Made by a program: the position numbers and the translations under genes. This document shows, one piece after another, positions 1 to 64,000 of a DNA stretch of 64,000 nucleotides. The notes beneath the pieces were generated by a model that saw only the letters and a program-made list of their open reading frames with translations, made no database searches and was not told the origin of the DNA. Source of the stretch: Fimbriimonadia bacterium (GTDB taxonomy: Bacteria; Armatimonadota; Fimbriimonadia; Fimbriimonadales; JABRVX01); contig JBGPGO010000011.1 in the NCBI GenBank assembly GCA_041483895.1, positions 91,390 to 155,389 of the forward strand, read 5' to 3'. How positions within the stretch are numbered: position 1 is the first letter of the stretch; every line of letters begins with the position of its first letter.

Positions 1-581
1 GCCTCTCCTGAAGCCGGCACCTGCACCGTCTGGGTGGCAGCTGTGAAGTCTGGGTGCCAGACCTTGATCGTGTAGTTGCCCGGGGGAACGTTGGAAATTT
101 TGAACAGACCTTTGTCATTGGTCACATCGAAAAATGGGTTGGGCAATATCACAATGTATGCCTTCATGTTTGCGTGGATGTGACACCGAATGGGCACGAC
201 GCCAATCTTGTCGAAGGTCACTTCAGACGAGTCGCCCTTCTTGGTTTGACTGACGTTGAAAGTTTTCGTACGCGAGCTTGAGAAAATGTTGTGAAAGAAC
301 GGATCTGAATTGTTAAAGTGAACTTTCGTACCCTTCATAATCGCCAAGACATGCGGGGCGAATTCCTTGTTCTTTTGATTCATATTGGCCCCCCGAGAGG
401 ACGGCGAGAAAGAGCCGGGGACTTCAGTCAGACTAACAACCGCAAATGGGACGCGTGTGGCGGTGCTTCCTTTGACGGATTCGACCATGCCGATAATATC
501 GCCGTTCGCATTGGCAATTGTAGTGGCCGCAAGCGCCAGTACAGCCGTAAGTGGAAAATAGAGCTTTTTCGGATGGAACAT
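1..581 (-). CDS. Secreted cupredoxin-like protein with C-terminal carboxypeptidase-regulatory-like domain (runs off the left edge)
   Basis: Not in the ORF track; translated by hand from ATG at 581 (GGAGG upstream): MFHPKKLYFPLTAVLALAATTIANA...NSDPFFHNIFS...IRCHIHANMKAYIVILPNPFFDVTNDKGLFKISNVPPGNYTIKVWHP. HN...CxxHxxM is a type-1 copper ligand pattern. Confidence 0.8.
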   Translation of the reverse strand, partial: MFHPKKLYFPLTAVLALAATTIANANGDIIGMVESVKGSTATRVPFAVVSLTEVPGSFSPSSRGANMNQKNKEFAPHVLAIMKGTKVHFNNSDPFFHNIFSSSRTKTFNVSQTKKGDSSEVTFDKIGVVPIRCHIHANMKAYIVILPNPFFDVTNDKGLFKISNVPPGNYTIKVWHPDFTAATQTVQVPASGE

Positions 582-1651
582 TACAATGATACCTCCTCAA
601 GTTGCACATATTGTTTGTGCGGTCGCGCCGAGGGCAAGCGTAAATTGTCTTACGACGTTGCCTTTGCCCGGCAGCTTCCCTCGATCCAGCTATCCGACCC
701 GCATTCTTGCACGCGGCTGCACGGTTTCTCAAGCGGCTTTGGACTAATTCATCGTTAGGCTTGCTCCGTCAGCTTCGCTTGTAATAAGAAATAATGACAG
801 AATTGGTTTGGCGGTGGGCACGATCAAGAATACCCATTGATGGAGAGGTTGTCAAGCCTACCGAGTAAGCACTGGCGAGCGTCCCCGTCGGCAGCAACCG
901 GCGGGCGCACGGAGATCCCTGCGAACTCGCGAGGCCGCTGGGGTTACCCGTAGACATGAGCTGCTTACCGTGAATCGGTATCATGCCGAAGTCTCGCTGC
1001 CGAAGCAGATTCCAGTATGGTGGGCCCGCTCGGGGTCTTCGACATGCGGTGAATTCCCCTAACGCAAGGACCGACACCATCGCCGAGATCCCCTGCTCCG
1101 GTCTCGGCGGGCTCTGGTACACCTTCCTCAAACTCGAAGCCACCACCCTCGCACTGATCGCCGAACTATGCTTCGGCCTCGCCGTAAGCCCCGGGTTTGA
1201 TCGTAACCCTGATGGTAGAGAACTGACCGGGGGGGACATTACGTGACGGACCCAATAGGAACGCTCTACACCTCATGGGTTGAGAACCTCGTTCGAGATC
1301 TTCAACTCACGCAAGCCGAAGCCGTTGATGTGGAGGCCAAGCGAGCGGAAAAGCAATTGCCCCGGGACATTCATCGGCCGCTGTCTGCATTTGGTAATCG
1401 AGAAGGCGGCGGCATTAGGGCCACAGTCGGATCAATAAGGTTGGTGGTCAAGTCGGGCGGCCTCTCAAGGAGCGGATGCATGCAGTCTGGATCGGCTTTA
1501 GGCCGAGGGCAGAGCAGTATCTTCGGCAGACTTTCGACGTCTCAATGGCAAGCTTCCCGCCTGGGTGTGAGTTTAATTCCGAGGGTGTAAGGTATGGCCG
1601 GGCTTCCAGTCTATTGCTTATACATAACACTTTCCCACAAGGAGGCAAGAA

Positions 1652-2863
1652 GTGACATACATAGCAAATTTAGCCCGACGGCAGACTTCGCGGCCGGCGC
1701 TGGCAGCCCTAATCGTACTCGCGGTCACCGCACAGGCGATGGCGGCAACCTATTCGGTCAACGTCGGTGCCATAAAGGCGAAGTGGGACGATGTGTCCGG
1801 AGCCAACTTCTCCGGCACCGGAATCACCTACTTATATGACGGCCAGGTGTTGATTGTCCTGCCGTCTGGATACGATTCGATCAAGTTCTCGGCGAACTGC
1901 TCTGCGGAGAACACGTCCTGGTGGTGGTCAAGAGACTTCAAGTTCCAAATCAGAGTTACCGAGGTCAAGGACGGGAACCCGCCGTACATCGATGCGACGA
2001 CAGCGGCTACCGGAGGCTTCAATATCGTCGGCCTCTGGGGTAAGAGCAGCGGCACCGTAACGTCTCCCACGGTTTATGTAGGGACCGGAAACTGGAAAAT
2101 ATTCCGTGTAGCAGTCTATGTGGAAATAGTGAACAAGAAGAACAGCGGATGGATCGGCAAGGGATTCCCTGTGTTCAAGTACCCATCCCGGATTTGTGGC
2201 CTAAGCGCATACCGGTCGTGCGAGTGGATCCACGAGGCATACCAGCGCCGATGGGCGTTTGAAGCTCTATACAATGGCCAACTGGATATTACTGGGGGTT
2301 CATGGATAAGCACGGATGAGCTTTGGTACGAATTCATCAATGCCTTGGGCGACGCCGCCAAAGATGATCCCGTCGAAGTAGGTTTCTGGGGCGTTCAAAC
2401 GCTCCACAATGTGTTCAATGCATTCATCGCGGAGCTCAATATGTATATCTTGACCCAAGGTTGGAGATCCTCGTGGTGGACGCAGCTCCTGATGGGCGCG
2501 ACCAACGACATGAGGCTCAACTGCGCGAGCGAACAAGGCTACCTCGAACGGCTGTTTTATTCGTTGGACGATAAGGCAACCAAGATAAGCCAAGTCAAAT
2601 CCATCGTGACAACCGAAAGCAGCCTTTTGGCCAAATTCGGGAACTTCTCATATAGCGGCACCACCGTGTACGGCAAAAGTGGTGAGTACATTTTTTCAAC
2701 GTACCTGACCACTCAAAACTACTACCTGATGTTCTTCGGCACGAAGATCACGGACCCGGCCCTTGGCACGCTGAGGAGCCTAATGCAGTACTACTCGAAT
2801 CTTATCGCGGCCGACCAGACCATCGTCAATGGACGGACCAGTGACGCGGGCCTGTTGTATTGA
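1652..2863 (+). CDS. Secreted hypothetical protein (403 aa)
   Basis: Long ORF, AGGAGG before the GTG start, signal peptide ending AQAMA; no family recognised. Confidence 0.75.
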   Translation: MTYIANLARRQTSRPALAALIVLAVTAQAMAATYSVNVGAIKAKWDDVSGANFSGTGITYLYDGQVLIVLPSGYDSIKFSANCSAENTSWWWSRDFKFQIRVTEVKDGNPPYIDATTAATGGFNIVGLWGKSSGTVTSPTVYVGTGNWKIFRVAVYVEIVNKKNSGWIGKGFPVFKYPSRICGLSAYRSCEWIHEAYQRRWAFEALYNGQLDITGGSWISTDELWYEFINALGDAAKDDPVEVGFWGVQTLHNVFNAFIAELNMYILTQGWRSSWWTQLLMGATNDMRLNCASEQGYLERLFYSLDDKATKISQVKSIVTTESSLLAKFGNFSYSGTTVYGKSGEYIFSTYLTTQNYYLMFFGTKITDPALGTLRSLMQYYSNLIAADQTIVNGRTSDAGLLY

Positions 2864-3181
2864 TCGCCGCTTGGACCGAAGATTCCCCGTGACGGTCTGC
2901 GCCACGGGGAATTTTCATTTCGAGTGCGCCGGGTGGTCCTCTATAGGAGATCCAATGCTTACCGGCTCCCCATCCCTTGGCAGCAGAAGACCACAATGCC
3001 GCCGTGTTGTGCTTGGCCGGTGGCCTGGTCAAGGACTTTGCCGAACGCCGCTTGCTTAAGGAATGAGCCGCATGGCTCCTGATTCCGATCCACTCTAACA
3101 GAACGAATCTCCCGCTTGTTCTGAACCTCTTGGGGGATTCCTGGGAGCGGACGGTTGGACTTCATCCTCTCCGGACGGCAC

Positions 3182-3592
3182 TCACCGTTGTACGATGATC
3201 GCAACGTTTCCGGTCGCAGGGGTTGTAAACTCCGCTTTCACGCCCACGCCGAAAGGCTCGAAGTCTGCCTGCCCAATAACGGAACCGTCCTCGGAGATCA
3301 GCATTGCCCGTTGAGGCGCCGCGTCTGCCGGTGCGAAGAGGGTTAGAAGCGTTTGATCCCCAGCCGGCGCGGCGTACAGCTCGAGGGATAAATCCGGCCC
3401 GTCGACTTTGGCGCCTACGTCGGGACCTTCCGCGCCTTCCGCCGACATGGCCACAGCCCGGACCGGCGTGAGGCGGGCTTCCGCGCCTTTCTCCATACAG
3501 TCACGCAAGAGCGCAACGAGCCCACCGGTCGCCAACCTGCCCGTTTCGAGGGCAATCGCGACAGCGGCGACGTGAATGAGACCAGGATTCAT
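3182..3592 (-). CDS. Hypothetical protein
   Basis: ORF 3182..3691; more likely start MNPGL at ~3592 after a purine-rich RBS. Confidence 0.5.
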   Translation of the reverse strand: MNPGLIHVAAVAIALETGRLATGGLVALLRDCMEKGAEARLTPVRAVAMSAEGAEGPDVGAKVDGPDLSLELYAAPAGDQTLLTLFAPADAAPQRAMLISEDGSVIGQADFEPFGVGVKAEFTTPATGNVAIIVQR

Positions 3593-3649
3593 TTCGACTT
3601 GCCTCTCTCTCCGTGCGAACACGATTTGAAGTTGACCGACTCGTCCTCG

Positions 3650-3677
3650 GCTTTCATAAAGATCCTTTACCGATAGC
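3650..3677 (+). other. Possible degenerate copy of the 28-bp dif-like site
   Basis: GCTTTCATAAA-GATCCT-TTACCGATAGC; 21/28 identical to the 31893 copy, same orientation, between genes. Confidence 0.4.
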
Positions 3678-3723
3678 AAAGGACCGGCCAATAACCGCTA
3701 ATCTACGCACCCGATTCGCCGGC

Positions 3724-4266
3724 TCAGCGTATCTCCACAACGACCGATTGGGTATTCACCGTCCCTCGCCACTCTGCGTTCGATTGCGCTTTGCCGAGGG
3801 TGCTGTCATAGTGAACGCTTACGGAATACTTGCCCGCACGAAGACCGTCGAAATACCAGATGCCGCCAAAGCCATCGTCTCCCTGCAAACGCAATGCGCC
3901 GTTGGCCTCCAGAAGCGATGCAGAGAGGTGAACGACGTACGAGGCGTCTTTGGCCAGGAGCGGTGTTGTTGTCTTCCCGGGCCGAGTTCCGTTGCGGCCG
4001 CCGTCAATCCGTAGGTCTTTTCCGTCGGTGTCCTTGAGAACCATCCGTACCGTGTCGAAGAGCGAAAACGCCTGCGGCTTCGCATCCCGGTTGGTTATCG
4101 TGAGCCGCAGGTCTATCTTTGTCCGACCCCGGTTCTTTGGAGCGTGCCAAACACTATCGGCGGACACAACGAATTCGGCGCCTTGCGCGAGGATAGGCTT
4201 AGACGCCACAGCGCCCTTCATGGAATGCGGTGGCGGCGCGGACACCTGATAGCACCCGGCCGCCAC
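3724..4266 (-). CDS. Putative lipoprotein with Ig-like fold
   Basis: The frame reads FIWISLVCVAAG-C (lipobox-like) just upstream; beta-rich body; true start uncertain. Confidence 0.6.
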   Translation of the reverse strand: MAAGCYQVSAPPPHSMKGAVASKPILAQGAEFVVSADSVWHAPKNRGRTKIDLRLTITNRDAKPQAFSLFDTVRMVLKDTDGKDLRIDGGRNGTRPGKTTTPLLAKDASYVVHLSASLLEANGALRLQGDDGFGGIWYFDGLRAGKYSVSVHYDSTLGKAQSNAEWRGTVNTQSVVVEIR

Positions 4267-4301
4267 GCAAACAAGGCTGATCCAGATGAACCCGCAGCGT
4301 G

Positions 4302-5054
4302 CTACTTTCTCCTCCTGCGCAAACCCAATACGCCGATTGCGCCGACGGCTAGAGCGGCAAGTGAGCTAGGTTCGGGCACCGGAGTGCAATGATTCTCCCA
4401 GCCCCAGAAAACTCCACCGTAGATTCTCGCCTGCTTGTTCCCGGTCTCGACCACTAAGTGCAGCTCAGCGTTCCAATAATGGTCCTTGCATCCGTCAGGC
4501 CGCTGCGAAAAGTCGTAGAAGCCGGTGCCGTTCGCAGCGAACCCGTCGTCATAGTACGGAGTCGTGGCTGTAGAGGCAACGTCTACGATATTCTCGACGA
4601 CGCCGTGACCACCGTTAATCGCGTGATTGTCGGTGACGACCTGGATCCAGTGAACTTTGGCCGTCGGATCGGCTCCATGCGCTGCGTACTCGAGGTCAAT
4701 CTCCGCTCCGACAAGTCCGGGCGATCCCACTACGTGGTACGTGTGCACAACCAAGCTATCGTCGGACAGTTCCGCGGCGGCGGATGTAAACTGCCATCCC
4801 GCGTAAGCGCCGGTCAGAACGTCGAAGAAATTGTTTGTGACGGCGCGCTGGTACGTGACTTTGCTCGGAACAAGGTTCGCCTCACAGTTCATGTCGGGGT
4901 TGGTACACTTGTACTTTTCTTGCGGTTTATAGTCGCCGTTGGTCGTGTACCCGAACACGGTGCGGACCTTATAGTCTTCCTTTACGATGCCCGCGTACGA
5001 AACCGAGCCGATCGTGGCCAATAGCCACATCGAAGTAATTGCAATCTTTCGCAT
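4302..5054 (-). CDS. PEP-CTERM sorting-domain protein
   Basis: Signal peptide and C-terminal VPEPSSLAALAVGAIGVLGLRRRRK. Confidence 0.92.
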   Translation of the reverse strand: MRKIAITSMWLLATIGSVSYAGIVKEDYKVRTVFGYTTNGDYKPQEKYKCTNPDMNCEANLVPSKVTYQRAVTNNFFDVLTGAYAGWQFTSAAAELSDDSLVVHTYHVVGSPGLVGAEIDLEYAAHGADPTAKVHWIQVVTDNHAINGGHGVVENIVDVASTATTPYYDDGFAANGTGFYDFSQRPDGCKDHYWNAELHLVVETGNKQARIYGGVFWGWENHCTPVPEPSSLAALAVGAIGVLGLRRRRK

Positions 5055-5181
5055 GTCTAATCCCCCTTCTCCTACAAGTTGGCCAGCCAGTGCAAACGCA
5101 AAGGAACCAATTCATCGCCGAAGGTGGGGAGAAATACAACAAGCGCAGTCAACAAGAACCGGTGCGGTCTAAGGTCGCAAC

Positions 5182-5210
5182 ATAGTAACATTCTTTGGAT
5201 CGTTTGTCAA
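5182..5210 (-). promoter_or_regulatory. Sigma70-type promoter for the PEP-CTERM gene
   Basis: Minus strand TTGACA-17 nt-TACTAT, about 130 bp upstream of the ATG. Confidence 0.65.
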
Positions 5211-5490
5211 GATTTGGCTGGGCATTAAGCGCCCGCGGAAGTTCCTACCGGCGACGAACGGCAACAATATCCCCGAGTTCTATGGACTTCTAACCCCGCC
5301 CCGGCAACCCGTCAGCCAAGTAGCCGAACGCCCCTCTGTCGTACGGGTCTGAGCCACCGAATCGACCTGGAGCGTCTGATACTCAGGTTCCCAAGACTAG
5401 AATCATGATGCCCGTTGGACTGGACTTCTGCGTCCACCCCTGGTACATGTCGTGTTCGTTCGGGGAGCGGAGACGTGCAGTCCTGCGCGA

Positions 5491-5935
5491 GGCGACTTCG
5501 ACCCGGAGGCGAAGACGCCGGCGGTTCGCGGGAAGGGGCAGGCGCTGATGACGCTCAGCGATAAGGCCATCGAGGTGATCGGCGACTACCTGGCCTGCCG
5601 AGATGACGACCGACCGGAACTGTTCCTCTCCTGCGCTGGCCGGCTTTCAGGCATCTCCGGCGTCGGGCTGGCGTTCATGGCAAGGCACTACGCAAGGAAG
5701 GCCGGTATTCAGAACTTCAGCCTCCACAAGTGGCGGCACACGAGCATCACCGCCTACCTGCACGCCACAAACGGCGACGTGCGGGCGCACAGAAGCCCGC
5801 CGCCATTCTAAGCTGGAGACGCTGATGATCTACTGATCCCTGGATGCGACCGGTCTCCTGACCGAGTCGCAATATGGTGACACATGGGAGGACTTACAGG
5901 GACGGGCGACGAAGCTATTGTCGGAACTGGCCTAG
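5491..5935 (+). pseudogene. Xer-like tyrosine recombinase remnant (paralog of 32601..33254)
   Basis: DFDPEAKT..VRGKG..HKWRHTSITAYLHATNGDVR is nearly identical to the 32.6-kb copy; 5' truncated, frameshift near 5790, 40-bp insertion at the catalytic Tyr codon; resumes EDLQGRATKLLSELA*. Confidence 0.85.
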
Positions 5936-6140
5936 AGCCAGGTATTAAGAGATCAACCTCTGAGTAGATTCATCCCGGCTTGCAGGCTTCTCCCGACGGA
6001 GATGACATGGGCGAACAATCATCGTTTCCTTTACAATCCGCAATCGCGAACGAGGGCTCACGTATGTATTTCGTTCCGCGAGCTAAACTACGCACGTCCT
6101 TCGCCCCTCCGTGGCATAGAAACACCCCCGAAGTGGTCGG

Positions 6141-8741
6141 ATGCTAGCCGCTCTTATTATACTGTCGCTGCCGGCGTTCGACTTCATCAAGAGTGTCGAG
6201 GGCTGGCAGCCGTACCACGACGTGTCCCGGCTCTCGGGGACGCCCGAGGGAATGCTTATCGAGATCAGCGGCATGGACCCGTACGTGGGAGGCCCGCCGA
6301 GCGACTTCCCGGCTGGGCAAGCGCTGTGGGCAAAGCTGAGGCTCAAGTCCGATCAGGGCGGCGACGGACAGCTTTTCTGGTTTACCGACGCCAAGCCACC
6401 GAGCGAAGAGACGTCCGTGCACTTTAGCGTGCCGAAGCCCGGCGAATGGTGCGACGTGCGGATGAAGTTGCCGGCGCTGGGGCCAGGTACGCGCATCCGG
6501 CTCGACCTTCCAGGAACCGGCGGCAAGTGCGTCTTTGCATCGCTTGTATTTGAGCCGCGCAACATGCCGATAGCGCCGAAGTGGCTGCCACTTCTTTCGC
6601 CGCAGTACACGGACCCGCAGCAAGCTGCGTCGGGAAGTCTCGCCCTCGTACACGACGGCGAGACCTTCGGCGGTTTTCACCTGCTGGTGGACGGCGAACT
6701 CATGGCGATCGGAAACGATCGGCCGATGATCGGATACCTCCACGGCGAGGAGACGCGGTGGTTGGACGTGGCCAAAGTCGCCAAACCGTCAACTTGGCTG
6801 GAAACAAATGGCGTTGTGGCCGACGCGAAGTTCACGGATTCGGATGGCGCGAATTGGCACATCACGCAGGTTTTCATCGAGGGTAAACCCGGCAGCTTCG
6901 ATGTGGTCACAAGCGTCACGGTGGATCGAGATAGGGAGGTGGTCTTCCTTCCGATGCTGACACTGCTGCCGGGAGTTAACAGTTATGGAGCGAAGAAAGG
7001 CCACGCGTTGTTCGCCGGCCTCGAATATCTGGATGATGAGCCGAGCAGCTCCGAAGCGGACATCACCGGACCGGGCGCCAAGCGCCAGGTTCCGGATGCG
7101 GAGAAGATCACGATCCCGCTGATGGCGGTTCAGGCCAATGGCCACTATATCGGCGTCATCTGGGACCAGAAGCCGGAGTTTGCGGCCGTTTTCGATTCGC
7201 CGGACCGGCTGTTCGGATACGGTGGGCACGTCATGTCCCTCGTGTTCCCGGCGGGGGTCGAACGCGAGCCCGGGTCACTCGTTCCGTACGACACCGCGCT
7301 TCTCGCAGCAAACAAGCCGCTCGTCTTGAAAGCGACGATCATCGGCGGCAAGGGATCCAGCGTCGTTCCGGCGGTACGTCAGTACATTGCGCTGCGCGGC
7401 CTGCCCGTCGTGCCCAAGACCGGTTTGGACATGCAGGCCTACGTTCGGTTCGCGGCGGGTGGATGGCTAGATTCGCGTTTGCGCGAAGGCGACAAATATC
7501 GGCATGCCTACTGGCCCGGCGCCACGAGCTTCGGCCCGGGGGCAGTGGCAGGAGTCGGCGTATGGGAGGAGTGGCTGGCGCGGCAGACGACCGATCCAGC
7601 ATTGTCGAAACGTCTCGACGAATCGGCAAGAGGCGCTGTCGCGCAAGTTCAGCCTGCCGACACCAACGCCTCGGACGTCTCGCATGTGCGCTATCCCGTC
7701 GCTTCTCTTCTTTATGGGCATGTCGAGGAGAACGCCGAGCGCGCGCTCGCCGCCGGTCGTGAGCTTGTAAAGCGCTTTGGACCGAACGGCTCGCTTCTCT
7801 ACAAGCCCACCGGACCCGACTACGGCAAGACGCATTTCGCCAAGGACGCCAACGGACATACAGCCAGCGTCGTCCGCGCACTGCTCGAAGACGCCATCTT
7901 CTGCGGCGACGAGGCGCTGATTCGCGACGGCCTGCGACTGCTGCGTGCGATGGACAAGTTCGCAGACTCGGCCCCCCGCGGCGCGCAGACCTGGGAGGTG
8001 CCGCTTCACACCCCTGACATCCTGGCGTCCGCCGAGCTTGTGCGCGCGTACACCATCGGCTATGAGCTGACCGGAGAATGGCAGATGCTCGATAGGGCGA
8101 AGTACTGGGCGTGGACCGGCGTGCCGTTCGTGTACCTGGTCAACCCGACTCCGGGCCCCGTCGGGCTTTACGCCACAATCCCCGTCTTCGGCGCGACCAA
8201 CTGGACCTGGTCCTGGTTCGGCCTGCCCGTGCAGTGGTGCGGGCTGGTCTACTCGGACGCACTCTATCGGCTGGTCCGCCACGACCCTAGCGGCCCGTGG
8301 AAGCGGCTTGCCGACGGCATCACGGCTTCCGGCATTCAACAGAGTTTCCACGCGACCGACCACGACCTGCAGGGACTCCTACCCGATTCGTTCAACCTCC
8401 GCCCGCAGACGCGAAACGGCGTGGCCATCAACCCCGGGACCGTGGAGGCGAACGCCATTCGCCTGTTCGGCGGGCCGGAGCTATACGACTTCCGATCGCT
8501 GCGCAAAGCCGGGCTGCTCGTTCACGCCCCCGGGGAGATCGCGGGGATTCGCGACACCAAAGGCGCGGCGTCGTTTACGGTGAAGGGCTGGTCCAACCAC
8601 CCATACTATATCCTCATCTCCGGCCTGAAAAGGCAACCGACCGTGCGCTTGAACGGGCAGGCGGCCACTGACGCCGAGTTTGCGAACGGACGCCTAGTTG
8701 TGAAGGTCGAAGGCACCGCGAAGATCGCCATTGTCCTTTAG
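6141..8741 (+). CDS. Large secreted protein, possibly an (alpha/alpha)6-barrel carbohydrate-active enzyme
   Basis: 866-aa ORF with hydrophobic N-terminus and Trp-rich helical C-terminal half (AYELTG..ML.RAKYWA); function is a guess. Confidence 0.65.
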   Translation: MLAALIILSLPAFDFIKSVEGWQPYHDVSRLSGTPEGMLIEISGMDPYVGGPPSDFPAGQALWAKLRLKSDQGGDGQLFWFTDAKPPSEETSVHFSVPKPGEWCDVRMKLPALGPGTRIRLDLPGTGGKCVFASLVFEPRNMPIAPKWLPLLSPQYTDPQQAASGSLALVHDGETFGGFHLLVDGELMAIGNDRPMIGYLHGEETRWLDVAKVAKPSTWLETNGVVADAKFTDSDGANWHITQVFIEGKPGSFDVVTSVTVDRDREVVFLPMLTLLPGVNSYGAKKGHALFAGLEYLDDEPSSSEADITGPGAKRQVPDAEKITIPLMAVQANGHYIGVIWDQKPEFAAVFDSPDRLFGYGGHVMSLVFPAGVEREPGSLVPYDTALLAANKPLVLKATIIGGKGSSVVPAVRQYIALRGLPVVPKTGLDMQAYVRFAAGGWLDSRLREGDKYRHAYWPGATSFGPGAVAGVGVWEEWLARQTTDPALSKRLDESARGAVAQVQPADTNASDVSHVRYPVASLLYGHVEENAERALAAGRELVKRFGPNGSLLYKPTGPDYGKTHFAKDANGHTASVVRALLEDAIFCGDEALIRDGLRLLRAMDKFADSAPRGAQTWEVPLHTPDILASAELVRAYTIGYELTGEWQMLDRAKYWAWTGVPFVYLVNPTPGPVGLYATIPVFGATNWTWSWFGLPVQWCGLVYSDALYRLVRHDPSGPWKRLADGITASGIQQSFHATDHDLQGLLPDSFNLRPQTRNGVAINPGTVEANAIRLFGGPELYDFRSLRKAGLLVHAPGEIAGIRDTKGAASFTVKGWSNHPYYILISGLKRQPTVRLNGQAATDAEFANGRLVVKVEGTAKIAIVL

Positions 8742-8884
8742 CATCGTTCCGTTACCGCTCATGTCCACGTTCGCGATCCTCTTGCCCTCGTACCCCAGGG
8801 TGACGGGTTGCTTGCAGACCGTTCGGGGCGATCTCGCTGGAGAGCTTTTCCCCTCAGCAACGATGGGATGGCATAGTTAATTCA

Positions 8885-8912
8885 CCTATCGAAAATCGCC
8901 ATTATCGGTACC
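8885..8912 (+). other. 28-bp dif-like recombination site, copy 1
   Basis: CCTATCGAAAA-TCGCCA-TTATCGGTACC, intergenic. Confidence 0.75.
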
Positions 8913-9027
8913 AACACAACATGTACCAAGGGTCTGCTAGCAAATCCAGTCGTAGGAGAAAACGTCGGCGCCCGCGCCTGGAATTGCTACGGCATACAGT
9001 TTCAGAAGGCTATGGTTCGGTGGCAGT

Positions 9028-10182
9028 TCACTTGCTCAAAGGGACCAGAATCGTAACAACGAAAAGTATGCCAGCCGCTAGAAGATAGGGCGACATGGGC
9101 AGCCAATCGAACAACAGTCCGCCCAGAATTGGCCCGATCAAGAATCCCAATGAGCGGCTTGACTGAAGCATGCCGAACAATTCCCCCTGGCGATCAGGGG
9201 GTGTCAGATTGCTCGCAAGCCCGCTAATGATAGGATTGGCTCCACCCACTCCAACGCCATGTATCGAAGCAGCGAGCACAAGCATTTTCATGCCAGGCAT
9301 AAAGGGCATCATCGCTATTCCGCTGCCTTGGAGGAAATACGATGCGCGTAACGCGACGTGCTCGGAGCAATGACGCAAAACGAACGGCAAGAAGAATCCT
9401 TGAATGAGCATTGCAACCGTCGCCTCTACCCCCAAGATGAAGCCGAATTCCAGTTGACCGTAACCAAATCTAAGATGAATCAATCGCCCAAACGTCCCTT
9501 CCAAACATGCTAGGGCGAACCAGCCAATGAGGGCGACGAGGAACAGTCGCATCAGTTCAGGATGACTTCTCAGGAACGAAACGCGATTCGGGGTTGAAGG
9601 AGGGCGGCTGTCCCCGATCGGAGCGACGGAAGGCAGTGCAACACCAAGCCAAAGCGCACCGATGAACGAAGCCGATGCGGCTACCAGACCGATCGCCATG
9701 TTGCCGCCGACTTGGGCAAGCCAACCGCCGATTACCGGTCCCAAAATCAGTCCGGCGGTTACCGATGCGCCGATCCTGCCCAACCCAACCGTGCGCTCGC
9801 CACTCGCCGTCGCATCGGCAACATATGCTTGCGCCAGGACGACGTTCGCTCCGCCCAATCCAGCAAGAACCCTGGCAGCCAACAGCCAACTCATGTCGGT
9901 GGCAAATGCATACACGATCATTGATACCGCTGAGATGAGCGTACATACGACGAGAATTGGCTTTCGACCCACGCGGTCGCTCACACGACCCCAGCGCGGC
10001 GATGCGCCAACTTGGACAAGAAAGTAACTGGACAATGCAGTTCCGATAAGCCACCCCGGTGCTCCGAAGCTCTCCGCTCGCAGTTGGAAGTCCGGGAACA
10101 CCATCCCAAATCCGATGAGGTCGAGAAAGACGGCAAGGAGCAGAGTAAACTCTGTACGGTTCGAATGATGTTGCTTGTTCAC
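9028..10182 (-). CDS. MFS transporter (TetA/DHA1-like)
   Basis: LAVFLDLIGFGMVFP, motif A GRVSDRVGRKP, motif C GLILGPVIGG; many hydrophobic helices. Confidence 0.9.
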   Translation of the reverse strand: MNKQHHSNRTEFTLLLAVFLDLIGFGMVFPDFQLRAESFGAPGWLIGTALSSYFLVQVGASPRWGRVSDRVGRKPILVVCTLISAVSMIVYAFATDMSWLLAARVLAGLGGANVVLAQAYVADATASGERTVGLGRIGASVTAGLILGPVIGGWLAQVGGNMAIGLVAASASFIGALWLGVALPSVAPIGDSRPPSTPNRVSFLRSHPELMRLFLVALIGWFALACLEGTFGRLIHLRFGYGQLEFGFILGVEATVAMLIQGFFLPFVLRHCSEHVALRASYFLQGSGIAMMPFMPGMKMLVLAASIHGVGVGGANPIISGLASNLTPPDRQGELFGMLQSSRSLGFLIGPILGGLLFDWLPMSPYLLAAGILFVVTILVPLSK

Positions 10183-10314
10183 CTACTGAAGCCTTTGGAA
10201 GCGTCGGGCATGCCGTGGCCCAGCGCAGTCGAATTCACGGAGCGAACCACGCTCTTGAATTGCCGATCAGAATGCGTTCGCCAGGATCGGTAACAAATGG
10301 GCACACCATATGCG

Positions 10315-13300
10315 TCAAAGTTCTTCGGCCTTTACTGCGTCCTTTTCGAATCTTAAATAGAGTACTGGCAGTACGAATAGCGTGAGCAGTGTCGCCGAGA
10401 TTATGCCGCCAATTACGACCGTGGCGAGGGGTCGTTGCACCTCTGAACCGATGCCGGTGTTGAGCGCCATCGGGATGAAGCCAAGCGCCGCGACAAGCGC
10501 GGTCATGAGCACTGGCCGCAGTCTCTGATTTGCCCCTTCGCGTACGGCGTCCGATACTTTCAGCCCACTCTCGCGTAACCGATTGATGGCAGAAACCATC
10601 ACGACGCCGTTCAGTACCGCAACGCCCGAGAGAGCGATGAACCCGACACCAGCCGTGATGCTAAGTGGCATTCCACGAGCTGCCAACGCAAATACGCCAC
10701 CTGTAACCGCCAATGGTACACCTGTAAAGATGAAGACGGCGTGCTTCACCGATCCAAACGTCGTGAATAGCAGAACGAAAATTAGCGCGAGAGCGATCGG
10801 AACCACAAGAGCCAATCGCGCCGACGCCTTTTGGAGATTCTCAAACTGTCCGCCCCACGCCAAATAGTAATCTTCCGGTAACGACACCTTCGACTTTATG
10901 GCGCCTCGTGCAGCTTGGACGAAGGAGCCTAGATCGCGCCCTCGCACGTTGAGTTGAACCACTACTCTGCGCTTGCCGTTCTCCCGGCTGATCTGGGCTG
11001 GCGCATGCACCGTCGCTATCCGTGCAACGGTGGAAAGCGGTACGCCGGCACCGGAAGGAGATCTCACCTGCAGCGCCTTGATGGCTTCCACATCGTTGCG
11101 AACATCCTCCGGTAGCCTAATCGTCAGCGCGAACCTCTTGTCACCCTGGACGATCTGCCCCACAGGTTCGCCACCAAGAGCAACGGCGACCATGTCTTGG
11201 ATGTCATCCACGTTCAAGCCGAGCCGCGAAATGGCATCCCGATCTATCTCGATTTGCAGGACCGGCACTTCATCGACCTGCTCGACCTCGACGTCTTCGG
11301 CGCCGGGAATTGCCCGCACGACGTCGGCAATTTCGTCTGCCTTTGACTTCAGTGTTCTCAGGTCCTCACCGAACACCTTGATGCCAATGTCCGCCTTTAC
11401 TCCGGAAATGAGCTCCGAAAAACGCATCTGGATCGGCTGCGTGTAACCATAGCCCTGCCCCCGCACAACAGACACTCTTGAATCGATTTCTTCAATCAGT
11501 TTCGCCTTCGTCATCCCCGATCGCCACATGCGCGTCGGTCTGAGCATCACAAAGCTGTCCGTCAGACTGAGGGGCATGGCGTCAAAGGCGATTTCTGGCG
11601 TTCCGCTTTTTGAAAAAACCATCGCAACCTCGGGTAACTTGAGGATCTCCTTCTCCATCGCGGTCACGAGCTTCACGGTCTCTTCGGCATCGACTGTCCT
11701 CAGTCTGACCGGCTGGACTAAGATCGAACCTTCGTCGAGTTGCGGAATGAACTCCGATCCGAGTTTGCCGAACTGCAGGAACGCCGCACCGAGCAGAAGA
11801 GCCGCGCCTCCAAGCACCACTGCGCGGCGATGCATTGCGAATCCTAGCGTCCGGCGATAAGCGCGGCTTAGGAACTCCATCAAAACGTTCCGTCCTTCGC
11901 GCGTGTTGCCGGAAAGGACCATGCTGGCAAGCGCCGGGACAACTGTCATCGTAAGAATGAGAGCGCCTACGAGAGCAAATACGACGGTGAAAGCCATCGG
12001 CTTGAACATCTTGCCTTCGGTGCCTTGTAGAGCCAAGATAGGGAGGTACACGACCGTAATAATTGCAACGGCAAACGCAGTCGGCTTAGCAACTTCGCGC
12101 GAGGACTCCCAGACCGAATGGCGAACCTCTTGGCGGGATAAGGCGCGGCCCAAGCGCTCCCGAGCTTCCGCCAAACGTCGAACAGCATTCTCAATCATTA
12201 CGACCGCGCCGTCAACGATCAGTCCAAAGTCGATAGCCCCGAGGCTCATCAGATTGCCAGAAATGCCGAATTGGTTCATGCCGACGACGGCGCACATCAT
12301 AGACAGAGGGATTGCCAGAGCAACAATGAGGGCGCCGCGCAAGTTGCCAAGGAGCAAGAGCAGAATTGCAATGACGAGAATTCCGCCTTCAAAAAGGTTA
12401 CGTTCGACTGTTGCGATTGTCGCATTCACTAGTTCCGAACGGTTATAGGTCGTTGTTACAGTGACGTCTTTGGGAAGCTGCTCCTTGATGTCTCGAAGCT
12501 TGGCATCCACGGCATCAGCGACAGTTCGACCGTTCGCTCCCTTCAGCATCATGACCACGACGATAAGTGTTTCTTTGCCGTCTTTGCTGCTTACTCCAGT
12601 CAGAACCGGCGTCCCAAACTTAACTCCGGCAACGTCGCGAATGAGGACGGGGACCCCTCCCTCGCTCCTAACAACAATGCGCTCGACATCGCTCTCATTT
12701 CGAGCCAGACCGACACTGCGGACGAACGTACGCTCTCCGCCTTTGTCAATCACACCACCGCCGGCGTTCCGATTGTTCCTCTCAAGCGCGGAGGCGATCT
12801 CGCTGACCCCGATTCCACGCGCTTGCAAGGATTGTGGGTTCACTACGACCTGAAACTCCTTAACACTGCCGTCCGCGGAACTCACATCGGCGACGCCGGG
12901 GACGGTTCGTAGCTGAGGCGCGATGAGCCAGTCTTGGAGGCTCCGGAGCTCCATCGCGTTGCGCTTATCACTTTCGACCGAATACATGTAAATATCGCCA
13001 AGGCCAGTCGAGACCGGGCCAAGTTGAGGAACGTTCACGTCGGGAGGCAATTGTGACTTGACGCTACCGAGTCGTTCATTCACCAGTTGTCTCGCGAAAT
13101 ATGTATCGACATCGTCGCGAAAGGTGACCGTAACCTGCGATAGACCGTATTGGCTCTGGCTTCGCACGCCCTCGACACCCGCGATGCCGGCCATCGCCGT
13201 CTCAATGGGGAACGTGACGAGGCGCTCGACCTCCTCAGGACCCAGCCCTCCCGTCTGCGCGTTGACCTGGACCTGATTGGTAGTAATATCGGGCACTGCG

Positions 13301-13410
13301 TCCAAGTTGAGCCGTTGCCAGGAGATCGCCCCCGCACCGACTAGCACGGCAACTCCGGTGACAATCAAGAACTTTTGAGTCAAGCTAAAGTGGATCAGTC
13401 GATCCAACAT
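10315..13410 (-). CDS. czcA: Heavy-metal efflux RND permease (CzcA/CusA family)
   Basis: DAVPDITTNQVQ, GAIDFGLIVDGAVVMIEN, RLRPVLMTALVAALGFIPMA, GSEVQRPLATVVIGG. Confidence 0.93.
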   Translation of the reverse strand: MLDRLIHFSLTQKFLIVTGVAVLVGAGAISWQRLNLDAVPDITTNQVQVNAQTGGLGPEEVERLVTFPIETAMAGIAGVEGVRSQSQYGLSQVTVTFRDDVDTYFARQLVNERLGSVKSQLPPDVNVPQLGPVSTGLGDIYMYSVESDKRNAMELRSLQDWLIAPQLRTVPGVADVSSADGSVKEFQVVVNPQSLQARGIGVSEIASALERNNRNAGGGVIDKGGERTFVRSVGLARNESDVERIVVRSEGGVPVLIRDVAGVKFGTPVLTGVSSKDGKETLIVVVMMLKGANGRTVADAVDAKLRDIKEQLPKDVTVTTTYNRSELVNATIATVERNLFEGGILVIAILLLLLGNLRGALIVALAIPLSMMCAVVGMNQFGISGNLMSLGAIDFGLIVDGAVVMIENAVRRLAEARERLGRALSRQEVRHSVWESSREVAKPTAFAVAIITVVYLPILALQGTEGKMFKPMAFTVVFALVGALILTMTVVPALASMVLSGNTREGRNVLMEFLSRAYRRTLGFAMHRRAVVLGGAALLLGAAFLQFGKLGSEFIPQLDEGSILVQPVRLRTVDAEETVKLVTAMEKEILKLPEVAMVFSKSGTPEIAFDAMPLSLTDSFVMLRPTRMWRSGMTKAKLIEEIDSRVSVVRGQGYGYTQPIQMRFSELISGVKADIGIKVFGEDLRTLKSKADEIADVVRAIPGAEDVEVEQVDEVPVLQIEIDRDAISRLGLNVDDIQDMVAVALGGEPVGQIVQGDKRFALTIRLPEDVRNDVEAIKALQVRSPSGAGVPLSTVARIATVHAPAQISRENGKRRVVVQLNVRGRDLGSFVQAARGAIKSKVSLPEDYYLAWGGQFENLQKASARLALVVPIALALIFVLLFTTFGSVKHAVFIFTGVPLAVTGGVFALAARGMPLSITAGVGFIALSGVAVLNGVVMVSAINRLRESGLKVSDAVREGANQRLRPVLMTALVAALGFIPMALNTGIGSEVQRPLATVVIGGIISATLLTLFVLPVLYLRFEKDAVKAEEL

Positions 13411-13456
13411 ATCGTTTGACCTCCCTTGGGTGGGCGAGGGATTGATGTCGCACGTT

Positions 13457-13711
13457 TCATATGTGGCTGACCCAATCTTCGTTGGCTGACCGGTCCTTGC
13501 CGATCGCCCGTAAACGGTATCGATTCAACGCGACACCTGCCCACACCAATTCAACCACACCAAATGGCCAGGCCCCTTGCAAAAAACCATAGGTCGCGGC
13601 TAGCAGGCATGAGACGGCGAATCCGAGGACGAACCACGTAGCCCGGGCCTCCATCGCATAGCAAATTACCATTGCCGTGCAGGCAAACAGACCGAATGCA
13701 GTGAGTAGCAT
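13457..13711 (-). CDS. Small membrane protein within the efflux operon
   Basis: 84 aa, three hydrophobic segments (YGFLQGAWPFGVVELVW), 2 bp after the adaptor gene. Confidence 0.75.
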   Translation of the reverse strand: MLLTAFGLFACTAMVICYAMEARATWFVLGFAVSCLLAATYGFLQGAWPFGVVELVWAGVALNRYRLRAIGKDRSANEDWVSHI

Positions 13712-13713
13712 CG

Positions 13714-15252
13714 CTACTCTTCCCCTTTCAACTGGTCCTTCTTGGATTCGCTGGTAAGTACGAAGGTGCCCTTGATCGCGACTACCTCGCCGTTATTGAG
13801 ACTGTCAAGAATCTCGACATAGCCGCCGTCGGCAACGCCGACGGTCACTTCACGGCGCTCAAACTTGCCATCGCGGCCGACAAAGACGACGTTCTTGTCG
13901 GCGTCCTTGATGACCGCCGTCGACGGAACAGCGAGTACCGATCGGGATCGCCTAAGACCGATCCGCACGGTCACAAACATGTCAGGTTTGAGCGCGCCAC
14001 CTGCGCCGGTGATGAGGCACTGGACGGGCATGGTGCGGGTCTTCGGATCTAGGCGGCTTGCCACTATCGCGACGACTCCGTGAAAGGAGCGATTTTCGAG
14101 CGATGAGGCGGTAACAACGCAGTTCTCACCAAGCGATACCTTTGCGATGTCCTTCTCCTGGACGTTGGCCGTTGCCCAAATGCTTCCGATGTTCTCGATC
14201 TCCATCAGCGTTTGGGTGCGATCCACAGCCTGCCCGAGGGTTACGTCGATGTGGATAATGGTTCCCGAAACCGGAGCTATGATGGCGACTTGACCGAGAG
14301 ATGTGGCTCCTCCTCCGCTGGAAGCGCGATACGTGCCTTGGGCGTTGCGGATCGCTTTTTCGGAATTGGCAAGCGCTGCCCGGGCGGCGTCAATCTTTAT
14401 GATCGCCTTGTCCCGTTCTAGCTGGCTTGAGCGAACTTCGGCTTCACCAGCCTGCAGTTCGCGTGCATTGAGCAGCCCTTTTTGAGCAATGGATTTTTCA
14501 CGCTCATAGCCTGCCTTGGCCAGCTCTACCCGGGCTCTGCCCTTGTCCACCCGATTCTCGTCGAGTTGAACGTCGAGGCGGGCGGTTTCCCATTCGGATT
14601 TCGAAACGAGACCTTCTTTCAAGAGTCGCTCGTCTCGCTCCAACTGCTTGGTGTGGTAGTCCAATTGCCGCTGTGCTTCCAAGAGGTCGCTTTGAGCGTC
14701 GTTGAGTTCGCTTTGCGCCAGTTGTAGCGGTGCTTGGCTAAATGCGCCCTCCTTGGCAAGTTCACGTTGGCGCTCCAAATTCGTTTGTGCTGACTGGAGC
14801 TTTGCCTCGGCAAGCTTTGCCTCTGACCTCGACTGATTGAGGTCCGCCGCCGCCGCATCGCGTGACCGCTGGGCCTCGGCAACGGACTGCCACGACTGGG
14901 CGAGTTCCGAGGATTCAATCACCGCGAGAGTTTGGCCTTGCCGGACCACGTCGCCAAGTTGAACATTCAATCGGATCAGTCGTCCTGCGACCGGTGGTGT
15001 CACAACAGCCCGATTCTTATTCGTGCTGGTCATGACTCCGGGCACAGTCAGACTCTCTTGCATGCTCCGCAAGCCGGCCGGGGCGACTTCGATGCCAGCA
15101 ATCCGCTGGGCATTCGACGAAATCTCAATGGACTTGCCTGCGCTTTCAGCAGGATCGGGTTTGGTATCCGCCTCAGGAGTTTTCGATCCGCAACTGGACA
15201 AACCGACTGCGACAATAGTAAGCGCCAGTAATTCAATTCGCTTCAATTCCAA
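13714..15252 (-). CDS. czcB: RND efflux periplasmic adaptor (CzcB-like lipoprotein)
   Basis: Lipobox LSSC, lipoyl-like motifs (VTPPVAGRL, APVSGTI), long coiled coil, LKPDMFVTVRI. Confidence 0.88.
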   Translation of the reverse strand: MELKRIELLALTIVAVGLSSCGSKTPEADTKPDPAESAGKSIEISSNAQRIAGIEVAPAGLRSMQESLTVPGVMTSTNKNRAVVTPPVAGRLIRLNVQLGDVVRQGQTLAVIESSELAQSWQSVAEAQRSRDAAAADLNQSRSEAKLAEAKLQSAQTNLERQRELAKEGAFSQAPLQLAQSELNDAQSDLLEAQRQLDYHTKQLERDERLLKEGLVSKSEWETARLDVQLDENRVDKGRARVELAKAGYEREKSIAQKGLLNARELQAGEAEVRSSQLERDKAIIKIDAARAALANSEKAIRNAQGTYRASSGGGATSLGQVAIIAPVSGTIIHIDVTLGQAVDRTQTLMEIENIGSIWATANVQEKDIAKVSLGENCVVTASSLENRSFHGVVAIVASRLDPKTRTMPVQCLITGAGGALKPDMFVTVRIGLRRSRSVLAVPSTAVIKDADKNVVFVGRDGKFERREVTVGVADGGYVEILDSLNNGEVVAIKGTFVLTSESKKDQLKGEE

Positions 15253-16442
15253 CCTCCGACGACTATTCCGGCAGCCCGGTAATCTGAGATGCTTGCTTCG
15301 GCAACCCGTTGTTCGGCCTGGACTGAACCCTCCTCGACTTCCCGCAGGGAGCGCGTCGCCTCGAGAACATCGATCAGAGTGGACGCCCCTTCCTCGTAAC
15401 CGATTCGCGTTTTATCAACAAGGTTTCGGGCAGATTCCAGAATGTTACGATAGCTCTCGACTTGCGTTTTCGCGGACAGCAACTCTTCGCGAGTCGCCGA
15501 TAATTCCGCTACCGCCGTAAGCCGAATATCTTCGAGCGCCTGTTCGTTCGCTAGCGCCTTGGTTTGTGCCGATCTAACTTCGTTTCGAGCGCGTCCGAAA
15601 TCGAACACCGCCCATGATAACTGTATGCGCGCACCGAAGCGAGCGCCTCCTTCATGCCACGGCAGCCTCAGTCCCTGAATCTCAAGGTCAGGCCTAACGC
15701 TCGCCTTCGCAATACTCGCCTCGGCCTTGGCTGCTTGCACATCGGCTTTGGTGAGGAGAACGTCTGGTCGCTGGGAGATATCGACCGTTGCCAATTCACC
15801 CAATGTTGGAAAAGCGTTGACTTCCTCGGCGGCCACGGTGACTCCAAGCTGCGCAGACAGACGTTTCAGTGCGACAAACTTCTGGCTACGACGCAGATCG
15901 CTATTCTGTTGGGCGCGCATGACTTCGATTGCTGCCCGTGTTTGCTGCACCTCAGCGACCTTGCCTTCCTCGACCCTTCGGTCTACCGCCGCCTTCAGTT
16001 GTTCTGCGTTCTGTAATACGGAATCCGCCGTAATCGACAGCTTGACTGCCGAAACGGCTTCGGTCAGCGCCGTCAGCACGTCTGTCTGGAGGTCAATTAG
16101 CTCGCCGCGATACGCTGCTTCGGCCTGTTGGACCAGGGCCGCGCCACTCTGCCTGCCGGCTTTCGTTCGCCCAAACAGGTCAATCGGCTGTGAGATGAAG
16201 GCATCTTGGTCTGTCGATCCTATGTCGCGATCGGTCGAATATCCGACCCCAAGTTTCGTAGCCAAATATGTTCCAATGGCGCGAGCGCTGATCCTGGCTT
16301 GTTCAACCCGTAACTTTGCCGCTTGCAATTTAGGACGATGTTGCGCGGCCAACTGCAAAGCTCGTTGCGCGTCGATGGCGTCCGGTTGAGCCCATGCCGC
16401 CCGGACAAAACAAAAACAAAGACTTATGACCGTGGTATTCAA
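15243..16442 (-). CDS. TolC-family outer membrane efflux protein (CzcC-like)
   Basis: SQPIDLFG, GYEEGASTLIDVLEA; directly upstream of the adaptor and RND genes. Confidence 0.88.
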   Translation of the reverse strand: MNTTVISLCFCFVRAAWAQPDAIDAQRALQLAAQHRPKLQAAKLRVEQARISARAIGTYLATKLGVGYSTDRDIGSTDQDAFISQPIDLFGRTKAGRQSGAALVQQAEAAYRGELIDLQTDVLTALTEAVSAVKLSITADSVLQNAEQLKAAVDRRVEEGKVAEVQQTRAAIEVMRAQQNSDLRRSQKFVALKRLSAQLGVTVAAEEVNAFPTLGELATVDISQRPDVLLTKADVQAAKAEASIAKASVRPDLEIQGLRLPWHEGGARFGARIQLSWAVFDFGRARNEVRSAQTKALANEQALEDIRLTAVAELSATREELLSAKTQVESYRNILESARNLVDKTRIGYEEGASTLIDVLEATRSLREVEEGSVQAEQRVAEASISDYRAAGIVVGGWN

Positions 16443-16506
16443 ATGACTGCTCCTCCGTTTCGTTAGCTTTGGCCTAGAACGTCAGGCGGGTCAAAACCGA
16501 GCGGCT

Positions 16507-16941
16507 CTAGGCGAACATCAAACGATGGGAGCGAACAGGAGGGGCACGGGATAATTGCGTTCCCGGAGGAGCAGGTGGAAGACTGTGCGTCGATTCGACT
16601 TCGGTCGGGCCGCTCGATTTCCGTGGCTCGAGAATCGGTCCGCAGTCAACGGAGAGGCAAACTGGGTTGCCATTCCGCTGCTGGGCCGCTGCCCTAAGAG
16701 CCGCCACGTCATGGTTACAGAATTTGAGCTGGCAGCACAACCGACAACTTGTTCCGTTCAATCCTGATATCGCGTTGTTTCCGGTTGCCAAGACAACGAG
16801 GGACATGCTAGAGCAAATTTGACATGGGGTATCGTCAGGTCCGTAGTACTCGGCCTTACAGATGTGTGCCGTTCCGAGTAGAACAAGCACCGAACAGACG
16901 AATGCCCTTATCGCTCTCAAGTTGCTGCCGATGATTCGCAA
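16507..16941 (-). CDS. Cys-rich leader protein with RAPP motif (DUF2946/CruR-like)
   Basis: N-terminal hydrophobic segment, CQIC and CRLCC, C-terminal PPAPP..SRAPP; first gene of the efflux operon. Confidence 0.6.
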   Translation of the reverse strand: MRIIGSNLRAIRAFVCSVLVLLGTAHICKAEYYGPDDTPCQICSSMSLVVLATGNNAISGLNGTSCRLCCQLKFCNHDVAALRAAAQQRNGNPVCLSVDCGPILEPRKSSGPTEVESTHSLPPAPPGTQLSRAPPVRSHRLMFA

Positions 16942-17133
16942 GGTTATCGTTAATGGTTGGCTAGTGTCAACTCATTTTGTCGGGTCTGATGAGAGATCCA
17001 ATGCATGTCGGGATAGCACAGCGAATGGTCCTCTTGGATACCAAGCAGTTTGGATGGTCGTGAAAGCGCGACTCGACTTGGCTCCCTTGCAGCGGGACCC
17101 CTCTGCCGCAGATGATTTCGACCAGCTAGGCTT

Positions 17134-17161
17134 CCTATCGAAAAGAACCATTATCGATAGG
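17134..17161 (+). other. 28-bp dif-like recombination site, copy 2
   Basis: CCTATCGAAAA-GAACCA-TTATCGATAGG, 8 bp from the stop codon of the CHAT gene. Confidence 0.85.
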
Positions 17162-17169
17162 AGCACGAG

Positions 17170-20100
17170 CTACCTCCAATCTCCGGTCAGAGTAAACGGT
17201 GCCCAGTAGTACGGGTGAGGATGCTTCTTCGCCGTCTCGACCATCGCCAGACGCAGAGCCTCGTCCGTCGCCTTGCCCAACTTCCGGTTTCGGTGGAACG
17301 CGACCATCAGATCGGCGGTGGATGCGTCGCTGACCTGCCACAGGCTTGCGACAACCGAGCGAGCCCCGGCAAACGTTAAGGAGCGAGTGAGGCCCACAAT
17401 CCCTTCTCCGCGTACGTTTTTGCCTTGCCCTGTCTCGCATGCTGAAAGGACGACAAGATCGGCGCTCAGATGCAGTTCACCTGCAATCTCCCACGCCTGC
17501 AACGCGCCATCGTCGTCCGTCTCATCTTCCTTGGGCTCCATTTTCGGAACAGTCAGGAGAAGGCCTGAGGACATCGGAATCAATTCGTTGAGATAGCCGT
17601 GAGTGGCTAGATGGATGACTCTTGCGCCGGCGAGCTTGGTGCGGAGATTCGCTTCAGATGCCTCTTCGCCGATAAGCGGTTTGACGCCATAGAGCGCCGC
17701 CACACTCTTTGCTTCCACCGATGTACCAGGCAAATATGGAGGCGGACTGGCGGATCCCCAGAGGTAAGAACGCGCCGATCGATCTGGTGAATCATTCTTG
17801 GCGGATGATTGCGATCTTGTGAAGTACGCTCCTCCTAGAACGCACGCTCCTCGACCTCTTGGCGACGGCTGTGCGGCGGAGCGCGCGAAGAGGGCGATTG
17901 ATGGTGTATAGGTAATCGGTATCGAAAGGCCGAGGTAGGTCCCGTTTACCCTAAACGCCGCGAACGGCACATTCCAGAGCGGGCCGTCCGGCGTTATGAT
18001 GATTCGCTTCGCGTTCAGCACCATCGGACCCAGTGCCTTTGGAATAAGAATCTTGCCGAGGGTTTGCAGGTCTGCCTCTAGATTCGTGGCAGGCTTCGTG
18101 TTAGTGATGCTCTTTACTCCCCGTGCATTCTGTCCGGGGGCCATGGCAAGCCCTACTTGTACTCTGTCGACTAGCCTTCGCAGGCTATCTTCTTTCAGAT
18201 TGATTACATACGTCTTTGGTCCCCATTTCCTTCCGATCGCGATGACAACTGGTCCGTCTGGGGTGACAGCGTAACCGAGATAGAGCGAATGCGGGGGGAG
18301 GGACTTCTGAAGCTGGGCAGTCGTCAATTCGGGAACGAAAACTTCAGGACTTTGCCGTTTGATCTCTCTGGCCAGCGATTCTGCCTCCACTCGCGTCTGC
18401 GTGGCCTCCGCAAGTTCCAGATCATATCGGGCCTTCAAATCGCTCGCATCAGTTGCCCGACCTTCGCGTTTGGCAACAATCTGGCGGATGCTATCTTGCT
18501 CGGCATGCTTCATCAGTCGGTCTTTCCTGAAAAGGAGATCTTGGTACCGCCGGTAGTTGGGAGATGATTTTGCTTTAGAGCTCAGAACCCGATCGGTTAA
18601 CACCTGTCGGAGCGCCTGCGCCTGCATCTCTTGCAGGGTTGTGAACGCGGTTGCGAGCGACAGAAGGCATTGAGATCGTACCAAACGCTCGCCAATCAGG
18701 ATCGTATTCACAGCAAACGACTGACGAGACTCGTCGCCAACGGCCGAGTTTGACTGTCTTCTGACGATGCGCCAGGCTTTGCCGAACATGACCTCGGATT
18801 GCCGGATTTCCCCGCGCCGTAGAGCCAATATCCCAAGGTTGTCATAACTGACAGCTAGATCAAGACTGTCCGGCGCTTTGACCTTCCTGATCTCCAGCGC
18901 TTGGCGGAACCGCATCTCTGCGACGGCCATGTTGCCGCGATGGGATGCGGTAACACCGATATTGTTGTAACTCCTGGAAAGCTCAATGCTGCCGGGGGCT
19001 TGGCGTTCCCAGATATCAAGCGATTTCCGGTTCCAGTCGTCGGCTGCGCCCAAATCCCCTCTATCGTTTGCAACGCTGGCGAGATTGTTGTACGTATATG
19101 CGAGATCGATGCTGCCTGGCGCTTTCGACTCTCTGATCGCAAGTGACTTCCTGTGCCACGCATCTGACGCCTTGAGGTCACCGAGCGTGTCTGCATTCGT
19201 TCCGAGATTGTTGTAGATCAGTGACAGCTCCAGACTTTCCGGGAGTTTGCTCTCCCATATCACGAGGGCTCTTCGATACCACTGATCGGCGGCTTGAAAA
19301 TCTCCCCGGTCCGCTGCCACGTTCCCGAGATTATTGTAGCCTCCACCGAGGCTTATGCCATCAGAATCATTTTTCTGCCAGATCGCGAGGGCCTTCCTGT
19401 CCCATTCTTCAGCATCCTTAAGATCCCCGCGGACCTCGGCGTCTTGGCCGAGATTATTGTAGATTGTTGCCAGGTCCAAGCTATCCGGCGCTTTGCGATC
19501 CAGTATCGTTGTTGCCTTCAAATACCATTCGTCGCTGCTCCTAGTGTCGCCGACCAAACGTGCCCAAGCTCCGAGGTTCTTATATGTTGTTGCGAGATCC
19601 AGGCTATCAGGCGCTTTACGCTCGACAATAGCCAGGTCCTTCTTGTACCATTCCCCGGTAGCATGTTGATCCCCGATATCCCTTGCCACGTTGCCGAGAT
19701 TGTTATAAATGGCACCCAGAGCGAGGCTGTCCGGCGCAATGGACTCCTGGATAGACAGGGCCCTTCGGTACCACGCCCCTGCGCCAGGAAAGTCTTTGAG
19801 TTCCTCGGCGATTACGCCGAGGTTGGTGTAGCATGCCGCAACATCGGTGGTTCCAGGCGCCTTGCGCTCCCTAATCGCAAGCGCCTTTCTATACCACTGT
19901 TCGGCCGCGGGCAAATCTTTGCGGGCCCACGCCGCAGCGCCAAGATTATTATAACTCGCCGCGAGATCGAGGCTGTCGGGCGCTTTGACTTCCCTGATCT
20001 CGAGTGCTTTCCTCATCCATGCCTCTGCCCCATCCACGTCCCCATGTCGCCACGCCAAATTGCCTAGCGCATTCATGCTCCAAGCCTCCCAAATGCTGCG

Positions 20101-20754
20101 GCCCGCTGCGTCGTCGATGGCAAGGCGTCTTCGGAGGTTGTCTTCTCGAGTCGAATCTTGATCGGTTAAGGTTTCGTTCAGGAGATCTCTGGCGCGCGAC
20201 TCGCCGGCACTATCCTCAAGTTCTTTGAAGAGAGCAACTGCGCGTTCGTTGTGTACGTGTGCCCTGGCGTCATGTCCCGCTGCATGCCACGCCGCTGCAG
20301 ACCGGAGGAGCAGCCAGGCTGCGCCTACAGACTTCCCTTCTTCCTCCGCCGCCTTCTCGAACAATCCTCCAGCGGCGTCCAGCTTCGCCTCTCTTGCCAA
20401 AAGATAAGAGGCCAGGGAATGTGGTGTCAATTGCGGTCGCGAAGTGACTCCAAGCGAACCCAACGGTACATTGACTAGTCGCTCCACTGTCACTTGACGC
20501 AGCCGCACTTCGACATTATCCTTGCCAAATGAATTCTCTTCGCAAGCGAGCAACGAAATAGGAGTCAATAGCGGTTGGTTGTCATAGGTGAGAATGACAT
20601 CTCCAACCACAATCCCGGCTTTGTCAGCGAGCGAGCCTTTCGCGACGGTCTCCACAATGATGCCGATCGGCACATCGGCCCAATTGAATGACATATCGAG
20701 AATGACAAGACAGACTGCAAGAAATCTCACTGGTACTCCTGGGGCGACAGGCAT
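17170..20754 (-). CDS. PDZ-TPR-CHAT (caspase-like) protease
   Basis: N-terminal PDZ-like segment (GIIVETVAKGSLADKAGIVVGDVIL), about ten 42-aa TPR repeats (APDSLDLA.SYNNLG), CHAT catalytic IHLATHG and VLSACETG, terminal HPYYWAPF. Confidence 0.92.
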   Translation of the reverse strand: MPVAPGVPVRFLAVCLVILDMSFNWADVPIGIIVETVAKGSLADKAGIVVGDVILTYDNQPLLTPISLLACEENSFGKDNVEVRLRQVTVERLVNVPLGSLGVTSRPQLTPHSLASYLLAREAKLDAAGGLFEKAAEEEGKSVGAAWLLLRSAAAWHAAGHDARAHVHNERAVALFKELEDSAGESRARDLLNETLTDQDSTREDNLRRRLAIDDAAGRSIWEAWSMNALGNLAWRHGDVDGAEAWMRKALEIREVKAPDSLDLAASYNNLGAAAWARKDLPAAEQWYRKALAIRERKAPGTTDVAACYTNLGVIAEELKDFPGAGAWYRRALSIQESIAPDSLALGAIYNNLGNVARDIGDQHATGEWYKKDLAIVERKAPDSLDLATTYKNLGAWARLVGDTRSSDEWYLKATTILDRKAPDSLDLATIYNNLGQDAEVRGDLKDAEEWDRKALAIWQKNDSDGISLGGGYNNLGNVAADRGDFQAADQWYRRALVIWESKLPESLELSLIYNNLGTNADTLGDLKASDAWHRKSLAIRESKAPGSIDLAYTYNNLASVANDRGDLGAADDWNRKSLDIWERQAPGSIELSRSYNNIGVTASHRGNMAVAEMRFRQALEIRKVKAPDSLDLAVSYDNLGILALRRGEIRQSEVMFGKAWRIVRRQSNSAVGDESRQSFAVNTILIGERLVRSQCLLSLATAFTTLQEMQAQALRQVLTDRVLSSKAKSSPNYRRYQDLLFRKDRLMKHAEQDSIRQIVAKREGRATDASDLKARYDLELAEATQTRVEAESLAREIKRQSPEVFVPELTTAQLQKSLPPHSLYLGYAVTPDGPVVIAIGRKWGPKTYVINLKEDSLRRLVDRVQVGLAMAPGQNARGVKSITNTKPATNLEADLQTLGKILIPKALGPMVLNAKRIIITPDGPLWNVPFAAFRVNGTYLGLSIPITYTPSIALFARSAAQPSPRGRGACVLGGAYFTRSQSSAKNDSPDRSARSYLWGSASPPPYLPGTSVEAKSVAALYGVKPLIGEEASEANLRTKLAGARVIHLATHGYLNELIPMSSGLLLTVPKMEPKEDETDDDGALQAWEIAGELHLSADLVVLSACETGQGKNVRGEGIVGLTRSLTFAGARSVVASLWQVSDASTADLMVAFHRNRKLGKATDEALRLAMVETAKKHPHPYYWAPFTLTGDWR

Positions 20755-20845
20755 ATGGATATTGTATTACACTATGAGGTGAAGCGGCTCCCTTGGGTTA
20801 CTTTCTGCTTCCGAGTTGGTGGCAGAACTGCTCAATTTGCTCGTA

Positions 20846-20873
20846 GCTATCGAAAACAACCATTATCGATAGG
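20846..20873 (+). other. 28-bp dif-like recombination site, copy 3
   Basis: GCTATCGAAAA-CAACCA-TTATCGATAGG. Confidence 0.85.
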
Positions 20874-20951
20874 TCTTGGGATTGCTGCGATGCTGGCGTC
20901 CTGGCCGTACGCCGGCAGTATGGCCCGTGATAGCCGATCGTGGCGGCTACG

Positions 20952-21339
20952 CTACCCTGCGTGCGTCGTGGGAGCATCCTGAGCGGTTGTCTGGTTCGCC
21001 GCTTGCCAATGACTTGGGCGCTGTGGATGCAAGCGCTCTCCTTCCAGAGATACGTTCGGATAGTGCGGTAAGAGCAACTCGGACAGTTCGCTGATGCGCG
21101 GATCCGAGTGGAGCGTCTTCGGATTCGATAGCATGCCGACCATGCCGTCGGTCATCGCTTCGCACAAGGCGTTCTGTCCATGATATCGATGGCTGAGGTG
21201 CCGGGCGTATTCCTCAGAGCAGCCAGTCGGCCCGCCTTTGCCATCCCGCAAGGCGCTTTCCGCCGCTTCCCTTGCGAAGCCCACGGCCAACTCGGCAATC
21301 CTTCGCGCGACGGCCGCGTCGAATGCCGGCGGTGCTGTT
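20952..21339 (-). pseudogene. 3' remnant of a paralog of ORF 41770..42450, cut by IS21
   Basis: GGPTGCSEEYARHLSHRYHGQNALC..LSNPKTLH.DPRI.ELSELLLP is shared with 41770..42450; homology stops at the IS end. Confidence 0.85.
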
Positions 21340-21471
21340 TGTAAACGGCGGAGAGAAACTGTACCACTGAGGCGGCGGGTACCAACCCGAATCGCCGGAG
21401 CAAAATTGTACCGGCCTTGACGGCCTCTTCCAGACTTCGGATTGAAATCCGGAGGATGGGGAGGCGAAAGG

Positions 21472-22967
21472 ATGTACTCAGTGGAAATCTACGTAAGAGT
21501 TCGGCGCGCCGTCGTTGTGGAAGGCCTGAGCCAAAGGGAGGCCGCGCGGCAATTTGGAATCCATCGCGACACCGTTCGCAAGATGCTCGCCTTTTCTCTT
21601 CCTCCCGGCTACCAGCGCAAGGAGCCGGCGGCAAAGCCGAAGATCGGCCCGTTCACGAGGGTCATCGACCAGATTTTAGAAGAGGACCTTGGCGCCCCGA
21701 AGAAGCAGCGCCACAGCGCGCATCGGATCTATGAGCGCCTCACCGAAGAGCACGGCTTGGCGGTGGGTACACCATCGTCAAGGACTACGTTCGGGAGCGA
21801 AAGCTGGTGAAGGAGGAGATGTTCGTTCCGCTTTCCCACCCTGCCGGCCATGCGCAGGCGGACTTTGGAGAAGCTCTTGCTGTAATCGGCGGCGTACAAA
21901 GGAAAATTCACTTCTTCGCGATGGATCTGCCTTTTAGCGACGCCTGTTTCGTGAAGGCATACCCGTCAGAGACGAAAGAGGCGTTCTTAGATGGCCACGT
22001 GTCGGCGTTTTCGTTCTTCGGCGGCGTTCCGCAGTCCATTCTCTACGACAACACGAAGATCGCGGTGGCGCAGATCGTGGGGTCAGGAACGAGAGTTCGC
22101 ACCAAGGCGTTCACGGAACTCGTCAGCCATTACCTGTTTGGCGATCGGTTCGGCAGGCCGGCCAAAGGCAACGACAAGGGGAAAGTGGAAGGTCTCGTCG
22201 GCTACGCCCGGCGCAACTTCCTGGTCCCCATCCCTCGGTTTGCAAATTTTGAAGAACTCAACCACCACCTGGAGGAGCAGTGCCAAAAGCGCCGTGAAGA
22301 CCGCCTGCGGGGAAAGAGCGCCATGATCGGCGAGCGGCTCGTTCTCGACCAGGATGCATTCCTGCCGCTTCCCACCGCCGAGTATGATGCTTGCGACAAG
22401 CGGGTGGCCCGGGTCAGCTCGCTCTCCCTGGTTCGGTACAAGGGCAACGACTACTCCGTCCCCACCCGCTACGGCCACCTGGAGGTTCTGGTAAAGGGGT
22501 TCGTGCATGATGTCGTCATCTCGTACAAAACAGATGTCATCGCCCGGCACGTTTGTTCCTACGAAAAGGAGGACTTCGTCTTCGATCCGCTGCACTACCT
22601 TGCGCTCCTGGAAAGGAAGGTTGGCGCGCTGGAGCAGGCGGCGCCTCTTGCCGGTTGGGATCTCCCCGAAGAGTTCGCATCCCTGCGCCGCCTTCTGGAA
22701 GGCCGGATGGGAACAAACGGCAAGAGGGAGTACGTGCAGGTGCTGAGGCTTCTGGAAACCTTCTGCGCCGAAGATGTCGTCGTCGCCGTGCGGGCCGCCC
22801 TTTCGCTTTCGGCGATCAGCTTCGATGCGGTAAAGCATCTTCTTCTTTGCCGAATCGAAAAGAGGCCGGAAAGACTCGACCTTTCGCTGTATCCGCATCT
22901 TCCCAAAGCCCTGGTTCAGACCACGAAGGCCGCGAGCTATCTCGCCCTGCTGACGGAGGTGGCCTAA
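21472..22967 (+). pseudogene. istA: IS21 transposase IstA, frameshifted
   Basis: HTH part (MYSVEIY..GIHRDTVRKML) and DDE part (AQADFG, LYDN, KGKVEG) are in different frames; one base is missing at ~21758 in the HG-F-GGGYTIVKDYVR motif (real or sequencing error). Confidence 0.85.
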
Positions 22968-22968
22968 G

Positions 22969-23724
22969 ATGGACCAATCTCCGCAAGTTCTGCTAACCCA
23001 TCACCTCAAGGCTTTGAAGCTACCGACCTTCCTTCGGGAATATGAGAAGACGGCGTCGCTATGCGCGAGCGCGAACGAAGGCCACGTGCGCTACCTGTTT
23101 CGCCTGTGCGAGCGGGAGCTGATCGACAGGGAGCGCAGGATGGTGGAACGAAGGATCCGGCAGGCGCGCTTTCCCGCCGTGAAGGGTCTCGATACCTTCG
23201 ACTTCGCCGCCATCCCTTCTGTAAACAAATCGTTGGTCGTGGAACTCTCGAGGTGCGAGTGGGTTCAAAAGAAAGAGAACGTGATCGCTCTAGGCAACTC
23301 CGGAACGGGAAAGACCCACGTTGCCTTAGGGCTCGGCCTTGCCGCTTGCCAGAAGGGCCTTGCCGTCGGCTTTACCACCGCGGCCGCTCCGGTGCACGAA
23401 TTGATGGAAGCCAAGGAAGAAAAGAGGCTGCTGCGCTTCCAGAAGCAGCTTGCCGCTTGCCGGCTGCTCATCATCGACGAACTGAGGTTCGTGCCTCTGT
23501 CCAAGACCGGGGCGGAGCTTCTCTTCGAGGTGTTCAGTCTTCGGTATGAACGAGGCTCGGTTCTCGTGACCAGCAACCTGCCGTTCGACGAGTGGACGGA
23601 GGTGTTCGGCTCCGATCGCCTGACCGGCGCTCTTCTTGATCGTCTCACACACCACGTCCACATCCTGGAGATGAACGCCGAGAGTTACCGCCTGACGCAA
23701 AGCAAGAAGCGAAAGGCAACTTGA
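22969..23724 (+). CDS. istB: IS21 helper AAA+ ATPase IstB
   Basis: Walker A GNSGTGKT, LLIIDEL, TSNLPF.EW, ALLDRLTHH. Confidence 0.93.
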   Translation: MDQSPQVLLTHHLKALKLPTFLREYEKTASLCASANEGHVRYLFRLCERELIDRERRMVERRIRQARFPAVKGLDTFDFAAIPSVNKSLVVELSRCEWVQKKENVIALGNSGTGKTHVALGLGLAACQKGLAVGFTTAAAPVHELMEAKEEKRLLRFQKQLAACRLLIIDELRFVPLSKTGAELLFEVFSLRYERGSVLVTSNLPFDEWTEVFGSDRLTGALLDRLTHHVHILEMNAESYRLTQSKKRKAT

Positions 23725-23900
23725 TCGCACGAACCTAGATCGGCTTGAAAAAGCCTGGCCTGTCCATTGAAGATTCAAACACGATGACTACGACCAGAAC
23801 AACCCGCCGCCTCAGTGGTACAGTTTCTCTCCGCCGTTTACAGCTCCAGTGCCTTTCGGCAGGTAGTGGCTTACATCACCATTGGAGGAGGCACTAATGA

Positions 23901-26900
23901 TCAGTCATCTCCCGCCATACCGAAGTTCATGACGACGATCGTTAGATCGTGCATGTCAACAGATCCGCCACCATCAAGATCGTTTGGACTTGGTCCCTCG
24001 CCAAATGAGAGAAATATCGCATTCAGATCGCGGATGTTGACAACGTTATTACGCTCGGCGTCACCATTCTCGAGAGTGATTTCGATTCCTGAGACGCTTC
24101 CATTGGTTGCATCAATCGGCACAACCCTTCGCAACCAATGGCCGGGTTTTGCCGCGAGATCGAGCGCCGCCGCCGGAACGGGAATCGCAAACTCCCCGTT
24201 AGGGCGAATCACGGCATCGAAATCGCCAAAAGCAGCCCTCGAACCAAGTTCGCGAAGCTCGAAACGGATGCGATCGGGAGGAATACCCACGAAGTCGTTG
24301 AGCAAAATAATGCCGGTGGCCGTCGTTGAAACGTATTCACTTGCCCCGACGTCGACATGATGGCCAATCGTCCTCGGCAGCAGATCGACATCCCATCGCG
24401 GTGGGACGGTGGCATCATCCAGCCCCGTATCGATGCATGTAGATGCCGCGGAGAGATGGTAGTCGCCGTTGGCTATATCGATGAACAGCGGATCAACGGA
24501 TACGTTGCCATTCTTGCCAACGGGGCTCTTGATGCTCGGATCATAGTCTTTCGTCCCATTACCATATATGACGCTGTTCCACCAATTCGCAGGAGGTATG
24601 GAGTTCGAATCTTGAACTCCTTGATTGTTGAAGGCAATAACGTTGTTCGCAAGGAAGAGCGGCGACGAGGAGAGAACCAAACCGTATGTCCATGGGTTTT
24701 TTGCAACCGTACAGTTGATGAATTCTCCATGACAAACGGAAAAGCTCGCTCCACCTCGATTTCCGTAAAAAAGTGAATCGTGGACAGCGATGTTACTAAG
24801 CCGCGAATAGAGTCCTACGGAACCATTATTGATGAAATACAGGCTAGATACTTTCGAGCCGGAGCTATACAAATAGACAGGGATGCCGCCATTGGACACA
24901 AAGACGTTGCGGCTGATAGTCGGTGAGGCTCCTGAGACGTTGATGCCCGCGCCAACGCCTTGTCGAGATCCTTTCGTAATAGTAAACCCGTCGATTACCG
25001 TATCTGGTAGAGCCCCCGGAGACACATCAATAATGCTCTTCGTCGAACCGCCTGCCCCATCGAGAATTGACTGATTTTGCGATGACAGAAATCGGTCTTC
25101 TAATTCCCATTCTGTCCCCAGAAAGCCTCCATAGAGCTTGACAGATGAAGGCAGGGTAAGGTTCTCCTTGTATGTGCCTGCTGTAACCCAAACTTCATCT
25201 CCCGGCGCACTGATCGCGAGCGCCGCAGCCACTGTTCTCTTCGCTGTTTGCCACCTTAGCCCGTCAGCCGCATCGCTTCCAAGCGGTTTTACATAGATGG
25301 TCTTGGATGGAGATGGCCCTACCCAAACCGTACCATCCGATTCATCGGCGCCAATGTCTACGTGCGCTCCCAATAATCGCACTTCGTCATCGATATCGCT
25401 GCCGGATGAGTCTACGTCGCTGCCGCCATCGATGCACGGCGAGCCGGGCTGAATATGAACATCTTTGGTGTATCGATTCGCGATCAATGGATCTTCGGAT
25501 ATGTTGCCGTCGACTCCGATGGGATCCGAAGCGAATCCGCTCAAATTGGCCCAACCGTTGTCAAAGACATCATTGTTGTGAAAATCGAGCAACGCAACCT
25601 TGTCAAGATAGACTCCAGAAGCATTATGGGAGATCAGGTTATTCGCCATGGTGAGATTGGTGCCGGAGAATGCGACTGCGCCTCTCGGGGCCGAATTCAA
25701 AACAATCGTATTTCCAATCAGGGTAGCATTCCCTGAGAGGTAGAGCGCGCCTCCGCCGGCTCTAGCACGATTGCCGGACGCTACAGAATTTATCAGAGTG
25801 AGGCCGGCACCAGGCACACAGTAAATTGCAGGGCCGCTATCTGCCACGTTGTCCACGAGTTTGCAGTTCGTGCAGATTAGATAGCCGCCGTTGACGAACG
25901 AAATGCCTGCGCCAACGGCACCGAGGCTTCCTCCTTGTGATGTGTTGCCTTGGACAACGACATGATCAAATGTTCCGGACGTCGAGATAAGTTGGTTAGG
26001 GCCATAGTTGAATCCATTGGCACCATCAACATCACTGTTATTTGTAATGGCAGAATACGATATTCTTATCAGACTATCATTTACGTTGAGCCCACAACCC
26101 CTTGCGCCTTTATTGTCTGAAATAACCAGATTGACCATCGTCTCAATGGAATTCTGGATGAGCAATCCGCCTGTGACACCGTTCCGAATCGTGAAGCCAT
26201 CGAGATATCCAACGCCATTGACAAGGCTAAGAACCTGGCCCGACCTACCACCATCGATAGTCGTTGGATTCGCCACCCAATCGCGCTTCGAACGGTCGGA
26301 TTCATTTCCCGCAAACCCGCCGTAGATCGATATTAGGCCTGAGGCAATCGGATGTTCTTGGTAAATTCCACCGCGAATCCAAACCTCGCCGCCGTCCGGC
26401 AACGCATCGATCCCTCCTTGGACCGTCTTCTTTGCCGATGCCCAGGACAGCCCATCGTTCAAGTCATTTCCGTTCCCGCCGTCAACTCGCACCACGGCGG
26501 ACGGCAGTGTTACCGTATGATCTTCGTACCACTCGTCAGCACCGATATCGACCGCCGCGCCGGAAATGCGGTTCTCGTTGTCGATGTCGGCAAAGCCGGG
26601 AAATACATAGGAATTGTTGCCGGCGTCGATACACGGCGAACCGTGGCCCAGGTGATAGTCTCCCACCCATATGCCTGGGATTATTGGATCGACGGAAATG
26701 TTCCCACTGGTTCCGGTAGGATCGGCAGTTCCGGAATAATTTGTTGCATTCGCATAGACATTGTTGTTGGCATATGTGCCCGCGCTATAGGCATATATTC
26801 CGCCGCTGTTGTAGGCGACCAGGTTATTTGCGATAGTATCATTCGTTCCATAGTTCGTGATTGCAAAAACGTAGGGGTATCCGATTTGTGCGGCACCGTG

Positions 26901-29900
26901 ATTGCTGATTAGAGTATTGTTCGTAACGGAACAGGTTGTTGCTTGGTACAACCCAATGGCTCCGGACCCTTCGTAGTTGCCGATCAGTACATTGTTCGCG
27001 ACTTGGCCATTGGTTGTCACATCGAGAAGTACCGTGTAGCCGTTCGCGGAGCTATTCCAAGCGAATATATTACCGCTAATTCGTGGTGTTCCACGCAGAC
27101 TCGACAACGCACTCGCGGGAAGAGATTGTGTTGTGCTTGTATTATGCGCTACCACGTTTCTTGCAAACAAGACGGTCGAACTGCCTAAGTCGACGCCTGC
27201 GACGGCTATGGTTGAGTTGTTATATGATATCGTATTGTTTTGAATCGTTCCGCCGGCCTTGTCCAAATATGCCAATCCGGTGCCCTGATTCCGGGAGATA
27301 AGATTTGAATCGATCAGACCAGCTCTAAACTTCGCTGTGACGCCTGGTATGGAATTATCAATAATCTTGCAGGAGATCAGCCTGCTCGCTGCTCCCTGCA
27401 TAACGACAGCAGTCCCAGTCTTGATTTGACTTGTACATTCCCGGACTACGCAATTGGCGATCTCATTGCTAGAGTAAAGTGCATAGATACCCGCACCAGG
27501 AAAGACTCCTGCATTTCCACGCTTAATCGTAAATCCGTCAAGCACAGAGAGATGCTCCCCGGCCGCGACATTGACCGCCGTGCCACGACCTTCGGCATCG
27601 ATGATTGTTGGATTGGTCTCAAAATTCCGTTCCGAGCGATCCGATTCCGACCCTGCGAATCCTCCGTACAGCGCAACAAAGACCGGTAATCGGATCATCT
27701 CGGGGTACGTGCCCTTCATCACCCAGGCCTCACCACCGAGATCTGTCGCGAGATCTAGGCCAGCTTGGATTGTCTTCTTGGCGGTTTCCCACGTCAACCC
27801 GTCATGAGAGTCATCTCCGTCAGGTCGAACATGGATGATGGCAGGATTCGTGTTCCATAGCGTGCCGTCACTTTCGTCCGCTCCAATATCCACAGCCGGC
27901 CCAAGTATGCGAGATTGCCCATCATAGTCGCCATAACCCGGCATCGCGTCGGAGTTATTTCCTGCGTCAACGCAAGGGGATGTCGGCTGCAGATGAAAAT
28001 TGCCGAACGGCAAACTTGCAATCAGTGGCTCTGCTGCAATGTTGCCATCGGTTCCGGTTGGATCGGTAACGCCGGACCAGTTCGCTCCACTATTTCCAAA
28101 TACGTCATTTGAGTGAAATGTCGATGCTGGAGCGCTTCCTGAGGCCAGCACGCCACCGCCGCCATTGAATGCCACAACATTGTTCGAAAAAAGAGCGGTC
28201 GATTGACGATAGTGAATTCCACCAGCTCCAGTCGTTGCCGTGTTTCCGGCTATGGTATTTCCGACGATGATTCCTCCGGAAACACTGCTCAAATATAGCC
28301 CGCCGCCACCATCCGATCCATTTCCGACAATCCAGTTGTTCGCAATTGTGGCCGGTCCCCCAACATAGACACCGCCGCCATTGAGCGCGGAATTGCCGCG
28401 GATCAGATTCTGAACAATTGTGGGTGCGGAAAGCCCGGTGACTTCGATACCGCCGCCTTCGCCCGGCTTTGCCGGGTTGACATTGTTCGACAGAATATTT
28501 CGCGCTATCACAGGCGAGGCCATATTGCAGATTATTCCGGATCCTGAGCACCATTCAATCGCACAGTTCTGAATGGTGGGGGATCCAGAACGGCAATAGA
28601 TTCCACCGCCTGTCCCATTGCGCACTCGGAGTCCGTCCATGACTCCACTTACCGCAATGACCTCAATGCTCAATCCCGCGAACGATCCGTCAATGATAGT
28701 GGGATTCGCCTTCCAATCGCGATCATTACGATCGACTTCGTTCCCCTTGAATCCCCCATAGATTGAGAAGATGTCCCGGAGAACTAGATTCTCCTTAAAG
28801 GTGCCACCGGCGATCCAAATCTCCCCATCTCTCTCGGAAGCTTCCATAAGAGCAGAGCCGATGGTTCTCTTCGCCGTTGCCCAGCTAAGTCCGTCGTCCA
28901 GGTCGTTGCCATCAGGTTTGACAAATGTTACAGCCGGTCCGCCGTGCCAATTTGTGCCATCGGACTCGTCGGCGCCGATATCAGGGCCCAAACCCTGAAT
29001 CCGCAACTGCCCGTCCATATCGACCCAGCCGCCATCAACGAATGCCGGCGCACCGGCGTCAACGCAAGGGGAGGCAGCCTGTAAGTGGTAGTCTTGATTC
29101 TGCCAATTGGCAAACTGGGGATCTGCGGAAATGTTGCCGTTCGTGCCAGTCGGATTGGGCATTCCCGCGAAATTGGTATACCCGTTCTGCCATACATCAT
29201 TATTTGAAAAGATCGGAGCGATTCCGCCCTCCACCAATTCGATGCCGGTCGTGTTGTGTGCGATCACGTTGTTGGCTATTGTTGCTTGCGCGCCGGCAAA
29301 CGCCAGTCCCGCCCCATTTGTCGCAATATTGCCTACGATGGTATTGTTGACAACTTTCGTGCCAGCCAAAGTGGAGCTCAGAGCGATGCCGGGCTTATTT
29401 GCGAATACCAGATTGTTTGCAATTTGGGCAACGGCATCGCCGCCGATCACAACGCCGCCGCCCGGATCTCTGCCAAAGTTGCGAGCGATCACGTTGTTGA
29501 GTATCGAGCTGGCGCCACCATTGCAGATCACTCCCATGCCGTTATCGGCTATCCGATTGCGCAGAATCGTTGCGATTACGTCTTCACCAACCGTAACGCC
29601 GCCATACTTGCAGTTCGTAATAAGATTATCCTCAATCACAACATGCGAGTTTCCATCGCAGCTGAGTCCGACGGCGTCTACACTGATATCGCTTCTACCG
29701 TTGATCGTGTTGTTTTGGAGCACAGCCGAACAGGATTCAAGCATTACTTCAACCGATGGGTTACCTTCGAAGTGGCAATTGGTGACCGTTGGGCTCCCCA
29801 GATTTCCATGCAGGCAACCATACTGCCAGCTGTTGCCGGACGAAACTATGGTACAGCCATTGATCGTGGCGGCAGTCATCAGCGCATTGATCGCTCCGCG

Positions 29901-31523
29901 ATCGTTGTACTTCATTGGTCGCACATCGAACCCATCGATTACATCTTCACTCCCGCTCGGATCGATGTTCAATGTGCCTTCAGCGATGATGCAGACATGA
30001 TTCTTGGGGTCCCTATCGACGCGATTGGATTCCGTTCCGGCAAATCCGGCATATAAGTGCGTAAAGCAGCGTGCGGTTACTGTTTCCGAATACTGTCCTT
30101 CGGCGACCCAGACTTCGCCAAAGTTTGACAATGCCAATTCGATTCCGGCCTGAATCGTCTTCTTCGCGCTGGCCCAGCTGGAACCATCGTTGGTATCGGC
30201 GCCCGCCGGCGAAACAAAAACGACTGTTGGCTCAGTCGGCCAAACGATTCCATCCGATTCGTCTGCACCGATGTCCACATGGCTTCCGAAAATGCGCGAC
30301 TGGCCGTCCATATCCTGCCATGAAAGATCGACAGAAGAGTCATCTCCGGTATCAACGCATGAAGACGCAGGCTGGAGGTGCAAGTTGCCGTAAGCCTCGA
30401 GCGCAAATCCCGGATCGACTGAGATGTTGCCGTTGGTTCCCGTCGGATCACCGAGACCTGAATAGTTGTATAGAAAGTTCCCAAATACGTCGTTCGTGAA
30501 AAACTTGGCGGACTTGGATTTGTAGTCGACTCCGGCAGAATTGTATGCTATGACATTATTTGCGATGGTTGCAGAATTTGTTCCAATATTGATAACACCG
30601 CCGGTTGCCGAGTAGTTGCTGACAATCGTATTATTTACAATTTTTGCATTCGATCCCAGGCCATTAATGATCGCCCCACCCGAAAACGCTCCGTTACCAA
30701 TCATGATGTTGTTGGCGATTACGAGTGCGGCGCTGCCACCGTATTCGATTGCAGCGCCGGAATCCGCGATGTTCGATTGAAAGTAGTTCGCGAGGATCAT
30801 GGCTGCCGAGGTGTTGGAATAGATGACACCACCTTTCGTCGCATATAATCGATTGCCTGTCGAACAGAAACGATTGTGGACGATCATGGCGGTTGTATTA
30901 AGAAGGTAAATGCACCCGCCGAGGTTTTCGGCAAAATTAAAGCAGAACGAATTGTCCTTGATCGTAGGAGATCCGCCAGAAATGTAAATGCCACCTCCAT
31001 TGGTTGCCGATGCTCCGATCGCGTTGGCGACTACGACGGCTGCTGAGTTCATGAGCGATATGCCGCCTCCGTTTCCGTGTACGACATTGTTGGAGATTGT
31101 CGGAGAGGCGTTCGAACACAAGATGCCAGGACTGCCCGCCGTGGAAAGAGACATCCCATCAATAACCGTGTCTAGGCCGGCGCCGGTTGCAACAGTAATA
31201 CAACTACCGGACGAGGGCTTGATACGAGAAGTATTAACGCTAGGATTCCTTTCGGACCGAATCAGTTCTGTGCCCGCGAATCCACCGTATATCGAAACCC
31301 CTCCAGTGAGCGAGACCTTTTCGGAATAGTCTCCGGAGGCCACCCAAATCTCGTCGCCGGTATGGGCTGCAGAGACGGCCCCTATGATCGTCTTCTTGGC
31401 AAGGCTCCACGACGAACCATCATTCGCGTCACTCCCGGTCGGAATGACGCGGACGATCATTGCGTTCATTGAGTTGGCAATCAGCAAAAGGACTGATATC
31501 GCAATCCAAACACGGATGTTCAT
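23901..31523 (-). CDS. Giant secreted protein with six tandem right-handed beta-helix modules and a dockerin/EF-hand-like C-terminus
   Basis: Signal peptide; six repeats that start V.P.G.D..DG.SW..AKKT and end YHL...SPC.D.G...D.DG..R..G..VDIGADE; tail NGDAERNNVVNIRDL..DLDGGGSVDMHDL. Confidence 0.9.
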   Translation of the reverse strand: MNIRVWIAISVLLLIANSMNAMIVRVIPTGSDANDGSSWSLAKKTIIGAVSAAHTGDEIWVASGDYSEKVSLTGGVSIYGGFAGTELIRSERNPSVNTSRIKPSSGSCITVATGAGLDTVIDGMSLSTAGSPGILCSNASPTISNNVVHGNGGGISLMNSAAVVVANAIGASATNGGGIYISGGSPTIKDNSFCFNFAENLGGCIYLLNTTAMIVHNRFCSTGNRLYATKGGVIYSNTSAAMILANYFQSNIADSGAAIEYGGSAALVIANNIMIGNGAFSGGAIINGLGSNAKIVNNTIVSNYSATGGVINIGTNSATIANNVIAYNSAGVDYKSKSAKFFTNDVFGNFLYNYSGLGDPTGTNGNISVDPGFALEAYGNLHLQPASSCVDTGDDSSVDLSWQDMDGQSRIFGSHVDIGADESDGIVWPTEPTVVFVSPAGADTNDGSSWASAKKTIQAGIELALSNFGEVWVAEGQYSETVTARCFTHLYAGFAGTESNRVDRDPKNHVCIIAEGTLNIDPSGSEDVIDGFDVRPMKYNDRGAINALMTAATINGCTIVSSGNSWQYGCLHGNLGSPTVTNCHFEGNPSVEVMLESCSAVLQNNTINGRSDISVDAVGLSCDGNSHVVIEDNLITNCKYGGVTVGEDVIATILRNRIADNGMGVICNGGASSILNNVIARNFGRDPGGGVVIGGDAVAQIANNLVFANKPGIALSSTLAGTKVVNNTIVGNIATNGAGLAFAGAQATIANNVIAHNTTGIELVEGGIAPIFSNNDVWQNGYTNFAGMPNPTGTNGNISADPQFANWQNQDYHLQAASPCVDAGAPAFVDGGWVDMDGQLRIQGLGPDIGADESDGTNWHGGPAVTFVKPDGNDLDDGLSWATAKRTIGSALMEASERDGEIWIAGGTFKENLVLRDIFSIYGGFKGNEVDRNDRDWKANPTIIDGSFAGLSIEVIAVSGVMDGLRVRNGTGGGIYCRSGSPTIQNCAIEWCSGSGIICNMASPVIARNILSNNVNPAKPGEGGGIEVTGLSAPTIVQNLIRGNSALNGGGVYVGGPATIANNWIVGNGSDGGGGLYLSSVSGGIIVGNTIAGNTATTGAGGIHYRQSTALFSNNVVAFNGGGGVLASGSAPASTFHSNDVFGNSGANWSGVTDPTGTDGNIAAEPLIASLPFGNFHLQPTSPCVDAGNNSDAMPGYGDYDGQSRILGPAVDIGADESDGTLWNTNPAIIHVRPDGDDSHDGLTWETAKKTIQAGLDLATDLGGEAWVMKGTYPEMIRLPVFVALYGGFAGSESDRSERNFETNPTIIDAEGRGTAVNVAAGEHLSVLDGFTIKRGNAGVFPGAGIYALYSSNEIANCVVRECTSQIKTGTAVVMQGAASRLISCKIIDNSIPGVTAKFRAGLIDSNLISRNQGTGLAYLDKAGGTIQNNTISYNNSTIAVAGVDLGSSTVLFARNVVAHNTSTTQSLPASALSSLRGTPRISGNIFAWNSSANGYTVLLDVTTNGQVANNVLIGNYEGSGAIGLYQATTCSVTNNTLISNHGAAQIGYPYVFAITNYGTNDTIANNLVAYNSGGIYAYSAGTYANNNVYANATNYSGTADPTGTSGNISVDPIIPGIWVGDYHLGHGSPCIDAGNNSYVFPGFADIDNENRISGAAVDIGADEWYEDHTVTLPSAVVRVDGGNGNDLNDGLSWASAKKTVQGGIDALPDGGEVWIRGGIYQEHPIASGLISIYGGFAGNESDRSKRDWVANPTTIDGGRSGQVLSLVNGVGYLDGFTIRNGVTGGLLIQNSIETMVNLVISDNKGARGCGLNVNDSLIRISYSAITNNSDVDGANGFNYGPNQLISTSGTFDHVVVQGNTSQGGSLGAVGAGISFVNGGYLICTNCKLVDNVADSGPAIYCVPGAGLTLINSVASGNRARAGGGALYLSGNATLIGNTIVLNSAPRGAVAFSGTNLTMANNLISHNASGVYLDKVALLDFHNNDVFDNGWANLSGFASDPIGVDGNISEDPLIANRYTKDVHIQPGSPCIDGGSDVDSSGSDIDDEVRLLGAHVDIGADESDGTVWVGPSPSKTIYVKPLGSDAADGLRWQTAKRTVAAALAISAPGDEVWVTAGTYKENLTLPSSVKLYGGFLGTEWELEDRFLSSQNQSILDGAGGSTKSIIDVSPGALPDTVIDGFTITKGSRQGVGAGINVSGASPTISRNVFVSNGGIPVYLYSSGSKVSSLYFINNGSVGLYSRLSNIAVHDSLFYGNRGGASFSVCHGEFINCTVAKNPWTYGLVLSSSPLFLANNVIAFNNQGVQDSNSIPPANWWNSVIYGNGTKDYDPSIKSPVGKNGNVSVDPLFIDIANGDYHLSAASTCIDTGLDDATVPPRWDVDLLPRTIGHHVDVGASEYVSTTATGIILLNDFVGIPPDRIRFELRELGSRAAFGDFDAVIRPNGEFAIPVPAAALDLAAKPGHWLRRVVPIDATNGSVSGIEITLENGDAERNNVVNIRDLNAIFLSFGEGPSPNDLDGGGSVDMHDLTIVVMNFGMAGDD

Positions 31524-31892
31524 ATTCGGACTCCTTGCTAAGGGCTCTCGACGCTGGCAGTCCGCGCTAATTTCGGAATGCCAATCAACGCAATCCGATT
31601 ACCTGTTCGATGCCTCTTTCAGTTCGGATCAGCCCCAATGGCATAGGTGAGTGGTCCACTCACCCATCAATCTCCGTCAGTGCATAGTCAGACCGGCTCC
31701 CCAACAGTGCGGTCAGTCATGATACTAGGCACTGCTGCACGTTTGTAAGCAAGTCGAGATTTACTATGACCGCCAAATGTCTACGACTCCAATCCTCACA
31801 GGATTGTCTCATTTGATGCTGTCCATGGAAGGACTCTAAGAGGGACGTGACGTAAGAATCGCCTCTGCTGGCACCATCGTAAGGCAAAGAAC

Positions 31893-31920
31893 CCTATCGT
31901 AAAGAACCATTATCGATAGG
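31893..31920 (+). other. 28-bp dif-like recombination site, copy 4
   Basis: CCTATCGTAAA-GAACCA-TTATCGATAGG. Confidence 0.85.
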
Positions 31921-32056
31921 TCTTGGGATTGCTGCGAAGCTGGCGTCCTGGGAGGCAATTCCGCGGCAAGGCGGCTCAAAGGCGGTGGTTGGCGCAGAAT
32001 TACCACCGGTGGCGCTGTGAACGAGCCGTGTGCGGAACTTGGGCCTTCCTCGCTGT

Positions 32057-32461
32057 CTAGGCCAAGGTGGCGAAGATTAGTCGCTCGTGCCCAACAATGT
32101 GGCCGTCCACGAGAACGTCGAACCGATACCGGCCGGGCCCTTCAATAATGGTCGGTTCACCGAGACCAAAGGGGAGCTTCACCCATTGGCGACCCTCGAA
32201 AGCGTCGACGGGTGGATGCAGGTCCACATCGAGCGTCGCCGTCATGAGGCGGCTGCCGTCTTGGTTTATGAGGACAACGTCAACCTTAGCGGTCCGACCG
32301 CTTTCGCTCGGTTCATATTCAATCTCGGAAGCGAATGTCATAGGAGGCAATGGGCAAGGATATCGGCTCGGCGTGACCCGATCGAATAGGCCAACCAATG
32401 CCACGTTGCCGTTGGGCGATACTGATTCGTTTTCGCAGAGCTTACATAGTGTTGTTTTCAT
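32057..32461 (-). CDS. Small beta-sandwich protein (DUF6941-like)
   Basis: LC......G..ALVGLFDR...P...PGRYRFDVLVDG pattern. Confidence 0.65.
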   Translation of the reverse strand: MKTTLCKLCENESVSPNGNVALVGLFDRVTPSRYPCPLPPMTFASEIEYEPSESGRTAKVDVVLINQDGSRLMTATLDVDLHPPVDAFEGRQWVKLPFGLGEPTIIEGPGRYRFDVLVDGHIVGHERLIFATLA

Positions 32462-32600
32462 AGCGATCCAGTTCCGTCAATGACATCCGGCTCCTTCAAA
32501 CCTTCTCCGCTAACGTTCGCGCTTCTCGGGATGCAGCCGCTCTCCATCCAGACTTGTCGTGGGCAACACGATCTAAGTTACTGGCGTACAGTCGGCCCGC

Positions 32601-33254
32601 ATGGAGTGGCCGGAAACCGGGCGCCAGGTCCAGCTCAGGGCGAACAGGACGGGCTTCCCGGACACGAAGCACGACGATCAGGTGCATAGCTTAGGCGTGG
32701 CCTTTCGGACGGCAATGCATTATACTGACGGCACCACCACCGTCAAGGGCAAGCGCGACGCGGCGATCCTTCGGCTGTTCTGGGAGCTGGCGCTGCGGCG
32801 TGCCGAGATCTGCAATCTTTCGCGGGCCGACTTTGACCCCGAGGCGAAGACATTGGCGGTTCGCGGAAAGGGTAAGGGGACGCAGAAGGTGCTGATGACC
32901 CTGAGCGATAAGGCCATCGAAGCGATCGGCGATTACTTGGCCTGCCGGGACATCGACCGACCGGAACTATTCCTCTCTTGCACACGCGACGGCGATGGCC
33001 AGCTGTCCGGCATCACCGGGGTTGGGCTGGCGTTTATGGTGAAGCACTACGCGAAAAAGGCGGGAATCTCAAATTTCAGTCCGCACAAGTGGCGGCACAC
33101 GAGCATCACCGCCTACCTGCACGCCACAAACGGCGACGTACGGGGCGCTCAGAAGCTCAGCCGCCATTCTAAGCTAGAGACGCTGATGATCTACGACGAC
33201 GCGCGTGAGGACCTTCAGGGACGCGCAACAAGGTTGTTGTCGGATTTGGCTTGA
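32601..33254 (+). CDS. Xer-like tyrosine recombinase, catalytic domain only (N-terminal binding domain apparently lost)
   Basis: RDAAIL..LALRRAEI (R), RGKG (K), SPHKWRH (HxxR), SRH (H), MIYDD (Y); only 217 aa with a non-homologous N-terminus. Confidence 0.8.
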   Translation: MEWPETGRQVQLRANRTGFPDTKHDDQVHSLGVAFRTAMHYTDGTTTVKGKRDAAILRLFWELALRRAEICNLSRADFDPEAKTLAVRGKGKGTQKVLMTLSDKAIEAIGDYLACRDIDRPELFLSCTRDGDGQLSGITGVGLAFMVKHYAKKAGISNFSPHKWRHTSITAYLHATNGDVRGAQKLSRHSKLETLMIYDDAREDLQGRATRLLSDLA

Positions 33255-33262
33255 CCGGACCG

Positions 33263-33688
33263 TCACGAGCGCTTGGATTTCAGCCGGTCAGGATTGAATC
33301 CCAGTTTGCGCACTACCGTTTGCCTGCTTTTCTCTGCTCTCGCGGTCAGTTCTCGGCGTCGTTCCCGAACGTAGTCCTTCACAATCGTATAGCCGCCTTC
33401 GAAGCCGTATTCGTCGCATAGGAGTTGATAGATCCCGACGGCGGTGCAACCACTTCCGAAAACACCCTGGGCTTCTGCTTCGAGGATCTGATCGACAATT
33501 GGCGCTACGGCATCCAGCTTCGATTCTCTCGTCGCTTGATCCTGCCGATATCCTGGTGGACGCTCGTACGTCAGCATCTTGCGGACAGTGTCTCTGTGCA
33601 AGCCAAACTCCCGCGCTACCTCCCGAATGCTGAGGACCTTCTTGTTGATCGCCCTTTTGACGTCCTTGTAGACATCAGCCGCGTACAT
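33263..33688 (-). CDS. Stand-alone IstA-type N-terminal HTH protein
   Basis: SIREVAREFGLHRDTVRKML..PPGY..GFEGGYTIVKDYVRER aligns with the IstA N-terminus at 21472; no DDE domain. Confidence 0.75.
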   Translation of the reverse strand: MYAADVYKDVKRAINKKVLSIREVAREFGLHRDTVRKMLTYERPPGYRQDQATRESKLDAVAPIVDQILEAEAQGVFGSGCTAVGIYQLLCDEYGFEGGYTIVKDYVRERRRELTARAEKSRQTVVRKLGFNPDRLKSKRS

Positions 33689-33866
33689 GCGCCCTCTCGG
33701 TTTCGACGCTCATGGCGGCATTTTACCGGCTGTAAACACGGGAGAAAAATGCAGCCACGGGCGGGGAGCAAGAGTGTGCCACTTATCGGCGAGTTGATCG
33801 GGCCAAACTCAACCAGGGCCGAGAGTGCAGAGGTAACATCCATACTTCCATCAGAGGAGGGAGTTA

Positions 33867-34658
33867 TTGGGTGCGATGCAAATGATCCCATGCAAGAGAT
33901 TCCGAGCAAGTATGTGGAAGCGAACAAGAGAAGTTTCGGACGAGTTCATTTATACCGTCCGACTAACCATGATGCATACGGCGCTCGGCGTTTTCATCGA
34001 CCGTGCCAAGCAGGACGACGATCCCAACAAGTGGGAAGCTCAGGATATGCCCGAAAAGCTCGATCTGTTCGCCCGTCAGATGCATCTCTACGGCGAGATA
34101 ATCAATCAACTTTTCGGCGATACCGCTCCACGTAGAGGAGCTTGGCCTCACGAAGTAGCAGATGCCAAGTTCCGCATCTGGGCTAAGGTTATCGCAGACG
34201 CCAACCTGCAACTCAGTCAAGCCCGTAAGGAATTGCTCGAGGGAAAGGATGCTGCGTGGGATATAGTAAAGGCTGTTCGCAACCAACTGGGCGCGCATTT
34301 CGACATCGAAGTCATCCGTAGCGGGCTTGATCGCTGGCAAGAGCAACCACCTGACCAAAAGGCACACGCTTTCTACACGGGCCTGACTGAGGGCGACGAC
34401 GCCGATCACATCTTTCCCTTATCGCAGGAAATCATCGGATCTTTCCTCTGCGGTCTGGGTACGGAAGACCAATATTTTGACCGCATGGACAAGCTAATTC
34501 CTCCTCTACACAACTACTTGAAAATGCTGATCGCCGACCGGATCATGGCACTTCAGAAAAGCGGAGAACTGGAGTTGATTGAAGGTGAAATGCACGCTGA
34601 CATAGGTCTATGGCACCCGGACCACTACAAACGAATGATTCGCGATATGACCTCATAG
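33867..34658 (+). CDS. Helical protein with HEPN-like motif
   Basis: VKAVRNQLGAHFD fits the R-N-x3-5-H HEPN RNase signature; GGAGG upstream. Confidence 0.55.
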   Translation: MGAMQMIPCKRFRASMWKRTREVSDEFIYTVRLTMMHTALGVFIDRAKQDDDPNKWEAQDMPEKLDLFARQMHLYGEIINQLFGDTAPRRGAWPHEVADAKFRIWAKVIADANLQLSQARKELLEGKDAAWDIVKAVRNQLGAHFDIEVIRSGLDRWQEQPPDQKAHAFYTGLTEGDDADHIFPLSQEIIGSFLCGLGTEDQYFDRMDKLIPPLHNYLKMLIADRIMALQKSGELELIEGEMHADIGLWHPDHYKRMIRDMTS

Positions 34659-34686
34659 CGGCATTTTACTGGCCAACCGCCATTGA

Positions 34687-34714
34687 CCTATCGAAAATCG
34701 CCATTATCGATAGT
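34687..34714 (+). other. 28-bp dif-like recombination site, copy 5
   Basis: CCTATCGAAAA-TCGCCA-TTATCGATAGT. Confidence 0.85.
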
Positions 34715-34852
34715 GAAAATCCGGGCAAGACAATTACGAGACTGCGGCAAGCACCCATAGGCTTGGAGCGATCCACAGGAATTTGCTCAGGGACTCACCA
34801 TCCCGGGCGGCAACCGAGGCACGGGCCTGATCCGGTCATCTCTCCAACGATG

Positions 34853-35545
34853 CTAGCCCTGAGCGAAGATAATGGTTGTGTCAGGGGAAACCACCAGATG
34901 GTCTTCGTCAAACTCCTTGTACACGTCATAGGGACCGTCGATTCGGAGAAGCAACGGTGCGTCTGATGCAATGCCCGGTCCGATGATTACGCGCGTCGCA
35001 TCATTCAACGGCCCTGGCTCAAGAACATGCACTCCGTTCCATTTTCGATCGCTTTCTCGAATCAACGGTGGAGTTTCAAGAAGTCTCTTGGCAAAAAGGT
35101 AGGGATTTCGAACCAGGTTGGCAACCAGTCTACCTTGAGAGTTGTCTAGTTCAATAGTCGCGTTGATTCGCACGAGTCCTATTTCCTCGTCGATACCCAA
35201 AGTAAAGCTGACTCCGCTTGGCAGGTCCACATCTACGCGATCTGGTAATGCCCGAGCACAAACGAGTGAGCTGGGAGCACCTCCGTTCAACCGAACTGGC
35301 ATGAGTTGTGGGCCATGTCCAAAGGGGTACATGACGACAACAGTGAAGTCCTCGGCTAGCGAGTATTTGGTTCTTTCCCGCCAGTCATTTGGTTCGAACA
35401 CTAACGAGAGGAATTCGTCCCAAGAACAGCTCCATGACCAAGGATTCGTCGGTGGGCGCTCTTTCCAGGTTTCCGTTACGAGATTAGCGTTACGTGCCTG
35501 CCTTTTCATGATCTTACCTCGAGGGGTTCGAGTTAGCTCGGACAA
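34853..35545 (-). CDS. Hypothetical protein (distant paralog of 35533..36210)
   Basis: Overlaps the upstream gene; shares W-x3-C-x-W, LVxxPY and RV..GP motifs with it. Confidence 0.65.
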   Translation of the reverse strand: MSELTRTPRGKIMKRQARNANLVTETWKERPPTNPWSWSCSWDEFLSLVFEPNDWRERTKYSLAEDFTVVVMYPFGHGPQLMPVRLNGGAPSSLVCARALPDRVDVDLPSGVSFTLGIDEEIGLVRINATIELDNSQGRLVANLVRNPYLFAKRLLETPPLIRESDRKWNGVHVLEPGPLNDATRVIIGPGIASDAPLLLRIDGPYDVYKEFDEDHLVVSPDTTIIFAQG

Positions 35546-36210
35546 TAGCCCTTTATGACGTACGTATCAAGGCTCACTGTGTACTGGCCCGAACCGGTGA
35601 GAACTGCTTTCCCCATTGCTAATTCACATACAGTGCAAGGTGACACTATGGGTCCGACATACAGCACACGAATTTCATCCGGATCCGATGTCGAGGAAAA
35701 GGTGAGTTGGCCCGAGGTCGGGCTCGCGAATGCATATGACGGGAAGCTGGTGTCGCTGGGGCTGGAAACAACCCGCAGCTTGACCGTGCCGGCGCTAATC
35801 GCGTCGTTCGTGTAATCGTATGGCTTATTCACGAGGGCCCAACATGCCGGTCCAGCCGTTGAAGCCGAACCCAGCTCGAAGTGAACGTATGCGAGACCCA
35901 TATTAGAAACGATGGTGACGAACACGTCGCCAGATGGAGCCTCTTGAAACGGCGTACCAGGCATCGATGTGGCACGACCGCGAATTGAAACGAATGGAGT
36001 CGTTTCAATCCCTTCAACGCTGACAATGCTGTCGCCAGCGTCTTCTCCAGTCGGCGGGAAGATAAGCATGCTGAACGGTACGGGGAGCGTGTGATCGTTG
36101 TCGTCTTCCCAAGTCGCCTGATCCGTAAGAAGAGTTGCGATGTCGGACCAAGCGCACTGCACGGCCCAAAGAGTATCGTCCGCAGATACGCGTGCTATTG
36201 ATAAAGGCAT
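35533..36210 (-). CDS. Hypothetical protein
   Basis: 225 aa, GGAGGAA RBS, directly downstream of the CHAT-NTPase gene. Confidence 0.7.
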   Translation of the reverse strand: MPLSIARVSADDTLWAVQCAWSDIATLLTDQATWEDDNDHTLPVPFSMLIFPPTGEDAGDSIVSVEGIETTPFVSIRGRATSMPGTPFQEAPSGDVFVTIVSNMGLAYVHFELGSASTAGPACWALVNKPYDYTNDAISAGTVKLRVVSSPSDTSFPSYAFASPTSGQLTFSSTSDPDEIRVLYVGPIVSPCTVCELAMGKAVLTGSGQYTVSLDTYVIKGYCPS

Positions 36211-36286
36211 GATTCCTCCGGTTCATTTGCTAAACACAGATTAAGAACCGACGACAGAAAGGGATTCTTACGACAAATGGCGGAAA

Positions 36287-39200
36287 TTACGACAAAATAG
36301 TCGAGATCAACTGGCGCCAACCGAGCTTTCGGTAAGTAATAATATCACTTTGTCGTTCGCATGTAAGCTTTTCCATGAACGCCGCCAACCTATTATTTGC
36401 ATCCTTTCGCAATCTAGATGCTATCTCCGAATGGATCTTTGCCGCGGCAACTAGGCAGATTGCACAGTTCTCTTGTTCGCCAAGCCTTTCTAGAACAGGT
36501 GCAGCATCAAGCAAAGCTTTGCCACAATGAAACGTTCGATGCCCTTCCGATGCAATCCGTACCCCACGAAGGAATGCCTGCTTGGACCCAACCAGATCCC
36601 CAGCTTCCGAAAGTATCCGTCCACATTGTTGGTAGACAAAGAGCAACAGATCTAGCTCCGAGCTCATCGTAGCGTGCTTTAGCGACTGTTCCACCGCAGC
36701 ACGAGCATCGTCGAGACGGCTAGTCCGCGCCAATACTGAGGCGCGAATGGCAAGCGCCGTCGCAATCAGACCATCGCTGCCAGATGTCTCAGCAAATCGT
36801 TCGGCTTCGGTAAGAAGCTTTTCACCACCCGTGATATCGGATAACTCAAATCCTTGCACTGCGAGATCGAGCAACGCATCCGCTGCATCGCGTGGACAAT
36901 TGTGAGCCACAGCCAACTCTAGGCGCTCTGTCCAAGCGGCGGCAGCTTCAGCCTCTTTCCCCTCTCTTCTAAGCGCCGCACCTGACAAACCCAAGAGGTC
37001 TGCCTCGAGTTTCCAGTTTCCCAGTTGTTGGGCGGCCGACACGCCTGCCTCTCGCGTGCGATCAAAATCCTCTGCTAGCCCAGCTTCAAGGAAGCTACGG
37101 GCAAGGGCGTCCGCCAAGCGAGCCATAATTTCGCTCTGGTTGTTTTCACGCGCGAAATCGATCGCAGCCCGGTAGTTACCCAATTCTCTCCAAAGCATCT
37201 TCGTACCTTCCGACCATCTTCCCGCCTTCATGAGGTCGCTAAGGTTCAAAGCGACGAGCTCGTACCGCTCAGCATGTCTGAGGCGAATGTCTGTGCTCCC
37301 TGAAGCATTATCTCCGTGGGTGTCGCAAAGTCGTGCATACTGGCGGACGCAATCGAGCAAACGATACCGTGTGCGACCAGCTATGAATTCTCGCTGCACC
37401 AAAGAGTGGTCGATCAAGCGACCGAGAGCTTCCATTAATTCGCTGGGATCGGGATATTCGCAAACGTAGCAGGCGTCATCGAGGAAGAAACCACCAACGA
37501 ATACCGTCAGATTGGAAAGCAGCCTTCGATAATCATCGCCCAACAGATCGAAAGAGGCTGCAATCACACGCGAGATATCTCCATGGCGATCATCAACTGA
37601 GCTCCGCCGACGGAGAACTTGAAGCGTGTTGTCGCGCACGTGCTCGCAAAGTTCGGTAAGAGACATATGAGACAGCCGGCCGGCGGCGAGGACTATGGAG
37701 AGTGGCACCCCTTCCACCGCCTCGCAGATGTCAAGCGCCATTCTTGCATCTGATCCTCCAGGTTTGAGCTGTGCAGTCGTATGGGACGCGGCTTCGTAAA
37801 ACAGTGCCACTGCATCTGACCGGGTGGTTCTGCCTCTAATCGGCATCGGGGAAAGACGAATTTCATGTTCTCGCGGAAGACCAAGAACAACGCGGCTTGT
37901 TACAATGAGGTGTAGTCCGGAGCACGACTTCAATAGGTCGTCCAATATGTGCGCCAGATCGGTTATCCCCTCAAAGCAATCGAGAATTAGGAGCATTTGA
38001 GATTCGCCAACTTGCGATTTCAGATCGGCAAGAGTGGGGCGAACGTCATCGCTCTTGTCCATGGCTGCGGCGATTCCGCCAATCAGGTCTTCGCTCGACC
38101 GCAATGTCTCACACTCGACAAGCCACGCTCCGCCAGGAAAGTTGTCAAGCAATTCGAGCCCGACCTGCTTGCTGAGCCTAGTCTTGCCGATTCCCCCCGG
38201 TCCGGAAATCGTAATAAACCGCTGGCCATTGAGCATCCGACTTCGCAATTCCTGTCTTTCGGAGGTCCGTCCGATGAAAGGGCGTTCGTCCGAAGGAAAA
38301 TTGTGCCGTGACACTTGCCCAATTGACCAGACAGGAATCGCTTTCTCTGATCGAGCGAGGAATTTGGTTTGTCCATCCCCAAACATAACGGGTGCGAGCC
38401 AATCTGCGCCGGTACCGGCCAACGCTGCTCTAGCTTCTGAGAGGGCTGCCCCAATATTACTCCCGGAAAGAATCGCCGAGTAAAACACTCGCGTTAGTGT
38501 CGGGCCAACTGCATCTCGCATTGGCAACTGCATCGAGATAACATGGGGTACTGGGCCACTCTCTTGCTGCAACCAATCGCCGAATTTACCGGTGTTGCAG
38601 GCCGCAAGAAATGCCAGACTTGTCCCGCTTGACCTGAGCCACTGGACTAACTCGTCGGCGTGCACAACGGTTGCAGTGCCAGTATCACCTTCATTCAAGA
38701 CTATGCCGGGACCGGTCGCTGTCACTGTGCCGTGACAAATCGCATGCAGCACGTGAGGTTGCTTATCGAACAGGAGTTGTCGAAGACCACTTGGGGTGGC
38801 GTACGGGAGGCACTCCAATTCGAATAGATCGGATGTTGCCGCCATCCGTTGCAGTGCATCCAGTTCTCGACCCGCGTAACCAATGCGGGGAAACTCCTTC
38901 GTACGAACGTCCGCCACAACTGCGGCAACTTTCAGCGGCAATGTATGGGGGCAAGGATTACGTTTTGCATTTGCTGTTCCTCTCACCATAATCACATTTG
39001 GATGCAACGCCACGAAACCGATACCGCTTTTGGCAAGATAGACAGCTTCCCACGGCTGCCGACTGGCGACCTGGTCACACTGGAGAATAACCTCCAAATC
39101 CGACTGCGATTCCAATGCGTTCAAGAGCGCAGCAGCGAACTCATCGGCCAACCTGCCGCCAAAGAGAATATCAGATAGCCCTTTTCCAATCTTGATGAGT

Positions 39201-39373
39201 TCAGCTTGCGGAACTGGATTGCTGATATGGCCACGGAGTCTGGCTGGGATTCCATCAGGATCCGGTTGCGGGGCCTCATGCGCCGTCAGGAGACCATCGC
39301 GCCCAATAGAATGGACTTCGAATCGATCTCCGATGGATCGAATGTGAATCTTGAAGCAATGATAATCTCCCAT
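36287..39373 (-). CDS. CHAT protease - STAND/NB-ARC-like NTPase - TPR protein
   Basis: PWE, LHAICHG and LAACNT (CHAT dyad); FIGR, Walker A GPGGIGKT, LLILDCFE, VTSR, GVPLSI; TPR-like tail. Likely start MGDYH at 39373. Confidence 0.88.
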   Translation of the reverse strand: MGDYHCFKIHIRSIGDRFEVHSIGRDGLLTAHEAPQPDPDGIPARLRGHISNPVPQAELIKIGKGLSDILFGGRLADEFAAALLNALESQSDLEVILQCDQVASRQPWEAVYLAKSGIGFVALHPNVIMVRGTANAKRNPCPHTLPLKVAAVVADVRTKEFPRIGYAGRELDALQRMAATSDLFELECLPYATPSGLRQLLFDKQPHVLHAICHGTVTATGPGIVLNEGDTGTATVVHADELVQWLRSSGTSLAFLAACNTGKFGDWLQQESGPVPHVISMQLPMRDAVGPTLTRVFYSAILSGSNIGAALSEARAALAGTGADWLAPVMFGDGQTKFLARSEKAIPVWSIGQVSRHNFPSDERPFIGRTSERQELRSRMLNGQRFITISGPGGIGKTRLSKQVGLELLDNFPGGAWLVECETLRSSEDLIGGIAAAMDKSDDVRPTLADLKSQVGESQMLLILDCFEGITDLAHILDDLLKSCSGLHLIVTSRVVLGLPREHEIRLSPMPIRGRTTRSDAVALFYEAASHTTAQLKPGGSDARMALDICEAVEGVPLSIVLAAGRLSHMSLTELCEHVRDNTLQVLRRRSSVDDRHGDISRVIAASFDLLGDDYRRLLSNLTVFVGGFFLDDACYVCEYPDPSELMEALGRLIDHSLVQREFIAGRTRYRLLDCVRQYARLCDTHGDNASGSTDIRLRHAERYELVALNLSDLMKAGRWSEGTKMLWRELGNYRAAIDFARENNQSEIMARLADALARSFLEAGLAEDFDRTREAGVSAAQQLGNWKLEADLLGLSGAALRREGKEAEAAAAWTERLELAVAHNCPRDAADALLDLAVQGFELSDITGGEKLLTEAERFAETSGSDGLIATALAIRASVLARTSRLDDARAAVEQSLKHATMSSELDLLLFVYQQCGRILSEAGDLVGSKQAFLRGVRIASEGHRTFHCGKALLDAAPVLERLGEQENCAICLVAAAKIHSEIASRLRKDANNRLAAFMEKLTCERQSDIITYRKLGWRQLISTILS

Positions 39374-39381
39374 TGTCGCAG

Positions 39382-40332
39382 CTACCGATTCAATTCTATT
39401 CGGAGAGCACACAGTGTGAGTCCTGGATCCGTTATTCCATTCACTGCGATGTCCACAACCCCCTTGCGAATGAGATCCCACGTACTAACGAACACAAGAG
39501 TTTGCCACCGCTCCGCAGCCACGACCACTCGAACTGCAAGCTTCCTGGTAGCAAGCTTCTTCCGAACAGTTTCCGAAGAGGACAGAGTAAACTTGAGATC
39601 CTCTCCGTCATCCGAAGTTCGGACAATTCCAATCGGTCCCACTGAAACCTCCGGTTCGTCCGCATCCCAGCAATTGAGCTCGCCTTCGCGCGAATCAATA
39701 ATAAAATGTGTCTTATCTGGTTGAAGGCAATCGGAAATTCGCCATGAATCGAGCTCATTTAGCGCATTGGGCACAAAAACGCCGTCCATGTGGACGAGCC
39801 AAGGACCGAAACAGAGTTCGCCGCCAACAACCGGCAAGTATGCGCTGAGCCCGGTCGTAGCTTGACGTGCGACGGACGGTTCGGGTGCCTCCAAAGTTGT
39901 CGCTTGAGCCCCTCGGCTTGTACCTATTTGGGGCAAACGGCGCCGGCGTTTGAGCTGTTCAGAGACGGAATAAAGGAGCGCCCGAAGCGTTGGGGACAAA
40001 GGCGGGGAGATAGGTCGAGTTGGCAATGACAATTCGGCCAATCGATCAAGAACAACCTGCTTCCAAGCCGCAGCAAGAGGTCCCCGCTCCCCTATTTGAC
40101 CCAACTCCGTCTTAGATAAGGTTTCAATATCCGCGGAAGATCTGATCAGCGATGAGCGCTCCGATGGGTTCTGAGAACACCTCTGAATCAAATCGCGCGC
40201 TTCGGTCCAGTCCAATTCACCCGCAAAAAACCGGGCGATTTGCTCATGGTCGGGATCGCAGGGCGATGAGCTTTGCCGGAAAAATGCTCTTGCGGCATTA
40301 TGCGTCGAAGAATCTAGCTCGATATCTTGCAT
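39382..40332 (-). CDS. Putative anti-sigma-like partner protein
   Basis: 2 bp after the sigma-like gene; N-terminal CDPDHEQIARFFAGEL...IQRC resembles degenerate zf-HC2 anti-sigma domains. Confidence 0.5.
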   Translation of the reverse strand: MQDIELDSSTHNAARAFFRQSSSPCDPDHEQIARFFAGELDWTEARDLIQRCSQNPSERSSLIRSSADIETLSKTELGQIGERGPLAAAWKQVVLDRLAELSLPTRPISPPLSPTLRALLYSVSEQLKRRRRLPQIGTSRGAQATTLEAPEPSVARQATTGLSAYLPVVGGELCFGPWLVHMDGVFVPNALNELDSWRISDCLQPDKTHFIIDSREGELNCWDADEPEVSVGPIGIVRTSDDGEDLKFTLSSSETVRKKLATRKLAVRVVVAAERWQTLVFVSTWDLIRKGVVDIAVNGITDPGLTLCALRIELNR

Positions 40333-40334
40333 GA

Positions 40335-41522
40335 TTATTTCGCCTGTGAAGCCCTTTCCTGCGCCACGTACTTTGCCAAGTTCGCAATGAGTCTTCCTTG
40401 GCTAATCCATCCGTTCAACATGGCGGTCGAAATACTGTAACCAATTCGCTCTGCCGCGGGAGCAAGAACTGCGTGGATATCTTGGTGAGGCAAACAATCG
40501 CAGTACGCATATTGGAATGCAATCCGCATCCACACTCCCGGACAAGCAAGCGCCCTTCCAAATGCGGTGCCTAATTCCGGATCTGCGACCATTCGCTCAA
40601 CGATCCCAGCATGAGGATAGTCGCCGCGCACACGCGATAACACCTTTAGTATCTCTGGCTTTGAACGATGCAGGCGATCCTTTTGCACAATCTGATCGAT
40701 TGACATGCCGTAGCGAAGACGATAAACCGCCACGGCAATTTCTGGCCATGACCATCCATCGGGATTTGGTAATTCGGGATGTTCAGCCAGCGCAGCGGTC
40801 ATGAGGGCTTCCAATTTCCGATTTGGTGTCTCAGCGGGTAGACCAACGACCTGCGCGATGAGTCGATACGTGGGCACATAGAGTTGGTTGTAGGCAATGC
40901 GTCGGAGGGCTGGCTCACAAACCAGCAACTGATCCAATTCATCTCGTCCGGGCAAAAGCCTACCGGAGGAGGGCGATAAGATATGCCGCGCCTGAAGCCA
41001 CGGAAGCCGATCTACCAATAGAAGTTGACCAAGAAGGACGAGGGCCGGCCAAGCTTCGCCATCAATGCGCGGATCCTTCCCAAGCCACAATTCGTCTGCT
41101 AATTGGTAGGCCATCTCGATATCGTCTGCAAGTGAAATGATTTCAGAAAGCGCGGGCAAATCGCGGTCCGGAATCTCCGTGTCTTCGGACATACGGACGA
41201 GCTTATGCGCAGAGATCGAGAAGCGAGACCGTAGACAATTGTCCGTCATGACAAAAAGAAGCCTCCACCAAGCTCCGTTTCCCCGAAAGGTCAGCCGGTG
41301 ACGATATTGCCAAAGCCTCTTCGCAATGTCTTGCAATACGTCGTCCGCTAATTCAGGCTCCACCTTCAGTTCTAGGTAGTTCCTGATCACGCGACGAACA
41401 GACGGTAGTAACTCATCAAAAGCCCGTCCGGCAACTTCATCCGACTCGTCAGATAGGGCGGTGACGAGTGCAAACAACGTCGAAGGACCTTGGTATTCCG
41501 GTTGTGTTTCAGCGACAGTCAA
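40335..41522 (-). CDS. ECF sigma-factor-like protein with long C-terminal extension
   Basis: Region-2-like AFDELLPSVRRVI..ADDVLQDIAKRLW..F....AWW.LL.V..DNCLR; TATAAT upstream. Confidence 0.65.
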   Translation of the reverse strand: MTVAETQPEYQGPSTLFALVTALSDESDEVAGRAFDELLPSVRRVIRNYLELKVEPELADDVLQDIAKRLWQYRHRLTFRGNGAWWRLLFVMTDNCLRSRFSISAHKLVRMSEDTEIPDRDLPALSEIISLADDIEMAYQLADELWLGKDPRIDGEAWPALVLLGQLLLVDRLPWLQARHILSPSSGRLLPGRDELDQLLVCEPALRRIAYNQLYVPTYRLIAQVVGLPAETPNRKLEALMTAALAEHPELPNPDGWSWPEIAVAVYRLRYGMSIDQIVQKDRLHRSKPEILKVLSRVRGDYPHAGIVERMVADPELGTAFGRALACPGVWMRIAFQYAYCDCLPHQDIHAVLAPAAERIGYSISTAMLNGWISQGRLIANLAKYVAQERASQAK

Positions 41523-41659
41523 TGGTGATTGCGCCCATTATATCAAAAACCGCCGAATCCGGCATCAGCCTGGAGTGATCTTCAAGATTTGGGGCTTTGC
41601 CCCAGCGAATTGTTAAAACCTACCGCAAGTCTTGCCGAAGGGAGTTGTGAAGTGACTTA

Positions 41660-41687
41660 CCTATCGAAAATAACCATTATCGATAGG
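41660..41687 (+). other. 28-bp dif-like recombination site, copy 6
   Basis: CCTATCGAAAA-TAACCA-TTATCGATAGG, at the left end of the core element. Confidence 0.85.
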
Positions 41688-41769
41688 TCTTTGGATTGCT
41701 GCGACGTTGGAGCTTTTGGCCGTACATCGGCGGCTGACTGCTGGCTGTGTACCGAGAATGGCTGCTGCG

Positions 41770-42450
41770 CTACTTAGGGCGCGTCGTGGGCGCATCCTGA
41801 GCCATCCCTTGCTTCTCACCTTGCCACTGGTCTGGACGCTTCGGATGCATACGCTCTCCATCCAGAGAGACATTCGGATAGCGCGGTAAGAGCAACTCGG
41901 ACAGTTCGCGGATGCGCGGATCCGGGTGGAGCGTCTTCGGATTCGATAGCATGCCGACCAAGGCGTCGGTCATTGCGGCGCACAAGGCGTTCTGGCCGTG
42001 ATAGCGATGGCTGAGGTGCCGGGCGTATTCCTCGGAGCAGCCGGTCGGCCCACCGCATCCATCCCGCAAGGCGCAGTCGCCCGCTTCCCGCGCGTAGCCC
42101 ACCGCCAGCGTTGCAATCCTTCTAGCGACGGCCGAGTCGAATGCCGGCGGAGTTGTTTTGCCGCCCCACCCCACGTGCGGCGCTCCCCAGAAGTGTTCGC
42201 ACGCCGCCTCAAACGTCTCAAATCGAATATCTACGAATCTTCTTGCGGCCACGTCGAAGGTGACGAGTCCTTTCGTGCAAGCGCTCCAGGCGGCGATGAA
42301 CGCGATCACGTCGGGGTGGATTGGCTTCTCTTTCCGCGGCGGCGGGAGCCGTGCCTCGATCTTCCTAAGTTGGCGTTCCAGCGAGTTCAGACTTCGCACT
42401 TGGTGCCTCTGGCGTCTTCCAACCGTAGCCGCTCTGCAACGCGTTTGCAA
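41770..42450 (-). CDS. Element-associated hypothetical protein
   Basis: Coding supported by conservation in the second copy at 20952-21339; start uncertain. Confidence 0.7.
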   Translation of the reverse strand: MQTRCRAATVGRRQRHQVRSLNSLERQLRKIEARLPPPRKEKPIHPDVIAFIAAWSACTKGLVTFDVAARRFVDIRFETFEAACEHFWGAPHVGWGGKTTPPAFDSAVARRIATLAVGYAREAGDCALRDGCGGPTGCSEEYARHLSHRYHGQNALCAAMTDALVGMLSNPKTLHPDPRIRELSELLLPRYPNVSLDGERMHPKRPDQWQGEKQGMAQDAPTTRPK

Positions 42451-42725
42451 ATTCGATCCATCTCCCGCGCTGATTTCGGATCGGCCCTGGGTGGTGGTAT
42501 CGAGTAATCAAAGCCTTCGACGCGTTCGCCACGCGCCATGCGTTCAAGATCGACGACACTTAGCGATTCAAGCCGCTCGTCACCACATCGCGGAAGCGTA
42601 GCCAAGGACGCCAATTCCTGAACTGTCCATCTCTTGAGGTCCGGCATTGGCATCAGCTCGAAGCTGGTTGCCACGAGCTGAGCCGCCTTATGCTCCAAAA
42701 GCTTCAATGTCTTTCGGAAGCGCAT
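42387..42725 (-). CDS. Hypothetical protein
   Basis: TGATG coupling with the upstream HTH gene. Confidence 0.55.
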   Translation of the reverse strand: MRFRKTLKLLEHKAAQLVATSFELMPMPDLKRWTVQELASLATLPRCGDERLESLSVVDLERMARGERVEGFDYSIPPPRADPKSAREMDRICKRVAERLRLEDARGTKCEV

Positions 42726-43123
42726 CAGTTCAGCGAATATGTTCTTGCGCCCATGGAATGGAGCTGCTCCTCAATAGCTTCGACCTGGGCATCGATGTTC
42801 AGATACTCCGAAAGCTTCGTCATCTCCGACAGGATGAGACGCGCGGCGCTGATGGCGACCATCTCGTTCTCTGATTGGAGAAGCTGGCCCGCGCGGATTG
42901 CGGCGGCCGCAGCGGTGGCAGCAAGCACCCCAGCAGCTTGGGCCATCATGTCGTTGCGGGCCTTCGTGACCGCTTTCTGGAACTCCGGCTCATTGAGGCG
43001 TCGCGCCACAGTTCGTGCGGACAGTCCTGTCTGGGTCGCTGCGCCGCGTACGCTCTTACCGTTCGCCAGGGCGAAGATGAGGTCCAGTTCCTTCCCCTTG
43101 TAAGTGTTGTCAATTCGTGGCAT
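42725..43123 (-). CDS. HTH protein resembling small-terminase-like proteins of mobile elements
   Basis: ALANGKSVRGAATQTGLSARTVARRLNEPEF..AISAARLIL. Confidence 0.7.
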   Translation of the reverse strand: MPRIDNTYKGKELDLIFALANGKSVRGAATQTGLSARTVARRLNEPEFQKAVTKARNDMMAQAAGVLAATAAAAAIRAGQLLQSENEMVAISAARLILSEMTKLSEYLNIDAQVEAIEEQLHSMGARTYSLN

Positions 43124-43132
43124 ATCAGGTTC

Positions 43133-44428
43133 CTACCCTTCCTCCAATTTCGCTTCGAGTCCCATGTCTTTCAGCCGCTGCAACGAAACCGCTGCATAGA
43201 TTTCGCTGACTTCAAGGGCGTAACAAACGCGGCCCAGCCTCTCGGCCGCAACGATTTGGGTTCCGCTGCCCGAGAACGGTTCGAAGACAAGATCGCCGCG
43301 CTCAGTGTGCTGCTGCATCGGAATCTCGAAAAGTTCAGTCGCTTTGACCGTTGGATGCTCGATTGAGTCCGCCTCGCCTCTGTTCGGATACGTCCACACA
43401 TTGGGTGGGAAGTCCGTGGCAACCCGTCGCGGTTCATTGCCTCGGATCCAACCGAAGGCGCAGCTTTCGGACTTGTTCATGTAATACGAATAGCCGAGAA
43501 CCGGACAGGTTTTGACCCAATGGATCGTCTGGTGCCAGAACGCGCCATGCTTAGCCCACACGGCTTCCAGAAGCGCCTGGTGGCGTTGCGCGTGCCAGTG
43601 ATACCAAGGAGCAGACTTGTCGATGGCGACTTCGATTGCCACCTTGATGAAGCCGTCGTAGAGGCCGGCGATAGAGTCGCCGTCGTCCCAGGACAATCCA
43701 TAGGAGCCGGACCAATCCTTGTTCTTGTCCTTTTTCTTGCCTGCTTTGACCAGCTTCTTATCTTCCCATGAGGAAGGATGATTCGTGCCGTCGTAATCGA
43801 CGCCGTAAGGCGGATCGGTAACGAACGTGACGGCACGTTTCCCGTCCATGAGGCGGCGAACATCATCGGCGTTTGTGGAATCTCCGATTAGGAGTTTGTG
43901 GGGACCGATGTGCCAGAGTTGGCCGCGCTTGGTTGCCCACGCTTTTTGAAGTTCTGCAGCCGCATCAAGTCGTGGCTCAGGATCTTCACCGACCGGAACA
44001 TCGTCTTGAAACGACTTGAGGAGCGCGTCAAGATCGCTGTCGTTGAAGCCGGTGCCAGATAGTCCCTCGCTAGTGGCCGCAAGCTCTTGGAGCAGTTCTG
44101 CCAACGCCTGATCATCCCAGGTCGAGATGTCGGAGAGCCGATTGTCCGCGATCATAATCCTCTTGGCTTCTGCGTCCGTCACGGAGATCCAAACGACGGG
44201 TACCTGTTCCAATCCCTCTTCAATCGCGGCGCGGAGTCGATGATTTCCAATTAGTACATGGTTAGTACCCTCTTGTACGATCAAGCTACCGAAAAAGCCG
44301 TTTTCGCGGATTGACTCCCCGATTGCCTGCGTCTGGCCACGGCGGGCATTCTGCGGATGCTCGATGAGCTCGCCAATTGGGACCATCTGATAGTCTTTGT
44401 TAATGATTGCTGGTGTCGTCTTTCCCAT
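43133..44428 (-). CDS. ParB-like domain fused to N4/N6 DNA methyltransferase
   Basis: HPQNAR..SIRENGF..GNHRLRAA..IADNR (ParB-like); catalytic TDPPY; HPTVK; SAM-binding EPFSGSGT. Confidence 0.9.
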   Translation of the reverse strand: MGKTTPAIINKDYQMVPIGELIEHPQNARRGQTQAIGESIRENGFFGSLIVQEGTNHVLIGNHRLRAAIEEGLEQVPVVWISVTDAEAKRIMIADNRLSDISTWDDQALAELLQELAATSEGLSGTGFNDSDLDALLKSFQDDVPVGEDPEPRLDAAAELQKAWATKRGQLWHIGPHKLLIGDSTNADDVRRLMDGKRAVTFVTDPPYGVDYDGTNHPSSWEDKKLVKAGKKKDKNKDWSGSYGLSWDDGDSIAGLYDGFIKVAIEVAIDKSAPWYHWHAQRHQALLEAVWAKHGAFWHQTIHWVKTCPVLGYSYYMNKSESCAFGWIRGNEPRRVATDFPPNVWTYPNRGEADSIEHPTVKATELFEIPMQQHTERGDLVFEPFSGSGTQIVAAERLGRVCYALEVSEIYAAVSLQRLKDMGLEAKLEEG

Positions 44429-44431
44429 TCG

Positions 44432-44788
44432 TTAGTTCCTTGAAATAATTGTGCGTCGGAGCTTTCTGGCGGATCCCGACATTTCGGCTAACGTCGCGGA
44501 CACACTCTGGCCACCCGCCCAATACCAATAGCGCGGAAGGGAGTTGGCCGGGATCACCAGGTCACCCCTCGTGTTGAAATAGGGCCGCGCCGGGTACTTC
44601 GACTGGTCGTCTTTCTCCTCGGCGAGGCGGTGTAGGTATTTTATGAGTCTCGGCTTGTGGCTCACCACAAGGGTTCGAATCTCGTCTGTGATCTCGCCAG
44701 GAGGCGCACTGATCCGTATCGATTCGCCTTCCAATGCAAGCCGGATCCTCTTGCATGCTAGGTCCTGTAGAAGTTCTTGCACCTTCAT
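44432..44788 (-). CDS. Small protein following the primase (TubC-N-docking-like)
   Basis: MKVQELLQDLACKRIRLALEGESIRISAPPGEIT..HKPRLIKYL; starts 1 bp after the primase stop. Confidence 0.65.
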   Translation of the reverse strand: MKVQELLQDLACKRIRLALEGESIRISAPPGEITDEIRTLVVSHKPRLIKYLHRLAEEKDDQSKYPARPYFNTRGDLVIPANSLPRYWYWAGGQSVSATLAEMSGSARKLRRTIISRN

Positions 44789-44789
44789 C

Positions 44790-47384
44790 TCACACCACCG
44801 CAGATTCCTCTTGTTTGTCGAAAACCCGACCAAACTGACCGGCAGGGTCAGCGTCTTCATCAAATTGGTCGGGTTGGTCGGGTTCTTCCGACTCAAACGC
44901 TGCAGCATCAAGATAGAGAACTTCGGTCCTCTTTCCTCCGACGGTCCTGCGAACGGTCAGCACCTCGCGATTTTTGTCAACTTCCTGGAGATATCCCTTT
45001 TCATGCAGGCGCTTGTGAAGCGTGCTGATCCCGATCTTGATTCCATCGGCTCCGCTGCACGCGGCCTGGGCACATTGAAATGATGCGTCCGGCTGCAGGA
45101 AGACATCGTCTCCGTCCACCCATCCAATCCGTGTCCCCTGCGGCCGCCACTCGGTGTTCGTGTATCCTGACGAGGTAACTTCGTGCGGTCTCCATCCCCA
45201 TGCGCCCGCGTCCAACGGTGCATCGCCCTCCATTGAAGCAACGTGAGCCTTTCCGCTGCTGATCGCCGCTATGAGAAGCTGGATGTAGCGATTAGCAGAC
45301 TCAGCCCCAAGTTGATATGCCGTCTGCGCCCGTCCAGCTTCCATGAGACGCGTCCAAACCTCTGTCCATATCTGCTGTTCTTGTTCTGTGGTAATGAAAC
45401 TCGAGGATGCGGCAAAGCGCAGGAATATCTGCATCCCGGCTCCCAGATTGGCAACCAGCTCCGGCGTGCGAAGATGCAGAGACCCCTGAAGGATCTGGCT
45501 ACGAAGACTGGTTCGGCGCTGTTCGAGCTCCTCCTGAACCCGGTCGTAGTGCTTCGCCACCCACACCAGAAACGCCGCCATCGATCTCGCATATGAGCCC
45601 TCCCTCGCAAGCTGCTGGCAAACAGTGAGTTTCTTCTTGGAAACCGATCGGCGGTTCAGCTCAACGATCAGCATCCGCGGTCGAAGTGAGGTTCCGCCTG
45701 GTACATCCTCTCCCGACGACATAAGCGTGCCACGCGGCGGTCTCGGTTCCTTCTGATTGGCATCCGCATTCAGGCGTTGACGTCCCGAGTTGTTGGCCTG
45801 CGCCCTAATCAGGCGGTCTGCTTTTGCGTGAAGAGATTCGACTTCGCGCGACGATCCAACCGGCGCAAAGTCGTCAACCGTGAGGAGCGCGTCTTTGGCA
45901 CGGCACGCGAGGTCTTCCAGCGAATTGGCGGTCGACGACCAGTTGCCCGGCAGCTTTAGCCTCGACATTTCGGGTCCATAGTGTTGCTGGGCTAGAGCGC
46001 TGAGCTCGGACTTCAGAGAGCCGGTCGGCCCCACGAGAAACAGCGTGAAATCGGTTGTGCCCAGACAAGCGCGGTAGACCGTTGCAAGCAGGGGGGCCAT
46101 GATGCGGATGTCGGCCAGCGTAAGCAGATCGAGGCTCGCGAGCACAGCCTCCTTAGCCTCATCTCCAGCTGGCGGCTCCGGCAATCTAAAACGTTCGAGC
46201 GGTCCGAAGAGCCGCACTTGGACATCTAACGGTCCGTCCGCTCCAATCGCGCCTCCTGCATGCAGATATGCCCACTTCCCATCATCCATTTGCCGCCAAC
46301 CCAGATGGGAGTAGACCCGTGTCACGGCAGGTTCATCGGACAGCAACTGGATTGCCTCTCGGAATCGGTCCTTGGCGCCCATTCCCGCAGAAATTGAGGC
46401 GAGCGGCCCCAATTGTTCATTGACCCAGTTCATGCTCGGAAATCCAGAGACCGGGACGGTAAATCGCTTGCTCTCGCCGCGAAACCTCGATTCGATTTCA
46501 AGAGCGCGACGAATGGTGATGCCATCGTCTTCGATGATGTCGCCGACGATCTTTGCGATGAAGTTGGCAAGCCGAGAGGGAATCGTTCCTTCGCGCGTCT
46601 GCCGGTTGTGGAATGTGCCCTCGTCGGTCATCTCGTATTCACAAGTCTTGACTGTCTCTTGGCTCGGAGGTAACGGCCGCAGCTGTGATTCTGCGAGCGC
46701 AAGGAGATCGTCGATACCATGACCTTCCGTAATGAAATCATCGAGGCCAATTTTCCGACCAAACTGACCGTGAGGAAGATAGACGTAATGGACGCGGGCT
46801 CCGCGCTGCTTCAGAAACGCACCCAGCCGATCGACCGCGCTATGCACTTCCTTCTTGTGCATCGCGTCCGAATCGAAGCAGATGTTAACGTCGCGCGGCT
46901 GGTCGTTGCCGTCCTTGAGGGCGATGCTGTCCCAATCGGGGAGCGCTGTCTTGCCGAAGTACTCGTTCTTTCCCCTCCAGTTCCAGACGCCGATGAGGGC
47001 GATGCAGCAGAGGCCGAGCGTGATCGCGCTGTCAGCTTTTTTTGCGCCTTCAGTGATCCAGAGCGGCACTGCCGGGTCTTTGATCTGTTCCTGAATGAAT
47101 GGATGGACGTCGATAGCCATTGAGGAACCAAATGGGAACTCGTATTTGACGATCTTGCCGTTCTTTTGGCGCGGTTCATCGGGCCGGTGGTGCCTGAGAG
47201 CGATTTCCCCATGAACGCCCCAGATTGGGACTAGGAGCGTCGGGACGCTGAGTTGAGAAGCTCCAAAGCCAAGGCGCTTGAGTTCGGCGGCGGTCTTAAC
47301 GGACCGGTACCCTCGTGCCTTGATGACTTCGTCGGAAATCGCTGACGCCTCGAGCATCGCCTTGTGGTGCGGCAGCAGGTCCAT
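44790..47384 (-). CDS. Primase-helicase replication protein (DUF3854 Toprim-like plus DUF927/P-loop-like)
   Basis: WITEGAKKAD, ICFDSD, KIGLDD (Toprim-like); HLGW; GPTGSLKS, LTVDD; ATG coupled to the excisionase stop (TGATG). Confidence 0.85.
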   Translation of the reverse strand: MDLLPHHKAMLEASAISDEVIKARGYRSVKTAAELKRLGFGASQLSVPTLLVPIWGVHGEIALRHHRPDEPRQKNGKIVKYEFPFGSSMAIDVHPFIQEQIKDPAVPLWITEGAKKADSAITLGLCCIALIGVWNWRGKNEYFGKTALPDWDSIALKDGNDQPRDVNICFDSDAMHKKEVHSAVDRLGAFLKQRGARVHYVYLPHGQFGRKIGLDDFITEGHGIDDLLALAESQLRPLPPSQETVKTCEYEMTDEGTFHNRQTREGTIPSRLANFIAKIVGDIIEDDGITIRRALEIESRFRGESKRFTVPVSGFPSMNWVNEQLGPLASISAGMGAKDRFREAIQLLSDEPAVTRVYSHLGWRQMDDGKWAYLHAGGAIGADGPLDVQVRLFGPLERFRLPEPPAGDEAKEAVLASLDLLTLADIRIMAPLLATVYRACLGTTDFTLFLVGPTGSLKSELSALAQQHYGPEMSRLKLPGNWSSTANSLEDLACRAKDALLTVDDFAPVGSSREVESLHAKADRLIRAQANNSGRQRLNADANQKEPRPPRGTLMSSGEDVPGGTSLRPRMLIVELNRRSVSKKKLTVCQQLAREGSYARSMAAFLVWVAKHYDRVQEELEQRRTSLRSQILQGSLHLRTPELVANLGAGMQIFLRFAASSSFITTEQEQQIWTEVWTRLMEAGRAQTAYQLGAESANRYIQLLIAAISSGKAHVASMEGDAPLDAGAWGWRPHEVTSSGYTNTEWRPQGTRIGWVDGDDVFLQPDASFQCAQAACSGADGIKIGISTLHKRLHEKGYLQEVDKNREVLTVRRTVGGKRTEVLYLDAAAFESEEPDQPDQFDEDADPAGQFGRVFDKQEESAVV

Positions 47385-47614
47385 CAGGACTCGCCCCTCC
47401 CGCCGTTCGAATCCGCTGGTGCAAGACCGGCCTGCTGGTCGATCCATCTGAGCAGCCCTTCCCGGTGGACCCGGACGGCGCGGCCGAAGCGAACGGTTGG
47501 CCAGACCCCGCCTGCGCAAAGCTCGTAACCGAGCGCGCGGGAGACGCCCGCGAGTTGCGATGCGGCCGCAACGCTGATCAGAATCGGTTTATCTTCGTCC
47601 ACGTTAATCGCCAT
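47384..47614 (-). CDS. Excisionase-like HTH protein
   Basis: LISVAAASQLAGVSRALGYELC..G.WPTVRFGRAVRVHREGLLRWI. Confidence 0.85.
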   Translation of the reverse strand: MAINVDEDKPILISVAAASQLAGVSRALGYELCAGGVWPTVRFGRAVRVHREGLLRWIDQQAGLAPADSNGGRGES

Positions 47615-47770
47615 TTTATCACTTCTCGCACGGTTTTTGGAACAAAATACGTATCTAGTCCACCACGATACTTGACGTTTATGGAGCCCACCGTATAGAC
47701 TAGTGTATCTGGAAGCGTTGAATTCAGGAATGGTGATACCGTAGAATTTACGTCACAAGGAGGCAAAAGC

Positions 47771-48661
47771 ATGAAAAAGGCGGGCAGAACGCCGGAGCCG
47801 ACAACGTTTGAAGAGGGCCGTTTTGGTCCGTATGCCTTTTTCTGGGACGTCGCTGTGGACGGCTATCGTTGGGAAACTGAGCTCAAAGAGTTCGGAAATA
47901 CGAGCGCACTCGCTTACCTCGTCGAATGTCCCGAAGGTGGTTACACAACGTACACGCCGTTGAAAATCCGAGACCTTCACCGACGGTTCGCGAAACTCTC
48001 TGAGAGGACGAACGGAATGTTGCGCGAGGAGATTCTGGACTTCGCCAACGAATACGGTCTCCTCGGTTGTCCTCGAGATCTGTGGAAGTTCGAAGGGGAT
48101 CGCGGCGAGCTCGCTTATTTTGGCGAGCGGGACTCCGACTGGCGAATACGATTCCATGAGTTCACATGCCTATTGCGCATCTGGGACTTCATCAGGACTG
48201 ACGATAAGCCCGCGCTGAGGAAGATAATCCAGTGGTCGGATGATGGGACGAATGTTTGGGTCAAGGGATTTGCTCCTTCACCTACGCCAGCGTGGAATCT
48301 TGCTGAAAAGGGATCGCCAAGAACCGGATATCTAATTGATCAGTGGCCACGTCTTAGCGTCATCGCTCCTGCGAAGCACTTCTTGTACCGAGAAATCAAT
48401 CGAGTCTTGGCGGAACAAGCAGCGCCACAGATATTCACCGATCGACCCGGTGAATCCCTAATCATGCCCAAGTCGTTGCTCGGCGCGATCTATGTTCTTT
48501 TTGCGCTGGAAGTCGGAGGCATCGCCCAGCCTCCTATCCAGTGTCCCGGATGCGGAGAGTACTTTGTTCCCCACCATGGCAGGCAAAGGCATTGCAGCGA
48601 TAGTTGTCGCCAGAAAAGTTATACACGTAGGAAGAAGGAGGCGCTCAAAGACAATGAGTAA
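47771..48661 (+). CDS. Putative regulator with C-terminal CGNR-like zinc finger
   Basis: FANEYGLL; CPGCGEYF..RQRHCSDSCRQK; divergent from the excisionase and overlapping the integrase start. Confidence 0.75.
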   Translation: MKKAGRTPEPTTFEEGRFGPYAFFWDVAVDGYRWETELKEFGNTSALAYLVECPEGGYTTYTPLKIRDLHRRFAKLSERTNGMLREEILDFANEYGLLGCPRDLWKFEGDRGELAYFGERDSDWRIRFHEFTCLLRIWDFIRTDDKPALRKIIQWSDDGTNVWVKGFAPSPTPAWNLAEKGSPRTGYLIDQWPRLSVIAPAKHFLYREINRVLAEQAAPQIFTDRPGESLIMPKSLLGAIYVLFALEVGGIAQPPIQCPGCGEYFVPHHGRQRHCSDSCRQKSYTRRKKEALKDNE

Positions 48662-49787
48662 GCGAGGACCGAACGAGGGTTCGATCTATTTGAGGAAGGA
48701 CGGCCGCTGGGCCGCATCGATTGAAATTGGATTTGAAAATGGTATACGGCGGCGCAAGCATTACTTGGGGAGAACGCGTCGCGAGGTGCAGGAGAAGCTG
48801 AATGAGGCGGTGTCGGCAAAGAGTCAGGGAATGCCGGTTTCGGTAAAGCGCCAGACGGTCGCACAGTTTTTCAATGACTGGTTGGAGAACACAAAGAAGC
48901 CTTCTGTTCGGCAACGGACATATGAGTCATACGAGTCGGTCGTTCGGCTGCACATTGTTCCAGCAATTGGGCACATCCAGCTCGCCAACCTCACACCCCA
49001 AGACGTCACGCGCCTCATAAACAAGAAGCTACAGTCAGGCCAATCGCCGACTACCGCTCTCTACGTCAAGCGCGTCCTCGGCATGGGCTTAAAGCATGCG
49101 ATGATGTGGGGCGAGCTTGGGAGGAACGTCGCGACGCTAGTGCCATCGCCGAAAATAGAGCGAGAAGAGGTGCGGGCGCTTTCGCCTGAGGAGACCCGGC
49201 AGTTCTTAGCGGTTCTCAAAGGTGATCGGACCGAAGCGCTGTTCGTGGTCGCCACATCCTTGGGCCTTCGATTAGGCGAAGTCCTTGGCTTGTCCTGGGA
49301 TGACGTCGATCTTGAGGGCCAGAAGTTGAGCGTGCGCAAGCAGCTACAGCGAATCGGCGGAAAGCTTGTCCGCACAGAGCCGAAGACACGACGGTCTAGG
49401 CGGACGATCGGTTTACCCTCGATTGCGGTGGACGCATTGCGCGAGCACCGGATCCGGCAATTCGAAGAGCGCCTGATCGCAGGTGAGCGTTGGGTCGACA
49501 CAGGCCTGATTTTCACAACGACGATCGGTACGCCATTCGAACAACGCAACGTCCGACGTCATCTAGATCAGCTACTTGACAGAGTCGGCCTGCCGCACAT
49601 CAACCCGCATGCCCTGCGCCACACGGCAGCGAGCCTGCTACTCGCGCAGGGTGTTCACCCGAGGGTGATCATGGAGACGCTCGGCCACTCCCAGATCTCA
49701 ACGACAATGAACCTCTATGCGCACGTCATGGGCGAGGTCCAGCGCGAGGCGGCAGAGTCCATGGATCGAATATTGAGATCTGGATAG
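48654..49787 (+). CDS. int: Tyrosine integrase (phage/ICE type)
   Basis: NEGSIYLRKDGRW arm-binding domain; GLRLGEVLGLSW, PKT, HALRHTAAS, LGHS, NLYAH. Confidence 0.95.
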   Translation: MSKRGPNEGSIYLRKDGRWAASIEIGFENGIRRRKHYLGRTRREVQEKLNEAVSAKSQGMPVSVKRQTVAQFFNDWLENTKKPSVRQRTYESYESVVRLHIVPAIGHIQLANLTPQDVTRLINKKLQSGQSPTTALYVKRVLGMGLKHAMMWGELGRNVATLVPSPKIEREEVRALSPEETRQFLAVLKGDRTEALFVVATSLGLRLGEVLGLSWDDVDLEGQKLSVRKQLQRIGGKLVRTEPKTRRSRRTIGLPSIAVDALREHRIRQFEERLIAGERWVDTGLIFTTTIGTPFEQRNVRRHLDQLLDRVGLPHINPHALRHTAASLLLAQGVHPRVIMETLGHSQISTTMNLYAHVMGEVQREAAESMDRILRSG

Positions 49788-49806
49788 GGCCTCATAGAGT
49801 GCACGT

Positions 49807-50202
49807 CTAACCACATCCCAACAATCTCCCCACGGCCTTTACGTGAGCCGGTGTGAATTGGGACTGGACCAGCGCCTTTCTCATTTGATTCACGAGATCA
49901 CTATCCGCAACACCGAAGTGCTTGACATTCGTTTCGCTCGTAAGCACGATCAACAACTTGCGGAAAGGGTAACACACGGCACCAGCAAAGTTAATTGCCG
50001 ACCGTTTGCGGAGCCGATGAACTGACGTTATTGTAACTCCAGCTTCAAGGACCATAGCTCCGTCATCAGTATTGCGCGCATCGGTGAAATTGACGGCAAT
50101 GGCATCTCCAATCGGATCTGGATCAGTGAGGATGATGTACAGATGATCTTGAAGAAGGCCCGGTACGTTCGGTATGAACGCATGCCCGGCGTCGAATCTC
50201 AA
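49807..50202 (-). CDS. Putative toxin partner of the Panacea antitoxin (possibly PemK/MazF-like)
   Basis: 4-bp overlap with the upstream antitoxin gene; HLYIILTDP..AVNFT pattern. Confidence 0.55.
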   Translation of the reverse strand: MRFDAGHAFIPNVPGLLQDHLYIILTDPDPIGDAIAVNFTDARNTDDGAMVLEAGVTITSVHRLRKRSAINFAGAVCYPFRKLLIVLTSETNVKHFGVADSDLVNQMRKALVQSQFTPAHVKAVGRLLGCG

Positions 50203-50750
50203 TCACGAGCCTCAGCGAGCAGTTCATCCAAAGCTTCCCTAGCACGCTGTTCCTCAAGTCTTTCGCGGATTAGCTCCTCGGGCAAGTCCAGGGCCTCATA
50301 TATCTGTCGCAACGTTATCTGTTCGCATGAGCCGCCGGGATCTTTCCACTCCGCAAAAGTATGAGTTAGTTCGACGATGTCCCACTTGTTCTTCTTGCCG
50401 AATTCCGACCATATTTCGGATGCCATCTTGAGCTCGGCTTCAGAAAGATACAAAGTGGGATCCAATTCGCTCAATAGCCGAACCCGGTAGCCTGTTGGTG
50501 CTGAAATATGCTCGCTCCAGACGGAAGGATCCTCTTGGCCTGATTTGATCAAGTCCAAGGTCCTACTAAGGACGGGCCCTCGATCCATCGAAAAGAACTT
50601 GTCGCCTGTTATGGAAACACCGGTGGCCCTCAAGGCTCGTCGCTCAGCGAGATACAGAAGCTTCATCAGCTTCAGATATTCAATCTGCCCGCCGGCCTTC
50701 TTCATGAAGTAGACGGCCAGCGCAGTTGCTTTTTGCTCGTTAAATCCCAT
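50199..50750 (-). CDS. Panacea (DUF4065/SocA-like) antitoxin
   Basis: LKLMKLLYLAER..ITGD.F.SM.RGPV..ELTH..EW; likely start MGFNE at 50750. Confidence 0.85.
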   Translation of the reverse strand: MGFNEQKATALAVYFMKKAGGQIEYLKLMKLLYLAERRALRATGVSITGDKFFSMDRGPVLSRTLDLIKSGQEDPSVWSEHISAPTGYRVRLLSELDPTLYLSEAELKMASEIWSEFGKKNKWDIVELTHTFAEWKDPGGSCEQITLRQIYEALDLPEELIRERLEEQRAREALDELLAEARD

Positions 50751-50958
50751 TGCTCCAATACTAGTATACGCGTGTCCAACCGAAAACACTAACATTGAGA
50801 AGGATCCAGGTAGAAAATCATGGACCTTAGTCCGGCGAGTCCGCACCGTACGCTGCGTTCCATAGGTTGCTTTCGGCTAGGCTGTCAACTTGGCTGTCAG
50901 ACAGCCCAAATTGGAGCTAAATTCCTATGTGGATGCGTTACATCTAGGTTCAAAAATG

Positions 50959-51034
50959 TGGCGCGCCCGGAGGGATTCGAACCCCCGACCCCCTGATCCG
51001 AAGTCAGGTGCTCTATCCACTGAGCTACGGGCGC
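50959..51034 (-). tRNA. tRNA-Arg (anticodon TCG)
   Basis: GCGCCCGTAGCTCAGTGGATAGAGCACCTGACTTCGGATCAGGGGGTCGGGGGTTCGAATCCCTCCGGGCGCGCCA; full cloverleaf with encoded CCA. Confidence 0.97.
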
Positions 51035-51063
51035 GCGGAGGCATCTAATGTACCCCCAATCCT

Positions 51064-51334
51064 GTGCTGGGGTCTGGGCGCGTAGTACCTTGCAAAGCTC
51101 CGGCATGCGAGGACCCCAACACATCCTGCGTCCTCACGAGCAAAAAGTTGCAAAGCTTCACCTCGCGAGGACCCCGACACATCCACGCTCCCTAAACAAA
51201 CGGATTCCGTCAGAAGAACGTGTATGGTCCATTCAACTCTTGCCGTAGCTCCAGGCCAAATCGTCGGTGTCGTGTTGGGGTCTGGGGATATCGGAACTTC
51301 CAACGCTCTAGCAGGCGAGGACCCCAACACATCC
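51064..51334. repeat. REP-like repeat cluster
   Basis: GCGAGGACCCC(A/G)ACACATCC at 51107, 51165 and 51315; inverted partners GTG(C/T)TGGGGTCTGGG at 51064 and 51272. Confidence 0.75.
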
Positions 51335-51452
51335 ATCCGTCTCCGAGGATTCCAAGACTTACGAGTTCACGCGATCAGCCATCATGTGCCGGTGCGAAGG
51401 CGCCAAGGCGGAATCCCCGCAATAAGGCGATTCCGGCCGATTTCCTAGTGCG

Positions 51453-52976
51453 TTAGGTTGGCCCGCGGAGCGCTTCGGCTATCTCTGGAGGCGCGGTGGC
51501 AAGCACCTCCGGGCTAGGTGTCGCCCCCGCTGCGATCAGCCGACGCACCACGGATGGGTAATCGCCAGCCGCGTTCTTGCAATGCACCGCACCATGGATG
51601 CACCATCCGAGCGGGGTGCCGTCGTGCACGCCGTCCTTCACCTCCACCGGCGCACCGTGTTCCAGAAGAACAGAGACAATCGCGTCCCAGCCGTTCCAAC
51701 AGGCCCAGTGCAGTGCGGTTATCCCCTCTTCGTCTGTCGTACCGGCATCGAATCCCGCAACTAGCAGCGAGGAAACGGCCGCCGCGTTGCCATGCGAAGC
51801 CGCCTCCACAATAGCGGCCCTGTCCGCGGCGGTCAGACGGTCGGATAGCCCCGGATGCTCCGCGATCAGGCGCTTGGCGAGCTCACGGCCGCCAGATGCG
51901 CATGCGAACAGATACTGATCGGCGGGAAGCATTGTTGTATCCCCTCCGAAGGACTCCATCATCGCCATGATGTCGCTGCGTCCTTGGCGAGCGGACAATT
52001 GAAACGCCGTCTTGCCATCGGCCCGGCGAGCGTTCGGATCAGCGCCGTGCTCCAACATCATCTTCACTACCTCCGGCCCGTGCCCGACTCGCACCGCGCC
52101 ATGCAAAGCGGTCTCGTCCACCTTGTAACTCCGCGCGTTGGGGTCGGCGCCGTGTTCCAGCAGACAGCGAACTCCACTCATCGCTTCGTCGTAACCAACC
52201 GAGCCGGGACGGTAGCCCATCAGGAAGTAGAGCGGCGTGTTCCCCCACGGCTGGAACGGCCCTGTGAAATTGGCGCCGAACTCCACCAACAGATCCAACA
52301 TATCCGTCAGATTGTATTGTGCGGAATGGTAAACCGATTCGCCGTCGTCCACATTCGCGCCGCGCTCCAGCAAGAGGCGGGCCAGCGACGGGTTGCGGCC
52401 CTCGCATGTTGCGGCCCAAAGCGGCGGCAACTTGGCATCCGGCCAGTCGGGATCTCTGTAGTGCGCATTCGGATCGCCGCCGTTATCGAGGAGAATCCGA
52501 GCGCAATCGGTCACCCTGGCATCGTCGAATTTAGAGAACGACGCGTACAGGATTGGCTCGCTACTTTTGGGTCCGGTCGGCTTCGTGGCCTGGGACGGGT
52601 CGGCGGCAAGAATGCCTTTCAGGGCAACGCCATCGCCGGCGACGGCGGCAACAACGGCGGAGCGTCGCGGCAGGTCGGGATTGGCCGCTAGAATCTCTTC
52701 CGCCCGCCCCTGCCGGCCCTCGCATACGGCATCCAAGAACAGGTCAATGGGGTCTTCCCGCAGCGATTCCACATGCTTCTTGAGTTGCGGCCAGCTATCG
52801 AAACCGTATTCCCGCGCGATGACAAGCTGGGCTCCGGCGAGTTTGAAGGGCGCTTTGGCATAGGGAGCGGCGCGCGCAAGCGCATCCGGATCGTTCTTCT
52901 TAATGGCTTGGAGTAGCTGCTTCGCCTGGTTCTTCAGATGCTCCAGATTCGGCTGCTCCGGCAGTTCGCGAGTCAT
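51453..52976 (-). CDS. Ankyrin-repeat protein
   Basis: N-terminal LPEQPNLEHLKNQAKQLL..AQLVIAREYGFDSW; repeated TALH..A...G..LLEHGADPN. Confidence 0.92.
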   Translation of the reverse strand: MTRELPEQPNLEHLKNQAKQLLQAIKKNDPDALARAAPYAKAPFKLAGAQLVIAREYGFDSWPQLKKHVESLREDPIDLFLDAVCEGRQGRAEEILAANPDLPRRSAVVAAVAGDGVALKGILAADPSQATKPTGPKSSEPILYASFSKFDDARVTDCARILLDNGGDPNAHYRDPDWPDAKLPPLWAATCEGRNPSLARLLLERGANVDDGESVYHSAQYNLTDMLDLLVEFGANFTGPFQPWGNTPLYFLMGYRPGSVGYDEAMSGVRCLLEHGADPNARSYKVDETALHGAVRVGHGPEVVKMMLEHGADPNARRADGKTAFQLSARQGRSDIMAMMESFGGDTTMLPADQYLFACASGGRELAKRLIAEHPGLSDRLTAADRAAIVEAASHGNAAAVSSLLVAGFDAGTTDEEGITALHWACWNGWDAIVSVLLEHGAPVEVKDGVHDGTPLGWCIHGAVHCKNAAGDYPSVVRRLIAAGATPSPEVLATAPPEIAEALRGPT

Positions 52977-52989
52977 AAAAACCTCCATG

Positions 52990-53095
52990 CTTTCTCGCCC
53001 GCGGTCCGCGCATCGGGCTGCATAAAGGTTGTGTTGTAAGGACGATTGGTGGTGGGCTGTGCCCTTCCCGCGGACCCGGTTGCGCCCCTCCGCGC
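52990..53095 (-). promoter_or_regulatory. Candidate structured 5' leader RNA of the ankyrin gene
   Basis: 8-bp long-range stem GGTCCGCG/CGCGGACC enclosing a GGGC-ACA-GCCC hairpin, between TAGAAT (-10) and the GGAGG RBS. Confidence 0.4.
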
Positions 53096-53129
53096 AGATT
53101 CTATTATAACACGGATGTCATAATGGGCC

Positions 53130-54227
53130 ATGCCCCTCGTTATCGACGATATCCTCAGAGACCTGGTCGCGCGGGATGCCAGCGACCTGCATATCAAGGC
53201 CGGCAAGTCACCCGTCATGCGCATCCACGGCAACCTCATCGTGACCGACTATCCCGCGATGTCGGACCAAGAGACGGTCAACTTCCTGCACAGCATCCTT
53301 AACGAAGAGCGCAAGAAGACACTGGCGGAGTTTATGGAGTTGGACCTGTCCTATGAGGTGAAAGGCACGGCCCGTTTCCGTGTGAACATGTTCTGGCAAC
53401 GCGGCCACGCGGGCGCCGTCTTCCGAGTCATCCCCTTCCAAATCCGTACGATCGACGACCTGAGCCTGCCGGAAGTGTGCAAGAAGATCGCGCTTCTTCC
53501 CCGCGGCCTGGTTCTTGTCACGGGACCCACCGGGTCCGGAAAGTCCACTTCTCTTGCCGCGATGATCGATCACATTAATACCCATACCCGCTTGCATGTG
53601 ATGACCATCGAGGACCCGATCGAATACTGGCACCCGGACAAAAACAGCATTGTCAATCAGCGCGAGCTGCATGTCGACACGCACACATTTGCCGACGCGC
53701 TGCGACACGTGATGCGCCAGAACCCGGACGTGATCCTGGTCGGCGAGATGCGGGACCTCGAAACCATTTCCCTTGCCATCACCGCCGCGGAGACGGGGCA
53801 CTTGGTGTTCTCCACACTGCACACTGTGGACGCCGCGCAGACCATGGACCGAATCGTGGACGTGTTCAATCCCGACCAACAAGAACAGATACGCACGCAG
53901 CTTTCTGTAACCATACAAGCGGTCATCTCCCAAACGCTGCTTCCGAGAAAAGACATAACGGGTCGGATTGCCGCTTTCGAGGTGATGATTGCCACTCAGT
54001 CGATCCGAACCCTCATTCGCGATGGCAAGACGCCGCAGCTCTATCTCGACATCCAGACCGGCGTCGAGCACGGAATGCAGACCCTCGACAGTTCGCTGCT
54101 GAAACTGGTAGAGGAAGGCAAGGTGGACTTTGAGCTTGCGCTATCCAAGAGCTCCAATCCCCAGGACTTTTTGAAACGGGCCAGCATGCATGGGCTGGTA
54201 AAGGAGGCGCCCGGTGCAATCGCTTAA
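53130..54227 (+). CDS. pilT: Type IV pilus retraction ATPase
   Basis: ASDLH, GPTGSGKST, TIEDPIE, PDVILVGEMRD, AAETGHLVFSTLHT, GMQTLD. Confidence 0.95.
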   Translation: MPLVIDDILRDLVARDASDLHIKAGKSPVMRIHGNLIVTDYPAMSDQETVNFLHSILNEERKKTLAEFMELDLSYEVKGTARFRVNMFWQRGHAGAVFRVIPFQIRTIDDLSLPEVCKKIALLPRGLVLVTGPTGSGKSTSLAAMIDHINTHTRLHVMTIEDPIEYWHPDKNSIVNQRELHVDTHTFADALRHVMRQNPDVILVGEMRDLETISLAITAAETGHLVFSTLHTVDAAQTMDRIVDVFNPDQQEQIRTQLSVTIQAVISQTLLPRKDITGRIAAFEVMIATQSIRTLIRDGKTPQLYLDIQTGVEHGMQTLDSSLLKLVEEGKVDFELALSKSSNPQDFLKRASMHGLVKEAPGAIA

Positions 54228-55425
54228 AGACCTGCTCGAATTCACCGTCCGGTCTGAAGGCTCCGACCTTCATTTGAAGGCCGATTCCGTTCCATACGTC
54301 CGCATCTATGGCGATTTGCAACCCATCGGTAATGAGATTTACGCGCCGGAAAAAATTGAGGAGATGCTTCTTGAGGCGGTGGGTAGAGACGAATGGGAGA
54401 TGTTCAAACGAGACCTGGAATTGGACTTCGCGACAGATATCGCCGGCGTCGCCCGGTTCCGAGGAAACATCTATCAACAGCGCAATCGTGTGCAGGCGGC
54501 GTTTCGCGTAATTCCGCACCATATCACCACGCTGGAGGAATTGGCGGCCCCCCCGGTCTGCTGGGATTTCGCGTCACGTCCACGTGGATTTGTTTTGGTA
54601 ACTGGTCCGGCGGGTTCCGGGAAATCAACGACACAGGCGGCGATGATTGACTATATCAACAAGAACCGTACCGAGCACATAGTCACTGTCGAAGACCCGA
54701 TCGAATTTGTGCACGAGGATATCCGATCGCATATCAATCAGCGGGAAGTGTTGCATGACACGCTGACATTTGCTAACGCGCTGAAATTTGTGTTGCGGCA
54801 AGACCCAGACGTGATTCTGGTCGGAGAGATGCGGGACCTGGAAACCATACAGCTTGCCATAACCGCGGCGGAAACGGGCCACCTAGTATTCGGCACGCTG
54901 CACACGGTGGATGCGGTGCAGACCGTGGACCGCGTGATCGACGTGTTTCCCATGCACCAGCAGCAACAGATTCGCATGCAGCTATCTGTCAATATGGTAG
55001 GTGTTATCTCGCAGACGCTTGTGAAGCGCAAGGATGGCAAGGGACGCGTTGCGGCGTTCGAAATGCTGGTTGCATCGCCCGCCGTCCGCAATCTTATTCG
55101 AGAGAACAAGAGCTATCAGATCGGGTCCATCATTCAGACCGGCGCGAAGCAGGGAATGCAGACGCTCGATCAGTCGCTTGCCAAATTGGTCGGCGCGGGA
55201 TTGGTGACCGAACAGGATGCCGGGGCGAAAGCAAAGGACTTCGGTGAATTTCGACGGCTGCTCGTTGGGACCAAACCACCGGAGCCGAGCACGGCTCCAA
55301 CCGTCGCCAATCCATCCAGTTTGCAACAGGCTCCGCCGTCGGGCTACCAACAATCCCCCGGCGGCGTCCGCGGTCAGCCCAACCGCCCCCAGGTCGGAGG
55401 ATACAAACCGCCGGATCAAAAATAA
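54214..55425 (+). CDS. pilT: Second PilT/PilU-family ATPase
   Basis: Same motif set (GPAGSGKST, EDPIE, GEMRD, TLHT, AVRNLIRE). Confidence 0.92.
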   Translation: MQSLKDLLEFTVRSEGSDLHLKADSVPYVRIYGDLQPIGNEIYAPEKIEEMLLEAVGRDEWEMFKRDLELDFATDIAGVARFRGNIYQQRNRVQAAFRVIPHHITTLEELAAPPVCWDFASRPRGFVLVTGPAGSGKSTTQAAMIDYINKNRTEHIVTVEDPIEFVHEDIRSHINQREVLHDTLTFANALKFVLRQDPDVILVGEMRDLETIQLAITAAETGHLVFGTLHTVDAVQTVDRVIDVFPMHQQQQIRMQLSVNMVGVISQTLVKRKDGKGRVAAFEMLVASPAVRNLIRENKSYQIGSIIQTGAKQGMQTLDQSLAKLVGAGLVTEQDAGAKAKDFGEFRRLLVGTKPPEPSTAPTVANPSSLQQAPPSGYQQSPGGVRGQPNRPQVGGYKPPDQK

Positions 55426-55534
55426 TGGTGCCGCGGGTCCGTGTGCCGATATCTTTCCAAAAACCGACCACCCAAGGCCCGCGGAATCCAAGCACAACGC
55501 AACCACATTCGACGCCATCCTGTATCATGAAGGT

Positions 55535-55765
55535 ATGAAACGCTCGATATTTGAGTTGCGGTTAATGGTGGCGATAATGGTGGCACTCGCCACGCTGGTC
55601 GCTGCGGCCATCGCCGAATTTGGTGGATTCCTTCATCGGATCACCCAAAAGCCGGAACCGCCGCCACCGCAAGAACCACCAACCGCCGACGAGCCGGTCG
55701 CGGTCCCCACAGGGCCAACCGCGAAGTCGCCGGGCAAGAAAAAGAAACCACCCGCGCAAGATTAA
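55535..55765 (+). CDS. Small membrane-anchored Pro-rich protein
   Basis: MKRSIFELR plus one hydrophobic helix; TATCAT 6 nt upstream of the ATG. Confidence 0.5.
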   Translation: MKRSIFELRLMVAIMVALATLVAAAIAEFGGFLHRITQKPEPPPPQEPPTADEPVAVPTGPTAKSPGKKKKPPAQD

Positions 55766-55780
55766 CGGCAAAATCAATGA

Positions 55781-56440
55781 ATGCCGCTGCCACATATCCC
55801 ATATCGGCCCCTTGCCGTTGCGCAAGAACAGGGGCGCCAAAATCTCCTCGACGACCTCGCGCTGATGCGGTCACGCCGGAGCATCCGCAAATTCTCCGAC
55901 CGGCCGGTCCCCAAGCAGATGATCGAGACCGCCATCCGGATCGCCGCCACCGCCCCGTCCGGGGCGAACAGGCAGCCCTGGACCTTCGTCGCCATCAGCG
56001 ATCCGGCGACCAAGCGCCGCATCCGCGAAGAGGCCGAGGCCGCAGAAAAGGAGTTCTACGAAGAGCGCGCGCCGAAGGAGTGGCTGGAGGCCCTGGAGCC
56101 GCTCGGCACCGACTTCCACAAGGAGTATTTGGAGGTCGTCCCGTGGATCATCGTGGTGTTCCGGCGCGACGCGGACATCGTGAAGGGGGAACGGGTCAAA
56201 AACTATTACGTGCCGGAGTCGGTCGGCATCGCGGTCGGGTTTTTTATCCAGGCTCTGCATCACGCCGGCCTCTGCACTCTCACCCACACGCCCGCGCCGA
56301 TGACCTTCCTCCGCGAGATCTGCGGGCGGCCTCTCAACGAAAAACCCTTTTTATTGATGCCGGTCGGGTACGCGGCGGACGATTGCACCGTCCCGGATAT
56401 CACAAAGCTGCCGATTGAGACGGTGCTGCACTTCCTGTAG
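55781..56440 (+). CDS. Nitroreductase family protein (iodotyrosine deiodinase-like)
   Basis: RRSIRKFS, APSGANRQPW, IREEAEAAEKEFY, NYYVPESVGIA, LTHTP. Confidence 0.9.
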   Translation: MPLPHIPYRPLAVAQEQGRQNLLDDLALMRSRRSIRKFSDRPVPKQMIETAIRIAATAPSGANRQPWTFVAISDPATKRRIREEAEAAEKEFYEERAPKEWLEALEPLGTDFHKEYLEVVPWIIVVFRRDADIVKGERVKNYYVPESVGIAVGFFIQALHHAGLCTLTHTPAPMTFLREICGRPLNEKPFLLMPVGYAADDCTVPDITKLPIETVLHFL

Positions 56441-56633
56441 CCGTGGGTCCGCATGCCGATTGGATGAGAAGGCAGGATCCTAATGCCCACGGTGGAGGCG
56501 GACCACCTTGGGCCGCAAGTGGTCGCCATTTGATTGGGATTCCCATGCGGACCCAAGGCTACAGGGGCGGTATTCCACCACGGACCCGAGGCTACACGGG
56601 CAATCAAGCGAAAAATGTTGTATGATATGCGTG

Positions 56634-57293
56634 ATGAAGCGGAAGGGATTTACCCTGATCGAGTTGCTGGTGGTGATCGCAATCATCGCGATCTTGGCGG
56701 CCATCCTGTTCCCGGTCTTCGCGGCGGCCCGCGCCCGGGGAATGGCCACGGCCTGCATGAGCAACGTCCGCCAGCTTAACCTGGCGCTCCAGCTTTACGC
56801 CAGCGACCAGAACGACAAGCTGCCCGGATATGAATTTATGGAGCCGGCCGGTCGAGGCAACGACAACGATATGACGAAGGGCGCCGGGTATGGCTACATC
56901 AAATCGCGCGAGATTTTCCTTTGCCCAGTGGACCGAAAAGAACGGACGGGAAACAGGCGCGGCACGTTCAGCTACACCATCAATGCGTTTCTAGTCGGGC
57001 AGACGCCCTATGTCACGTGGCCCGAGCGCCCCGGGCAGCGGCTGAGCAAGTTCCAGGAGCCGGCCCGCACGCCGGCCTTTGTCGAGGAGCGCACGAAGGC
57101 GGAGGACCCGACCTACAATCAGGACCTCAACGATCCGGCCTTCATCTACATCGACCGCACGACGAGCAAGCATTTCGGCAAGGCCAACTGCTCCTATCTT
57201 GATTTCCACACGAAGCCGATCGAGGGCAATCTGCAGTGGAACATCGCGCGCAATCCCGACAACACCTTCGTCTTCTGCCCGCCATTGCAGTAG
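56634..57293 (+). CDS. Prepilin-type N-terminal cleavage/methylation protein (DUF1559-like)
   Basis: KGFTLIELLVVIAIIAILAAILFPVF..AR..C.SN; C-terminal H-X9-D(F)H variant. Confidence 0.92.
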   Translation: MKRKGFTLIELLVVIAIIAILAAILFPVFAAARARGMATACMSNVRQLNLALQLYASDQNDKLPGYEFMEPAGRGNDNDMTKGAGYGYIKSREIFLCPVDRKERTGNRRGTFSYTINAFLVGQTPYVTWPERPGQRLSKFQEPARTPAFVEERTKAEDPTYNQDLNDPAFIYIDRTTSKHFGKANCSYLDFHTKPIEGNLQWNIARNPDNTFVFCPPLQ

Positions 57294-57470
57294 TGTTGGG
57301 GTGAACCCAAACACAGTGGCAATATCTTCGGTTGTGTTGGGGTCCTCGCGTGCCGCAACCTAGGAAACGCGGACCAGCCCAGACCCCAACAGTTCGGGCA
57401 AGGCTTCTCGTGTTTGGGTCTTTGGTGTCGGAAATTGGTAGCGTTCGGCAGACGAGGACCCAAACACAGC
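57294..57470. repeat. REP-like repeat cluster, same family as 51064-51334
   Basis: GTGTTGGGGTCCTCGC...CCCAGACCCCAAC and GTGTTTGGGTC...GAGGACCCAAACAC between convergent genes. Confidence 0.7.
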
Positions 57471-57502
57471 GGAGTCGCTTCGCTCCTTCGGAATGACAGC
57501 GC

Positions 57503-58801
57503 CTAGAGTCGGTCCAAAATCAACGGGGGCGGGTCGACCTCGGTCGGCAAAATCTGAATTGCATCTCTAATTCGCCGGCCAGAATCGATGGCAACTTCCG
57601 GCGTGCGGGCATAGATGCGGGCGAGAGACATCCTTCGCTCGACGCGGTCGCCGACAGACACCGCCAGTTCCACTCCCACGGCCGGATCGACCTTGTCATC
57701 CTTTTCGCGCCGGCCCGCGCCGAGATCTAAGACAACTTCGCCGACGATCCGCGCGTCGATGCCGGCAATCCATCCGTCTGAATCCGAAGCAAGTTCGGTC
57801 GGGATTAGCGCGCGGAATGACGAAGCGCGGTCTACCAAACCGGGATCGGCGCCTTGTGCTTCCAGCAACCGGGCAAATCGCTCCTTTGCCGAACCGTCGG
57901 CCAGCCGCGCGTCTGCCAACTGCTTGCCTGCTTCGATATCTGGAGCAAGGCCGGCCAGCGCCAACGTTTCTCCCGCCAGCTCGATGCAAAGCTGTCGAAA
58001 TCGAGGCGGGCTGCAACCGTTATGCGTATCGATCGCCTCCGCCACCTCGAGTGCATTCCCGACCGCGTAGCCCAGCGGTGCGGACATGTCGGTGATCGTC
58101 GCGCCCATGGTGCGACCGGCCCCGCGCCCCACCCGAATCAGCGCAGCCGCCAGCTCCCGCGCCCGATTGATCGAAGTCATAAACGCCCCGCACCCGCACT
58201 TCACATCCAGCGAAATCACGTCCGCCCCGGCCGCCAGTTTCTTGGACATGATGCTGGCGGTAATCAAAGGAATGCTGTCGACCGTCGCCGTCACGTCCCG
58301 CAGCGCATAGACCAGCTTGTCCCCCGGCGCCATCCGCGACGACTGCGCCGCCAGGCAACAGCCCACTTTGCGCGCGACCGCCACCATCTCATCCGGCGAC
58401 AGTTCGGTTCGGAATCCGGGGATCGACTCCAGTTTGTCCACCGTCCCACCGGTAATCCCCAGCCCCCGTCCGGACATCTTGACGACGGTGCATCCGCAGG
58501 CGGCCAACAATGGGACCAAGACCATGCTCGTCTTGTCCCCGATCCCACCGGTCGAGTGCTTGTCCACGCGCGGCTCCGGAAGTGACGACAGGTCCAGCGT
58601 CTCGCCCCCAGCGGACAGAGCGTGGGTCAATGCAAGGGTCTCGGATTCAGAAAGACCGTTGATATAGGCCGCCATCAGCCAGGCGCTCACCTGGTAGTCG
58701 GCAACCTCCCCACGAACGTAGCCGGCAATCAGGCTCTCAATATCATCAGGGCCGTTCGCGTGGCCATCCCGTTTCGCCGCGATTACGTCGGTAGCTCTCA
58801 C
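57503..58801 (-). CDS. pdp: Pyrimidine-nucleoside/thymidine phosphorylase
   Basis: DKHSTGGIGDK, KMSGRGLG.TGGT.DKLESIPG, LRDVTATV, SIMSKK; likely GTG start at 58801. Confidence 0.95.
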   Translation of the reverse strand: MRATDVIAAKRDGHANGPDDIESLIAGYVRGEVADYQVSAWLMAAYINGLSESETLALTHALSAGGETLDLSSLPEPRVDKHSTGGIGDKTSMVLVPLLAACGCTVVKMSGRGLGITGGTVDKLESIPGFRTELSPDEMVAVARKVGCCLAAQSSRMAPGDKLVYALRDVTATVDSIPLITASIMSKKLAAGADVISLDVKCGCGAFMTSINRARELAAALIRVGRGAGRTMGATITDMSAPLGYAVGNALEVAEAIDTHNGCSPPRFRQLCIELAGETLALAGLAPDIEAGKQLADARLADGSAKERFARLLEAQGADPGLVDRASSFRALIPTELASDSDGWIAGIDARIVGEVVLDLGAGRREKDDKVDPAVGVELAVSVGDRVERRMSLARIYARTPEVAIDSGRRIRDAIQILPTEVDPPPLILDRL

Positions 58802-58898
58802 AAATGCCAGTTTAGCCCAGGAAGCGCGGCGGCGCCCAGTGAACCTATAATGCAAGTAAGCGTCTGATTGATTCGACTATTCGGAAGGGACGAAGCCC

Positions 58899-60347
58899 AT
58901 GGCGCTCAAGACAGAACGAGACAAGATTGCCCACCTGCTTCGGAGAGCCGGCCTTGGGGCCAGCAATGCCGAGGTTGAGTACTACACCAAAATGGGGCAT
59001 GACGGCGCAATCGACGCACTCATCGAATACGACAAGGTCGAGGACGACTTCACCCTCAATCCAGCCGATCTGATCAATAACAAGGGGCAGCTGCAGCCAC
59101 AGGTCGTTGCGGCATGGTGGATCGGGCGCATGATGGTAACGAAAAGGCCGCTGCAAGAGAAGATGGTTCTGTTCTGGCACGACCATTTCGCGACCAGCGC
59201 CGACAAGGTGAAGTCCGGCGTCCTGATGTATCAGCAGAACGAACTATTCCGACGCCTTGCATTGGCCGATTTCAAAACGATTCTTACCGAGGTTTCCAAA
59301 GACCCGGCGATGATCTTGTGGCTGGACACCAACACAAACGTGCGCGGAAAGCCAAACGAGAATTTTGCCCGCGAAGTGATGGAGCTGTTCACGCTTTCCA
59401 TCGGCCACTACACCGAGACCGACATCCAAGAAGCCGCACGGGCCTTCACCGGTTGGACCCTTGCCCGAGCGCCACGCCAGGCGCAAGTGCAGGATGGTCA
59501 GGTGGAAGAGGTCGAGTTTACGAAACGGCCTCGGCTCCACGACAACGGTACGAAAACGGTCCTTGGCAAGACCGGCAACTTCGACGGCGAGGACATCTGC
59601 AACCTCTTGGTAGAGAAGCCGGAAACCGCAACCTATCTTTGCACGAAGCTATGGACCTATTTCGCCTATCCTAAGCCGGACCAAGCGATTGTGGATCGGC
59701 TGACAGCGAAGTTCAAGGCGTCAAACTACAGCATCAAGACGGTCGTGAGAGAGATATTCAAGTCGAAGGAGTTCTATTCCGACAAAGCGGAACGGGCCAT
59801 ATACAAGTCCCCATCGGACTTTGTCATCGGCCTCTGCCGTTGTTTGGGCGTCGTCCAGGCAGCACAGGACGCGGGCGCCGACCGTCCCGCTCAGTGGCAG
59901 GGCGCCGTCGGAATCCTCCGGGTGTTTGGGCAGGCCATCAGCCGGATGGGGCAGTCGCTTCTCTATCCCCCTGACGTGTCGGGCTGGGACGGTGGCTCGG
60001 CATGGGTGAATTCCGCGACGATGATCGAACGGATCAAGTTTGCCGATCTTCTGTTCGGCAATGTGCGGGAGTCAGTCGGCAAGAACGCGAAGCGGCAGAT
60101 TCCAGTTCGTGGCATACCGGCGGCCCGCTTGTTTGGCGACAAAGAGTTTCGAAGTTCCCTGGAGGTGGTGGATCGCGCGCTGCAGGTGCTCGACGCCACT
60201 CTGCCCCCAGAGAAACGAACGTTGCTGGCGAAAACCGTCACGGACAACGGCGGCGTCGCGGCACTGAAGAATCCCGGCGAGGCGCAGCAGATCGCGCATG
60301 AGCTGTCGAAGCTGATCTTCGCCAGTCCGGAGTTTCAGTTCTGTTAG
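58899..60347 (+). CDS. DUF1800 family protein
   Basis: HLLRRAG, LQEKMVLFWHDHFATS, PNENFARE.MELFTL, PPDVSGW, SPEFQ. Confidence 0.92.
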   Translation: MALKTERDKIAHLLRRAGLGASNAEVEYYTKMGHDGAIDALIEYDKVEDDFTLNPADLINNKGQLQPQVVAAWWIGRMMVTKRPLQEKMVLFWHDHFATSADKVKSGVLMYQQNELFRRLALADFKTILTEVSKDPAMILWLDTNTNVRGKPNENFAREVMELFTLSIGHYTETDIQEAARAFTGWTLARAPRQAQVQDGQVEEVEFTKRPRLHDNGTKTVLGKTGNFDGEDICNLLVEKPETATYLCTKLWTYFAYPKPDQAIVDRLTAKFKASNYSIKTVVREIFKSKEFYSDKAERAIYKSPSDFVIGLCRCLGVVQAAQDAGADRPAQWQGAVGILRVFGQAISRMGQSLLYPPDVSGWDGGSAWVNSATMIERIKFADLLFGNVRESVGKNAKRQIPVRGIPAARLFGDKEFRSSLEVVDRALQVLDATLPPEKRTLLAKTVTDNGGVAALKNPGEAQQIAHELSKLIFASPEFQFC

Positions 60348-60412
60348 CGATGGGGCCCTTCACAGTGCGACTGTGAAGGTATAGATAGAACCTTCACAAG
60401 GTACAGATAGAG

Positions 60413-60492
60413 CCCTTCACAATAGGGATTATGAAGGGAGAGTGAGCGAGAACGAAGCGATCGCATCCCTTCATAATCCCTATTGTGAAGGG
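60413..60492. repeat. Perfect 27-bp inverted repeat
   Basis: CCCTTCACAATAGGGATTATGAAGGGA (60413-60439) and its exact reverse complement (60466-60492). Confidence 0.85.
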
Positions 60493-60510
60493 ACAAGTGA
60501 GGTAACGAAA

Positions 60511-61740
60511 ATGGCAGATGAAATTACGAGAAGAGAATTCTTACGGAACAGCGGCGCGCTGATCGCTGTCGGATTGATGGCGCCACCTTGGCTCGCGCAG
60601 ATCGCACGCGCGGATATCCGAAAAGCGGCCGCCGGGGCAAAAGGCTCCGATCACATCCTGGTTGTCTGCCAATTCAGCGGCGGCAATGACGGTCTCAACA
60701 CCGTTATCCCCTACGCGCAAAAACAGTACTACGCTGCGCGTCCGACCCTCGCCATTCCGGAATCAAAGCTTATAGCGATAAACGAGGAGATCGGCCTGCA
60801 CCCATCCCTCGCGGGCGTGAAGAGTCTTTGGGACGACAAGCAGGTAGCCATAGTAAACGGCGTCGGCTACCCGCATCCCAACCGATCGCACTTCCGATCG
60901 ATGGAGATTTGGCAGACCGCCAACCCGGATGCCAGCGAGCAATACGGCTGGCTCGGTAAATATCTGGACGGCGAGTATGAAGCGAAAAACCCGAACCCGG
61001 TGATGGCGGTCGCCTTTGGGCGTGAGAGATTCGTTTCGCTCGCGGCCAAGAACGCATCCGTTCCCACGTTCGCCTCGCTTGCCGACATCAAAGCAATGGT
61101 GGGCGATCCGGACGCGGACAAGGCGCTTCGCGAAATTCAGGGAATGGATTCAAAAGACGCTCACACCCAACAGGTGCGGAAGGCCACCAACTCGGCGCTC
61201 GACGCGATGGCGGAGCTGAGCCGCAATCTCGACAAATATCAGTCCACGGCAAAGTACGATGCGAATCCGTTTGCGGAAGGCTTCAAGCAGATCGCGCACC
61301 TGATCGCGATCTCCCCGCGAACCCGCGTCATCTATTTCTCGGCCGGTGGCTTCGATACGCACTCCCGACAGGCGGAAACGCAAGAGAAGCTGCTCAAATA
61401 TTTCGGCGACGGACTGAACACGTTTATGGGCGAGCTGCAGACGATGAACAAGGCCGACAAAGTTACGGTGATGGTGTTCTCGGAATTTGGTCGGCGCTTA
61501 GGCGAGAACGCGTCCGCGGGCACCGATCATGGCGCGGCGGCGCCCATGTTCGTGGTGGGCGGGTCGGTCAAAGGCGGCCTCTACGGAAAATACCCAGACC
61601 TTGGCGACTTGGAGCGCGGCGACCTGAAGTACAACACCGACTTCCGAACGGTTTATCAGACCGTACTATCCAGTTGGATGGGGGCGGAAGCCGATTCGCT
61701 GCTCGGCAAAGACTTCGGAACACTGCCGGTGTTCGGCTAA
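60511..61740 (+). CDS. DUF1501 family protein with Tat signal
   Basis: TRREFL, GGNDGLNT, RSHFRS, GGFDTH, SEFGRR, GTDHG. Confidence 0.92.
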   Translation: MADEITRREFLRNSGALIAVGLMAPPWLAQIARADIRKAAAGAKGSDHILVVCQFSGGNDGLNTVIPYAQKQYYAARPTLAIPESKLIAINEEIGLHPSLAGVKSLWDDKQVAIVNGVGYPHPNRSHFRSMEIWQTANPDASEQYGWLGKYLDGEYEAKNPNPVMAVAFGRERFVSLAAKNASVPTFASLADIKAMVGDPDADKALREIQGMDSKDAHTQQVRKATNSALDAMAELSRNLDKYQSTAKYDANPFAEGFKQIAHLIAISPRTRVIYFSAGGFDTHSRQAETQEKLLKYFGDGLNTFMGELQTMNKADKVTVMVFSEFGRRLGENASAGTDHGAAAPMFVVGGSVKGGLYGKYPDLGDLERGDLKYNTDFRTVYQTVLSSWMGAEADSLLGKDFGTLPVFG

Positions 61741-61747
61741 CGGGCCG

Positions 61748-62527
61748 CTACGGCTTCGGTCCTCGAGTCGGCGGCAGCTTGAACATCTCTTTGGTCAGCG
61801 CCGGATCCTTTGTGTAGGTGATGTCCCACACCATGGTGGATGCCGATTTCACCTCCGTCACCGACGGCTCAAGATGCCACCTTTTCTCGTCCTCGTTTTT
61901 GACGGTTTCCGTCGAAGTCTGGGACATCGCGTCGGAGCGCAGGATCATCTTGTGCAGCAGGCCATCGGCGCCAATGAGAAACTCCATTTCCATCCGCGGC
62001 TGCTTGCCGGCGGGTAAGGCGGCAGTCACGATCTTCGCCTTGCTGCCATCCAAATCCACCTCCTCCGCTATCTGGACATTCGTCAACTGCCGGACAAAAG
62101 ACTCGATTTCCGGCTTCGTTCGGAACATCAGTCCCAGCGGCCAGCCGTTGTCCAACATCAGGGAGCTGAATGACCGCAGGGCCTCGCACCATCGCGTCGG
62201 AACGCCCGGATCGGTGATGTATCGCTGCGGGTTGCGGGGCTCAGGGAAGGCCAACATCTTGCCGTCACAGAAGAACTTGCGCGACTCCGGTCCCTCGGGA
62301 CCCTTCCCCGTCTGGGTAATCACGAACAGGTTCGGCTTCATGGCGATCACGTCGGTGGCGACCTCCGCATGCTGGTCTGCCACCGAGATGCGAAGGGCCA
62401 ACTTCATCTGGACGGCATTGAGCTTCGCAAAGGCATCGGGGATTGCGTTGAGCAGCTTGACCGCTTCAGGATTGCTCTGAGGAACCGGGTTCTGGGCCAA
62501 TATGGCAATGACTAGGCTTGTGATCAT
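61748..62527 (-). CDS. Secreted hypothetical protein (possibly LolA-like fold)
   Basis: ATGA coupling to the upstream gene; short hydrophobic N-terminus; KPN..F..DGK pattern. Confidence 0.65.
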   Translation of the reverse strand: MITSLVIAILAQNPVPQSNPEAVKLLNAIPDAFAKLNAVQMKLALRISVADQHAEVATDVIAMKPNLFVITQTGKGPEGPESRKFFCDGKMLAFPEPRNPQRYITDPGVPTRWCEALRSFSSLMLDNGWPLGLMFRTKPEIESFVRQLTNVQIAEEVDLDGSKAKIVTAALPAGKQPRMEMEFLIGADGLLHKMILRSDAMSQTSTETVKNEDEKRWHLEPSVTEVKSASTMVWDITYTKDPALTKEMFKLPPTRGPKP

Positions 62528-63072
62528 GCTCCCTCTCCCTTCTGGCGTGACCGCCACATGATTTCCTGTTCGCCCGCCCCGGCCTGGGCCGCACGAGCCA
62601 TCGCGAAAAGGAGGTCCGAAAGGCGGTTCACATATCGTAGCACTTCGTCTCTGACCGGCTCTTCTTCGTGCAGTCGGACAACGGCCCGTTCCGCCCGTCT
62701 GCATACGGACCGTGCCATGTGGAGCTCCGCGGAACCGCCGGCGCCGCCTGGGAGGATAAAGTTGCGCAGTTCGGGCCCCCCAGCCATGAGACGGTCGATA
62801 TCGGCTTCCAAGTTCGAAACATCTTCAGAGACAATGCTCACATTCTTGCCGCGCGGGGAAGCCAGCTCTCCGCCAAGCTCAAAAAGCTCGTTCTGAAGAC
62901 GGTCCAATATGGCGTCCAGCTCCGGTGCAACGGCCCGGCGGGCAAAACCAAGAAAGGAGTTTAGCTCATCCAATTCGCCATAGGCGGCGACCCGGAGGTT
63001 ATCTTTGGAGACATCCTCGCCGCCAAACAGACGAGTGTGCCCTGAATCACCGATGCCGGTGTAGATGCGCAT
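62524..63072 (-). CDS. ATP:cob(I)alamin adenosyltransferase, PduO type
   Basis: IYTG.GD.G.T.LFGG..VSK, AYGELDELNS, FILPGG, R.VCRRAER, Y.NRLSDLLF. Confidence 0.95.
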   Translation of the reverse strand: MRIYTGIGDSGHTRLFGGEDVSKDNLRVAAYGELDELNSFLGFARRAVAPELDAILDRLQNELFELGGELASPRGKNVSIVSEDVSNLEADIDRLMAGGPELRNFILPGGAGGSAELHMARSVCRRAERAVVRLHEEEPVRDEVLRYVNRLSDLLFAMARAAQAGAGEQEIMWRSRQKGEGA

Positions 63073-63312
63073 GGGGCGATTCTACCAGGCGGCCGGCTTA
63101 CGGGATGGTGGAATGCTGGTGTTCTATCGGCGGAGAATGGTTGGAATGGTCGTTCCGCAACGCGAGGCCGCCGAAGGCCAGGAGTAAGCCCACCCACAAA
63201 AAGAGAAGCCGGAAATGAACGGGGTTTCGCATTGGCAAAGGGGATTATCGGCCTCTCTGGGCCGAAGGCAAACCTGCAAATCTTTCCAGTTCCGGCGAAT
63301 TGGGGCCTCCAG

Positions 63313-63337
63313 CCCTCCCCCTCGGGTAGGGGGAGGG
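63313..63337. repeat. GC-rich hairpin (REP- or terminator-like)
   Basis: CCCTCCCCCT-CGGGT-AGGGGGAGGG downstream of the 63364 gene. Confidence 0.4.
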
Positions 63338-63363
63338 AATTCGGCCTCTGATTTCGTTTGCGT

Positions 63364-63852
63364 CTACGGGCCTTGATCCATGATGATCATGAACTTGCGG
63401 TCAGATATAGAGTACCGATCGTAAGCCACTCTTTCATGGACGTCCATCACGACGACGTGAAGAATATCCGGTAAACCCGGCACTCGAAAGATATCCAAGG
63501 AAAGGAACCCCGGTTTGCCATTCCAAAAGGCTGGTCCGCCGGTATGTACAGTACAGATGGCCGGATCCATTTCGTCCGGCACGCACTGATACGCATCGAG
63601 CGTAATGCTCAAAATGTTCATGACGGTTCTCTTGCATTTGGATGGGCCGAAGGTCGTTCCCGTCGACTCGTTGAACGCAAACATCCCGTAAGTGTGGCCG
63701 TCTTGTCCGGACACCCACAGTTCGGTGCTCGATGAGTTGCCGTTGTTGGTGCTGCCTCCAGTGTTCCCGGAAGTGTTGCCGTCCCCGGCATTCGTGAAGG
63801 CTGTAGTTGTGATCGCTGCGGTCGCAAAGACCAAGAACAAGCGTCGAAGCAT
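63364..63852 (-). CDS. Secreted hypothetical protein
   Basis: AGGAG RBS; signal peptide MLRRLFLVFATAAITTTAF; G/N/S-rich linker. Confidence 0.7.
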   Translation of the reverse strand: MLRRLFLVFATAAITTTAFTNAGDGNTSGNTGGSTNNGNSSSTELWVSGQDGHTYGMFAFNESTGTTFGPSKCKRTVMNILSITLDAYQCVPDEMDPAICTVHTGGPAFWNGKPGFLSLDIFRVPGLPDILHVVVMDVHERVAYDRYSISDRKFMIIMDQGP

Positions 63853-64000
63853 TCTTCTCCTCTTTCCAAAACAGTTGCTAGCTGACAAGACGAACAGCGG
63901 TATTATAACGGGAGCCTGGGCATCTGGCACTGGTAGGCATGCTGGAATTGGCATCCCATAGGTTCAAACAGGTATTCTCTGTCCGGTGGGTGAACTGACC

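Follow-up and report, generated by a model that had tools for sequence, protein, structure and literature searches.

Why does one genomic island carry the same short motif again and again between its genes, and which enzyme acts on it? The window, the whole stretch of 64,000 nucleotides that was analysed, comes from a sediment bacterium of the Fimbriimonadia whose genomic islands are divided into accessory-gene blocks by about 30 copies of a 28-bp site. This site is likely the target of a 315-aa Xer-like recombinase encoded by mobile elements, and the overall pattern looks like a self-run gathering and swapping of gene modules. A sequence-only reading had reported six copies at 8885, 17134, 20846, 31893, 34687 and 41660, all intergenic, of the same polarity and with an NNN-CCA spacer; all six are as it described, with 0-3 mismatches each, and shuffled controls gave matches to the motif in 0 of 100 cases. 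The Xer-type geometry that it proposed, two 11-bp arms around a 6-bp spacer, was likewise borne out. It had missed a seventh, weaker copy (site 0), and all seven lie in direct orientation:

3650..3677, plus strand: site 0, degenerate, spacer GATCCT (PWM 30.8 bits, arms-only 27.8 bits)
8885..8912, plus strand: site 1, spacer TCGCCA, between two convergent stops
17134..17161, plus strand: site 2, spacer GAACCA, with the next gene's stop codon 8 bp away
20846..20873, plus strand: site 3, spacer CAACCA, with about 490 bp of element-end sequence behind it
31893..31920, plus strand: site 4, spacer GAACCA, followed by a flank of element-end type
34687..34714, plus strand: site 5, spacer TCGCCA, between convergent stops
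41660..41687, plus strand: site 6, spacer TAACCA, at the distal end of the core element

The element-end sequences that follow sites 3 and 6 are 82% identical (blastn, 20844-21340 against 41658-42158), and the spacer of site 5 belongs to a class seen downstream of recombinase genes. Site 1 is a hybrid, with a right flank like that of the recombinase-proximal (GGGCCA) sites and an unrelated left flank. Between and beyond the sites, the island holds the following features:

5417..5459, no strand assigned: flank normally found beside a recombinase-proximal site (81% over 43 bp to the flank of a site on contig C4)
5458..5932, plus strand: 3' half of a recombinase gene, a frameshifted pseudogene remnant (tblastn 76% and 57%, split over two frames)
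6141..8741, plus strand: 866-aa cargo gene without family match, between the recombinase remnant and site 1
9028..16941, minus strand: module 1-2, with an MFS transporter, a CusA/CzcA-family RND pump, an adaptor, an outer-membrane factor and a small ORF
17170..20754, minus strand: module 2-3, a single TPR-CHAT gene filling the interval (family scan)
21340..23842, plus strand: IS21-family element with 41-bp perfect inverted ends
23901..31523, minus strand: 2540-aa repeated beta-helix protein, cargo of module 3-4 (family scan)
32057..32461, minus strand: DUF6941 gene (family scan)
32734..33254, plus strand: catalytic half of a recombinase (86-89% amino acid identity to the three intact copies)
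33263..33760, minus strand: second IS21 remnant, IstA N-terminus (NF033546, E 2e-18)
33867..34658, plus strand: cargo gene without family match, stop codon 28 bp from site 5
34853..41522, minus strand: module 5-6, five genes in one orientation, one of them for a CHAT/NB-ARC/TPR protein
41770..48661, both strands: core element genes (family scan)
48654..49787, plus strand: integrase of tRNA-targeting type (family scan)
49807..50846, minus strand: Panacea/SocA-like antitoxin gene and small partner ORF (family scan)
50959..51034, minus strand: tRNA-Arg(TCG), the probable integration site

Family scans confirmed most of the module labels given earlier (MFS, CzcA-family RND, TPR-CHAT, IS21, beta-helix, DUF6941, CHAT/NB-ARC), the RND pump scoring 1294 bits with TIGR00914 against a cut-off of 701, with Pfam support; PDZ, HEPN-like and sigma/anti-sigma had no counterpart among the matches listed, and the supposed HTH gene of module 4-5 is actually the N-terminal remnant of an IS21 transposase. 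The recombinase that had been placed at 32601 is there as its catalytic half (ORF 32601-33254), with homology from about 32734 and the N-terminal DNA-binding half missing; an independent contig and sediment reads both bridge this truncation junction. The flank at 5417..5459 also matches, in inverted form, the flank of site 1; the site that would normally lie beside it has been lost by deletion, together with the recombinase gene's 5' half. The IS21 element at 21340..23842 is without a target duplication, likely through an adjacent deletion, and a homologue of the DUF6941 gene also follows an element-end site on contig C4. The minus strand of the core element encodes two unknown ORFs, an HTH protein, a ParB-methyltransferase, a TubC_N-like protein and a DUF3854-DUF927 primase/helicase, and its plus strand one further ORF. 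Its integrase is unrelated to the recombinase of the site (at most 25% identity). A repeat of the tRNA 3' end (attL), sought at the far end of the island and on C11, was not found, and the boundary repeat may have eroded. Homologues of the terminal core ORF were absent from 400 other genomes of the phylum, those of the core methyltransferase from viral contigs, and those of region 5400-9000 from plasmids.

A PWM scan of the genome recovered 30 copies of the site in nine clusters, seven of them near tRNA genes. The claim that all copies are direct stands within the window and fails genome-wide, where 18 of 21 neighbouring pairs are direct and three inverted. The intervals of other islands are also whole units (a Kdp operon, a tricorn protease, a glycosidase), the modules in arrays measure 2-13 kb with operons of up to 8 kb, and across islands genes run in both orientations relative to the sites. 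The cargo that follows the recombinase gene varies (five different genes) and no site separates the two, so the sites do not explain how genes first enter modules. By eye, we also asked if the half-sites of a module re-form a perfect palindrome, as an integrated circle might; two intervals on C2 fit and most others do not, and this idea was not used.

Which enzyme belongs to the site? Three intact 315-aa recombinase copies lie on contigs C4 and C7, one of them at C7:66568-67512, and the window has truncated copies only. Four recombinase starts (three intact, one truncated) are 16-17 bp from a site with a GGGCCA spacer; a sigma-70 promoter sought at the recombinase site on C7 was not found. The residues R165, K188, H260, R263, H287 and Y296 are invariant in 31 aligned proteins and present in all three intact copies, among which dN/dS is 0.06-0.09, a sign of purifying selection. 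With profile scores of 61-95 bits, the protein falls far under the cut-offs for XerC, XerD, XerS and XerA; its best solved-structure matches are XerA and XerD, and Cre was not matched among the solved structures. Membership in the 'Cyan' subgroup of simple tyrosine recombinases is possible, because many relatives at 40-48% identity are cyanobacterial.

The link between enzyme and site extends to relatives. In two related genomes, G001 and G002, enzymes with 71% and about 60% identity lie beside sites with GGTCACG/CGTGACC arms, changed on both sides and still palindromic; there are three such sites in G001 and two in G002, and the site type of the present genome, G000, is absent from both. A block of methyltransferase, HTH and terminal ORF ends at the site in both, with the polarity of site 6. 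In G001 this block runs from a tRNA and integrase, and five core element gene types keep their order; the proposal that the site ends a tRNA-integrated core element is thus upheld in this genome and one relative, the second relative showing the same element end. Across the wider family, an 11-6-11 site lies within 300 bp upstream at 67 of 80 loci and in 2 of 262 control windows, as scored with a profile trained on those same upstream regions; the family profile identified a site at only 5 of 23 loci from the same phylum. A single site next to the recombinase gene is the usual state in distant relatives on cyanobacterial plasmids and phages, and arrays are uncommon: in a count of 67 family loci, 61 lacked a second site nearby (many flanks being short), and none of 29 viral loci had two. 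A plasmid-like Ammoniphilus contig carries the enzyme with four cognate sites, which 17 other genomes of that order lack. No other of 401 genomes of the phylum had more than three pattern matches, the exact G000-type pattern had none in metagenome contigs and 60 relatives, and a pattern scan of four cyanobacterial genomes stayed near control level. A looser pattern yielded 97 metagenome and 5 viral loci, 20 of these 102 with a family recombinase and none with a convincing array. Empty-site comparison found no usable match for the left flank in the relatives, which are too distant.

The spacers share their right half and vary in the left. CC occupies positions 4-5 in all 30 sites, also when the spacer is masked, and in 13 of 63 family sites. 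Among 435 site pairs compared over 16-bp flanks, which are not independent of each other, only the right flank is shared in 18, only the left in 0 and both in 2; the 18 include four recombinase-proximal pairs with left flanks just short of the cut-off, and in the remaining 14 the left spacer triplet differs in 13. Because the right half is shared (CC in all sites) and the left is not, exchange probably needs homology on one side of the spacer only. The uniform CC could come partly from the shared ancestry of all 30 sites.

We consider it probable that these observations have one explanation, with the site as the crossover site of the element recombinase and the arrays built by site-by-site addition; enzyme binding, catalysis, circles and the order of events we infer as follows. 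The 28-bp motif would be where a small tyrosine recombinase of single-subunit type, carried by a family of tRNA-integrating elements, performs crossover. The role of the enzyme in most relatives, where it lies beside one site, is probably to maintain plasmids or phages as monomers, like Cre/loxP. Since distant relatives usually have one site beside the gene, the present arrays look like the multiplication of a resolution unit of Cre/lox type. In this lineage, the core element terminates at the site, which also brackets the recombinase gene. Circular sister elements, or their site-bounded pieces, would recombine site by site, adding DNA at a resident site and leaving two co-oriented sites each time, and repeated additions, inversions, IS21 insertions and deletions would give arrays of 2-13-kb modules. 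Two routes would fit: exchange of a single strand pair, with the junction then resolved by replication, or recombination that works best between spacers matching in full. Present activity, if any, would come in trans from the three intact copies on C4 and C7, because the enzyme copies of the window are truncated. Excision joints, which had been suggested as a check, were absent, as was any new junction, over 23000-42900 in four low-coverage sediment runs (of 24 listed); these runs carry the same sequence at low depth and bridge sites 5 and 6. One read joint, 31951-41820, and one loose end, at 31893, are explained by paralogous flanks at site 3 and C7:79097.

Could the sites instead be relics that move no modules, each no more than the place where an independent plasmid or integrative element was resolved, such elements having accumulated at tRNA loci through other integrases or homologous recombination before they decayed? 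Recombinase remnants in six of the nine clusters, the one site per enzyme of most relatives and evident IS21-linked deletions agree with this, and because sites 3, 4 and 6 (three of six) run into element-end sequence, part of the array does represent stacked, eroded related elements. We nevertheless find it an unlikely account of the whole: several intervals contain a single gene or operon, whose stops lie 7-30 bp from a site, and no element remnant, the hybrid site 1 points to a crossover at the site, the arms of all 30 sites are near-perfect although flanks have diverged to about 82%, and random stacking is not expected to give 18 direct pairs in 21. It is very improbable that the sites are used by host XerC and XerD, the way Acinetobacter pdif sites are, with the small recombinase as bystander or helper. 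Intact XerC- and XerD-like genes, the 11-6-11 geometry and TTAT at the inner right arm would suit them, but the single host dif candidate lies apart at C16:36687, has a TTATGTTAA-type arm, differs from the island site in arms and spacer, and is conserved in four of five genomes tested. From genome to genome, the near-palindromic island arms vary in step with the element enzyme, and dif does not; moreover, the site tracks that enzyme family across phyla, linkage that agrees with the earlier suggestion of a single recombinase.

We give hardly any credence to the motif being an operator, either of an element-encoded regulator or of the recombinase as its own repressor. Most family members have it immediately upstream of their recombinase gene, which makes autorepression plausible at that copy; the genome-wide scan, which the sequence-only reading had proposed for this purpose, shows placement unlike an operator, with 9 of 30 sites between convergent stops (147 of 768 gaps in the genome background), only 5 of 30 between divergent starts (199 of 768) and distances to starts from 8 to more than 600 bp, and nearly all arms-only matches have a 6-bp spacer (31, with 0-3 at any other length). 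Just as remote is a shufflon-like inversion system switching gene orientation: three neighbouring pairs are inverted, in one site the spacer points the other way from the arms, and inverted sites bracket the recombinase gene on C4, C7 and in G002, yet the seven direct sites of the window would give deletion rather than inversion, and genes or promoters split across sites were not seen.

The crossover-site explanation has partial precedents. Cre/loxP of phage P1 has one enzyme, near-palindromic arms and a direction set by the spacer; here the site is a 28-bp Xer-type one with a 6-bp spacer, and the one-site state of most relatives fits replicon resolution, in the manner of Cre/loxP. In the accessible text of PMC13141974, PMC11705084, PMC6449649 and PMC12907356, the dif modules of Acinetobacter (pdif; chromosomal 'dif module islands') share many 28-bp 11-6-11 sites, variable spacers, arrays of accessory modules and hybrid sites that mark crossovers. 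There, host XerC and XerD act on asymmetric sites resembling host dif, and standard modules are bounded by inverted, alternating sites whose spacers have to match fully or almost fully, whereas here the site is unlike host dif, near-palindromic and co-varies with the element enzyme, and neighbours are mostly direct with differing left triplets. According to the available portions of PMC5357621, XerS/difSL, XerH/difH and XerA/dif also pair one recombinase with imperfect inverted arms next to its gene (16-17 bp here), but they serve a single chromosomal terminus site, in contrast to 30 island sites, mobile elements and host XerC/D-like genes; the IMEX phages VGJphi and CTXphi offer a model for the spacer asymmetry (one-sided central-region homology, one strand exchange, resolution by replication for CTXphi), although they use host XerC/D at host dif with no recombinase of their own. 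With integrons (PMC8138268 in part), the island shares a co-oriented array of accessory units near a tyrosine recombinase. To call it integron-like was an overstatement: the IntI test gave 22 bits with TIGR02249 against a cut-off of 265, a repeat search bearing on the long imperfect hairpins of attC found only the 28-bp site and short shared flanks, and the multi-kb operons lie in mixed orientation, where integron cassettes are mostly single genes in one orientation. On balance, the sequence-only interpretation is partly supported.

More tentatively, and with greater doubt, the sites may form a still-active, self-contained system of module exchange, run by a widespread, undescribed clade of single Xer-like resolvases. 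The site would be a shared 'plug' at 30 chromosomal places, any two co-oriented copies could be joined through 3 bp of one-sided homology, and neither host XerC/D nor an integron integrase would be needed for multi-kb operons to be inserted, cut out and passed from island to island. If so, the operons traded would be those for metal efflux, potassium uptake, defence and glycan use.

Multi-site dif modules have been treated as an Acinetobacter feature run by host XerC/D (PMC6449649, PMC13141974, in their accessible text), and our literature search, which most subscription papers lay outside, turned up no paper that describes this enzyme-site pair or arrays like these beyond that genus. Our results suggest that a mobile element can give rise to the same multi-site architecture through a resolvase of its own, with sites that are direct and do not alternate. 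They also provide a probable 28-bp target for a recombinase clade that is common on plasmids of cyanobacteria, on phages and on other elements; dif sites in cyanobacteria had escaped prediction in an earlier survey (PMC3025954). With natural enzyme-site pairs whose arms differ, both specificity and one-sided homology can be tested directly, and such pairs could yield orthogonal single-subunit recombinases.

The sequence-only reading had reported six copies of a 28-bp motif (two 11-bp arms around a 6-bp spacer) in the window, and all six were borne out, with 0-3 mismatches each and no match in 100 shuffles. Searching the 3.95-Mb genome with a profile made from these six sites gave 30 strong copies; two weak matches of 15-17 bits were excluded from the count, and three shuffled genomes used as control gave 0-1 matches above 14 bits. 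The host probably belongs to Armatimonadota, judging from a 71% identical homologue labelled Fimbriimonadia. Beyond the six first reported, the window has an additional copy at 3650. When the spacer was masked, a 6-bp spacing gave 31 matches, corresponding to the same 30 plus a weak one, compared with 1, 3, 1 and 0 at 4, 5, 7 and 8 bp, respectively. The 30 sites form nine clusters over seven contigs, and a tRNA gene is found within 18 kb of 7 of the 9 clusters (3.5 expected; 2% of permutations, with the 18-kb threshold picked post hoc). The modules bounded by the six sites of the window are:

Sites 1-2: MFS plus CzcA-family efflux operon
Sites 2-3: a single TPR-CHAT gene, its end 8 bp from site 2
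Sites 3-4: element remnant, IS21 and beta-helix gene
Sites 4-5: DUF6941 gene, truncated recombinase, IS21 remnant and a gene without assigned family
Sites 5-6: five-gene CHAT/NB-ARC operon

In other islands, a Kdp operon, a Rieske-cyclase pair, a tricorn protease, a GH42-like gene, TPR/NB-ARC genes and type I restriction genes lie between or beside sites. Related element-end DNA follows sites 3, 4 and 6 (82% over 500 bp for 3 versus 6), indicating that some modules are eroded element copies. The IS21 transposase gene at 21442-22967 consists of two overlapping ORFs (frameshift). The window also contains four REP-like copies of a 62-bp repeat between host genes, one of them inverted (51064-51334 and 57330-57396; ends GTG(C/T)TGGGGTC...GACCCC(A/G)ACAC), and a perfect 27-bp inverted repeat with arms 26 bp apart between DUF1800 and DUF1501 genes (60413-60492). 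A 27-bp sequence between toxin-antitoxin genes and a tRNA (50873-50899), with two more copies on contig C1 (C1:172727-172887), resembles integrase arm-type repeats and may mark another element end.

The recombinase proposed at ORF 32601 is indeed a tyrosine recombinase, but only the catalytic half of a 315-aa protein. Intact copies are encoded on contigs C7 (two) and C4 (one), with remnants on C1, C2 and C6 and two in the window. The start of each intact gene, like that of the C1 remnant, is 16-17 bp away from a GGGCCA-spacer site, and the intact copies keep every catalytic motif, with dN/dS of 0.06-0.09 among them. SIR2-SAVED and SMODS genes (CBASS-like defence) stand immediately behind the truncated C1 recombinase (L008:15983-18693). 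Five different genes follow recombinase genes with no site between, so the sites do not account for the first capture of cargo. XerA and XerD are the closest solved structures, and the enzyme scores far below the XerC, XerD, XerS, XerA and IntI cut-offs; the system is not an integron, and the initial term 'integron-like' overstates the resemblance. In a phylogeny of 29 selected proteins, rooted for drawing only and with the window integrase on a long branch, the 26 members of the family group in one clade (99/98) separate from the host Xer pair. The pairing of the element recombinase with the 28-bp site is a well-supported prediction from sequence.

Two genomes of the same family, G001 and G002, encode enzymes 71% and ~60% identical to this recombinase, the G002 gene being broken. 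Their sites, of which G001 has 3 and G002 has 2, all carry CCA and have arms altered on both sides to GGTCACG/CGTGACC. G001 carries tRNA-His, integrase, methyltransferase, HTH gene, terminal ORF and then a site with the polarity of site 6, and G002 has the same last three genes and site, adjoining a recombinase gene set between inverted sites. This shared element end with changed arms indicates that element end and site travel together and that site sequence tracks the enzyme.

A role of the site as operator was rejected on gene context and variable start distances in this genome. Convergent stop codons flank 9/30 sites (147/768 background gaps in nine contigs) and divergent starts 5/30 (199/768), with widely variable distances to the nearest start; four sites overlap provisional ORF starts, which were probably called too early. 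The pattern of these sites had no match in 60 relatives. Neither is the site the host dif, since the host encodes XerC- and XerD-like proteins (298 and 328 bits, slightly below equivalog cut-offs) and one separate dif-like site on contig C16, distinct from the 28-bp island sites, with single matches in the related genomes G001, G002 and G006 and none in G013.

Signs of crossover were sought among the sites themselves. Neighbouring pairs are direct in 18/21 cases (binomial p 0.0015, with the polarity of one ambiguous site taken from its spacer). In three sites with spacer CGTCCA (C7:55699, C7:61749, C4:158640), the arm polarity either is ambiguous or runs opposite to the spacer. Among 435 site pairs, the right 16-bp flank alone is shared in 18, both flanks in 2 and the left flank alone in none; the right-only pairs derive mainly from two flank classes and are not mutually independent. 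Four of these 18 are recombinase-proximal, with left flanks slightly under the cut-off, and the left spacer triplet differs in 13 of the remaining 14. Site 1 joins the right flank of recombinase-proximal sites to a TCG-class left half, a composition that a hybrid would have. All 30 sites have CC at spacer positions 4-5, whereas nine different left triplets occur; as CC occurs in only 13/63 distinct family sites, it is no general requirement of the protein. This flank and spacer pattern would result if a single strand exchange took place at the right spacer edge and replication then resolved the junction, a process described for IMEX phages (PMC5357621). Alternatively, the uniform spacer pattern could derive from common ancestry of the sites. 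The excision that reads might have revealed was not seen in four low-depth runs, which agree with the assembly, and a far att repeat was looked for and not found. We infer single-strand exchange as the mechanism.

The array would work like Acinetobacter dif-module arrays, including the chromosomal 'dif module islands' described in PMC12907356. Recombination there requires near-identical spacers, according to PMC13141974 and PMC11705084. Unlike those modules, the array lacks two defining features, a host-dif-like site and alternation, and its sites are linked to the element's own enzyme. The site-array system is real and differs from described dif-module arrays in this enzyme, which may be included in the 'Cyan' subgroup named in PMC8138268; no paper returned by the literature searches describes this enzyme-site pair.

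Relatives sharing 40-50% identity are encoded on 118 plasmids, most of them cyanobacterial, at no fewer than 524 genome loci and in 23/401 phylum genomes. For the best 80 of these at least 524 loci, an 11-6-11 site lies within 300 bp upstream in 67/80 versus 2/262 control windows; the 67/80 is optimistic because the profile was trained on the same upstream regions. A single site is usual, with no second site close by at 61/67 loci. Of 29 viral loci (from 36 fetched, leaving out two seen earlier and five weak), 18 have one site and none two. Several prophage-like contigs that form a related group (L298-L303, L305) encode a recombinase of 35% identity, and one near-perfect site lies ~520 bp downstream of it. 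The profile matched a site at just 5/23 same-phylum loci, and a palindrome search hints at divergent sites at several more. In same-phylum genomes (L116, L123, L125, L127, L130, L135), a conserved sugar-permease-like gene precedes the recombinase, which has a palindromic site just downstream; this arrangement may represent a domesticated chromosomal resolution system run by a single recombinase. The generic site pattern has 22 matches in the genome under study and at most 3 in every other of the 401 phylum genomes. One further array was found on a 32-kb Ammoniphilus contig with the enzyme, four cognate sites, relaxase, coupling protein, ParA and DUF927; 17 other genomes of its order had none of these sites. 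Its site orientations (-, -, +, -) show that direct pairs are not the rule on this contig. We infer that the ancestral unit would be a replicon-resolution module and that arrays would represent a derived, uncommon state.

Follow-up and report, generated by a model that had tools for sequence, protein, structure and literature searches.

Two recombinase genes in a 64,000-nucleotide stretch of a Fimbriimonadia bacterium genome (contig JBGPGO010000011.1; this whole stretch is called the window) are probably dead remnants of an accessory recombinase belonging to a family of tRNA-targeting integrative elements. To judge from sequence comparison, the recombinase family is likely to be the cognate enzyme of 28-bp sites composed of two 11-bp arms around a 6-bp spacer (11-6-11). 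The probable explanation, drawn partly from analogy with known systems, is that an element-encoded resolvase drives the exchange of cargo at spacer-matched sites, much as dif modules are exchanged, and serves the window in trans.

The better preserved gene is an open reading frame (ORF) of 217 residues (32601..33254, + strand). Its product matches a single Pfam family, PF00589, and contains an Xer-like tyrosine recombinase catalytic domain with the full catalytic set: R66, K90, H162-x-x-R165, H189, and Y198 within the IYDD motif. Such a domain had been recognized in the sequence-only reading, which also took the enzyme to be distinct from the arm-type integrase near 48.5 kb (25% identity, E=0.004) and the N-terminal half to be missing from both window copies; all three points were confirmed. 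The SAM-like core-binding domain is absent from both copies and is present (PF02899) in the intact copy P0002. The ORF begins with ~44 foreign codons, which are fused in frame with the recombinase domain. Codons 17–41 (32649..32723, + strand) resemble a terminase large subunit, with 64% over 25 residues to the end of a 520-residue phrog_38 protein on contig C17 of the same genome, and mark a deletion junction. Recombinase homology starts at 32734, and the true remnant (32734..33254, + strand) corresponds to approximately residues 143–315 of the 315-residue intact form, with 81–85% nucleotide identity to the intact copies. No Shine-Dalgarno-like sequence precedes the ATG, whereas one is present at the intact copies. 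The ORF is most simply read as a deletion chimera of a terminase-like fragment and a recombinase catalytic domain. The cargo that follows (33263..34658) consists of an IS21 transposase remnant (33263–33688, − strand), which begins 9 bp past the recombinase stop codon, and an ORF of 263 residues (33867–34658, + strand). Nothing similar was seen in the corresponding slot of four other copies.

The second gene is a pseudogene (about 5458..5935, + strand) that has lost its 5′ half. It had been described as a decayed and near-identical paralog. The decay is plain, in that the frame shifts near 5790, the Tyr codon is followed directly by a stop and extra sequence has been inserted, but the near identity is not found, as the two copies share 79.5% of nucleotides over 400 bp and 76% of amino acids over 117 residues. 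Both window copies are 78–86% identical to copies on other contigs and are no closer to each other, which leaves the idea of a recent duplication unsupported. The cargo between the pseudogene and the next site is an ORF of 866 residues (6141..8741, + strand) without a match in Pfam, NCBIfam, PHROG or PADLOC.

Eight copies of the recombinase gene were found in the genome: three intact, one 5′ half and four 3′ remnants. The intact copies, two on contig C7 and one on contig C4, encode 311–315 residues with all catalytic motifs. The 5′ half is on contig C1, and the 3′ remnants are on C6, on C2 and, twice, in the window; the truncation points differ. As three intact copies exist, service of the window sites in trans, which had been suggested as an option, is feasible. 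In all four copies with a 5′ end, an inverted site with the spacer GGGCCA, termed the home site, lies 16–17 bp before the ATG. A promoter scan upstream of the C4 copy returned one weak match. On contig C1 (195159–200500), a SIR2-SAVED protein and an E1-E2-like protein (CBASS-like) come after the 5′-half recombinase, and a Druantia DruE-like helicase lies beyond a site with the spacer CGTCCA.

In a quick tree, whose outgroup had a long branch and which, not being rooted against Xer, was read only for the clade of own copies and for branch lengths, six own copies grouped together (SH-aLRT 100), with the proteins of two same-family genomes next to them; of the six, the 5.5-kb pseudogene had the longest branch. 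The closest named protein is that of a Fimbriimonadia bacterium, which makes an Armatimonadota host probable. Close homologs are mostly of 315–332 residues with a SAM-like domain. The intact P0002 scored below every NCBIfam cut-off considered: XerC (95.5 against 335), XerD (77.5 against 330), XerA (93.7 against 220) and XerS (61 against 267), and likewise against the IntI profile TIGR02249 (22 against 265). The family was compared with XerH, XerS and XerA by profile. Separate XerC-like and XerD-like genes (partial sequences) are carried by the host. The gene has a patchy distribution (3/41 relatives and 25/401 genomes of the phylum, with eight copies here), which is not the single-copy, vertical pattern of Xer.

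The window contains six 28-bp sites, all on the + strand: 8885..8912 (spacer TCGCCA), 17134..17161 (GAACCA), 20846..20873 (CAACCA), 31893..31920 (GAACCA), 34687..34714 (TCGCCA) and 41660..41687 (TAACCA). These six had been listed before; a degenerate seventh (3650..3677, + strand, spacer GATCCT), with a score of 22.8 compared with 32–39 for the others, had been missed. It had also been stated that the next site downstream of each recombinase copy (8885 and 34687) has the same sequence, the other four being of the type NAACCA. This is correct, and the 24 identical bases at these two sites had no counterpart of any kind in 100 shuffles.

A matrix built from the arms of the six window sites, with the spacers unscored, identified 28 sites above a score of 19 in the genome. 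From 30 rows, C2:250473 (17.6) was kept and C6:52894 (15.0) was dropped to give a working set of 29, which leaves out two sites found by the family model only (C5:72473 and C7:126620). Three shuffled genomes gave 0, 0 and 2 matches above a score of 14. The 29 sites fall into eight clusters, seven of which are situated downstream of a tRNA 3′ end at a distance of up to 20 kb (2.4 expected at random, p=0.0006). Only 3/29 are inside a long ORF, compared with 242/300 random positions, and the 11-6-11 sites bound accessory modules.

Spacer positions 4 and 5 are CC in 29/29 sites (background 0.15 per site), whereas positions 1–3 vary, and five spacer types cover 23/29 sites. The types follow a fixed order: CGTCCA, GGGCCA, recombinase gene, TCGCCA, NAACCA, element backbone. 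GGGCCA is the first site upstream of the gene and CGTCCA the second in 4/4 copies each, TCGCCA is the next site downstream in 5/6, and NAACCA is at the backbone end in 5/5. None of 200,000 shuffles reached these four counts together, a result that is overstated in that the elements share descent and the positions were picked after the pattern had been seen. The order was seen in one genome, the relatives being too fragmented. The link between recombinase and TCGCCA that was noticed in the window thus holds genome-wide, for five of the seven copies with a 3′ end, the seventh having no downstream site. It had further been proposed that the recombinase and this site mark one end of a repeated unit. 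This was not borne out: intact units extend upstream through the inverted GGGCCA home site and the CGTCCA site, the half that has been lost by both window copies.

The cargo between the sites does not follow the spacer order. No cross-match was found by blastn and tblastx among five slots between the gene and TCGCCA, or among six slots after TCGCCA, and the four slots between CGTCCA and GGGCCA gave one weakly homologous pair (C1 and C4). On these comparisons, the cargo did not descend along with the sites. It includes type I restriction-modification, kdp, RND efflux, CHAT-TPR, NB-ARC and large surface proteins. Homology between segments begins at the sites; at the four backbone-side sites, the right flanks are alike (18–32 of 45 matches) and the left flanks are not (7–13 of 45).

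Several slots of the window were inspected individually. One (9028–16442) is occupied by an RND efflux operon, with an outer-membrane protein, a membrane-fusion protein and an AcrB/CusA-type pump, together with an MFS transporter. A PDZ-TPR-CHAT protein of 1194 residues (17170–20754) forms a single-gene module between sites 17134 and 20846. The slot of a putative 11-kb circle, considered below, contains a beta-helix repeat protein of 2540 residues (23901–31523, 52% G+C). Between 34687 and 41660, a run of unannotated genes (36287–41522) includes a CHAT-NB-ARC-TPR protein of 1064 residues, possibly an NLR-like defence module, for which PADLOC gave no match at E 1e-8.

Site 8885 is a hybrid, with a TCGCCA-type left half and an outer right flank of the home-site (GGGCCA) type. 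The 45 nucleotides that follow it (8913..8957, + strand) are like the upstream, presumed promoter-side flank of the intact genes. They match the four home-site flanks at 24.2 of 45 positions on average, compared with 23.0–27.3 among the home sites themselves and at most 16.2 for the other 24 sites. By its composition, site 8885 records a crossover between unlike spacers. It would have arisen either by a flip of the gene and its cargo between two inverted sites, or by a fusion of two elements. Such a flip would separate the gene from its presumed promoter.

The complete backbone of an element (41770..49787) adjoins site 41660. Read from tRNA-Arg(TCG) (50959..51034, − strand), the probable integration site of the island, it comprises the arm-type integrase (48492–49787, + strand), a DUF3854/DUF927 primase-like gene, a ParB-DNA methylase gene, a TerS-like gene and two ORFs of 226 and 112 residues, and it includes a TubC_N protein. 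Between the integrase and the tRNA, a SocA/Panacea antitoxin gene is accompanied by a partner of 131 residues (49807–50846). Short palindromic REP-like repeats are present at 51064–51334 and 57330–57396, with further copies on C10 and C27. No att repeat of at least 13 nt of tRNA-Arg was found downstream, and the left end of the island is therefore undefined.

The backbone end recurs at 20846 and 31893, and also on contigs C4 and C7. At 20846, a remnant of the 226-residue ORF (20874..21340, − strand) is 82% identical in nucleotides to 41658–42158. It is cut by an IS21 element (21340–23842) with perfect 41-bp terminal inverted repeats. At 31893, a DUF6941 gene is found with a short backbone remnant (32057..32552, − strand), in the same arrangement as beside a GAACCA site on C4. 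Because the backbone end recurs, the window must contain parts of three or more related elements arranged in tandem. Contig C4 has a 40-kb stretch with tRNA-Glu at one boundary and a 15-nt repeat of the tRNA end at the other; the four sites and the intact gene of C4 are within it. At its tRNA-Glu end (C4:168633–170282), a split serine-recombinase-like gene, recognized by translation, takes the place of the tyrosine integrase, so that more than one integration module carries the site block.

The association of the enzyme with the site was examined across the family. A site of 11-6-11 layout, starting 28–142 bp upstream of the gene, was found at 92/125 full-length homolog loci drawn from metagenome, genome and viral collections; these same windows had served to train the model, and many of the loci are kin. 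Control windows gave 0/108, 0/123 and 0/125. Among the held-out loci of the phylum, 7/26 had an upstream site above threshold, and at four more a site was found in another place within 1.5 kb. The expected association of full-length homologs with the motif was not refuted by the first figure, though few of the held-out loci show it. The link between the enzyme family and the site is strong, but it is not universal. The arms show palindromic co-variation across 57 chosen sites that were aligned, with 114 cells changed on both sides compared with 43.8 in shuffles and 11–26 in slid controls. Two genomes of the same family contain 3 and 2 sites, with arms that match their own home site and are unlike those of this genome; one of these sites closes the same tRNA-integrase-methylase-TerS backbone. 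The spacer GGGCCA recurs, with different arms, in the home site of a distant genome (L211:3852, G461:C100) and in a same-family genome (L201:5857, G001:C7). With a covariance model, for which at most 121 candidates were scored per genome, one site each was found in 8/24 genomes of the phylum with the gene, and none in 38 genomes of the same order without it.

Matches to the protein were found at 114 places in 109 plasmid records, most of them from cyanobacteria; identity is 39–47% for the 40 records that were listed. A hand count that provides lower bounds was made in 22 genomes (20 of them named cyanobacteria), which have 54 gene matches, several being in the training set. It gave at least 32 distinct sites, at least 29 of them within 1 kb upstream of the gene. 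On the complete plasmid pCC7120epsilon, there is one strong site, and it is at the recombinase gene. Plasmid pANL has the gene and no site by this model. An inversion in pANL was considered and dropped, as the model places no site at the recombinase gene and no paper was found in the open-access literature. One gene with one adjacent site per replicon is the default of the family; it holds for the relatives, but not for this genome or pANL. This pattern fits a plasmid resolvase with its presumed resolution site, and the many-site state of this genome is an exception. Extra sites within 10 kb were found at 1/92 loci, a 32-kb plasmid-like contig of Ammoniphilus resinae (G422:C30, loci L203/L204). 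It encodes ParA, a relaxase, a coupling protein, a PemK-like toxin-antitoxin and one family recombinase, and has four sites ~8.5 kb apart with four different spacers, of which TGTCCA is common with this genome. The gene was found in 1/18 genomes of the Ammoniphilus order. In a search of viral contigs for more multi-site elements, none matched P0005.

The following course of events is proposed. Several decayed members of the element family would have been fused in tandem in the window. The intact enzyme of 315 residues would derive from a family of plasmid resolvases in which a single 11-6-11 site, placed directly before the gene, is the rule. A single enzyme is presumed to bind both arms of a site, and the home site would probably be used by the enzyme to repress its own gene. 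By analogy with pdif sites, two sites would recombine mainly when their 6-bp spacers match; as the spacers along one element differ, deletion between neighbouring sites would be avoided. Two related elements would form a cointegrate through matching sites, and its resolution at a second matching pair would swap the cargo. A rare crossover between unlike spacers with a common CCA half would leave hybrids such as site 8885. The window sites would be served only in trans. Direct repeats with identical spacers persist in the window (8885/34687 and 17134/31893), and deletion must therefore be rare. The cargo after the gene differs without a site between the two, and this border therefore needs another mechanism.

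An unlikely alternative is that each segment was a one-site circle, a plasmid or cassette, that entered a site already present, in the manner of integrons or IMEX elements. In this model, only the CCA half would be matched and one strand pair exchanged, replication would resolve the junction, and the spacer order would be a relic of descent. Stacking of this kind is in keeping with the invariant CC beside the variable positions 1–3, with the common orientation of all seven window sites, with the unlike-spacer crossover required for site 8885 and with the family default of one site per replicon. It leaves unexplained, however, both the recurrence of only a few spacer types at set positions, in clusters that are not linked and whose cargo is unrelated, and the inverted sites upstream of the gene.

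It is improbable that the sites are operators or boundary marks, bound by the recombinase or another protein of the element with no present crossover, the cargo being turned over by homologous and illegitimate recombination. The overlap of the home site with the presumed promoter region and the persistence of matched direct repeats would agree with this, as would the data from other samples. The stretch was found in 23 sediment metagenome runs, with no RNA run among those listed, and four other sediment samples were compared over window positions 30501–50500. Most loose ends at sites in these four samples were other sites of the same genome, and no countable new junction at the sites was found in them. 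In one contig of run X3, the left flank of 31893 is continued by the right flank of 20846; that paralog accounts for 8/8 listed differences and is in agreement with the total of 15. The junction is that of an excised 11-kb circle. It was not counted as new because the two sites share 33 identical bases, enough for a switch by the assembler. At 31952, run X8 has a 29-nt loose end past the shared flank of 31893, which by eye is unlike the paralogous flanks compared and possibly belongs to another element variant. No listed piece from the four samples bridged the 32.7-kb junction with 31 bases on both sides. Operators would not be expected to have the conserved spacer bases and spacer classes of crossover sites, nor do they account for the homology that begins at the sites or for the catalytic motifs retained in all three intact copies.

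It is quite improbable that the sites are used by the host XerC/XerD, either unaided or with one arm taken by the element enzyme, as with the Acinetobacter pdif sites or the Tn6022 XerC-like system. The 11-6-11 layout, the XerC-like and XerD-like genes of the host and a precedent (PMC11014353, in its available text) speak for it. Both arms, however, change together across phyla and between close relatives, and this co-variation with the element enzyme argues against catalysis by the host pair, as does the lack of any site in the 38 same-order genomes without the element gene. Most improbable of all is that the 217-residue ORF is a working recombinase that serves the local array, like FimB/FimE, which consist of a catalytic domain only: its frame is open, with all catalytic residues, and its branch is short (0.027 compared with 0.032–0.044 for intact copies), but its N-terminus is terminase-derived, it is preceded by neither a Shine-Dalgarno-like sequence nor a home site, other copies are truncated at differing points, one to the 5′ part only, and close homologs mostly have the full length with the SAM-like domain.

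Exchange by an element-encoded enzyme at spacer-matched sites was compared with known systems. As in the integrons, an array of sites in one orientation is found between cargo genes near a tyrosine recombinase. The attC sites of integrons are hairpins, whereas the present sites are simple 28-bp sequences that separate multi-gene blocks of 0.5–13 kb, and the IntI profile is far from matched. The cyanobacterial plasmid proteins annotated as 'integrase/recombinase XerC' are of the same family and have the same upstream site layout, with one site per gene compared with ~29 sites for eight gene copies here. They are possibly the 'Cyan' subgroup of PMC8138268, which in the available text is named without a site; dif prediction is stated in that of PMC3025954 to have failed in cyanobacteria.

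The closest resemblance is to the dif modules and dif module islands of Acinetobacter, in which 28-bp 11-6-11 sites with recurring 6-bp spacers also bound accessory blocks (PMC13141974, PMC12907356, PMC6449649, as far as their available text goes). Spacer-matched exchange of modules through cointegrates is described in the accessible part of PMC13141974, where the shuffling is called unique to Acinetobacter and dependent on the host Xer. Tolerance at one spacer position is found there, comparable to NAACCA here. As those sources have it, however, the Acinetobacter sites are asymmetric and are used by the host XerC and XerD, whereas the arms here are near-symmetric and catalysis would be by the element's own enzyme. 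Neighbouring sites alternate in orientation there, in contrast to the seven window sites; the fixed spacer order and the tRNA-linked islands as carriers are further differences within what was available of that literature. XerS/difSL and XerH/difH likewise pair one enzyme with a palindromic site that has a central hexamer, gene and site being linked, but in the text available from PMC2731167 they are single chromosomal terminus systems, whereas the present one is patchy, multi-copy and mobile, with a separate Xer-like pair in the host. The XerC-like protein of Tn6022 and its dif-like site are again a linked pair on a mobile element, proposed to diversify islands; there, according to the accessible part of PMC11014353, one hybrid site, which needs host XerD, lies downstream of the gene.

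The system behind the remnants is real and is probably a new form of dif-module-type shuffling with a dedicated enzyme. A more far-reaching interpretation, put forward tentatively and with some doubt, is that it is a natural cassette exchange. In engineered cassette exchange with heterospecific lox or FRT sites, spacers are unlike on one molecule and matching between molecules. The spacer logic would be the same here, although the engineered system is a laboratory construct. A plasmid-derived resolvase with ordered, incompatible spacers would provide numbered slots, and cargo for defence, efflux, ion transport and surface proteins would be swapped between islands. The enzyme may also flip its own gene off the promoter, thereby switching itself off and leaving hybrids like 8885. 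The same interpretation would give the recognition site of a widespread family of cyanobacterial plasmid recombinases with many natural arm variants. No natural case of heterospecific-spacer cassette exchange was found in the available text of the open-access literature, nor, in the open-access literature (subscription papers being outside its scope), a description of this site, of ordered spacers or of resolution by the cyanobacterial plasmid family.

If true, the element-encoded version with ordered spacers is a separate route to modular genomic islands. The pairs of enzyme and site are small, and a two-site reporter in E. coli would allow them to be tested. Dozens of natural enzyme and site variants in the family are candidate orthogonal recombinases, and the family also offers a candidate resolution site for cyanobacterial plasmids.
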